Positions 1 to 64,000 of a stretch of DNA of 64,000 nucleotides are shown in pieces; positions within the stretch are counted from its first letter, which is position 1; each line of letters opens with the position of its first letter. Source of the DNA: the human T2T-CHM13v2.0 reference genome, Homo sapiens. The stretch lies in NCBI RefSeq assembly GCF_009914755.1, contig NC_060947.1; one strand, given 5' to 3'. The notes under the pieces were generated by a model, which worked only from the letters and a program-made list of their open reading frames with translations, was not told the origin of the DNA and made no database searches. The position numbers were made by a program, and so were the translations under genes.

Positions 1-748
1 TCATTACTCAGATAGTGAGCATAGTATGCAATAGGTGGATGTTTGTTTCTCATCCTCCTCCCACTGTCTACCTTTAAGTAGGCCCCAGTGTCTGTTGTTC
101 CCCTCTTTGTGTCCTTCTATACTCAATATTTAGCTCCCACCTATAAGTAAGAACACGTGATATTTGGTTTTCTTTTCCTGCACTAATTTGCACAGGAAAA
201 TGGCCTCCAGCTGCATCTATGTTCCTACAAAGGACATTATTTTATTCTTTTTTATGGCTGCATAGTATTCTGTGGTGTATATGTACCACGTTTTCTTTAT
301 CTAGTTCACCACTGATGGGCATTTAGGTTGATTCTATATCCTTGTTATTGTGAATAGTGTTGCGATGAACATACGTGTGCATGTCCATGTCTCTTTATGG
401 TAGAATGATTTGTATTCCTTTGGGTATATACCCAGTAACGGGATTGCTGATTCAAATGGTAGTTCTGTTTCAAGTTATTTGAGAAACTTCCCAACTGCTT
501 TCCACGTGGCTGAACTGATTTAACTTCCTGTCAGCAGTTTACAAGCATTCCCTTAGAAATCTCACCAACATCTGTTTCTCTTTGCTTCTTAATATTAGCC
601 ATTTTGACTGGTGTGAGATTACATCTCAACTGTGGTTTTGATTTGCATTTCTCTAATGATTAGTGATGTTGACCAGTTTTTCATATGATTGTTGGTCATG
701 TGTATGTCTTCTTTTGAGAAGTGTTCATTCATGTTCTTTGCCCATATA
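1..748 (-). mobile_element. LINE-1 3' end fragment (older L1PA/L1PB type)
   Basis: Antisense L1 3'UTR and ORF2 C-terminal sequence (gggtatatacccagtaacgggattgctg; tgtatgtcttcttttgagaagtgt). Confidence 0.85.
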
Positions 749-749
749 T

Positions 750-2455
<1,706 letters not shown>

Positions 2456-2475
2456 TTATTTTATCATTGTCTTTT

Positions 2476-2910
2476 TGTATCAGTCCGTTTTCAGACTGCT
2501 TATAAAGACATACCCGAGACTGGTTAGAAAAAGAGGTTTAATTGGACTTACAGTTCCACATGGCTGGGGACGCCTCAGAACCATGGCGGGAGGCAAAAGG
2601 CACTTCTTACATGACAGTGGCAAGAGAAAAATGAGGAAGAAGCAAAAGCGGAAACCCCTGATAAACCCATCAGATCTCGTGAGACTTCTTCACTATAGTT
2701 AGAACAGCACGGGAAAGACAGGCCCCCATGATTCAATTACCTCCCCCTGGGTCCCTCCCACAACACTTGGGAATTCTGGGAGATACAATTCAAGTTGAGA
2801 TTAGGGTGGGGACACAGTCAAACCACATCATCCTGCCCCTGGCCCTTCAAATCTCATGCCCTCACATTTCAAAACCAATCATGCCTTCCCAACATTCCGC
2901 CAAAGTTTTA
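2476..2910 (-). mobile_element. THE1 (MaLR) LTR plus adjacent internal fragment
   Basis: tgtatcagtccgttttc...gggacacagtcaaaccacatca LTR (2476-2830), then THE1-int sequence (ctcacatttcaaaaccaatcatgccttccc). Confidence 0.85.
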
Positions 2911-2949
2911 TAGGTGTGAACCACCGCCCCCTGCCATCAGTTGTTTTAA

Positions 2950-3540
2950 ATATCCAAGTCCTGTAAATTCTTTGTCAAAGTTACACTATGTCATTTTTAA
3001 GTGCTTGTAAATGGTATTATTACATTTTTAATACCGGTGTCCACTTGTTCTTGCTAGCATATAGAAATACAATTGTGTTTTGTATGTTTATCTTGTGTCC
3101 TGTGACCTTATTAAACTCACTAATGAGTTCAAAGAGGTTTCTTACTTTTTCTGTAGATTCTTGGGCTTTTATGTGAAGACAATCATGTCATCTGCAAACA
3201 AGAGTCATTTTATTTTTTCTATATGATCTATGTGCCTTTTATTTTCTTTTCCTGTCCTACTTCACTGGCTATAACTTCCAGCACTACCTTGTTCTCAATG
3301 TCAAAGGGGAAGCATTCAGTCTTTTGCTATTAAGTATAAGGTGATCTGTATATTATTTATAGATGCATTGTATCAACTTGAAGAAGCTTTGCTCTATTCC
3401 TACTTTTCTGACAGTTTTTGTTATTATAGGTGTTCAATTTTCAAAAGTGTTTCCTGCATTTATTGATAAGATTATGTGATTTATCTTCTTTAATAGTGTG
3501 GAATAATTTATTTTAAATTTTTAATAACCCATGTATCTCT
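2950..3540 (-). mobile_element. Old L1M ORF2 fragment
   Basis: aatcatgtcatctgcaaac and gggaagcattcagtcttttgctattaagtat are antisense L1 ORF2 motifs. Confidence 0.65.
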
Positions 3541-3599
3541 GGAAATCTGTTTTTATGGTTTTTCAACTGACTGACTCAGATTCCACTAAATATTATATA

Positions 3600-3998
3600 T
3601 ATACACGCAGAAAGACGTTTGTTTTAAGGAACTCTCTCGAGATTATGGAGGCTGGCAAGTCCAAAATATTCAGAGTGGCCTGGTAGGCTGGAAACCAGAG
3701 AAAGAGTCAGTGTTGTTCCAATCCCAAGGCCATCTGCTGGTAGAGTTCCCACTTGCTTGAGGGAGGTCAGTCTTTTGTTCTATTTAGGCCTTCAGCTGGT
3801 TGGACGAGGCCCACCCACGTTACAGAGGGCAATCTACTGTACTCAAAGTACATCTATTTAAATGAGACTATGTACTCAAAGTCCATCTATTTAAATGTTA
3901 TTAACATCAAAAACATCCTCTGAAATATCCGGAAGAATCTTTGACCACATATCTGGACACTATGACCCAGACAAGTTGACACATAAAATTAACTATCA
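3600..3998 (-). mobile_element. MLT2 (ERVL) LTR
   Basis: gattatggaggctggcaagtcc...gcccacccacgttacagagggcaatct...aagttgacacataaaattaactatca. Confidence 0.75.
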
Positions 3999-4669
3999 TG
4001 AATATCTTCACAGCAACATCTACATTTGTGTTTGATTGAATAAATGGAGATTGCAGTCTAGAAAAGCAAATTTTCTGTTCAACCTATTTAGAAAATAAGA
4101 AAATATTAATTAGATTACTCTGTAATTTATATATTTAGAAGTTTGATCAAAATTTTAAAATTGACAAAATATCTGTGAGAGTATAGAGTATTAATATAAA
4201 ATAATTTGTGAGAATATAAGTTTGTATGACATTTTGGAGATAATATTTTGGCAATATTTATAAAAATTTAAAATAATTACAACGTTTTCCATTTTAACCA
4301 AATTTCTGCTCTACTGTGTTTTTAAGAAAACATACACATTTTCCAAAGAATTTGTGTTAAAAATGTTTATTTAGTTCCATTTATTACAATATAAATTGGG
4401 AAACAATTATGTGTTCATCAGTGGAAAAATGGTTAAATCATGGCACACATATTGGAATCCCAATAGTAATACAAAAGTAAATCTGTATGACCTTGTTATG
4501 GAAAAATCATTCATTCATTCATTCATTCATTAGTCAAAAGGTTAGTTTATTAATTAAATCAAAAATTTATATTTATGTCATTTACTATTAGTTAATTTAT
4601 AATACTTATTAAAGGCAAATGGGAGAAGAATAGGTACATCACTTCTCATTGTGTGTTTTAAAATATTGC

Positions 4670-5248
<579 letters not shown>

Positions 5249-7389
5249 ATATTGTATACTTTAAATATTTATATTTATATATATACACACATAAAATCAT
5301 AATATATGTTTATTAAACACATTTATATAGGTTAAAACAAGTAGGATCAGCTTAAACATCAGACTGTTAATCATGGTTATGTGTTTAAAAGTGTTGAATT
5401 TTGAAGAAACACTGTGGAATGTGGTTTATCTGTATTGTTAGATTTTTTTGAGAAAGAATCTTTGTAATATTATTTTTATAATTAAAATATTTAAATAAAC
5501 CTAACAACAGAAATGGTAGCTGGGGATCAGTCATGTAGTTCCTCCTAGCTGATGAAACAGAGAAAATTTGAAATCTGAATGGCTTATAACAATAAATATT
5601 TATTTATTTTGCACATGAAAAAAACAGACATGGGTTGGCATAGGCTCTCTGCTATCAGTTGAACCAGAGATTCAGGCTGCTTTCATCTTGTAGTTCCACC
5701 ATCTCAACACGGGCTCTCCATGTTTGATGCTGAATAAAGGAGAAAGCATGGAAGAGTCAAGCATGGAAGAGTCAAACTGATTCTCAAATACACTGGCCTA
5801 GAACTAACAAAGCCTGAAACTGACAAACAAGTTTTTGTTTTTATTTCAGTGGAAAGGCCTACTCACATGATTCTTTCTAGTTATGAGTGTGCTTGGTAAT
5901 GCACTCAATAAACCTAGGAAGTAGAGAAGGGTCAGATGTGGACAAGCTTTTGCAGACTCTCCAAGAAATTGCTAAATAGTATGTTCTCAATAAAGAGTAA
6001 CTATCATATAATTTGTTATTACAATAACTCTATTTATTTGTTGGAGAAGTTTCTTGGAAGTGTAAATGTGTCTTAGAATTCACCAACTTTTTCAACAGCC
6101 TAAAATATGACAGGTGCTTTTAAATACAGGAGTGCATTTAATTTTCAAAAGGACACTGAAAATATTTGTAGGAAATGTCTACTCTTCTTCACTCAATAGT
6201 GCTTTTCTCCACTGCCCTTTGCAATAACATCTACAATCTCAGTAAGCTGAGAATTTTTCCTTTATTTTGGTGCATAATTACATTCTTAGTCCCAAGTTAA
6301 GAAAGTAACTATGCACCAAAAGAAAGGAGAAATACCACCTGACTAACATGTTTGAGCACCTGTACAGGTACCATAAAGCACACTGAAAACAAGAAATTTT
6401 CTCTGGGAAAAGTACACAGAGACAAGAGGAAATGAAAGTACGGTGAATTATTTTTTCTTTCAAAATCAAAGCTAGCATGTCTGCCAAGAAAACATTTTCT
6501 AACTCTTAGAAATGCATTTAGGGATTATTAAGAATTCAGCTTCCCTACATGTTTGCCTTACACAATGATTTCCATGGTCTTTCCTCGTCTATCATTTATG
6601 CATGAGGTTTTGATTTTTCCCACCTAGGTATGCTCACTCATAAGTATATACATGGTCAGTTTCAAATAAAACGCCCTATTAAAACCCTACAGCCAATATT
6701 AGGGTGTTTCATAAAATCCTCTTCTGACTTCAGAGTTATATCCTAAAAAAAAAAACCAGTAGGTTATGTGACAATTCATATTCTACTAACCAGCCTATTT
6801 GGAAAACACCTTCAGAGTGTGGTGAAGATGTTTATGGAGGATGACCACATGTCTAAACTTCACTGTCTAAAGTGAACTTTACATAGAAAGGATTTTTGCT
6901 ATCAGAGGGATTCCATGATGAAGATCTAGCCGGGAGATATTTACATGGAATTGGAGTACTCTGTAGGGGGGAAAGCAGGTGATTCTTGGCTGTCTGTTCC
7001 ACTGATAATAGGGTGTAGCCACCAAAAGAGGAGATGGTAAAGATATGGTCAGCAGGTCAAGTTCCAGAATTGGGCAGGAGAATAAACTGAGTAAGACCCA
7101 GGGAAAGTGTGTTGTAATGTAGGAAACAGCTGGAGCTAGATAAAAATGTTGGCCCATGGGCACAGTGAGCTCCCACAGAACCCTGGGACTAAATGCAACA
7201 GGATCCTGGGTAAATGAAGCCAATAGGCAATCCTCAAATTGTGTTTGATTCTGATTTTCGACACCCATTTTTTAGTTCTTTAGCCACAATGTCATTCTTT
7301 TTATCACCTAAGAGATATTTTAAAGTAGTAAGAAGAGAACTTAATTAAAAGACAAAATGTCTGCCTCCGACTGGGAGAAGTGAAACAGA

Positions 7390-7565
7390 GTGAACTCTAA
7401 GCAAATTCTGATCAGGGGTCTAGTAGTCCCAACCCTGCCACATTCTAGCCTTGTGAACTTGGGAATATTGCCAACCCCACTGAGCTTTAGAATCTTTAGC
7501 AGTGAAATAGGATTGATAAACCCTGTCATGTGAGACTGGGATATATGCATTTATGTAAAGCTTCT
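7390..7565 (+). mobile_element. MIR SINE fragment
   Basis: ccctgccacattctagccttgtgaacttggg...ctgagc...gtgaaataggattgata resembles MIR core. Confidence 0.55.
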
Positions 7566-8025
7566 GTCATTGGTTCTGGCATGCCTTGAGTCTTTCATGA
7601 TTGGTAGATTATTTTGATTATTTTGACCCCAGACCCTACCACTCTCTTATCTGACTTTAATTTATCTAGGAGATGTCAGAGAATATGCAGTGCTCTAGGG
7701 CATGGCACACCAAATCATCCAAAATGCTGCTCAGCAAGAAAAACTCTGTAGATCTTCTGCCATAGCAGGATTTGAGGGAATCCTATACATTTGGATGTAC
7801 CTTGAAGCTCCCAGATTTGTTTCAAGGCCAACTCCTTCTGTTCCTCCTAGCTGTCCTTTCACCCAAACTACCCTTATTTTCTTTCATTTTATTTCCCCCC
7901 CAAATCTAGACCTTACACAGTGTTTGACAAATTACCCTCAAGAGAAACACATCAAAACGGCCTTTGCATGGCATGAGCTCTGGCTTTCCCAGCGCAAAGC
8001 AAATGGTGCCAAAGACATAATACTA

Positions 8026-8756
8026 TGTTACTGGGAAGTGCAAGAATCCCCAGTTCTTAGTCGTACTTGAGAGAAAGAATACTGCTAAGAGGCAATTTAT
8101 CCAGAAAAAGGAAATTTATTGAAGGAAAATAGAGAGCAGAGAGTTTATTTAAAGGGACAGAACACTCGGAAAGATAAGGCAGAGCAGGCTGCTGAAAGAG
8201 AATGGGCCAGCAGCAGCCAGAGAGTTCTACATTGGGTTTTTATAATGTCAGATTTTTTCTTGAAGTTCCCACCTCTGTCTTAAGTTTCTGCCTTTTTTGT
8301 TTGTCTAGTTTTTCCACTTCTGCCTTAAGTCCCTGCCTTTTCCCTGCCTAGTTCCCATCCCAGCCTTCTGGAATGCTTTCTTACTATTGATTAGTTGGTG
8401 CACATGCGTGGGCCGGGTGCTGGATAGGAATTCTACCTAATGGCTGCACTGCTCATTACTACCATCCCAGGAAGATTGTATAGTGGTCAAATCTATACGT
8501 ATTGTTTCTGCATATCTCTTAGGAATTTCTCCTGTGCCTTCTTTCCCCTTATCAGCATTCTGACAGATTAACTGCAGAGTGAGCAATTAGTGGGCTTAAT
8601 AAGGGGCATTCCTTCCTGTGTAGGTATTCGCCCTCCTCGCTGCTCATGTCTAGCATGCTTGTTTTGGGTGGTTTTTGGGGTGTGAGCTTTTCCAAATCTC
8701 CTTTTTTCAGGAGCTCCCCTAACTTGTTCATGTCTAGCTATATGCCTACTCCAACA
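8026..8756 (-). mobile_element. ERV1 solo LTR (MER66-like, MER4 group)
   Basis: TG...CA termini (tgttactgg...ctactccaaca), ~730 bp; reverse complement begins tgttggagtaggcatatagctagacatg. Confidence 0.7.
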
Positions 8757-8879
8757 TGTCCACTTGAAGCTGGCTGCACCCTCAATCAGTGCACCTTCTA
8801 ATGTGGCCTCTCATCGGCTTGCTGTTGCTGGCATCTCTACATATCCTCATCTAGGAAGACTGAGACTAACCTAATAAAT

Positions 8880-9815
8880 ATGAAAACGGGACTTAGTCAC
8901 AGCAATCAGCAGCACATGAGAAACCTTTTTGTCCCTGCAGGGCTGAAATTCTCCTCCCCATGAGCAGAACTGAGAAAGGGATCAAGTCACAACATGCAGC
9001 CTAATCCAATAGGACATTTTGTTCCTATGTGCCAGACTCTCCTTGCCTGCATACACAGGGAAAGGTGGGGTGGGAGGTGACAAGAGAGGAACAAGTTTAA
9101 GGGGACCCAGTCACAGCAAGAAATATGGCCTGGAAAACTCTTTATCTGCATGAACCCAAGACTGTAATTCTAGCACAGAGACACCAGGGTGCCAGTCATA
9201 TTAGCAAAATAGACCCAGTCACATGCAGCCCAATCTAGGATGTCTCTGTCTCCTTGGGCCTGAGGTTCTCTTATGTCTTCCAGGATGGACAAGTGACCTA
9301 TCTACAGTATACTGCAACCCCCTTCCACCATCTGCTCACTCAGATACTTGGAGATAGTATCTGTCTTTAAATGTTTTTGGCAAATGTTGCCTGGGAGGCT
9401 ACTCCAGCCCTGAGAGTTTGGAAGCGGGTAAAACAAACACAAGCCCTTGAGCTTTTCCTTCTCTCAGAGAACACAAGATAGGCCAAAATACACAACACAA
9501 TTATTTAAAAACAAAACTCACCCTTTACCCTCTGGCACTAGCAAGATGAACCAAGAATGCAATCTGCCATACACATAACCACTGCCTAGCTAGGGAATGG
9601 GGAATGGTAGGCAGGTGAATATAATGCCACAAAGATCTCTTATCAGAATTAAGAGTCTGTTTATTCATTAAACACTACCTGGTTGCTGTAAGTTTATCAT
9701 TAAATTCCAGAGTTCAAAAACACTTGATTCTGACAGTTTTTGCGAGCTTACTCTTTGCTTGTGGAGGGATGGATTTTGGAGTTCTTTACTCTGCCATCTT
9801 CTGTGACTTCACCCT
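8880..9815 (-). mobile_element. Old L1M 5' end with internal degenerate repeats
   Basis: ttgattctgacagtttttg...ggattttggagttctttactctgccatctt resembles an antisense L1M 5' terminus; repeated gacccagtcaca motif. Confidence 0.5.
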
Positions 9816-9918
9816 GATGCCATATTAAATGTTTAATCATAGTGTTCAATCACTGGCAGGGTTGCTTGTGATCTAAATTATGTTATAAACTTTTCTGGAT
9901 TGTCCATCTTCTCTATAG

Positions 9919-10142
9919 CAGTTTATCAACCTTGACATTGTGAGCATTATTCATCAGACAGATAATTTTGTGTGGTAGAAGTCTGTTACTGGAATTAAGA
10001 GAGTTTTGCCACATCCCTGACCTCTACACACTAGATGGCAGTAGCACTTCCACTCTCACCAATTAGGACAACCAAAAATGTCTCTAGGCATTTCCAAATG
10101 TCTGGAAGGTGTGTGCAAAATGTCCTTGGTTGAGAACCATGG
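9919..10142 (+). mobile_element. MER20 (hAT-Charlie MITE) with 8-bp TSD
   Basis: cagtttatcaacc...ggttgagaaccatgg termini; TSD CTCTATAG at 9911-9918 and 10143-10150. Confidence 0.85.
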
Positions 10143-10217
10143 CTCTATAGTGAATGAGATTTGGATATATGTAAAAAGCTATATAGGTATAAAAATAAAT
10201 AGGTAGATAGATATGTA

Positions 10218-10705
10218 GTGTGGTTAGTTGAATAATGACCCCTCAAAAGCTATTTACATCCTAATAAATGGAACTTGTTAATGCTACTTTATATGGCAAA
10301 GAAGACTTTGCAGAAGTCATTAAGACAAAGATTTTGAGGTGGGGAGATTATTCTGTATTTTCTGGGAGAGCCTTAAGTGCAATAACATGTGTCGTTATAA
10401 AAAAGAGGCAGAGAGAGATTTGATACAAATGCACAGAGGAGAAAGTGATAACGAAGGTGGAAGTGAGGATTGTGGTGATATAACAATGAGCCAAGGAAGG
10501 CCTGCAGCCATCAGAAGCTGGCAGCAGCAAGGAACAGGTTCTGTCCTAGAGCCTCCAGAAGAAGTGCAGGCCTGCCTAATACTTTGATTTTGGCTGAGTG
10601 ATACTGAATTTGTACTTCTGGCCTTCAGGGTTGAGAGAATACATTTCTATTGTTGTAAGCCACAAAGTTTGTGGTGATTTGTTACAACTACCTCAGAAAA
10701 TTACA
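10218..10705 (+). mobile_element. MLT1 (MaLR) solo LTR
   Basis: gaataatgacccctcaaaag...gactttgcaga...taagccacaaagtttgtggtgatttgttacaac. Confidence 0.8.
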
Positions 10706-11464
10706 ATAAATGGATAGATACATAAGTAGGTAGGTAGATAGATAAGTAAATGTAAATATTGTTTAGTGTATACTGTAATTATGTTTTTATTGGTATGATA
10801 TTAGACAAAGAGCTATGATATTACAGCTATTTTCCCATGGCAATAAAAGTGCTTCATAAACGTCATATGAAAGCTGCATACATTTATTTTATGGACATTC
10901 AGTGCCTTGTTGGAAAATGAGGTCATTTCAGACTTTTAAAAATAAATGACACTATAATAATCACCTTTGAACATATAACTTTGGCAGTATATATGAGTAT
11001 TTCTTTAGAATTAATGCCTAGAAGAGGTATTGTAGTGTCAAATGTATTTCATGTTTATGACTTTAAATATGTGTTGTCAAATTCCCATCTGGCAATGTGC
11101 TATGAATTTAAAACCCCATATAGTAGTAGATGAGACAGTCTGGTTGCTTACAACAGTGTAAAACCTAGCATCAAAATTTAGTTTTTCCAAAGGGCAAATA
11201 GCTGTATTTTTCTGAATGTAAGAGTAATGTATAACCTTCGAAAACATTCAGAAAATAAATTATGAAGAGTCAAAAAATCCACCCTTCCAGAATTTTCTCT
11301 TCTTATGAGCACATACATACATATATACCATCTAAACAGGAGCAGTGGGAAAGAGAAAGAAGAGAGAAATGAAGACACATCAATGGAGTTAGAGAGAGGG
11401 GCTTCCTTAGTTGAATATCTTAGAAGTCAGCCAAATCCGTAAGTGAAAGAGAGAGAGATTATTA

Positions 11465-11466
<2 letters not shown>

Positions 11467-11515
<49 letters not shown>
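11467..11515. repeat. (TG)n microsatellite
   Basis: Direct read. Confidence 0.95.
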
Positions 11516-11517
<2 letters not shown>

Positions 11518-12073
11518 TCCTTTAAATGGGGGCTAGGCTAGATGGGGCATTTTAGTTAATAAGTCAAGGATCATTACTAAGGCCCAGAGAGATTTCAAAA
11601 AACTCTGAGAGGGTAACCCAAAATGACTCCCAGAGGAATACTGGATGTATGAAACCGGTGAAAAGTAACCTCTAGGATTAATGGAAAGTTTATAAATTGG
11701 GGTTTGTACCCCTAAATGAATATAATAACTATGCAAGCTGTAGTGATAAACACAGTCAGAATTGAACCATGGATTCCCATTCTCTTCCCCAATCTATTCC
11801 TCAACAGAGCAAGTTTTCCCCATTCCAGATTATCTGGCCAAATTCTAGGCGTCATCACTGACGGCTGTTCTCATAATCTCAAAGTCATTCAAATTTTACC
11901 AGTTGAGAACTCAGATGTAATGGAGAAGAGATAACCCATCTCCACTCTGCTCTGTCTGAATTCCAAACATACTGAATCCATGAGCATAATAAAATGGTTA
12001 TTGATCCACAACACCAAGCTATGGAGCAGTAAGTGACTGGAATAGATTCTACTAATTTGTTCTTTATATTACT

Positions 12074-12830
<757 letters not shown>

Positions 12831-12844
12831 TGTTTGATTGATTT

Positions 12845-13525
12845 TTTAAAAATTCAATAGTTTGGGGAGTACAGGTGGGTTTTGGTTATATAGATAATTT
12901 CTTTAGTGGTGATTTCTGAGAATTCAGTGCATGCATCACCCAAGCAGTATACATTGCAGTTAATTATGTAGTCTTTTATCCCTCAGCCTCCTCTCAATCG
13001 TCTCCCTTGAGTCCCCAAAGTCCATTATATTGCTCTTATGCCTTTGCATCTTCGTAGCTTAGCTCCCACTTAAAAGTGAAAACATGCAATATTTGGCTTT
13101 CCATTCATGAATTATTTCACTTATAATAATGGCCTCCCGGAGGTTGCAGGGAGCCAAGATTGCACCACTGCACTCCAGCCTGGGCGATAGAGCAAGACTC
13201 CGCCTCAAAAATAATAATAATAATAGCGTCCTCCAACTCCATCCAATTTGATGCAAAAGACATTATTTTGTTCCTTTGTACAGTTGAGTAGTATTCCATG
13301 ATGTATATAAACCACATTTTCTTTATCCACTCATTGGTTGATGGGCACTTATGTTGGTTCCATATCTTTGAAATTATGAATTGTGCTGCTATAAACATGT
13401 GTGTGCATGTGTTTTTTTTCATATAATGTCTTCTTTTTCTTTGAGGAGATACCTAGTAGTGGGATTGCTGAGTTGAATGGTAGTTCTAATTTTGCTTCTT
13501 TAAGGAATCACCATACTGTTTTCAG
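12845..13525 (-). mobile_element. L1PB-type 3' end with a 5'-truncated Alu nested at ~13137-13225 (+)
   Basis: Antisense L1 3'UTR/ORF2 end; nested ggaggttgcagggagccaagattgcaccactgcactccagcctggg with (AAT)n tail. Confidence 0.85.
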
Positions 13526-15195
13526 TTTCTCATCCATCCTACTAAACATCCCATTGCATTTTGCCAAAATTGTTATAACAGTGAGTTTTAGGAGAACAGC
13601 TAACTAATATTTTTATCCAAGATTTACATACTGTATTGCCTTATATGAAGAATTTTAACTTCTGGGAATTTATCCACGACAAGAACCAAATGAGAATATG
13701 AACACATTTTCGCAAGAAGGGTATGTGTCACAGTACTGTGTTAGAGAGTGAAAATTTGGAGACAACATAAATGTTGGAAATATAAGAATGTTTGAAAATA
13801 TACGCTTCCTCTATAAATGGAATATTTCTAGTTACAAAACGACCTTGTGTAAATGTATTATTTGACATGGAAAGTATGATCTTTTGTAAAGTGTGTAATC
13901 CAAAACACAGATTAAAAAACAATATGCATGGATAAATAATTCTATTTTCATAAACAAAACAAAAACTTAAAACATGTATAAATAGCTATTCTGCCAATAT
14001 TTAATTAAACATTTTCAGTAACTGTCTATGAGTGTGTGGGAATTTAGGTGCTAATTTTCTTACATTTGCTTTTCTGCTTTGGGTACTAAGTATGCAAACT
14101 TTTTGTAGTAATGACTAAAAATAAGTATCCAAATATTAAATTTCAAGCCTGTACATCACAGCATATTTATATTAATAGAAACTAGACATGTTTTCCAAGA
14201 ATGGAGAGTATGTACAATAAATTAAGGCACATTTATCCCTGGATTACTATGCAGCCCATACAAATGTCGATGGATGTTTAAGAAAAGTACCACCTTTAAT
14301 CACAGGTAATGTCTGTGCATGCCTCAGGGGTCCAGGCAAGCAGAAGCATCTTTCCAGAATTTCTAAATTCCCCTCTGGTACCTGAGACCTGCAGGAGACA
14401 GCAGTGCCTCCTCATTTTGACCTGCTCTTCAACCCTTCTATCCACCCCAGTAGAGCTTGAGGTAATCCAAAGGCCAGGAGAAGTCCTGGGGCTGTCCCCT
14501 CTGGGGTCATCCATGGGCATAGTGTTGTGATCATATTCCATTGGGGAACTGCTTGCTGGGGGACATCTTTTGTTGACCAATGTGGAATTTCTTTCAGGAG
14601 ATTGCTTAAGATTGAGCCACTAGAATGGCACTGACATGCTGATTTTGGTCGCTCAAACTGTTTATAACCCTAGCCCCCCAACACACACACACTTTTAGGG
14701 GTTATGTTTAAAAATCAGGAAATTTACATTATTGATCAGGCTGGGGCAGACCACAGAGGGCTGGCTCACACCCTTCTGTCTGATGTCAGTGGGAACTGGA
14801 TTGGACCTCTGTGAAGATGAGAAGAGTTACATGATATATAGCTCAACAGTCAGAAGCAAAAATTCAACCAAGTTCTGCCTACCCTGCCTTGATCTTCTAG
14901 TCCTGGCTCTACTTGTGTTTACAGCAGTGTTTCTCTCTCTAAGAACCTGATATTATGGCTATCCAGTCATACTGGGAGAAGGAGCAGCAGTTGAAATTCA
15001 TGCAAGTTGAAGTGACCAGAAGGACTAAGAATGAGGTTGTCCCTGCCACTATTGATGCCAGCAAGAGCAGCAACCTAGATCCTGTTTCCCAGATTCCTCT
15101 AAGTCTCAAGTGACCTGATGTCCTTGAGTTCCAAACCCAGCAGCATGGAAGCTTTCTCTACCACAGCCTTTATTTCTATCATTGTTGTGAACCCT

Positions 15196-16078
15196 CTGAT
15201 GGTTAATATTAGGTGTCAACTTGACTGCATTGAGGAATGCGTAGATGGCTGGTGAAGCACTATTTCTTGGTGTATCTGTAAGGATGATTTCAGAGGAGAT
15301 CGATATGCAAGTCAGTGAACTGAAAGAGAAAGACCTCACTCTTAATGTGGGCAAGCACCACTCAATCAGTTGCCAGTGTTGCTAGAACAAAGCAAGAAGA
15401 AGGGTAGTATTCAGCATTCAGCTTGCTGAGTTTTCTCTCTCTCTTTCTGTCTCTATGTCTTCCCAAACAGGACGCTATCTCTCCTACTGTCCTTGGACAC
15501 AAGACTCCAAGTTCTTTGGGCTTTGGACTCTGGGACTTGCACCAGTGGCCTCCAGGGGCTTTCAGGCATTCTGCCTCAAACTGGAGCTGCATTGTAGGCT
15601 TCCCCAGTTTTGAGACTTTTGGGCTTGTACCGAACAATGTTACCAACATTCCCCATCTTGCAGGTGACCTGTCATGGGACTTCACCTTTCTAATTGTGTG
15701 AGCCAATTCTCCATAATAAACTCATTTATATAAATATATATATGAGTGTTTGTGTGTATATATAAAATATAAACACATATATACACACATATTTGCATAC
15801 ACATACACAAATAGATATGTATGTTTGAGAATATATATGTGGATTTAGTATACATATGTGTGTATATAGTATATGTATATGCACACACTCAAACATATAT
15901 ATATTTTTGTGTATGTATATGTGTATATGTGTGTGTGTGTGTGTGTGTGAATCCTATTGGTTCTGTCCCTCTAGAGAACCCTGACTGTTACAGATTTTGG
16001 TAACAGGAGTGATTTTAAGAAATAGAATTTTAAGCATGAATTTTCATAATTGGTTTGAGAGTTTCTGGAATTGGTTCT
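15196..16078 (+). mobile_element. MLT2B LTR followed by start of HERV-L internal region
   Basis: tgatggttaatattaggtgtcaacttgact...ctagagaaccctgactgttaca LTR with internal TA/CA/TG tract, then gattttggtaacaggagtg (ERVL PBS region). Confidence 0.85.
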
Positions 16079-16331
16079 TGATATGGTTTGGCTCTGTGTC
16101 CCCACCTAAATCTCATCTCGAATTGTAATCCCCATAATCACAATGTGTTGAGGGAGGGACTTGTTGGGAGGTGATTGGATCGTGGGTGCAGTTTCCCACA
16201 TGCTGTTCTCGTGATAGTGAGTGAGTTCTCACGAGATCTGATGGTTTTATAAGTGTTTGATAATTCCTCCTTCACACACTCTCCTCTCTCCTGCCACCTT
16301 GTAAAGAGGGTGCCTGCTTCCCCTTCCACCA
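16079..16331 (+). mobile_element. THE1D/MST LTR, 3'-truncated
   Basis: tgatatggtttggctctgtgtccccacctaaatctcatc start; stops abruptly after cctgcttccccttccacc. Confidence 0.85.
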
Positions 16332-16461
16332 AACTCACAATCAGCCAAGGAATCATCTGTTTCCTAGAACTTCCAAGGCCTCTGGAAGAGGTCTGAGCCT
16401 TTGCTGACATCTTCTGTAAGGTCTCAGCACAGCAGCTGAGTCTGAGGTCTGGCAGCCCAAC

Positions 16462-16615
16462 AAGGCTCTGTCCTCCAAGGCCATGATTAACAACCAGGCC
16501 CTGCTCTCCTCAATCACACCAACATGCCAGGCCCTGTTCTTCAAAGCCATGGATCACAGACAGGCCCTGCCTTTAGAAGCCATGCCCCCCAACTAGGCCC
16601 TTCTACAGCTGGCAC
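16462..16615 (+). repeat. 33-bp (11-codon) degenerate tandem repeat inside the EZHIP-like pseudogene
   Basis: In-frame units KALSSKAMINN / QALLSSITPTC / QALFFKAMDHR / QALPLEAMPPN / *ALLQL, each beginning (c/a/t)aggc(c/t)ct. Confidence 0.8.
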
Positions 16616-17097
16616 TGCACAGGGATGACTAGCCCTCCACACTCACCCTTTTGTACCTGAGCCTGCTGTCCTGAATCCCGTTTTTCCTGTTGGGTTTGCC
16701 TTTTGAAGGCTTGTCTTCAGAGTCTTTCCATCTCTCTTGGTCTTGAGGTCCTATGTGTTGCCTCCCAGCTGGTGATGCCATTTGAGTTAATGTCACTTTA
16801 TCTTCACATCCTGGTAAATTCTCCTTTCTTTATTCTGGGCAAAGTGGTAGAAACCTCTTATTCTCTCTAAAGTTTCTTAGTCTGAGTCACTCCTCCTCCT
16901 CCCCTTATAATGCCTTATCATGCTTTTTTTTTTCCCCTCACTCCAACTCCAGCCTGTCCCTCCTAGAATTAGGCATGCCTTGCTACCCTGAGCCCTGCCT
17001 CTCCAAAACTGCAAACCCAAATAGAGGGTACATCTGCCCCTACGTTGTCTGTGCTATGACCTTCAAGGAGCAGCTTCCAAGACCCAAAGATGGTATC

Positions 17098-17194
17098 ATG
17101 TGCAAGAATGGAGGTCACAGACATCCTAGAGGATAATACAGCAGGAAGTGCATGGGTGTATGTAGTGTTCATCTTAGGGGATGTTTTAGCAGCA
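17098..17194 (+). repeat. Two isolated units of the 48-bp repeat, paralogous to 35266-35362
   Basis: Ungapped 97-bp alignment with about 13 mismatches to 35266-35362. Confidence 0.85.
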
Positions 17195-18834
17195 GGATAT
17201 CTACATTCATCATTCATCTACTGTGTTAAGTGGATTGTCCACTCAATGGTTACCTGTGGGGTTTCTAAGAGTTCTCCTAGCCACAGGCAACATTATGGGA
17301 AGTTTTAAAACCTCTCCTCCCCTTCCCATGACTCAGCCACTCAGCACTTACCTGCGATTGACCCTTGATTCTAGGTCCCCTGCTCCCTCAAAGGGCCTAC
17401 CTTGGCCCTTGAGCTGAAATTTCCCTTTTTTAAGTTGCCTTTTATAGAAAAAAGTCTTAATAAATAAAATTAAGTATAAAATATTTCCTGATTCCAGTCC
17501 AAAAATTTAATTTTCTGGCAGAAGATTAACAAAAAATGTAGTCACCATTCAAGTGGACACTAAGGAAGAGAGAGAGAGAGTAAAATCTTATCCCAGAAAT
17601 ATTTATTGGCTCTATTTGAAATAGAGTTTTGACCATGAAATTCCCATTTAGACCCTTCATACCATCTTAGCACACATAATTTGCCACTCGGACAAGAAAA
17701 ACAGCAGAGTTTATCCAAATGTGTTTGGAGAAAGAAAGGAATGGTGGAGGTATCCAGGGTCAAGAAGTCAAGGTTATGTGGGGGTAGGGAGGGCGGTGAG
17801 AGGATAACCCAGACTCAGAATCATAAAGGAAGAGACAGTAAGGGTCAGAAGACTGAGGGGCAAAGATCTCAGTTTTTAGGGGATGAAAATGTTTACATGT
17901 GAGAACAGGTGCTCCTGAGGTCTGCAGGTGTTGGAGGAGACTAGGGCAGTGATTCTAGTTTAATAATTGATGTAGAAAAGTGGTCAGGTATTAAGTTAAA
18001 AAATGTTAATGGTTAATCTCATTTTTTAAAAAGTAGTTGTGTCTGAGATTGTGAACATACACATGAGAGTGTGTGTGTTTGTGTGTGTGTTTAGACATGT
18101 TTGAAAAAAATTGAATGGGTGTACACCATGCTGTGAACAAAGTATATACCCAGTTGTTGAAATACTGATGAGGAAGTCTTATATTTTATTTTCCACATTT
18201 TCCACCTTGATCATATCACTACTTCCATGATGAGACCCAACTGAGCTGTTTTTCAAATAATTAAGTTGTGGAGATATGGTAGAAGTTGTGGAGACATTCA
18301 CCTTAAAGTGAATGGAATGAAAAAAATATTTAAAAAAAAAACAACAGAATGAACTCTTTCTCTCTCCTTTCCTATATTTCTGCTCTCTTTTCTTTTGGTT
18401 TTTTGGTATGTAGCCTGAATTGGCACTAGACCTGGCCAAAAAGGTCCCTGGTCCTGAGTCCCTTATTTTAGAGACTCCTTCTCAGAATCTCCTCATGCTA
18501 CATTTCATCCCAGAAATAGGATCCCACAGAGACGAGAATGAGTTCCTCAGGTCCTGACACTCTGCCAATTTTGTAGAAAAATATCAGACACTCTAATTCT
18601 TTTAGAATACTTCCAAAGCCAGTGAGGACCTATTCTCAAAGTTCTGCCTAAGGAAGGAAGAGCTGGGCCTAAATATGCTCAATACTAGACACAAAATGTG
18701 GCCAAGTGGCCACTGTTTGTGCGAGCACTGTTTGTGGGAGGTATGGGTTAAGACAGATTCAGGGTTAGGTATGAAGGGCTGCATAGTGTAGTATATAGCT
18801 GGCATGGAAAGAGGAGATCCAAGACATGCGCCAG

Positions 18835-20145
18835 GGGATTAAACATTTAAATCTAAGACCTCAAGCTATGAAACTACTACACAAAATGTTGAGAAAAAAT
18901 GTCCAGGACATTTGTCTGGGTAAAAATTTCTTAAGCAATACCCCTCAAGCACAGGCAATCATAGCACAAATGAACAAATAGGATAACATTAAGTTAAAAA
19001 GCTTCTGCACAGTAAAAGATACAATCAACAAAGTGAAGAGTCAGCCCACAGAATGGGAAAAATACTTGCAAACTACACATCTGATAAGTGGTTGTAATCC
19101 AGAATATATAAGGAGCTCAAACAACTCTATAGGAAAAAATCTAATAATTAGATCAGAAAATGGGCATATTTGAATAGACATTCCTCAAAAGAAGACATAC
19201 AAATGGCAAACACACATATGAAAAGGTGCTCATTTATCATCTGAGAAATGTACATCAAAACTACAGTGAGTTATCATCTCACCCCAATTAACATGGCTTA
19301 TATCCAAAAGACAATCAATAACACATGTTGGTGATAATGTGAAGAAAAGGAAATCTTTGTATACTGTTGGTAGGAATGTAAATTAGTATAACCACTATAA
19401 AGACAGTTTGAAGTTTCCTCAAAAAACTAAAAATTGAGCTACCATATTATCCAGCAACCCCACTGTGGTATATATACCCGAAAGAAAGGAAATCAAGATA
19501 TTGAAGAGATATCTGCACTCCTATGTTTGTTGCAGCACTGTTTACTATAGCTAAGATTTGGATGCAACCTAAGTGTCCATCAACAGATGAATGGATAAGG
19601 AAAATGTGGTACATATACACAATGGAATACTACTTAGCCCTAAAAAATAATGAGATCCTATCATTTGCAACAACATGGATAGAACTAGAGATCATTATGT
19701 TAAGTGAAATAAGTCAGGTACATAAACACAAACATCGTATGTTCTCACTTATTTGTTGGATCTAAAAGTCAAAACAATTGAACTTGTAGGCATAGAGAGC
19801 AAAAGGTTGGTTACCAGAGGCTGAGAAGGGTAGTGGGGGCCTGGCGGGAGGTGGGGATGGTTAATGGGTAAAAAAAAAAAAATAGAAAGAATGAATAAGA
19901 CCTACTATTTGATAGAGCAACTGGGTGACTATAATCAATTATAACCTAATTGTACATCTTAAAATAATTTAATGACTGTAATTGCATTGTTTCTACCTCA
20001 AAGGATAAATGCTTGAGGGGACAGATACTCCAGTCTCCATGATGTGCTTATTTCACATTGCATGCATGTATCAAAATATCCCATGTTTCACTTAAAATTG
20101 TACAACTACTATGTACCCACAAAAAATAAAAAATAAAATTAAAAT
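18835..20145 (+). mobile_element. L1MA-type 3' portion
   Basis: ORF2 C-terminus [29 protein letters not shown]; 3'UTR and A-rich tail. Confidence 0.9.
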
Positions 20146-20149
20146 ACGT

Positions 20150-21680
<1,531 letters not shown>

Positions 21681-21684
21681 TGTT

Positions 21685-23729
<2,045 letters not shown>

Positions 23730-24460
23730 TATATTGTTTTATGCCTTTGTATTTTAAGTCATATAAGCATAAATTAGGAATTACAAACTGAAAGCACAAT
23801 AATACTGGCTTTTTAAATTACCTATGCAGTTACATTTACTGGTATTATTTTTGTAACTTTTATTTTAGTTTCAGGGGTATATGTGCAGGTTTGTTACATA
23901 GGTAAATTGCATGTCTTGGGGGTTTGGTGTACAGATTATTACACAGGTAATAAGCACAGTACCCTATAGGTATTCTTTATTTCTTTATATGGCTTTGAGT
24001 TACTGTATAGTGAACTTTTCGTTTTAGCCTGAAAAAAAAAATCCTTTTGGTATTTCTTGTAGGAAAAATCTACTAGCAAGAATCTTCCTCAGCTTTTGTT
24101 TATCTGGGCATGTTTTAATTTCTCCATCATTTTTGAAGCATAGCCTTAAAATGCAGTGTTCCTGGTTAAAACTGTTTTTTCTTTCAGCACTTCAAATATT
24201 TTTCCACTGCTTTATAGTTTCTATTGTTTCTGATGAGAAAGAAGCTGCTGCTAATCTTATTGAGGATCCCTTATAAGTGATGAGTCATTTCTCTCTTGTT
24301 GCTTCCAAGAATGTCTTTTTTTTCTTTGGCTTTTTACAGTTTCATTATAATGTGCCTCAGTGGGGACCTCTTTAATTTTATCTTTTGTGTATTAATTGAG
24401 CTGCTTGGAAGAGAAGATTTGTGTCTTTCATCAGATTTGTGAAGTAGAGGCTCATTATTT
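23730..24460 (-). mobile_element. Old L1M fragment with short L1PA 3' end nested (~23855-23975)
   Basis: cctcagcttttgtttatctggg and tttctgatgagaaa are antisense ORF1-region motifs; nested tgtgcaggtttgttacataggtaaa. Confidence 0.65.
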
Positions 24461-24702
24461 AAATAATTAAAATATTGTGAATATTCTTATTTAAATAAAA
24501 ATTATTTTTATTTAATAAACCTATGATTTCTATCAAGAAAATTAAAATCTGCTGCTGCCCCTGATGTAAGATTCTAAAACATTTCTATCTTTGCATTCAG
24601 TAACACTGCTAGACAAATGATGGACAATATTACTAATGTATGTCTCTTCCAGGGAAAAAATTTTGATGTTTCTTTCTATTATATTATTGTTACAGAATTA
24701 CT

Positions 24703-24706
<4 letters not shown>

Positions 24707-24733
<27 letters not shown>

Positions 24734-24775
24734 TGGTTGTGTGTGTGTGTGTGTGAGAGAGAAAGAGAGAGAGAC
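24707..24775. repeat. (TG)n(GA)n compound microsatellite
   Basis: Direct read. Confidence 0.9.
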
Positions 24776-24859
24776 CAAGAAATTGAGAGAGGTAAATATA
24801 AAATTATAATAAAAGGTAGTATGTGTTACAATAACAATAGAACAGAACGAAGAACAAGA

Positions 24860-25623
24860 ACCTCACACCAAATGTGCAGTGGTATAACTCGACAGAATAT
24901 GTGAATGGGGAAAGAGGAGGAGTCCTGCCTCACCAATGCAGTGGTGTAATTACACAGTGAATGTTAGCTGACCAAAGAGAAAAAAAATAAGCAGCCTAAT
25001 TGGTACAGTGCTATAACTTGACAGCAAATGTGAATGTGGCAGGAGTCCTGCATCATCATAGAAGTTATGTAACTGGACAGGGCATGTGAATGGGGAAAAG
25101 AAGCACCTTGAACATTTATGTTGTAGTGTAACTAAATAGATGACATGATCATGGAGTGTAGAAAAAGCCAGACACCATCACTGTAGTGCTAAGGGACAGG
25201 AGATGTGAATGGGGAAAAGAAGAGCACTCATGATAGCACAACAGAGTGAATATAGTCAATAACAATTTAATTGTACATTTTAAAATAAAGAGTGTAATTG
25301 GATTATTTGTAACACAAAGGATAAATGCTTGAAGTGTTGGATGCTCCATTTACCCTGCTGTGATCATTAACATTGTATGCCTGTATCAAAAGATTTTATA
25401 TACTCCATAACTATATACACCTAGTATATACTCACAAAAATTAAAAATTAAAAAAGAGTACCTAAATGCCTGTACAATATAATTAGTGGAGAAAAGAAAA
25501 GACCAAAAAGGTAGTCCTACACCATTAGTAAAATGGGATATCTAGGTATATAATGTGAATAGGGCAAGGAGACGAGCCTCGACTTATAAATGCATTGTGT
25601 AACTAGGCAGAGGATGTGAACAG
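24860..25623. repeat. Degenerate ~60-bp tandem repeat, interrupted by an L1MA 3' end (~25230-25455)
   Basis: Anchor atgtgaa at 24899, 25028, 25084, 25203, 25553 and 25614; approximate unit tgcagtggtgtaactggacagggcatgtgaatggggaaaagaagagtcctgcatcatcaa. Confidence 0.75.
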
Positions 25624-25967
25624 TGATAAAAGAAAATCTTCAGCCGAATTAAATTTATAGGACTTTAATTGAGCAATGAACAACACACAAATCAGGCAGC
25701 CCCCAGAATCACAGCAGATTCAGAGATTCCAGTGCAGGCACATGGCGAAAGAAGATTTATAGACAAAAAAAGGGAAATGACATACAGAAATTGGAGGTGA
25801 GGTACAGAATGGCTGGATTGGTTACAGCTTAGCATTTGCTTTATTTGAACACAGTTTGAACACTCAGCAATGTATGAATGGTTAAAGTATGGCCACTGGG
25901 TTTGGCCAAGACTTAGTGATTGTTACAGGTACATACTTCTGAGTTAGGTTTTCAATCTTGTCTACTA
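25624..25967 (-). mobile_element. ERV1 LTR fragment (MER57-like), cut by L1
   Basis: aaaagaaaatcttcagccgaattaaattta...ggcagcccccagaatcacagcagattcagaga. Confidence 0.7.
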
Positions 25968-32116
<6,149 letters not shown>

Positions 32117-32119
32117 AAG

Positions 32120-35100
32120 TGTACTATTGATTTTTCTCAGTAAAAGTAAACATATACTGAGAGTCAGAATGGAGGCAGATAATGACAAATGGAGAGCGTA
32201 GGTCTATTACCAAACAATGAGTTTTGTCCAGGGGTTTGTTTGCTAAGATAGTGATAGGGCTGGGAATCAAAGGGAATTGAGGTTTAATAAACCTGTAGAA
32301 TTTCTATAAATCTTGGAATAACTTATATCCTTTTCTGTTTTTTACAGGGAGCATAGGAGTGTTTTGGAATGTAGAAGTTGGTATGAGTAGTCCACTGACT
32401 GTGAGTTCCTAGTTGATGGACTGAAATCCAAATGTGGCCCCTGAATTTAAGAAGTATTGTAGCAGTCTTGGGAGTGGGAAGTGACAGTTTTAATGTTTGA
32501 GGATTCTGCTTCCAATATTTGTCTATTATAAGTGGGTCTAGAGCTCCTAAGGGCTTCAGGGCTATAAGAAAGCATTTTAGTTATTTTGAATTATTAGAGG
32601 ATGTTAGAAGCCTTAAGGGGTAAAAAGAAAGCAGGATAGTCTGTAAAAGTTGAGAAAGGGCAAAGGTGTATTACGAAAAAATAGAGGATTTCTAAAGTGA
32701 GATTTTCAGTGAAAGAGTTTATGTGAATGTTTCATAAAGTCTCTCTGCAAGAGGATTACTGGTGTATTTGAGCAAAGGAGAAAGCAATGTTGTAAGTACA
32801 GACACCTGAGTGACTTGTCTAGTGGTTGGAAGAGTGGCAACTTGTTTAACAAGTTGTGTAATGCTGCCACATAAACCTTACTCAAGGAAGGGTGCACTCA
32901 AGGAAGGGTAATAGGAAAGCGTGAGATATTTATGATGAAGTAAGGAGTCTGTGTGTGCACTAAGAAGGTGGTTGTGTGCCCATTACAATAAAGTATAATT
33001 TCACCCTCTGTATAAGGGTATCTGTGGACATACAGGGCTTTTTCCTTCAGAGAGATATCTTTGGGGAAAAAAATCTAATCTCTTATTTCCCCTTTCACTT
33101 TAAGGCTGAAGAATCTCTAATCTACCGATCATTTTCAAAAAATATTTAAAATGTCTTTATTGACAGTGAGCTTCAGAAAGAAACTGGGATAGATGTATTA
33201 GAGCCCTTTCCTTCTGGTTGTTTAAATTGATAAACCCTGAGATTACGTTGAGTTGATTTCGATTTTTCAAGTATGGCAACCTTATGATATTGAGTCAGAG
33301 CGTGAATCTCAAAGAGGGTATCTGTGCCGGTTTATGTAATGCTTTTGTCTGATTTCTGTTAGAGATTTAAGACTATTAACAAAGCTGGAACTATATGGTA
33401 AATGATGAGGCCAGAAAAATCCTTCTAGATTATTTTTTAAATTTATGTTTAAAGTTGGAGATAAATTTGTCTTGTTGTTTATATTTGTGACCAAATTTGG
33501 AAGTGAAAGTCAAGTGGATAGAATCAAAAACATTGCCATCAAATTTCTTGGCTTTTTGTAAAGAAGTTATGCTATTTTTAAATTTATCTGAATGTCATCA
33601 TTTATGATGACTCATCTAGCCCTTTCAAACCAAAGGCCAGCATCTCCCGTACCCACAAGGAGATTGACCAGTAGATTTTAAAAGCCCTGGTGACAAAGCC
33701 CCAAGGAATAGTCTTAACTAATTGGAAAATTACTCTCAATTTTTCCAGGGATCCAGAGAATATTTAACAATGTCAATACATTCAAAAGAATACCATGATT
33801 TAAAAATAATATAGTCTCAATTGGTTGTTCTTGGAGTCCTTGAGTTCCCTGAGAGCCCTCAATGGGATGAGGGAGCAAAGATGGTGGAGGTAGGAATATT
33901 TAAGGAGGATAAAAGAAAGGATTAAAGAGAACTAAAGGTTAGGTCAAATGTAGTTAATAAAAGGGGAGAGTAAATGTGGAGGGTGTGATAGAAAGGGATA
34001 GTCTTAGAAGGCTTTGGGTAAGGGAGATGACTTTTGATAAAAGTAATGGCTTCTGAAAGATTTTGTGGGAGATAAGTTTTTCTGCCTCTTCATACTAGAC
34101 AAGATAAGCAGACCATTGCTTGGAGGAGATATTGTATATGCAGGACTCAGTATCCCCTAGCAAGTGAACAAGTTTAGCAATACCCCAAGATCCCCAAAGT
34201 GGTGGTTCAAAGTCAATGTTGTCTTTAGAAAAACTGTAGTATTTTGGAAGAAATTAGGTGGAATTAGAACTGTAGTGACAGTGTATGAGCCCTGTGTGGG
34301 AAGAGTCTAAGGGATATCAGTTAGTTTAAAGGTTTCTCAGGATAATGAAATGATCATCTGTCAGGCCTAAAGGCATTTAAACCCAAGGTATAATTTCCAA
34401 GGAGAGACTCAGGGACATTAATCCCCCTAAGAAAAGCAATGGGATATTAAACAAACGCATGATTTTTTCAAGATAGAGTCAGGGTCATAAACCCCACTCA
34501 GAAACACGGAAGTGGAATACAGAAAAACAGAAGAGTACTTAAATAAGAGAAAAATAAAGTCAACTGCTTCCTCAGCTAAAACACAAATATCTGAGCATGG
34601 GATAAGCAGTTACCATTCACCACCATGAATCCTGATTTACCTAGCCAGAAAAAGACACAAAGGGTCCTTGAAGATGGTATCAATACCTGAGTAAAAACGG
34701 TAAGGTCCAAGGGTCAGTCAACACTCTGAGTAATGTCAACATATGGTAAGAGATTTTTAAAAAGCTATCCCAGATATTAGTTTTGAAAGACTTTTTTAAG
34801 GGAGGATATTACAATGAAAACATTCTGAAAGTCTAAGGCAGAAACATCTCAGAAAGGGGTGAACAAAAAAAAGCTGTTATATGCAGATACCATGGTATAG
34901 GTAGCTGTAAAAAGGGGAAGGCAGTGGTAAAATCTCTGGAGAAGTTATTGAAACTTAGTAAACTCTGTCAAACCTTGCAATAACATAAAAGTCTAGGCAA
35001 GGAATACTGCTTGTTTTGAAGAACATGAGAGGTGGGTCTGTCTGAGATGGAGCAAACAAATTACAGTGTGGTAAGTTCAGGTAAAGTTTGAGGCCTACTT

Positions 35101-35156
35101 GTTTTAGTCAAGCCAGACTAAAATATGCCACGCCCAAAGTTTGATCCTCCTTGTCA
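32120..35156 (-). mobile_element. Old ERV1 (MER4-group-like) internal leader/gag remnant and probable LTR (~34740-35156)
   Basis: Minus-strand FLPKYYSFSKDNIDFEPPLWGSW near 34180-34255 resembles the degenerate matrix motif of MER4-group ERVs; family not resolved. Confidence 0.45.
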
Positions 35157-35799
35157 GGAAGGACCTTGAAGGAGGTGCTTGGTTCAACGTGAAACTAGCT
35201 TTGGGGATGACTGGTCAGGAAGTGCATGGGTCATGGAACTTCCAGTCTAGAGGAGAACTAGGAAGATGTGCATGAATGGAGGTCACAGTTATCTTACAGG
35301 AGAATCCTGCAGGAAGTGCATGGGTGTAGATAGTATCCATCTTAGGGGATGTTTTGGCAGCATGTGCATAGACAGAAGGTGCAGTAAGCTTAGAGGAAGA
35401 AATGGCAGGTGTTGCATGGGTGGTGATAGGACCCAGACCATGGAAGGCTATGGTACATGCATGCAGAATGCAGCCATCCTAGGGGAGGGATAAGGGAGTG
35501 GCATCAATGTAAGATTCAATCATCCTGTAAAGGACTTCACAAAAGATGATGTGTTGGAGGATGAATACAGCCTAGAGTAAGACATTGCAGGAGGTTCTCA
35601 TCTAGAAGGCACATTTGGTCTAATGTACCTTTCAATGGGAAGTGCATGAGTGGAAGGAACATCAAGCTTATGGCAGCAGGCATCAAGAAGAACATGAGTG
35701 GGGAAAGCACTCTACCTACAGAAGGAATTAGCAAGAGATGCGTAAGTAGACGGTGCAGCCAGTCTAAGTATGGTCTGATAGGAAGTTCATGGGTAGAAG

Positions 35800-37540
35800 A
35801 ATGAAATTGGACCCTTATATCACAACATGCCCCCAAATTAACTCAATATTGATTAAAGATTCAAATGTGAGATCAGACACTGTGAAACAACTAGAAGAAA
35901 ACAAAAGAGAAACACTACATGACATTGATCTGGACAATGATTTTTTGGATTTTACCCCAAATGTGCAGACAACAAAAGCAAAAATAGACAAATGATAATA
36001 CATCAAACTAAAATAGTTCTGTGCAGCACAGAATACAATTAATAAAAATTTATCTCCCAACAAAATGGGAGAAAATATTTGAAACCATACATTTGATAAG
36101 GGGTTAATATTCAAAATGTATAAGAAACACAAACAACTTTATAGCAAAAAAAAAAAAAAATTAAAAAATGGGGAAAGAACCTGAACAGACATTTCTTAAA
36201 AGAAGACATATAAATGACCAACAGATATATTTAAAAATGCTCAGAATCACTGAACATTAGGGAAATTAAAATTAAAACCACAATGATATATGTCTCATAT
36301 CTATCAGAATGGTTATTATCAAAATGATGAAGGGTAACAAGTGCTGGCGAGGATGTGGAATAAAGGAAACACTTGAACACTAGGTAGGAATGTCAATTAG
36401 TACAGTCATTATGGAAAAATCATATGGAGGTTCTTAAATAAAAGCTAAAAATTGAATTACAATATGACCCAACAATCCTACTTCTTGATATTAACCCAAA
36501 TGATTTGAAATCAGTTTGTCAAAGAGATATCTAAACTCCCATGTTTACTGCAGCCCTATTCAAAACAGTCAAATTATGGAAGCAACTTAAGTGTCTATCA
36601 ACAGATGAATGGATAGGGAAAATATGGTGCACACATGTGTCACTGAATGATAGTGGTACATTCTGAGAAATGTGTTGTTAGGTGATTTTGTTGTTATGCG
36701 ACCATATCATAGAGCATACTTACACAGACCTAGATGGTATAGCCTGCTACACACCCAGGCTATATGGTGTAGCCTATTTCTCCTAGGCTACATACCTGTA
36801 CAGCATGTTACTATACAGAATATTGTAGGTAATTGTAATACAATGATAAGTATTTGTGTATCTAAACATATCTATATATAGAAAAGGTAATGTTGCACTA
36901 CAATGTTATGAGGGCCACCACAACATCACTAGGCAATAGAAATTTTTCAGCTCCATTATGATTTTACGCAACCACTGCCATATATGTGGTCCACCATTGA
37001 CCAAAACACCGTTATGTGGCATATGACGGTACACATACACAATGAAATGCTCTTCAGCCTTAAACTAGAACGAAATTCTAGTATTTGAAACAACATGGAT
37101 GGAATTAGAGAACAGCATGCTAAGTAAAATACACCAGGAACAGAATGACAAATATAGCATATTCTCACTCAAATGTGGACTCTAAAACAATTAAATTCGT
37201 AGAAGCAGAGTGAAGAATGGTGGTTGCAGAGGTTGGAAATTGTGGAAATTGAGGAGATGATGGTCAACAGGTGTAAAGTCTAAGTTAACAAGGGTACCTT
37301 TTTTTGAGATCTATTGCCCAGCATGGTGTATATAGTTAATAATAGCCTCTTGAATATTTCAAAATTGTTAAAGAGTAAATTTCAAATATTCTTATCACAA
37401 AAAAATAAGTATTTCAGGTGATAGATACGTTTAAAAGCTTGATTTCATTATTTCACATTATATTTATAAATTATAACATCACTTTGTACCCCATAAATAT
37501 ATAAAATTATCAATTACCAATTTATAATTAAATAAAAATT
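35800..37540 (+). mobile_element. L1MA 3' portion
   Basis: agaatgaaattggacccttat through ORF2 end and 3'UTR. Confidence 0.88.
36631..37030 (+). mobile_element. Tigger3-type (TcMar) MITE nested in L1MA
   Basis: cattctgagaaatgtgttgttaggtgattttg...acctagatggtatagcct...ccattgaccaaaacaccgttatgtggcatatgac. Confidence 0.8.
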
Positions 37541-37556
37541 ATATAGGTGAAGGGTG

Positions 37557-37732
37557 CATCCTAGGTGAGGTAAAATTATATATATCATTATATATAATTA
37601 TAATTATAAAAGTAATTTTACATATATTTGTAATTATATGTTTTTATATTTATTTTATATTTGTTATATATTTATATATATTTTATATTTATATATTTTA
37701 TATATTTATATAATTTTACCTCACCTAGGATG
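37557..37732. repeat. Perfect 26-bp inverted repeat around a 124-bp AT-rich spacer
   Basis: catcctaggtgaggtaaaattatata (37557-37582) and its exact reverse complement (37707-37732). Confidence 0.95.
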
Positions 37733-38113
37733 TACATGGCAGGAGCTGCTCAGGTAGAAGGAGTATCCAGGCTATAAGAGTATTCTGCAGATAATGCAGG
37801 CCAGATGATACAATCTAAAAAGGGAAGGACATGGAAGGTGGTACATGGGTTCAAGGTGAAACTAGATTTGTGTAAAATTTGGAAAGATGTGCTTGGGTGA
37901 GGGGGAAGTCAGCTTAATGAAAGACCAGGCAGAAAGTACATAGTTGTAAGGAGTTTCAAGCCTAGGGAAGAACAGGGAAAACATTCATGAATAGAGAGGG
38001 CAACCATTCAAGGGGATAATTTGGCAGGGAGTGTATGGGTGGAGGGAGAATTCAGTATGGTGGAGGATTAGGGAGGTGATGCATTTGTGGGGAAAACCAT
38101 CAGCTTAGACTTT

Positions 38114-38321
38114 AATCTTTTGGGTTCTCTGGGCCACATTGAAAGAAGTAGAATTGTCTGGGAGCACACATAAAATGCACTAACGCTAATAATAGCTGAT
38201 GATCTTTAAAAATTCACAAAAGAAATTATAATGTTTTAAGAAAGTTTACAAATTTGTGTTGGGCCTCATTCAAAACCGTCCTGGGCCGCATGTGGCCCTT
38301 AGGCCACGGGTTGGAAGCTTG
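38114..38321 (+). mobile_element. MER30 (hAT-Charlie)
   Basis: ctgggccacattgaaagaag...aagaaagtttacaaatttgtgttgggcc...ctgggccgcatgtggccc...gggttgga. Confidence 0.8.
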
Positions 38322-39029
38322 GCTTAAAGTAAGACATGGCAGAATGTTTATGGTCGGAGAGGCCATCAGATCTAGAAAAGGATTTGGGAGGAGATGCATT
38401 AGTGAAAGGTACAGCCAGCCCACCATAGGACAGAACAGGAGGTTCCAGGGTGGAAGACACAGTCCACTTATAGGAAAATCAGGAAGAAATGAACAGTGGA
38501 TAGGTCATTGCACATATGAAAGGATATGATAGCAGTGAGCGGATGTTAAATGCAGCCAGTCTAGAGAAATAGCAGTCGCAGATGCATGGGTTAATAACCA
38601 GGAGGTGCATGAGTTGAAGGTGCAGCCAGGCTATGGGAGGACCAAGTAGGATATGCATCATTGGATGTTGCAGCCAGCCTGTGTCAGACACTAGCAGGAG
38701 GTGCACGGGACTAGTGAACATCTAGGCTAAGTGAGATCTTGGCAATGGGCACTAGGGAAGAAGGAACATTCAGCCTATCACAGAAACAAGTTCATGATTC
38801 ATGGGTGAAAGAAACATCTAACCAAATGGTAGACCAGAATGTAGTTCATGGGTGGAGGGATAAACTAACCTGGTAGAAGACCAGGCAGTACATGTGGAAG
38901 TGGAGGTTATATTCAGCAGAGGGAAGGCCACGGGAAGTATAGAAGTGAAGCATGCAGCTAGCATAATGGAGGACATAGAGGGAGGTAAATGGGTGTAGAA
39001 AAGATCTAAGCTAGATGAGTATTCTGATG

Positions 39030-40141
39030 TATCGGGGGACATTCAGCCAGATATTGGGTGAAATTCGCCCCCGATATTTTACATAGGTTCTTTTCTATTT
39101 TCCTTAAGTGTCGGCCAGTCTGAGAAATAAAGGGACAGAGTACAAAAGAGAGAAATTTTAAAGCTGGGTGTCCAGGGGAGACATCACATGTCGGCAGGTT
39201 CTGTGATGCCCCCTGAGCCTTAAAACCAGCAAGTTTTTATTAGCAATTTTCAAAAGGGGAGGGAGTGTAGGAACACGGTGTGAGTCACAGAGATCACATG
39301 CTTCACAAGGTAATAAGATATCACAAGGTAAATGGAGGCAGGGTGAGATCACAGGACCACAGGACCGGGGTGAAATTATAATTGCTAATGAAGTTTTGTG
39401 CATGCATTGTCATTGATAACATCTTATCAGGAAACAGGGTTTGAGAGCAGACAACCAGTCTGACCAAAATTTATTAGGCAGGAATTTCCTCGTCCTAATA
39501 AGCCTGGGAGCTCTACGGGAGACTGGGGCTTATTTCATCCCTACAGCTTCGACCATAAAAGACAGCCGCCCCTGAAGCGGCCATTTTAGAGGCCTACCCT
39601 CAGGGATGCATTCTCTTTCTCAGGGATGTTCCTTGCTGAGAAAAAGAATTCAGTGATATTTCTCCCATTTGCTTTTGAAGGAAGAGAAATATGGCTCTGT
39701 TCCACCCGGCTCACCGGCGGTCAGAGTGTAAGGTTATCTCTCTTGTTCCCTGAACATTGCTGTTATCCTGTTCTTTTTTCAAGGTGCGCAGATTTCATAT
39801 TGTTCAAACACACATGCTCTACAAAAAATTTGTGCAGTTAATGCAATCATCACAGGGTCTTGAGGCGACATACATCCTCCTCATCTTAGGAAGATGACGG
39901 GATTAAGAGATTAAAGTAAAGACAGGCATAGGAAATCACAAGGGTATTGATTGGGGAAGTGATAAGTGTCCATGAGATCTTCACAATTTATGTTCAGAGA
40001 TTGCAGTAAAGACAGGCATAAGAAATTATAAAAGTATTAATTTGGGGAATTAATAAATGTCCATGAAATCTTCACAATTCATGTTCTTCTGCCATGGCTT
40101 CAGCTGGTCCCTCCATTCGGGGTCCCTGACTTCCCACAACA
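39030..40141 (-). mobile_element. MER11 solo LTR (ERVK/HERV-K11) with 6-bp TSD
   Basis: Reverse complement starts tgttgtgggaagtcagggacccc; TSD CTGATG at 39024-39029 and 40142-40147. Confidence 0.92.
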
Positions 40142-41102
40142 CTGATGAAGGCAAATGGTCTGAGGGGGCAGTCAGAATATGTGGGACATGGCTGGTAGTG
40201 CATGAGTTATGGGTGCAGCAAGTCTTGGGAGGATATGGCAGGAGATTAGGCATGAAGGCAGCCTAGGGGACAACTTGGAAGAAAATGCATAGGTGTCAAG
40301 AGCTTCATGCCTAGGGAAAGATTAGGATGACTTTCATGAATGAAAGGGAGAGTCACCAAAGGAGATTCCAGTAGTAAGTGCATAGGTGGGAGGCATTCAG
40401 ATTAGGGGAGGATTTGCAAGAAGATTCATTAAAAGAGGTTGAAACCAGCTTAAGGGAGGACATGGGAAAATGTCCATGGATGGCAAAGGCATCAAACTTA
40501 TGGTAGGAATCAGGAGGAGGGGCATTATTGCACAGAGTAGCCAGCCTAGGGCAGGACATTTCCATAGCTGTCTGTGTGCAAAATGCAGCCAGCCTCAGGG
40601 AAGATCATCAAGAAGTGAATGGTGGCTAGGTCATCCAATATATGAAAGGACGTGGGTGTAAAATGCAGCCAGCTTAGGGAAGTACCACCAGAAGGTGCAT
40701 GGGTGAGGTCTCAGCCAGCACAGGGAAGGTTATGTCAGGAAGTGCATGGGTGAAAAGTATAGCCAAGCTATCATAAAGCCGGGTAGGATGTGTGTGGTTG
40801 GAAGGTAAAATCCACCAGGAGGTTCAAGGTGAGAGGAAGCTTCCAGATTAAGTGAGGTCTCAGCAAGAGGTGCAAAAGAGGAACATACAGTCTATGGTAG
40901 GACAGAGTGGTCAGATAATGGGTGGAGGAAACATCCAGCCAGAGGGAAGACCAGAAGTTTATGAGTGGAGGGTTCAGTCAGTCTAAAAACATGCCAGGGT
41001 GTGTATATGCAGGCTGCAGCCATATTAGGGGAGGTGTTAGAAGATGATATACACGTGGAGGGTGCAAACAACCGAGGGGCTGGCATGGTTGGAAGTGCAT
41101 GG

Positions 41103-41685
41103 TGTGAAAAGAAAATAATACCTCAGGAACTCAAACTCACTATATCAAGGGAAAAGTTAAGCTTGGGAACTGAGTCATGCAAAAATCTAACTTTCTTTTG
41201 TTCCTAAACATATAGCAGCAAAGAAAGAAGGCCACGTATCTCCCCAGGTGACTTCTCTCACAAATTTCTTACAAGGAAATTCCTTGCAGGCTCCAAAATC
41301 TTTACCACCTAAAATAGAGTTGTGTTTAATTTCACCCTAACAATGTGAATTAACAGCTTATCTTCACATGTATGAGACAAAGACAAGACCAGAAATCATC
41401 CCTCTACCCACCTTAACAGAAATGCATATTTGACTTCTTCCTCTACTCTACATTATCTAGAATGCAGATATAAAGAACACTAGACGAATGCATAATTGAC
41501 TATTCTTTCTCTGCTACTCCCTATTTCCCCTTTAAATATTGAAATATTCAAAACCCTCTTTGGAAAAAGTGCGGACCACAGATTTTACTGTGACTTTTGT
41601 CTCTTTTTCCTGGGTGTGTCCTCAATCTTGGAAAAATAAACCTCTAAATTGATTGAGACCTGTTTCAGACACATTTTGGTATACA
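41103..41685 (+). mobile_element. MER4-family solo LTR (ERV1)
   Basis: tgtgaaaagaaaataa...gggaaaagttaagcttgggaactgagtca...aataaacctctaaattgattgagacctg...taca; flanks atgg/ttgg. Confidence 0.8.
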
Positions 41686-44194
41686 TTGGGAAGAGGGAAC
41701 ATCCAGCAAAAAAGGAGGTAGTTGCAAAAATGCATGGGTGGAGAAAATATCCAGTCACTAGTAGGATCAGGTGGGCAGTTCATTGGTAGTTAGAGAATCC
41801 AGGCTAATGGAGGAAATGGCAGCAGTTGCAGTATAGGAAAGGGAAGTAAGCTTAGGGGAAAACCTGCAGAAAGTGCCTACATAAAATATGCAGTGAGAAC
41901 CACCAAGAAGTGCATGAGTACAAGTGAGACAATCACCGGTAGGTTCAAGTATAGAGGGATCAGAAAGCCTAGGGAAGACTAGGCAGGAGATGCATTAGTG
42001 GAGGGAGCATGCAGTCTAATGGTGGACATAGCAGGAAGTTAAAGGTTTGTGGGAAGTATTCCAGTTTCTAAACCAGCAGCATGTGAGTCAGAGGAGGGAG
42101 CAGAGGGTTCATGGGAAGAGGTAGCATTCATCCTAAGGTAGAATTGGTAAAAACTGCATGCATATAGGAAGGAACAATTCCATACACAGACCGAGCAGGT
42201 ATTATATATGTAGAGGATGCAGCCTTATTATGAGTGGAATCAAAAGGATCTGCAAACATGGAGAAGACAGCCAGGAGAATTGGCTATAAGTACATGGTAA
42301 AGGAGGCATCCAACCAAGGTGGGGAATCTGTGGGTTTATATATGCAGGGTGCAGCAAGAATAAGATAGGATTCAGCAGACAGTGCAAGGGTGGAGAATAC
42401 ACTCAATCTAGGGGGAAAAAGTTTCAGGTGGTGTATGGTTGGAGAGTGAAACTAGCCAAAGAGAGGTACATAGGTGGAAGAAACATGTAGCCCTATAAAA
42501 GGATATGGGAATAAGTACATGGCTGGAGGAAGCATCCACCCTAGGGGTAGTCTTGGCAGGAGTTGCATGGATGGAGTATTCAGTGAGTATAGGGACAGAT
42601 ATGGCTATAAGCTCATGGGTAATGGAGCAGCCATTATAGGGTAGGACCTAGCAGGAAATGCCTGAGTCAAGGTTGCAGCCAGATTTAAGTACAGGGCAGA
42701 AGGCACATATGTGCAGGGGACATCTAGCTTAGGAGTGACACTAAAGGATATTTATGGATGTACAGTCTTGAGAAGCAGTCACCAGGAAGTGCATAGATCA
42801 AATGAGCATCTATCTTAGAGTTGGACACAGTCAGAGCTCTATGGATGCAGCCAACTTAGGAAGGACCTGGCAGAAAGTACATCGGTGGAATGTAGCCAGT
42901 CTAGTGAAGGGCCTAGCAGGAACTGTATTTTGGAGTGTTCATCCTGCCTGGGAAAAATACTAGGCAAAAAATATGTGAATGGAGGGAGCACAGAACAGAG
43001 GTGAGGACATTGCAATAAATCCATAAGTGGAGAAAACATCCAGTCTAGGGTAAGACTCAGCGGGCAATGTATGGGTGGAAGGAGCATTCCACCTAGGAGA
43101 GGACTCAGCAAGAGGTTCGTTGGTGAAAAGTGCCACCAGCCTAGCAGAGGACACAGCAAAATGCAGAGTTTTAGAGACTTTCTCTCCTTGGGAAGAAGTA
43201 GGTGAGATATATTAACAGATGAGGGTGCATCCATCGTAAGGTAAAATCTGGTGGGAGATGTATTGTTGGAGGGAGCATGGGAGGATAAGCATGGTTTGGG
43301 ATGCATGGCTGGTGTTGCATGATGTAGGGTGGACCTAGCCTAGGGGTCAGCCCCTCAGTAAGTGCATAGTAGAAAGGAGAATCAATCCTTGAAAAGGACC
43401 TAGCAGGAGATACAGAAGAGGAAGCATTCAGGTTAGAAGAGGGCTTCATAGAAAGTTCATTAGTAGGTGGTTATACAGGCCCAAGGGAGAATGTGGCAAG
43501 TAGTTCATAGTTGGAGCATACAGTCAGCCTAGGAGAGAATATAGCAGGAAGTGAATAAGTGGAGGGAGAATCCTTTCAAAGAAAACTCAGCAGGAGTGGT
43601 ATAGCATTCTTCTAGAGGGTAAACTGACAAGACATGCATGGGAAGCAGTTGCATCCAGACTGAGGGAGGAGTAAGAAGGGGTCTTAGTGCAGAAAATAGC
43701 CATTGTTAGGGAGGACCCTGCAGGAAGTGCATGAGTATCAGATGCAATAAGCCTCGAGGATGATTCGGAAGGAGATGCAAAGCTGGAAGTTTCAGCCTTT
43801 AATTTTAAAGAATTCATAATCTAATATATTAATACCATGTGGAGGTAAGAAAACCTTACATCCTCACACAATCATAACTGAAGGTGTTTCCAAATTATAG
43901 ACATGTAGACATGCAGAAATAGAGAAATAGAGCATTTAATTTCAATTTTACAAATTTCAGCCATGATTCAAGAGTAAACACAGAAACAGTAAAAATCCCT
44001 GGTACAGATATCCAGTAGTTGTTTCCTTCCCAAGGAGCATGAAATTCTTCATTGGTTTGAGCTGAAAAATAGACAGAACAATTGACGCAACAGACTCTGT
44101 TTTCTCTCACTCAAAAAAGAACAGATCTCTACAAACTATCAATCTATTTAGAAAATATCCAAATGGTCAGATCATAAAACCAATTCTCACCACA

Positions 44195-44725
44195 CGCCCA
44201 AGCAAATGCACTTTTAGGTATATACACAAGACAATCAAAGATACACGTTCATACAAAAACTTGCACACAAGTGCTTATAGCAGCATTATTTATAATACCC
44301 AAAAGGCAGAAACAACCCTAATGCCCATCAACTAATGAATTGATTAAAAAATGTGATTTATGCATATAATGGTCTATTTTATAGTCATAAAAATGAATAA
44401 AGTACTGATACACACTATAATGTGAATGAACCTTGAAACATTATACTAAATGAAAGAAGCTAAATTTCAAAAGGCCACATATTGTGTTGTCCCATTTACA
44501 TAAAATGCCTACAATAAGCAAATCCGTAAAGATAGAAAGTAGATTAATTTTTGCCAGGAGCTTGTGGGGAGATGGGAATAGGAGTGACCGCTTAACAGTC
44601 TGAAATCTGATAGGGATGAAAATTGTGAATGTAGTGTAGTAATGGACACTGAATTGTACACTTCAAATAGTTAAATTGATAAATTTTATGTTATGTGAAC
44701 TTAATTAAAAAGTAAAGTAAATACA
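44195..44725 (+). mobile_element. L1MB 3' end
   Basis: aaaaacttgcacacaagtgcttatagcagcattatt...gatagaaagtagatta...aaattttatgttatgtgaa. Confidence 0.8.
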
Positions 44726-45533
44726 AAGCCAAAAACTCAATTCCCAACCATGGTTTTCAACAATGGGAAAAACTTATTGGCTGTAAAATAAACCAAAAAC
44801 AAAACAAAACAAAAATGAACCAAAAGCAAAACACTAAATTAGCATAGAGGAAAACACAAATTATAAAAACAGAGTCAACAAAGTACTATTGGTGAATTAG
44901 ATTCACATAGGAGAGTCAATACAACACATGCTGGGCTTCAAACTTGCATGTGTGTAGTGCGCTTCTGTCATCAAAGTTTACATGGTTCTAGTAGGTAAAA
45001 CAATTGGACATATCAGTGTGTCCTACAAAACAGGTAAAGATAATTATCAAGAGTGTAAAATCATGACACTCACACAAATGTGAGCACGTTAAAATATTTA
45101 TCACATATGGAAATTGGCAGATATTATAACCAGTATAATGGAGAATCCAAAGAACAGAAACATGCATACTGATCAGGAATAGTGAATGGAATATGTCAGT
45201 GGAGGCAAAACTGGTTAGTGTAGTGTGTATTGGTCTGGGGAGACTGAACCTACCGTTGAGGTCTCTAAGTTGTGCATGTCTCTCAGTGACCTACAACTTA
45301 CAAACGGATGTAAAAGAGCTCAAAGACAATGCAGGACTAGAATCAGATAGATTACATGGAGTTGTATCCTATGAACAAGGAAAAGGTTTTCATTGAAACA
45401 CACATTTTTTGCTAGAATGTTAAAATCAAGTAGATAGTTAGCATTCCCTTAAAAAGAAGTTCCAGTTACTAGGGTGACCAGATTCCTCTCATGGGCATTT
45501 CTAGGCTGAGGCCTGATCACGGCCCAGTGGACA

Positions 45534-45608
45534 CCAATGACATCACAAAGTGGAGGTTGTCACTAAGGCAACTGATGACCAGTGAGGGGCTGGAGCACAG
45601 GGGTATAG
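45534..45608 (+). promoter_or_regulatory. Candidate H2A.L promoter: CCAAT overlapping CRE-like TGACATCA, plus weak TATA
   Basis: CCAAT 45534-45538, TGACATCA 45538-45545 (one transition from TGACGTCA), TATAG 45604-45608, 90-160 bp before the ATG. Short motifs, supported only by position. Confidence 0.45.
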
Positions 45609-45696
45609 TGGGCTGCAGTAAGCACTGGCACCTTGAGAGACTCAGGCCAGCAGAAAAATCAAGCTGTGACAACCGGGGCAAAACCCAGCAAACATC

Positions 45697-46296
45697 ATGG
45701 CTGGAAACAAACACAGTCGCAGCTCCTGTAAGCCTAGAAGACAGTGCCTTTCCCGTTCCAGAAGAGCGGAGCTGCAGTTTCCTGTTAGCCACATGGAACG
45801 CTGCCTGCGAGAAGGTCAGTATGCCCGGCACCTGAGCTCAACCACACCTGTTTTCCTGGCTGCTGTTCTCGAGTACCTGACAGCCAACATCCTGGAACAG
45901 GCAGGCAAGGAGGCCCAGAACAGCCACAGGGTGTGCATCACCCCAGAACACCTGAAGAGAGCACTGCAAAAGAATGAGCAGCTAAGATGGATCTTGGAGG
46001 AGGAAGATGACATCCACTCTCAGGAAGAAGAAATGCCCCAACCTGAGGAGGAGGAGGAGGAGGACGAGAGAATGGAGGAGGAGGAAGAGGAGAAAAAGGA
46101 GGAGGAGGAGAAGGAGGAGGAGGAGGATGAGAGAATGGAGGAGGAGGAAGAGGAGAAAAAGGAGGAGGAGGAGAAGAAGGAGGAGAAGGAGAAGGAGGAG
46201 GAGAAGGAGAAGAAGAAGAAGAAGGGAGGATTCCTGAGTTTCAGAGCTGTGCAGGACTTCATCAGCAACCTCTTCCAGCTGCTAAAATTCCCATAG
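45697..46296 (+). CDS. H2AL1Q: Short histone H2A variant, H2A.L class, with extended Glu/Lys-rich C-terminal tail (199 aa, intronless)
   Basis: SRSRRAELQFPV, VFLAAVLEYLTANILEQAG and ITPEHL..ALQKNEQL histone fold; reduced acidic patch (E61N, D90N, E92Q equivalents); good Kozak context (aacatcATGG). H2A.L class is secure. H2AL1Q rather than H2AL3 is from recall and from the absence of H2AP nearby. Confidence 0.85.
   Translation: MAGNKHSRSSCKPRRQCLSRSRRAELQFPVSHMERCLREGQYARHLSSTTPVFLAAVLEYLTANILEQAGKEAQNSHRVCITPEHLKRALQKNEQLRWILEEEDDIHSQEEEMPQPEEEEEEDERMEEEEEEKKEEEEKEEEEDERMEEEEEEKKEEEEKKEEKEKEEEKEKKKKKGGFLSFRAVQDFISNLFQLLKFP
46051..46176 (+). repeat. 63-bp in-frame tandem duplication within a (GAG/AAG)n tract
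   Basis: 46051-46113 and 46114-46176 differ at one synonymous site (gac/gat); each encodes EEEEDERMEEEEEEKKEEEEK. Confidence 0.95.
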
Positions 46297-46332
46297 ATGA
46301 AAGACCCCAGGTTGCTTCCATCTGCCCAAGCT

Positions 46333-46338
46333 ATTAAA
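46333..46338 (+). terminator. Candidate polyadenylation signal ATTAAA for the H2A.L gene
   Basis: 37 nt after the stop; no histone stem-loop downstream, consistent with a replication-independent variant. Confidence 0.55.
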
Positions 46339-48404
46339 CTGTATAAATGCACGACAGTGCTCCTGATTCCTCTCAGTTTCTGTCACTTTGGGTTGGAGGT
46401 GTCTGTGAGACATTTAGGAGAAACTATCCCTAGAGAGCTGAAGTGGGGGAAGGGGTGGCCTGTGTGGGGAGTGTTTGAATCAGTGATTTAGAGGGGGCAG
46501 TTCTCAATGGTGACGGTGAGGGCACTGGCCCTGTGAGGAGGAACTGGCTTGGGTAGACACTGAGACTTCCTCATTGTCTCTGAACAGGAAGGCCTTGTGA
46601 GGCCAGGGAGTTGGCTGGGGGCCTCTGAGGCTTGTTGAATTCCCAGCCTGATGCTGGGGCCTGAGGTGGAGCTGCAGACTCTGACTGAGGTGCGGGAGGC
46701 TTTATTCAGGATAGCAAAGGTCTGAAGTCAGAGGGCGGTGGCCACAGGGGTGGGTGGAAAGAGGGCACACTGGCTGGCATGAACTTCATGGGACAGGGGA
46801 TTTACATAGAGATTGTGCTGGGGTTGTCCTCAGGGCCATTTGGGAGATATGCTTGTCTGAATCCCAGAAGCCTTTCTTGCCACATGATTTCCACTGAACC
46901 TCATATTCCCAGGCAACTCATTGTGAAGATGCCCACCCCACCACTGGGTGATTCCTTATGGAGAACTATAGAGCATTCCCAGCCTTAGCCCAGATCGTCA
47001 CTTTCTCTTCTGTGCATTTGAGAAGCAAGCAGGCGTCTCTCCAGCATCTGCAGGTAGGGAGTCTCCTTCAGCTGATCACATCATGGTGACAGCAGCACCC
47101 CCTCCCCTTGCCAAAGTGAAACATCTTTGTTTTCAGGTTATGTGTTTCTGCTAGTCCAGTGTCCTCCAGTCAGAAGAGAGTGCCTCTAGGATGAGTAATG
47201 GCAGCAAACTGATCATTTTCCTCAGATCTTGACATATTGGCTAAGTAGTTGTCTGGTGTTTAAAAGCTGCTGATGTTGCTTATGGCTGTGGCTTATTGTA
47301 GAACTAGACATAATGTCCTGGATACTTCACTGGAATGCACATCTGAGGACTTCACTCAAGGCAGGAGAAGCCATAGTAGGTGGGTGGCCTGTGGCGGGTG
47401 AGTCCCTCTGTGTACTCAGGTGGTCACCTTACAGTTTATGCAGTCATCAACACTAACGGTCACTGTGACCCTGTAAGGACCCGGGCTTCTGGGCTCCTTC
47501 AGACTCTGTTTCATGTCTGAGGTGGAGTTTGAAGGTTGACCTTGGATGAGCCCCTGTTTCAAGCTCTCTGCAGAGTCAAGGGGCATGGGAGAGTCAGCAG
47601 GAGTGACCACCATCCCTTTAAGAATTGTGTTCAGCTGTGCTTGTGGGTTTCACAGGAAGCATGGGGGCCACAGCCAGCATAGCATCAGGCTAATGTGGCA
47701 CCCTGCCAGATCTCCCTTCCACATGTGCAAGGTATCCTACACTCAGGGGAGACAGGGAGGAAGAGAGAATCGCTGCCATTGGGAAGGCATGAGCTCACCC
47801 ATATTTAGGCCTTTTGTGCATTTCTAACAGTCAGGAGGGAAAGGTGAGGAAGTAGTCCCTCTGGCCTGTGCCCTGTGGACAGGACAGCATTGGTGGCCAG
47901 TGCCCTATTGGGATTGGGAAAACTAACTCCCGAGTGGGCAAGGGCAGAGGCTGGAGTGACTGTGGCTTCCAACTTGTCCAGTGATCACAAGCAGTGTCAG
48001 GGCAGGCCGGGGTCAAACTTGTGTCAAGACTGCAGGAAACTTCATGTGTGAGGAAAGATGAGCACCAGAGTTGAGGCTGGGGGCAGGGGACTTGGAGGTT
48101 AATGGTGGCTTGGTCTTGGCATGAACACAAGGCCTGGTTACCAGACTGGCCTCCCAAAGAGAACATCCTTTGCAACAGAAGCATTTTGAAGGCCCAGGTC
48201 TCCTGGTCCTTGTATGTGACAGATATTGCACATGTGTTCTGAGGGAGATGGCAAGATTCTTTACAAAAGGTCTTTGGAACCCCAAAATAGGATTCAAGTA
48301 AAAGAAAATATCAAATACACTATTTCCCGAATGCACAGATTACACACTGCCAGCCCACATGCCTAATCTGGACAACAGGTTTGCTAATCCTACATAGACA
48401 TTAC

Positions 48405-48510
48405 TAGTATCCATTTTTACAGATGTGGACACCAAGGTTCAGAGATGTTAATTAGCTCACTCAGTCACATGACAAGTATGTATAGCATAGTGGGGGCAAG
48501 AGCCCAGCCT
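48405..48510 (-). mobile_element. MIR fragment
   Basis: tatccatttttacagatgtggacaccaaggttcagagatgttaa core. Confidence 0.65.
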
Positions 48511-49242
48511 TCCTTACCTATTGTTTTGCTCTTTCCTCTACTCTATCCTGAGAAATGGGCCTTGAGAAAAAAATTAATGTTTTCTTCTAGAAAACAGAAA
48601 CTAGTCTTCAATACTAAGATGTTAGGGTCTATTGGATATCCAGCAAAGCATCTAAATAACTTACTCTCAATTACCTTCATTTCTGTTTTATTTGGTGAAG
48701 GCTGGATAAGCTAGGATTAAAAAGACTGATTGTATGAAACTGCTTCTCAACTGAGGTGTTTTTGAGAACTGCCTCTGTTCACTGTCATGGTCTTAAAGGT
48801 GATTATGTGTCATCAGAAGTTTCTGTTAGCTGAAGTCTGTATCAAAGAGACTGTTCTTCGAAGTACTAGTACTGAGGGTACTGCCTTTTTCCTCAAAGCT
48901 GTGAAATTGTCTTTTGTCATCAAAGACAAGAACTCTGGTTTTTATCTGGTGGCAGAGCCTTTGGGAAGCATCAGAGTAAACTGAAAAAATTATCTGGAGA
49001 TGACAGGTTTTAATTTAACAGCTCATCAATAATAACAATAAACAAACCTAATTATTTTAACACAATGCTATCCATAAAGTGAAAGAACAAATATTTGTGA
49101 CATTCCAGGAATTCCATGGAAAACCACAAAGAGTGTTATAGATGCCAAAGATGCTGTGAAAGTTTTATTCTTTATATCATTTTTCATAGAGAATTTAATT
49201 TGGGAATGTAAAATTTTAAAGTTGACTAGAGTTTTATGCACT

Positions 49243-51220
49243 TGAGATGGGCAGAACTCAACAGTAGGTGTGTGGGTAGAGGAAACATCCAGACTAGGTG
49301 TAAACTCGTTGGGAAGTCCATAGGTAGGTGGCACAGGTAGCCTAAAGGAGGTATTGGTAATTATGCATGGTTAGAGCTAGTCTAAGAGAGACATAGCAGG
49401 AAGTGCATGGTTTGAGGAATTCTCCAGCCTTGGGAAAGATACTGCAAGAAATGTATGAGTAGAAATATTATATAGCTTAGGGGAAAATTCAGCAGGAGAT
49501 GCACATTTGGAGGAAGGAGTCAGTCTATGGGAGGCCTTGATGAGAAATCCATGGGTCAAGTGAGCACCCAGCCCAAAGAAGAACATTAGAAGAGATGCAT
49601 GGGTGGAGAAAACATCCAGCTTAGTAAAAATAAAAAAAAACCCAAAAAACAAAACAAACAACACCTCAGCACGAAGTGTATAAACTTAGATGAGAGTTGT
49701 GCATTTGATGCTATAGGTTGAGGTTGCAGCATGCCTAGGAGAGAAATTATCAGATGGTATGTCGGTGGAGGGAGAATCTATGGTGGAAAAGGTCTTGGCA
49801 GAGAGTGCATTATTGGAGGGCACAGCAAATCTAGAGGAATTTCTGGAAGAAGGTTTATTGTTGAAAGGGGCATCCAGCCTAGAAAAGGACTCTGAAGCAG
49901 TTGCATTAGTGGAAAGTGCATACAGTCTAGGAAAAAGGTTTATAGGTGGAGGCAAAAGGTTTATAGATGGAGAATGTAGCCAGTTTAAGTAAGACATAAC
50001 TGGTGGCACATGGAGAGAGGGGGTATCAAAGATGTGGGGAAGAATGTGCAAGAGTATCATCGGTATATGGAACATTCAGCCTAGATAAGCACCCAGAAGA
50101 CGTTTTATGAGAAAGGATGGAGTCATTCTAGGGAGTCTTCTTAGGAGGTTATTGGGTAGAGGTAGCAATCAACCTAAAAGAGGACTCAAAAGGGTGTACA
50201 TGGATGGATAATGCAGCTAGCATAGGGGAGGGATTCAGCAAGTCGTGAATGGGTCAAGATGGCATCCAGCCCATGAGAAGAGTAAGCAGGAGGTATGTGG
50301 TGATGGGAGTATACAGCCTAGAAGAAAAACACACAGGAGGTGCATGGATGGAGGATGCAACCAGCCTATAGGGGGACCCAATATCAGGTTCAGTAGTGGT
50401 GAGTACAGCTGGCTTTAGGGAAAGCCCAGCAGTAGCTGCAGGAATGGAGGAAGCATTCACAGGAAAGGAAGAACTTTCAGCAGGTAAATATTGGATGAAA
50501 AATTATAAATCTATCCTAAGAGAACACATAGTAGAAGGATCATCCAGTGAAGGGAGGAACCTACAGCAGGTGCACGGTTGAAGCAAGTGGAAAGCCTGGG
50601 GAATGACATGAGAAGTAGTGGAGGGATGAGTGGAGGGATGCAGCCAAAACAGGAAAGGAATTAGCTGAAGGGGCAAAGATTAATGATACAAGCCTGCTGG
50701 ATGATCTGAGAGAAAGTGAATGGCTAGAGGGAGAAGTCAGCCTGTGGCATTGCATGGCAAGATGTGTACAGATGGAAGAGGAGGAAGTCAGCCTGTGGCA
50801 TTACATGGCAAGAGGTGTATAGATGGAAAGTGCAGAAAGGCTATGAGAGGCCACCCAGACTGCTTATGGCTGGAGGATTCATCAAGTCTAGGGGTGGACT
50901 TGGCAAGAGATAATGGATGAAGTGTACATCAAGTCTAGAAAAGAACATAGTAGAAAGTGGATAAATGAAGTTTGCAGTGGGCCTAGGGTGGGATCTGGCA
51001 GGAAGTTCAGGGGTGGAGTTAACACCCAGTATTAGGTAAGACTTGGGAAATGGGGGAGTAATGGGTAATACAGACAGCTTGAAGAGGAAATGGCATAGAG
51101 TGCATAGATTGAGAGTATAGCCAGTTTAGGTGAATAATTTGCAAAAGTTGCATTCATTTAGAGAGCATCCAGACTAAAGGGAAGCTTAGCAGAAGGTGCA
51201 TGGGAGGGTAGGGGAGGATG
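49243..51220 (+). repeat. Degenerate 48-bp repeat field, block A2 (same orientation as A1)
   Basis: For example gcaggaagtgcatggtttgaggaattctccagccttggg; ORF-track peptides show 16-residue periodicity. Confidence 0.85.
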
Positions 51221-51224
51221 TCAC

Positions 51225-54200
51225 AGAAAGTGTATGGCCAGCAACAACATCCTTTTTCTCTCTCTGCTTCTCCTTGTGAGTGACCCTCTGTGGCCCTATG
51301 TGACACACCACGCCTCTTGTCCTCTGGGGAACTGTGAGTAATAAACACTTCTTTCAAAGGCAGTTATCTTCTTGTCTATCATCTTGCCATACCTAATTAT
51401 AATAAAACATATCTCGAGTACATTTTTAAACAATTGGTGCATTGAGCAGGGTAGTTTGGTGATTGGTGAGGATGACATGCCTCTAGACTGCTCTTGGCTT
51501 ACTAACTGAATCCAACAGAGAGTAAATACTGCCTGGAATGGCACTGCTGGCTTGTATTTTAGCAGCTGCCATTGTGTTGTGACTGTCAGGTACTGCTCTG
51601 ATTCTCCAGTCTAAATTATGGTAGAGTTCAAAAAGCTGAGTCGTCCCTGAGCAACTGTCCTTAGAGTGCTGTAGTCTGGGTAAAGAAGTCTCCAGTTGAC
51701 TTCTTATGTATTTACAATGTGTCCAGAAGTGACTATGGTAACTGGCTATTGTACTATGTGAAGGTTGTCCAGAAGGGACAATAGTGTGAAATAGTGTATC
51801 ACAAGACCAAGAGCTTTGATTTTAGAAACAAGCATAAGAACAAACCAGGCAGTGCCACAGTTGCCCTCATGGAACTAGACTCCAAACCTGGGGAGACTGA
51901 CTGGGACACCGTAGAACAGGAGATGCCACCTATAGGCAGGACCACAACACCAAAACACTGCCACAAGTAGTAAACAACCAAAGAATAAAAACCACTGGAA
52001 AGAGGAGCGAATAGGAAAACAAGGCAGAGACTGAGTTGGGACCTTTTCCTAATATGCAGTTACCACCTTTTGAGACACTATAGGACTCTAAAACATCATC
52101 CCCAGACAAACATATGTATTAGAGACATGGGCATCTCTCATGAAAAAAAAAATTAAAATGGGCCAGCCTGCTTATTATAAACTCCAACAACCAAAAAACC
52201 TGCTAGATACCTTTGAAACTCATGCAGCAGGGGAAGTTCCCCTCTCTTTACTTCAATTTGGTCCAAAATAGTGGATAGGAGATGCCCCACTGAGACGAAG
52301 AAAGGCACTTCCAGTTCCTAGTTAATGGGTTCCTAATATCATGTCCTGACCTTCAACAATGGCAGCCACCTAACTCCCTCCTGAAGGAGACAGCAGCTCC
52401 CCAAAGCTTGTCTCACTGCCTGGGGAAAATCACCGACATACTACCAAAGTTTTCATTGAAGCTCAAAGAATAGCCAACATTTTCTGGTCCTTTTAGGTAC
52501 AGGGATACAGATAACAGTTACTCTGGGTATCCCATCTCTTTTCAAATATATATGTATATATATACATATATATTTGCAACCTATTTAAAATTCAGGGCAT
52601 ATTGGGTCACCCCATTAAGGGCATATGGGTTCCACTTGATGCTAAAATGGGATCTCTTAGCTAAATTCCTTGTGATATTCCCTCTGTCTCTGGCCCATCT
52701 AGTCATAAGCATGAACACCAAACACGTTAGGGCCACCTCTTAAATTGGAACATGCCAAAATCCGCACCACTTGCTATAAGACATGCTCAAGGAGAGATCA
52801 TAGTCCCTCTGCCTCCCCTTAAAATTGTCAAGAAGACTCAACACAAGCTATGACAATGTGCAGCTTGACTCAGGCCTATTATTTTAATCTTTTAAAAGAT
52901 AGAATTGTGGTTCCTATCATCTCTCTTTTTAATTGCAGTATCTGATCAAAGCAAAAGGCAGACAAACAAGAATGGCCTAAGTATAGATTACTGCCACCTC
53001 AATGCATTTGTTCTGTCCATGGAGGCACCTTTTCCTAACATTATTGAAGTTATTAGTATCAGGGTTCACCTAGTGATTTACTTGTGGTAACACATCTAGT
53101 CAATATTTTCTACTCAACATCCATTGCCAAAGATTCACAGCCACGTTATGCCTTCTCCTTTGAGGACACACAATATACATTCACTTGATTATCTATAGAC
53201 TACCTCAATAGCCTGGCCATAGCACATGACTCTGGAGGAAGGACTTATAATTCATCAATTTACAGCATTCCCACTTTTGGCACTATGTAGATGACATCTT
53301 ACCTAGGAGACCTTCTCAAGATAATGTTACACAGGGCTTACATACTCTTACACATCACCTCCAAGATAGGAAATATACATGAATAAAATACAGGGACCTG
53401 CAAAGATGATAAAATTATTGTATATCTTGTGGTCATCAGAGGGTTCTTCCATTCCTGGTTCAGTAAAACACGAATTACTCACCCTCTTCATGGTACCACA
53501 GACACTTAAACAGGCCCAAGATCTCCTGAGCCTCTTTACCTTTCAAGACCAACACATCTCACATGTATTCAGTATACTTGGACCCACATATGAGGTCATA
53601 TGCAAGTCAAACTTCCTCCATTAAGGCCTCTCACAACAAATCTTAATAGTCAGATAACTTTACAGTAGGCATTGACCTTGGTTCCCTTGGGATCCAACTT
53701 TTAAATCAAGGCTTTGGCTACAAAGGACTATGCCTCTTGGAGCTTCTGCATCAGGCATGGTTTTAAGTGGTTGCCCATGGGTTTTTGGAATAAGTAACTT
53801 CCTCAAATGGCAGATATTCACCTCTCAAACAACAAATTCTGTCCCTTCTGGAAACTGAGGCCCTAATTGGCTCAATTCTATTTGGCATCCAGACACAAAT
53901 CCTTATCATGCCTTAAGTCAAGACTCCATGCCAAGAGGCTAGGCATGGCCACAGAATCCTCTTTGGTTAAGTGGAAATAGTAATTTAGAGATTCAGTTAA
54001 GCCTGATGCCACAGGACTTTCCAAACTTCTGAAGAATTGGCTTCCCATGTGCTCAGTCCCTTGGCCATGCCTATTAAGGAGGTGGAGGTATACACCATGT
54101 CATTCCTAGTAGTGATCTAGGGAGCTCCTTGAGATCAAATGTCTGGCATAGGAAGTCAGTATGCCTCACCAATGGCAGGGCCACCATCCCACATGGTGGG

Positions 54201-54965
54201 AATCAGTAGTGAGTGGTGGCATACCACACTGCTTCTGGTTCCTCTATCACAAGGAATAGACATGAGGGTTGGCCCAATTGGCAGAGTTTGAGGCTGTCTA
54301 CCTGATTTTTCAGGATGCCCTGCATTGCAAATTGCCTGAGATTTGTTTGTTGACTGATTCCCGCATGGTCGTCATTGGGTCAGAAAAATTGAAGCAAGAT
54401 AATTTTACCATTCAGGGAAGGTCTTTGTGGGCTATCTCATATGGCAGACATTACTTCATCCCCCATACTTATTCTTGTTTTGCACATCTCTGCACATATC
54501 AAATCAAATAAATCAGAATCACATTATAATTCTATCACAGACAGCTTAGCAAGAAATAAATTCACTGTACTAATACATGGATCTGCCTCTCCCAGATAAT
54601 CTCCATTGTCTGCTTTTGTTCATGGCCAGATAAGCATATGAACCCTAGGGACACCTAGGGTCCCAGGCTACTTTGGGAACAAAGGAAAGACTTCCTTTAT
54701 AAGGTTTCCAGACATCAAAGTTGCCCAAATTAGCTGTAATCTGTGTACCTTTACCAAACACTGGCCTTTATCATCTGTAGATACAATTTCTCGGGGCATG
54801 AGGCCATATAGTCAGTGACAATTTGATTCTATTGGGCCTCTGCCACTCTCTGCTGGTGCCACCTGATATGCTTTTATCATGAATTACACATATATGGGTT
54901 TGCTGTTAGCCTTCCACTCCGGGCATTCTAATTCTGAGTCTACTATTTAGGACCTTACTAGGTTG
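51225..54965 (+). mobile_element. Class III (ERVL-related) provirus remnant: partial LTR, PBS, gag-pro-pol truncated within integrase
   Basis: LTR with AATAAA ending aaca at 51432; PBS tggtgcattg at 51435; RT HYVDDIL at 53281-53301; RNase H AQLAEFEAV..LLTDS (ORF 54269); integrase *QFDSIGPLP near 54816. Confidence 0.82.
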
Positions 54966-54984
54966 GTCCTTACTAGGTTGGTTC

Positions 54985-57900
54985 CTTGATCATCCTTCCA
55001 GTTCCTGCAGACTTGCATCCCTGACATGTCCTTAACTTGGCTGGCTGTACTCTCCCACTCTGCACCTCCTGCCAAGTATTCTTAGGCTATCTGCACCATC
55101 CACCCACGCACCTATTTATGGGCCTTTGATGCTTCCTCCACCCATGCATTTCCTGCATATTCCTCCGACAAGGCTGTATAATGCTTTTACTTCTGCACCT
55201 CCTGCCATGTTTTCCCTTAGACTTGCTATATTCTCTGCTTATGAATCTCTTGCCAGGTCCTCTCTGAGAGTGGCTGCATCCTGCACAAACATACCTACTT
55301 CTGAATCCTATCCTAGGCTGAATACCCCTTCCACCCTTTCACTTCATGTCAGTATTTTTCTAGACTTGTTGTACTCTCCAACAATCCACTTTGTGCCATG
55401 TCTTCCCTGAAGTTGGCTGCGCCCTCCCATAATTACTCAATCCTGTATACCCACCACCCCCACCCCAGGATGAATTCTGAGGTAGAATGTATGCCATTCA
55501 CATCCGTGCACATCCTGCCAGATTTTCTCCTAGGATGTCTGCACACTTCACTCACGTTCCTTTTACTGAATCTTCCCCTATGCATGGTACTCCTTCCACC
55601 ATTCAACCGCCTGGATGTCCTCACATCTGCTTACTGCATCCTGCATCCACACACCTCCTGCCAAGTCTTCCCTTACACTGGCAGCATCCTCCACTCATGA
55701 ACTTCAGGCCAGGTTCTTCCATATGATGGCTGCATTGTCAACAATGTACCTCTTCTCAAGTCCTCCCTTAGACTAGACATTACCTTTTCCCTTGCACTGC
55801 ATACTAGTCATTCTCTAGGCTCCCTGCACCCTCCACATATACACATTCTGCTGCAGATAGCGTTATGTTGATAATCTCACCACCCACACATGTTCTGCCA
55901 TGCCCTCTTCACTAGGCTAGATGCTCCCTCCTCCCATGCACATCATGCTGAATTATCAAATTTGGCTCCATTACCAACCCTTGAAATTAACATTTAACCC
56001 TCCAATAGTTTAGATACAAAGAATATCCTTGCATTTTTTGCTAGAAACCCTCCTACTCCAGCTTCACTCTCTGTTGATGCACTTCCTACAGGTTTCTCTG
56101 TGAGGCTAGCTTCACATTTCCTCATGCAAATCCAGCAATGTCCAACTGACAATGCAATTACTGCTAGTTAGTTCCCAGACTGGCTACACCCTCCGAACCA
56201 TGCACTTCTTGGTGCACCAAACTTCAGGCTGGCCTCACTCTTAAGCTTCCTGATGGGTCCTCCCCGAGGCTGGTGCATGCTGTAGTCATAATTTTCCTGA
56301 CTACTCTCCCTTTGACTTGCTGAAAATGCCACAAATGCACTTAGGACTGAGTACTCCCTTAGCCTGGATCTCCCTCACTCACAGAATTCTTGCCATGTCC
56401 TTGCTTAGGCTTTACCCTCTCCTAAACCCCCTAAACCTCCTATGGGGTTCCCCCCTAGGCTGCCTTTTCCTACCTCAGTTGCACCTCCTGAGTGCCTTAC
56501 TATAGTGTGTACATATGCACGGAGTGCACACATACATATAGCACCTGATGGGACCTCCACTAGCCTGGATGTTCCCTCTACATGCCATATCCTCCTTTAT
56601 ACTGCGAGTTTCCTACACCCTTTCATTCCAGCCAGAATGTATTTATTATAAACTCATAAACCTACTCCAATGTTATTCCATAAGCTTTCTGTACCCTCCA
56701 CCTATATTTTTCCTAACAAGTTATACCATTGGCAATCCACCCTCTCCACCCAAATTTCTACCAAATCATCCCCTTGACCAGATTCTCTTTCCTCCCACAA
56801 ACATCCTGCCATGTCCTAACCAAGGCTGGATGTAACCTTGAGCCATCCACTATTCTCCGATTCCTTCTGTATGCTAGAAATCTTCTCTAATGATGTTCTC
56901 TCCAACCATTCATATAACACTGAGTCCTCTCCTAGGTTGGCTCATCCTCTTCAGATACCATCTTCCCAAGTCTCCACTAGGTTGCATGGCCCCTCCACCC
57001 ACATACTTCATGCTGATTCTAACCCTAGGCTTAATGCTCCCACCTCCCATGCATTTCTTGATGAGTTCTTCCTAGGTTTGCTGCACCATCTTTCATATAC
57101 TCAATGCTGAGTCCTCCATTATTCTGGATCCTTCCTCCACCAATGTCATGCCAAAATCTAGGCTGATTACTCTTTCTACTAATGCATTTATTCCACCACA
57201 CACCACCCATGCAATTTCCTCCAGGTTCTCAACTATACTGGATGTATCCTTCACTTCTGCACTTCATGTGGAATATTTTCCTGATCTGGCTCCAACATGC
57301 ACATCTTGCCATGTTCTCCCTTATGCTGGCTGTATCATTCTCACTGTACCTTCTTCCTACTCCTTTCTTATGCTAGATAGACACTCCAACCATACGCTTC
57401 CTGAACGATTATTTCTTAGCCTGGCTGCACTATGCACCCACGCACTTCCTACTGATTCCTGCTTTACGCTGGCTGCACCTTTCACCCAAGCAATACTGTC
57501 ACTTCCTACACTAGAAATTCTCTGCACTGCACAAATGTACTTCCTATAGAGCTCAAACCTAGGCTGGCTGGAGTCTTTGATAATGTACTTTCCCCTAGTC
57601 TTCCTCTAAGCTGGTTACTACCTCCACATATGTACCTTGAATATCCTGCCTAGTCCTCTCCTAGACTAGCCATACCCTTCATCCATACACTTCTTGTTCC
57701 GGGCCTAATCTGATTGTTCTCTCATGCACCCTATAACAAGTCCTACCTGTGCTGGATGCTCCCTCTAGCAATGTATATCCTGCCATGTCCTAACCTATGC
57801 ACCTCCCCCTGAGCCTTCTACTAGACTGGATGCTCCTTTCACTCATACACTTCCTGCAATATGCTCTCCTAGGCTAGATGTTCCCTCCTTCCTTGCACAT

Positions 57901-60900
57901 TCTAGTGAATTCTTCCTAAGGGTGGATGTTTCTAATTCCCATGTATATTCTTCTGTATCTTCTCCTAGTCTGGGCTCTTCTGTGCAACTAGTTCTGACTG
58001 CTCTTCATTGCTGGCTGCTCCAATTACCCATGTACTTACTGAATTCATTCATAGGCTGGATGTTCTCTCCACCCACACACTTCTTGTCAGGTCTTGCATT
58101 GGGATACCTACATCATTTAGCCATGTACCTTCTGCTATATCATTCCCTAGACTGACTGCAACTTCCACTCCACTTATGCACATTCTGCCCTTCACTACTC
58201 TAAACAGGGGTAGTGAGTTGAATGGTGACCCTCAGAAAGATATGTCCATGTTCTAATCTCCAGAGTCTGTGAATATAATCTTATTTGGAGAAAATATACT
58301 TGCAGATGTAATTATTTTAAAGATCCCTAAGATGAGATCCTTCTAGATTATCTGAGTGAGCCCTAAATCCAATGGAAAATATCCTTATAAAAGAAAGGCA
58401 GAGGGAGATTTGACACAGACAGAGGAAGAGAAGACACATGAAGGCAGTGTGACCATGGAGAAAGAGATTGGGGTGATGCAGCCAAGTAATCTGAGAAGTA
58501 GTCATAGCCACCAGAAGCTATAAGAGGCAAGGAAACATTCAACCCTAGAGATTTTGGAGGGAGCATGGCCCTGCCAACACTTGATTTCAGACTTCTAGCA
58601 TCCCAAACTATGAGATAATACATTTCTGCTGTTTTAAGCTAACGAGTTTTTGGTAATTTGTCACAGCAGCCCGAGGAAACTAATACAGAAAGCTTCATTC
58701 TATACTCCTGCACCTCAGCCCAAGTCCTCTCCTAGACTAGTTGATCCCTCCATCCTTAAACCTCCTGTCAACTGTCACTTAGGGTGGCTGCAGCCACCAT
58801 TCATGCATGCTGCCTGCTGAATCCTTCCCTAGCCCCTCTGCACTTTCATCTTATACACTTCCCACCAAGGCCTCTGTTCAGCAGGGATGCCCCATAACAC
58901 CTGCATTGCAAGCTCCACACATATATCTGTGGATTATCCCCTAGACTAGATGCATTTTGCATCCATGCACTCTCAGTCATAGCCTCTCCCAGACAGGATG
59001 CTCACTTCACTTATGCACTTCCTGCTGGGTTCTTTGTTAAGCTGGCTGCATCCTGCTTCCATGCATAACCTAACACGTCCTCCCTTAGGCAGGTAGCACA
59101 TTCCAATCATAATACACCCCTAGGATGGCTTCACTCTTTTCCCATATACCTCCTACTGGCTGTTTCCCTATGCTGGCAGCACATTCCACCAATTAACTTC
59201 CTTTAATGTCTTGTTCTAGGTTTAATGTTCCCTGCACTGATGTACCCCCTACCCAGTCCTCCCCCTGTTTGGTTGGACTTTTAATCAATTCCTTCCAGGT
59301 TCTCCCTAGACTGGCTCCTCATACCACTCCTTCACTTTCTGCTGGGCCCTTCCTTATATTGGTGTACTTTATGCACCGACTGCTGTATAGATAGGAGTAT
59401 ATCTTAGAGTGGCTGTTTCTTTACCCATGTCCCTCAGGCAAATACTTGCCCTATCTAAATGCTCCCTCCACTTGTCAATATCATGGAAAATCCTCCCATT
59501 GGTAGCCTGCACCCTCCACCCAGGCTTCTCCTGTTTTGCCTTACCTACACTGAAAGATCCCTCAATTCAAGAACTTCCTACCGGGTTATCTCTAACTTAG
59601 CCGCTTTCTCCATCCATCCACCCATTTCCAAGCTCTTCTTTAGAATTGATGCTCTCTCCACCCATGCACATTCTGCCTGCCCTTTCTCAGGTCTACCTGT
59701 ACCCTGCATCCATGCTTTCCTTATAGTACCTCATTTAGGCTTCTTGCTTCCATAGCCCAAGCACTTCTTGCAGGGGCCATTACATGGGTGACCGCACCCT
59801 GCATCTCTGCACATCTTTCCATGACTTTCTCTATGCTGAATGTGACTTCCATCCATCCACTTTCCAGTGGTCCTTCTCTAGGTCTGATGCTTTCTATATG
59901 CATGCACTTCTTGCCTGGACATTCCCTGATATAGCTGAACCTTAAAACCATGCCAGGGCTTCTCCTAGGCTGGAGGCTTCTTTCTCCCTTGAACATTCTG
60001 CTAAGATCTCCCCTGGGTTGGATATTACTTCCATCTATGCACCAAGTAACAATTGTCCTTGATTCTGGCTGCAACTTGCACTCATACATCTCCTGCCATG
60101 TGATTCCACAATCTGGTTGAACCCTTCACCCATGCATGTTCTGCCTGATTGTTATCTGAGCTGGTGGCATCAGGCACACATACACCTTTTTACTATATCT
60201 TTTCTTATGCTGGTTGCACCTGGAACCTATGCATCCTTGAGCTCCTGGGTGAGCTGCACCTTCACCCTTGCTCCGCCTTCCAAGTTTCCCACAAAGCTGG
60301 ATTCTCCCTTTCCCCATAAACATCTTGCCAGTTCCTCCTCTAAGCTGGCTACAACCTGTATACATGCATTCCCTCTTTTGCCCTCAAGTTAGCTTGGTGT
60401 TTGCCCTACCCATGCACTACTTCCTCGGTGGTGAGCTAGGCTGTATGGTCTCTCTGCCACTGCACTCATGCGGATTACTCCTACTAGTTTGGAAGTGTCC
60501 TCAATCATGCCCCTTATAGGATGTCATTCCTTATGCTGGCTGCACAATCAATGTATAAACCCCTTGCCAATACCTCCTTTGGGCTAAATGCTCCTTTGAA
60601 TCGTGCAAATATCTCTCTGTTCTCTCCTAGGCTGACTACACCCAGCACACATTAGTCTTATGCTGTGTCTGCTCTTAGACTGGTTTCATTCTTGATCAAT
60701 GCACATATCCGAGTACATTTGGCTTTCAACAAACTGCACCACTGCCCTCCATGCCATGTATTTTACTGGATTACATCTCCTGCCATACCCTTCTTTAGGC
60801 TGGCTGAAACCACCACAAATGTATCTTCCATGGTTCCTATCCTAGACTGACTACATTCTGTATCCATGCCCACCTGTCATTTATTTCCCTGGGCAAGATG

Positions 60901-62050
60901 TTATTTCTTCCACCTCTACACCTCTGGTCAGCTTTACTGCTAGGCTGGCTGTACCATGCACCATTGCAACTCCTGCTGAGACTTTATCTAGGCTGGCTAT
61001 TTCATCCACTCATACACTTTCTACTTATTACTTTCCTAGGTTGGCTGCACCCTGTACCAGCGCACCTCTTAGTATATCCTACTCTAGACTGACTTAACCT
61101 TTAACTATATACTACCTGCAAGATTTGCTCTATAATGAATGGCCCCTCCTCCAATACATTTCCTGCACGTCCTCATCTAGCCCTAGTGATTTCACTCCTG
61201 CATTTCTTGCCAGATCATCCCATAGGCTGAATATACCTTTCACCCATGAAAGACCTGCCAAGTGTCCTCTAGGTTGAATTCTTCATCCTCTCATGCCTGT
61301 TCTGCCAGGTCCTGCCTTAGGTTGTATGCTCCCTCCAACCATACACTTCTTGCTGATTCTCGTCAGGCTGTTTCCAACTTACATAATATAAATTCTACTG
61401 TTTCCTTCCCTAGGCTGACTATATCCTCCAAACATGCACCTCCTGCTATTCTCTCTTAGGTTAGATGCCCCAAACAATTATGCATGCCCTGAATATTTCT
61501 CACCTTGGGATGGAAGCTCCCTGAAACCATACCCTTCCTACCATATCCTCTCATAGACAATCTGCACATTCCACCCCTTAACACCCCTACCAAATCTTAC
61601 CTCTGGATGCTCTCTCTACCAGTGGATTTTCTACTGTGACTTCCCCTGATTTGGTCATTTCCCCAACCACGATGCTCCTGTTGAATGCTCCACTGGCTAA
61701 TGCTCCCATTCCCAATGCACTTCCTTCCAGGTCCTCTGCTAAGCTAACTGCAATCTGCATCCATACACCTCCTACTATTTCTCCTCCTAAGAAGGCTGCA
61801 TTCTTAATTCTTGCACTACCTTTTTGGTCCTTTTGGCTGACTTTAACTGCATTCCTGAAGATCCTCCCATGTCCTCCCCTAGGCTGGTTACACCCTGCAA
61901 CTGTGCACCTCCTGCCATATCTTCCCCTGGGTAGGTAGTACCTTCCACCTTTGCACTTCCTCTGAGTTTTGCCCTAGGCTGGCTGCACCCCACACCCATG
62001 CAGCCATTATCAGAGGCTTCTTTAGATAGACTCTACTATCTACTCAAGTA
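54985..62050 (-). repeat. Degenerate 48-bp repeat field, block B (inverted relative to A), interrupted by MLT1
   Basis: Consensus on + is cctaggctggctgcaccctccacccatgcacttcctgccaggtcctcc, e.g. unit cctaggctggttacaccctgcaactgtgcacctcctgccatatcttcc at 61878-61925. Confidence 0.88.
58208..58687 (+). mobile_element. MLT1C-like MaLR solo LTR
   Basis: gagttgaatggtgaccctcagaaagatatgtcc...gggagcatggccctgccaacacttgatttcagacttctag...gcagcccgaggaaactaataca. Confidence 0.85.
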
Positions 62051-62068
62051 CCTTTTACTGAGACTTCA

Positions 62069-62530
62069 TGTGATAGTTAACTTTAATGTCACTTTGACTG
62101 GGCTAAGGAATTCCCATATTAAAACTTACTTCTGGGTGTGTCTGCAAGGTTTTGAGATGAATATCTGAGTCAATGGGCTCAGTAAAGCAGATTGCCCTTC
62201 TCAGTGTGGTTGGCCATCATCCAATCCATTGAAGACCCAAATAGAATTGATAGATTGAAGAAGGAGCAATTTGTCCCTTTTCTTCCTGCCTCACTGCTCA
62301 AGCTGGAACATTTCACCTCATCTTTTCCTGTGCTCAGGCTGGGATTTACACCATTTGCTCTTCTACTTCTCAGGCCTTTGAACTTGGATTAAAATATACC
62401 ATTGGCTTTCCTGGGTTTCTAGTTTGCTGATGGCAGACCATAGGACTCCACAGCTTCCATAATGACATAAGCCAATTTCTCATAATAAATCTCTCTCCAT
62501 ACACACACAGCATCACCACCACCACCACCA

Positions 62531-62572
<42 letters not shown>

Positions 62573-62600
62573 ATACACAGAGAGAGAGAGAGAGAGAGAA
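62069..62600 (+). mobile_element. MLT2 LTR with (CAC)n(CA)n(GA)n tract
   Basis: tgtgatagttaactttaatgtcactttgactgggctaagg...agccaatttctcataataaatctc. Confidence 0.8.
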
Positions 62601-64000
62601 ATAAGTTTGTGGAAAAAAATGAAATTAGAAGATAAAAATTCTAAAAATGTACTATATTACTTGTCTTAAGGTCCATCAAGTTCAAGACACCTTTTTAAAC
62701 AATGATACCACTCATATAGTTCATCCCTAAAGAACAGAGGTTCCAGGAAATTTAATCATGTCAATGCAGTCTTTTTTATGGTTAACTAAAGTAAAATCTT
62801 TAAAGTTTTTTTTTAAGATAAGAAAACCAAAAGAAGCCAGAAAGAGCCAAATTAGGACTGTAAGGTGGATACTTTATAATTTCCCATCAAAACTCACAAA
62901 AATTGCTCTTATTTGGATAAGAAGAACGAGCAAGAGCATTGTCGTTGTGATGGTTAATATTGAGCGTCGACTTGATTGGAGGAAGGGTGCAAGGTATTGT
63001 TCCTGGGTGTGTCTGTGAGGGTGTTGCAAAGGAGATTAAAATTTGAATCAGTGAACTGGGAGAGGCAGACCCACACTCAATCTGGATGGGCAACATCTAA
63101 TCAACTGCCAGCATGGCCAGAACAAAGCAGGCAGGAGAAGATGGAAGAGCAGACTTGCTGAGTCTTTCAGCCTTCATCTTTCTCCGACGCTGGATGCTTC
63201 CTGCCCTCGAACATCAGACTCCTAGTTCTTCAGCTTTTGGACTCTTGGACTCACACCAGTGGTTTGTCAGGGTCTCTTGGGCCTTTGGCCACAAACTGAA
63301 GGCTGCACTGTTGGCTTCCCTACTTTTGAGGTTTTGGGACTCGGACTGATCCACCACTGGCTTTCTTGCTCCTCAACTTGCAGATGGCCTATAGTGGGAC
63401 TTTACCTTGTGATCGTGTGAGTCAATTCTCCTTAATAAATTCCCTCTCATATATATATATATTCTATTAGTTCTGTCCATCTAGAGAACCCTGACTAATA
63501 CAGTCATGATGGAGAAGGACTCTCTGGTGAAGCTTTCTCAGGCATTTTTCTGCTAAAGCTTTGGCTAACATTCTCAGAGCACTCCCATAATAAGCAAATG
63601 TTATTATTCTTTGGCTCTCCAGAAAGTCAACATAGAAAATGCTTTCAGCATCCCAGAAAACTGTTGTAATGACCTTTGCTCTTAACTGGTCCACTTTTGC
63701 TTTGACTGGACCATTTTCACTTCTTCGTAGCCATTGCTTTAATTGGCTTTGTCTTCAGGATCATACTGGTAAAGCCAAGTTTAATCTCTTGTAAACATTC
63801 TTGGAAGAAATGCTTCAGGATCTTGATCCCATTTGTTTAAAATTTCCACTGAAACATTTGCTCCTGTCGGCAGCTGATCTGAGCACAATGGCTTTAGTAC
63901 CCATTGAGTGGAAAGTTTGCTCAACTTTATTTTTCAGTCATAATTGTGTAAACTGAACTAACTGAGATGTCTATGGTGTTTGACTACTGTTAATGCGGTT
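62601..64000 (-). mobile_element. Hsmar2 mariner transposon (decayed transposase), runs off the window
   Basis: RAKVITTVFWDAESIFYVDFLESQR...LAEKCLRKLHQRVLLHHD, continuing as NA on the far side of the MLT2A insertion. Confidence 0.88.
62946..63502 (+). mobile_element. MLT2A solo LTR with 5-bp TSD, nested in Hsmar2
   Basis: tgtgatggttaatattgag...ctagagaaccctgactaataca; TSD gtcgt/gtcat. Confidence 0.9.

What the first reader, a model, noticed from the sequence alone, without database searches (positions are those of the whole stretch)
35157..62050. Ancient 48-bp satellite-like field (about 13 kb, order of 250-300 units) around a germline histone gene
Seen: one consensus recurs with ~48-bp period across 27 kb, producing dozens of spurious ORFs with 16-residue periodicity (PRLAAPSTHALPARSS, EDLAGSAWVEGAASLG, GGPGRKCMGGGCSQPR). 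It is interrupted by L1MA, MLT1C, MER30, MER4, MER11 and an ERV, so it is older than all of them, probably from early eutherian times. I do not recognise it as a named satellite, and it looks too diverged for default tandem-repeat tools. Inference: a fossil satellite, or the remains of a repetitive coding exon, since the unit is a multiple of 3 and the consensus is open in several frames. The unit count is a rough estimate.
Basis: partly seen in the sequence, partly recalled or inferred. Interest (0 to 1): 0.75.

Follow-up and report, generated by a model that had tools for sequence, protein, structure and literature searches.

The report
Fossil 48-bp satellite on human X
A 73-kb stretch of the human X chromosome holds about 925 heavily decayed copies of a 48-base repeat, with a second decayed 63-base repeat beside it; it is likely a dead, non-coding satellite that likely stopped turning over before placental mammals diversified, which would make it an unusually old tandem repeat still readable in our DNA.

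Summary
The window holds about 274 units (13.3 kb). The field continues beyond it to chrX:36,377,762, for about 924 units (44.8 kb) over 72.6 kb, with an orientation switch at a truncated ERV remnant. Units are 65% identical to their consensus and diverged almost star-like. There are two interspersed monomer types, one almost fully decayed CpG, old irregular block duplications and about 0.40 substitutions per site of AT-biased decay. I found no coding signal: indels, codon positions, stops and ORF lengths are neutral-like. Genome-wide pattern searches find no other array and nothing at CER sites. A second fossil array (63 bp, about 85 units) abuts the far end, with a fragment inside the window at 24.8-25.6 kb. 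The H2AL1Q cassette, an ancestral eutherian locus in the literature, appears to sit inside the array, which suggests an age over 100 My (inferred). Verdict: an apparently undescribed, locus-specific fossil GC-rich mini/satellite with no sign of present function. Dfam and the T2T tables could not be checked. Boldest reading (about 10%): a relic of a pseudoautosomal, mo-2-like recombination array frozen when X-Y exchange stopped.

The parts
35157..43797 (+). 48-bp array, G-rich strand on +; seven HMM segments, about 98 units, broken by four inserted elements (35802-37727, 38109-38321, 39027-40154, 41103-41686)
43798..49248 (+). H2A.L cassette lying between array segments of the same orientation (phase 26 to phase 33); homology to the H2AL3 locus starts at 43809
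45697..46296 (+). H2AL1Q (H2A.L.1): intact 199-codon ORF, histone fold plus an E/K-rich tail
   Evidence: PF00125, E 6e-8; PMC9526256; PMC5880237
49249..51237 (+). 48-bp array, G-rich strand on +, about 40 units
51238..55001 (+). Truncated ERV remnant at the strand switch: 3' part of a multicopy LTR, then broken internal sequence with pol-like motifs seen by eye, ending in the integrase-like region
   Evidence: no Pfam hit at E 0.01
55002..62067 (-). 48-bp array, G-rich strand on -, about 135 units; one insert at 58209-58691; best unit 61865-61912 (83% identical to consensus). This block continues outside the window: about 650 more units at chrX:36,334,492-36,377,762 (window-relative 64,492-107,762), followed by the main 63-bp array at chrX:36,378,167-36,384,003 (about 85 units)
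   Evidence: outside the window:
24840..25634 (+). Fragment of the 63-bp array inside the window: 6.1 + 2.3 units, 302 and 111 bits (best control 28 bits)
17091..17196 (+). Two 48-bp units, a younger copy (84/97 identical) of 35266-35362
8767..8847 (-). Isolated 1.7-unit remnant of the 48-bp repeat (58 bits)

Best explanation
The field is a locus-specific array of about 924 decayed 48-bp units that is likely a dead, non-coding GC-rich mini/satellite, likely amplified by unequal exchange and likely frozen before the eutherian radiation. Shown: period, extent, near-star divergence, two interspersed monomer types, irregular old block duplications, an almost lost CpG, roughly strand-symmetric AT-biased decay, the strand switch, and no coding signal. 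Inferred: (1) growth by unequal crossover or conversion that shuffled the two monomer types; (2) germline methylation, from the CpG loss; (3) turnover faded during the first 15-30% of the decay time and then stopped; (4) TEs, the H2A.L.1 cassette and at least one inversion broke it up afterwards; (5) age over 100 My; (6) no present function, so it now behaves as neutral DNA.
For: Per-unit identity to consensus is 0.655, sd 0.068 against a binomial 0.069. Pairwise identity is 0.50-0.52 at every lag tested from 1 to 200 units, against 0.51 expected for a star. Columns 20/24 are linked (p 1.7e-37), giving 360 and 340 units of two types among 836, with no run structure. Columns 43-44 read TG 308, CA 210, TA 112, CG 15 of 905. 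Blocks of 8-25 units exceed the maximum of 20 permutations, with mutually consistent lags 24, 34, 64, 74 and 98; their identity is 0.57-0.65 against 0.511+-0.019 for random blocks, a split at about 0.7-0.85 of the decay time. Distance from the ancestor is 0.397/site, equilibrium GC 0.20, with G>A 0.32 versus C>T 0.27; 0.306 at 40% GC. 87 of 639 indels are multiples of 3. G retention is 0.61/0.62/0.62 by codon position. Stop-free stretches of 100+ codons number 6 and 36, against nulls of 4.7-8.0 and 36-39. 0 of 6 array ORFs hit Pfam, 0 of 17 candidates score in the protein search, and Rfam finds nothing in 24000-64000. Locus-specific: 22 of 25 and 5 of 12 genome-wide pattern hits fall in the field, and none of the 10 outside hits is a 48-bp array. 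Age: three H2A.L loci were present in the eutherian ancestor (PMC5880237 sections 4 and 7), and H2AL1Q is syntenic in mouse, dog, cat and cattle (PMC9526256 passages). Cassette homology to the H2AL3 locus starts 11 bp after the array edge at 70% identity, and 2 x 1.6 kb of H2AL3 flank hold no 48-mer.
Against: No other mammal could be examined, so the age is indirect. Phase continuity at the cassette alone (offset +6) has about a 30% chance probability, no target-site duplication is readable there, and the H2AL3 locus is itself rearranged. Part of the 0.40 may be variation that predates the freeze, and the block-pair identities are top hits, so biased upward. Equilibrium GC of 0.20 is lower than the 0.3-0.35 I recall for neutral human DNA and is unexplained. 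G-strand stops are about 12% fewer than independent columns predict (all three frames), and G-strand stretches of 60+ codons are in excess under single-column shuffles (75 vs 59.9, p 0.007), though not with blocks of 4 or more columns. Both arrays have periods divisible by 3. Pattern searches have low power for small, equally old arrays elsewhere. No functional data (ChIP, RNA, conservation) were available.
Confidence: 0.75

Rival explanations
1. A fossil giant coding exon (mucin-like or FAM47-like 16-aa and 21-aa repeats) of an X-linked germline gene that died before the decay began.
For: The periods 48 and 63 are both multiples of 3; 4 of 6 consensus frames are open; neighbouring FAM47 genes carry 36-bp coding repeats, with a weak DNA resemblance to the 48-mer (p 0.0075, noticed by eye first).
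Against: No frame bias in indels, codon positions, stops or ORF lengths. The two frames in which most ancestral variants would be synonymous carry a stop in every unit. The FAM47 alignment crosses frames and the HMM finds no 48-mer segment in 7 of 7 FAM47 loci scanned. It would require an exon of 45 kb or more. No protein relatives were found.
Confidence: 0.08
2. A relic of a functional recombination array: a GC-rich minisatellite domain of the stem-eutherian pseudoautosomal region that worked like mouse mo-2 and froze when X-Y exchange stopped in this stratum.
For: The ancestral unit is 65% GC and strand-asymmetric, with shuffled variant types. The inferred freeze falls just before the eutherian radiation, when this X-added region is thought to have stopped recombining with Y (own knowledge). 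The low equilibrium GC fits little biased gene conversion since. The unit contains the chi-like minisatellite motif GCWGGWGG (motif from PMC9069542; match). mo-2 is a ~20-kb array of a 31-bp GC-rich repeat that recruits break-promoting proteins in the mouse PAR (10.1101/536136 passages).
Against: The motif match is weak (11% and 3% of shuffles). No sequence link to mo-2 was tested. The dates are loose. Any ordinary minisatellite would also lose male exchange when the stratum formed. There is no direct evidence of function.
Confidence: 0.1
3. An already catalogued repeat (a Dfam/Repbase satellite or one of the new T2T arrays) that I could not look up.
For: Hoyt et al. report five new arrays on X, three of them outside PAR1, whose coordinates are in supplements I could not open. 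Repbase holds unclassified eutherian repeats (PMC5753468).
Against: The named novel arrays (sinope, cyllene, harpalyke) are described as varying in size between two humans, unlike a frozen 65%-identity array. None of the 9 chrX entries seen in the Warburton catalogue is at this locus. TRF misses it. No pattern hits at CER sites. Literature searches found no description.
Confidence: 0.12
4. A dead centromeric or pericentromeric satellite of the autosome that became the X-added region.
For: Size, inversions and TE load resemble the ancient alpha-satellite remnants described far from present centromeres (10.1101/2021.07.12.452052 passages).
Against: It occurs at a single locus, has a short GC-rich unit, shows no regular higher-order repeat, and no related arrays were found elsewhere.
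Confidence: 0.05

Closest known systems
CER (centromeric repeat, 48 bp)
   Same: Unit length of 48 bp; large arrays with inversions (PMC2588610).
   Different: CER lies at the chr14, 18 and 22 pericentromeres; neither of two patterns from this repeat hits those sites. This array is interstitial on Xp.
GC-rich hypervariable minisatellites with variant-repeat interspersion
   Same: Short GC-rich, strand-asymmetric unit; two variant types mixed without order; chi-like motif present.
   Different: About 45 kb rather than a few kb (size from own knowledge); frozen and 35% decayed; the full core motif is not matched.
Mouse mo-2 PAR minisatellite
   Same: Tens of kb of a short GC-rich repeat on a sex chromosome; unequal exchange.
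   Different: 31-bp unit, active and hypervariable, with a shown function; no homology tested and no function shown here.
Ancient monomeric alpha-satellite remnants
   Same: Decayed monomeric array with inversions and old TEs, far from the present centromere.
   Different: Different unit and composition; primate age versus an inferred pre-eutherian age.
FAM47 coding repeats (36 bp, Xp21)
   Same: Neighbouring X-linked tandem repeats; weak DNA resemblance.
   Different: In-frame 12-aa repeats in intact ORFs with a 36-bp period; not detected by the 48-mer HMM.

Membership tests
CER satellite | 48-bp unit | tested here: met
CER satellite | Sequence shared with the arrays at the chr14/18/22 pericentromeres | tested here: not met
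   0 of 12 and 0 of 25 pattern hits lie at those sites (sites). Indirect: no CER monomer was aligned.
Tandem satellite/minisatellite array | Head-to-tail units over kilobases | tested here: met
   34 segments, 44,801 bp, longest 5.1 kb
Tandem satellite/minisatellite array | Traces of amplification by unequal exchange | tested here: met
   Block duplications above permutation maxima, with consistent lags
Tandem satellite/minisatellite array | Ongoing homogenisation (neighbours more alike) | tested here: not met
   Flat identity across lags 1-200; one recent two-unit duplication only
Higher-order-repeat satellite | Regular multi-unit period | tested here: not met
   No lag above z 2.7 among 249
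Hypervariable GC-rich minisatellite | Core / chi-like motif | tested here: inconclusive
   The chi-like 8-mer is present (11% of shuffles), 9 of 10 core bases match (3%), the full core is absent
Hypervariable GC-rich minisatellite | Length polymorphism among people | not testable with these tools
   Only one assembly available
Coding VNTR exon | Indels in multiples of 3 | tested here: not met
   87 of 639; 370 are single-base
Coding VNTR exon | Third-position substitution bias and frame-specific stop avoidance | tested here: not met
mo-2-like PAR array | Recruits REC114/MEI4/ANKRD31 and is pseudoautosomal | not testable with these tools
   The locus is X-specific today; its ancestral state is inferred only
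LTR-derived satellite | Unit present in the U3 of the adjacent LTR family | tested here: not met
   0 of 11 other LTR copies show a 48-mer upstream of the shared part (best same-strand score 17 bits)
Catalogued Dfam/Repbase/T2T repeat | Match to a library consensus or annotated coordinates | not testable with these tools
   No Dfam available; supplements of the T2T preprint could not be seen

The most novel reading that the evidence does not exclude
The 48-bp and 63-bp fields are the fossil of a recombination-promoting minisatellite domain of the stem-eutherian pseudoautosomal region, a forerunner in role of mouse mo-2, frozen when X-Y crossing-over ceased in this stratum. They would be a sequence record of a lost PAR and a 900-replicate clock for the date of recombination arrest.
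Probability: 0.1. Interest if true: 0.8.

Novelty: new member of a known kind. Interest (0 to 1): 0.45.

Why it matters
If the age holds, this is a tandem array that has stayed readable for over 100 My, far older than the human satellites I know of (own knowledge). TRF missed it here, so other fossil satellite fields may lie in 'unique' human DNA. About 924 near-independent descendants of one reconstructable 48-mer give an unusually precise record of mutation spectrum and CpG decay on the eutherian X (equilibrium GC about 0.20). The field also explains dozens of spurious periodic ORFs and brackets the arrival of the H2A.L.1 gene. It makes one open idea testable: whether minisatellite domains like mouse mo-2 marked older pseudoautosomal regions.

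Tried and rejected
Coding origin: indel, codon-position, stop and ORF tests were negative. A first ORF null showed an excess of long frames (6 vs 2.4 and 36 vs 20.4). I rejected it because it scattered gap characters and so invented frameshifts; with gaps held fixed the excess disappears. Origin from the adjacent LTR: no 48-mer in 11 other copies. Homology of the 48-mer and 63-mer: p 0.21. Homology with the FAM47C 36-mer: p 0.0075 but post hoc, out of frame, one of three comparisons, and not seen by the HMM. A 24-bp ancestral half-unit: the lag-24 peak is real but half-unit identity is only 0.46 (p 0.058), so it is suggestive only. Regular higher-order repeat: none. Other loci: 10 of 10 outside pattern hits were read at about 620 bp each; one is an unrelated 18-bp minisatellite on chr17, one an 83-bp match on Xq without periodicity. 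BLAST-type genome searches with array pieces returned only the locus itself, but have little power at 51% pairwise identity. The 3' part of the ERV was not matched elsewhere in the 264 kb, since 51238-55001 hits only itself, so which block was inverted is unresolved. Rfam: none. A four-tract G3 quadruplex pattern is absent from the majority unit. A profile-model search of the whole genome and an ESM Atlas look-up could not be run.
Full report
1. Observation. In 35157-62050, base identity at lag 48 is 0.322 against a median of 0.269 (sd 0.003), with smaller peaks at 24, 96 and 143-144; the first 35 kb has no such peak among its top 15 lags. TRF at minimum score 30 gives 96 rows and no 48-bp array. 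A circular 48-state profile HMM trained on the window finds 13,261 bp and 273.6 unit-equivalents; one segment on the GAG run of H2AL1Q was dropped as a low-complexity artefact. A shuffled 32-kb control gives no segment.

2. Extent. I read 80 kb upstream and 120 kb downstream. The field runs from window 35,157 to window-relative 107,762 (chrX:36,305,157-36,377,762): 34 segments, 44,801 bp, 924 unit-equivalents, of which 145 have the G-rich strand on + and 779 on -. The strand switches at 51238-55001. That stretch holds the 3' part of a multicopy LTR (40 matches among 40 scored candidates; about 550 bp long at other loci) and a broken internal region with pol-like motifs visible by eye but no Pfam hit. 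It matches nothing else in the 264 kb, so the direction of the inversion is unresolved. Directly beyond the far end lies a second decayed array with a 63-bp unit (window-relative 108,167-114,003; about 85 units; 66-70% identity). A fragment of it lies inside the window at 24,840-25,634 (302 and 111 bits; best control 28). The two units are not detectably homologous (p 0.21). Their decay is similar (0.40 and 0.38 substitutions/site).

3. Anatomy. Units match the consensus at 0.655 with a spread equal to binomial noise. Pairwise identity is flat at 0.50-0.52 from lag 1 to lag 200, against 0.51 for a star, and there is no regular higher-order period. Columns 20 and 24 are linked (p 1.7e-37) and define two monomer types, 360 and 340 of 836 near-full units with 136 unassigned, mixed without runs. 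Columns 43-44 read TG 308, CA 210, TA 112 and CG 15 of 905, the signature of a methylated CpG lost by deamination (inference from established chemistry). Blocks of 8-25 units resemble each other beyond the maximum of 20 permutations, with lags 24, 34, 64, 74 and 98 that add up consistently. Their identity of 0.57-0.65 against 0.511 puts the last detectable duplications at roughly 0.7-0.85 of the decay time (top hits, so biased young). Substitutions are roughly strand-symmetric and strongly AT-ward, with equilibrium GC 0.20; GC has fallen from 65% to 46%.

4. Coding test. The consensus is open in 4 of 6 frames. 87 of 639 indels are multiples of 3 and 370 are single bases. G retention is 0.61, 0.62 and 0.62 by codon position. 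G-strand stops are 9-13% below the independent-column expectation in all three frames, so the deficit is not frame-specific. With gaps fixed, stop-free stretches of 100+ codons number 6 (G strand) and 36 (C strand) against nulls of 4.7-8.0 and 36-39. An excess of 60+ stretches on the G strand (75 vs 59.9, p 0.007) appears only under single-column shuffles and vanishes with blocks of 4 or more. An earlier null that suggested an excess was flawed. 0 of 6 array ORFs submitted (of 20 ORFs listed, several outside the array) hit Pfam, and one protein search scored 0 of 17 candidates. The FAM47 36-bp repeats nearby show only a weak, out-of-frame resemblance.

5. Uniqueness. A 21-base pattern with up to 2 mismatches gives 12 genome hits, 5 in the field; a 24-base pattern with up to 3 gives 25, 22 in the field; the reversed controls give 0. 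All 10 outside hits were read at about 620 bp, and none is a 48-bp array. None lies at the CER sites listed in PMC2588610 (passages). Small arrays of equal age elsewhere could be missed.

6. Age. Across 18 same-orientation gaps of 60 bp or more (one row spanning the strand switch was dropped), the phase resumes within 14 bp in 16 (p 0.009, post hoc threshold). Several overlaps are of target-duplication size, and one Alu duplication is readable. The distance from the ancestor, standardised to 40% GC, is 0.31 per site. In-region calibrators are 0.19-0.24 per copy for the old flank of the H2A.L duplication, about 0.18 for L1 pairs, 0.13 for an LTR pair and 0.07 for the two-unit copy at 17 kb. H2AL1Q is an intact 199-codon ORF and the most telomeric of three H2A.L loci here. 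Molaro et al. (PMC5880237; sections 4, 6, 7 and passages) place three H2A.L genes, numbered from the telomere, in the eutherian ancestor over 100 My ago, and find the hominoid copies evolving neutrally. Seal et al. (PMC9526256, passages) give synteny in mouse, dog, cat and cattle. The cassette has same-orientation array on both sides, its homology to the H2AL3 locus begins 11 bp after the array edge, and 3.2 kb of H2AL3 flank has no 48-mer. I infer that the array was there first. This is indirect: the phase match at this one gap is weak, and no other genome was seen.

7. Mechanism. Most likely (0.75), a GC-rich tandem repeat expanded locally by unequal exchange, was methylated, lost its turnover before the eutherian radiation, and has since decayed neutrally while insertions and an inversion broke it up. 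One candidate cause of the freeze is the end of X-Y recombination in the X-added region (own knowledge of strata; untested). The bolder version, a functional mo-2-like PAR array (mo-2 as described in 10.1101/536136, abstract and passages), has only circumstantial support, and the chi-like motif match is weak.

8. Literature. Searches for H2AL1Q, 48-bp/Xp21/satellite/ancient, short H2A synteny and repeats, degenerate or ancient X repeats, CFAP47/FAM47C with tandem repeat, EUTREP and the new T2T array names returned no description of this field; for most hits I saw listings and abstract starts only. I read passages and section 5 of Hoyt et al. (10.1101/2021.07.12.451456) and passages of Kojima, ULTRA, Altemose et al. 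and Warburton et al.. The Hoyt supplements, which hold array coordinates, and Dfam were not visible, so prior cataloguing is not excluded (about 12%). TE family names in this report are recalled, not tested.

9. Verdict. A real, apparently undescribed, locus-specific fossil satellite, three times larger than the window shows, with a second fossil array beside it. New member of a known kind; interest 0.45.

Noticed in passing
   Followed up: yes
window 37554-37735: Fold-back palindrome: 27-bp arms (26 of 27 complementary) made partly of array sequence around an AT-rich core, just after the L1 tail; resembles a small palindromic AT-rich repeat.
   Followed up: partly
window 17091-17196: A 97-bp copy (87% identical) of array units 35266-35362, placed 18 kb away in unrelated sequence and much younger than the array.
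   Followed up: partly
window 12250-12800: Degenerate pentamer-rich (ATTCC-like) tract resembling decayed HSat2/3-type simple satellite.
   Followed up: no
window 45697-46296: H2AL1Q is labelled pseudogene in RefSeq but has an intact 199-codon ORF with an expanded E/K tail. Gene and 3' flank are 86-91% identical to the H2AL3 locus while the 5' flank is 65-70%, consistent with later gene conversion.
   Followed up: yes
window 46821-47827 vs G000:C23:29182697-29183709: A 1-kb piece of the H2A.L 3' flank matches a site 7 Mb away on Xp at 75%.
   Followed up: no
window-relative 78155-78495 (L004): Seven 48-bp units are locally inverted inside the minus-strand block.
   Followed up: no
L052 (G000:C17:28420335-28420958): An unrelated 18-bp G-rich minisatellite that shares a short motif with the 48-mer, likely by convergence.
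   Followed up: partly
whole 48-bp field: Equilibrium GC of about 0.20 from 924 replicates is lower than the values I recall for neutral human DNA; unexplained.
   Followed up: partly
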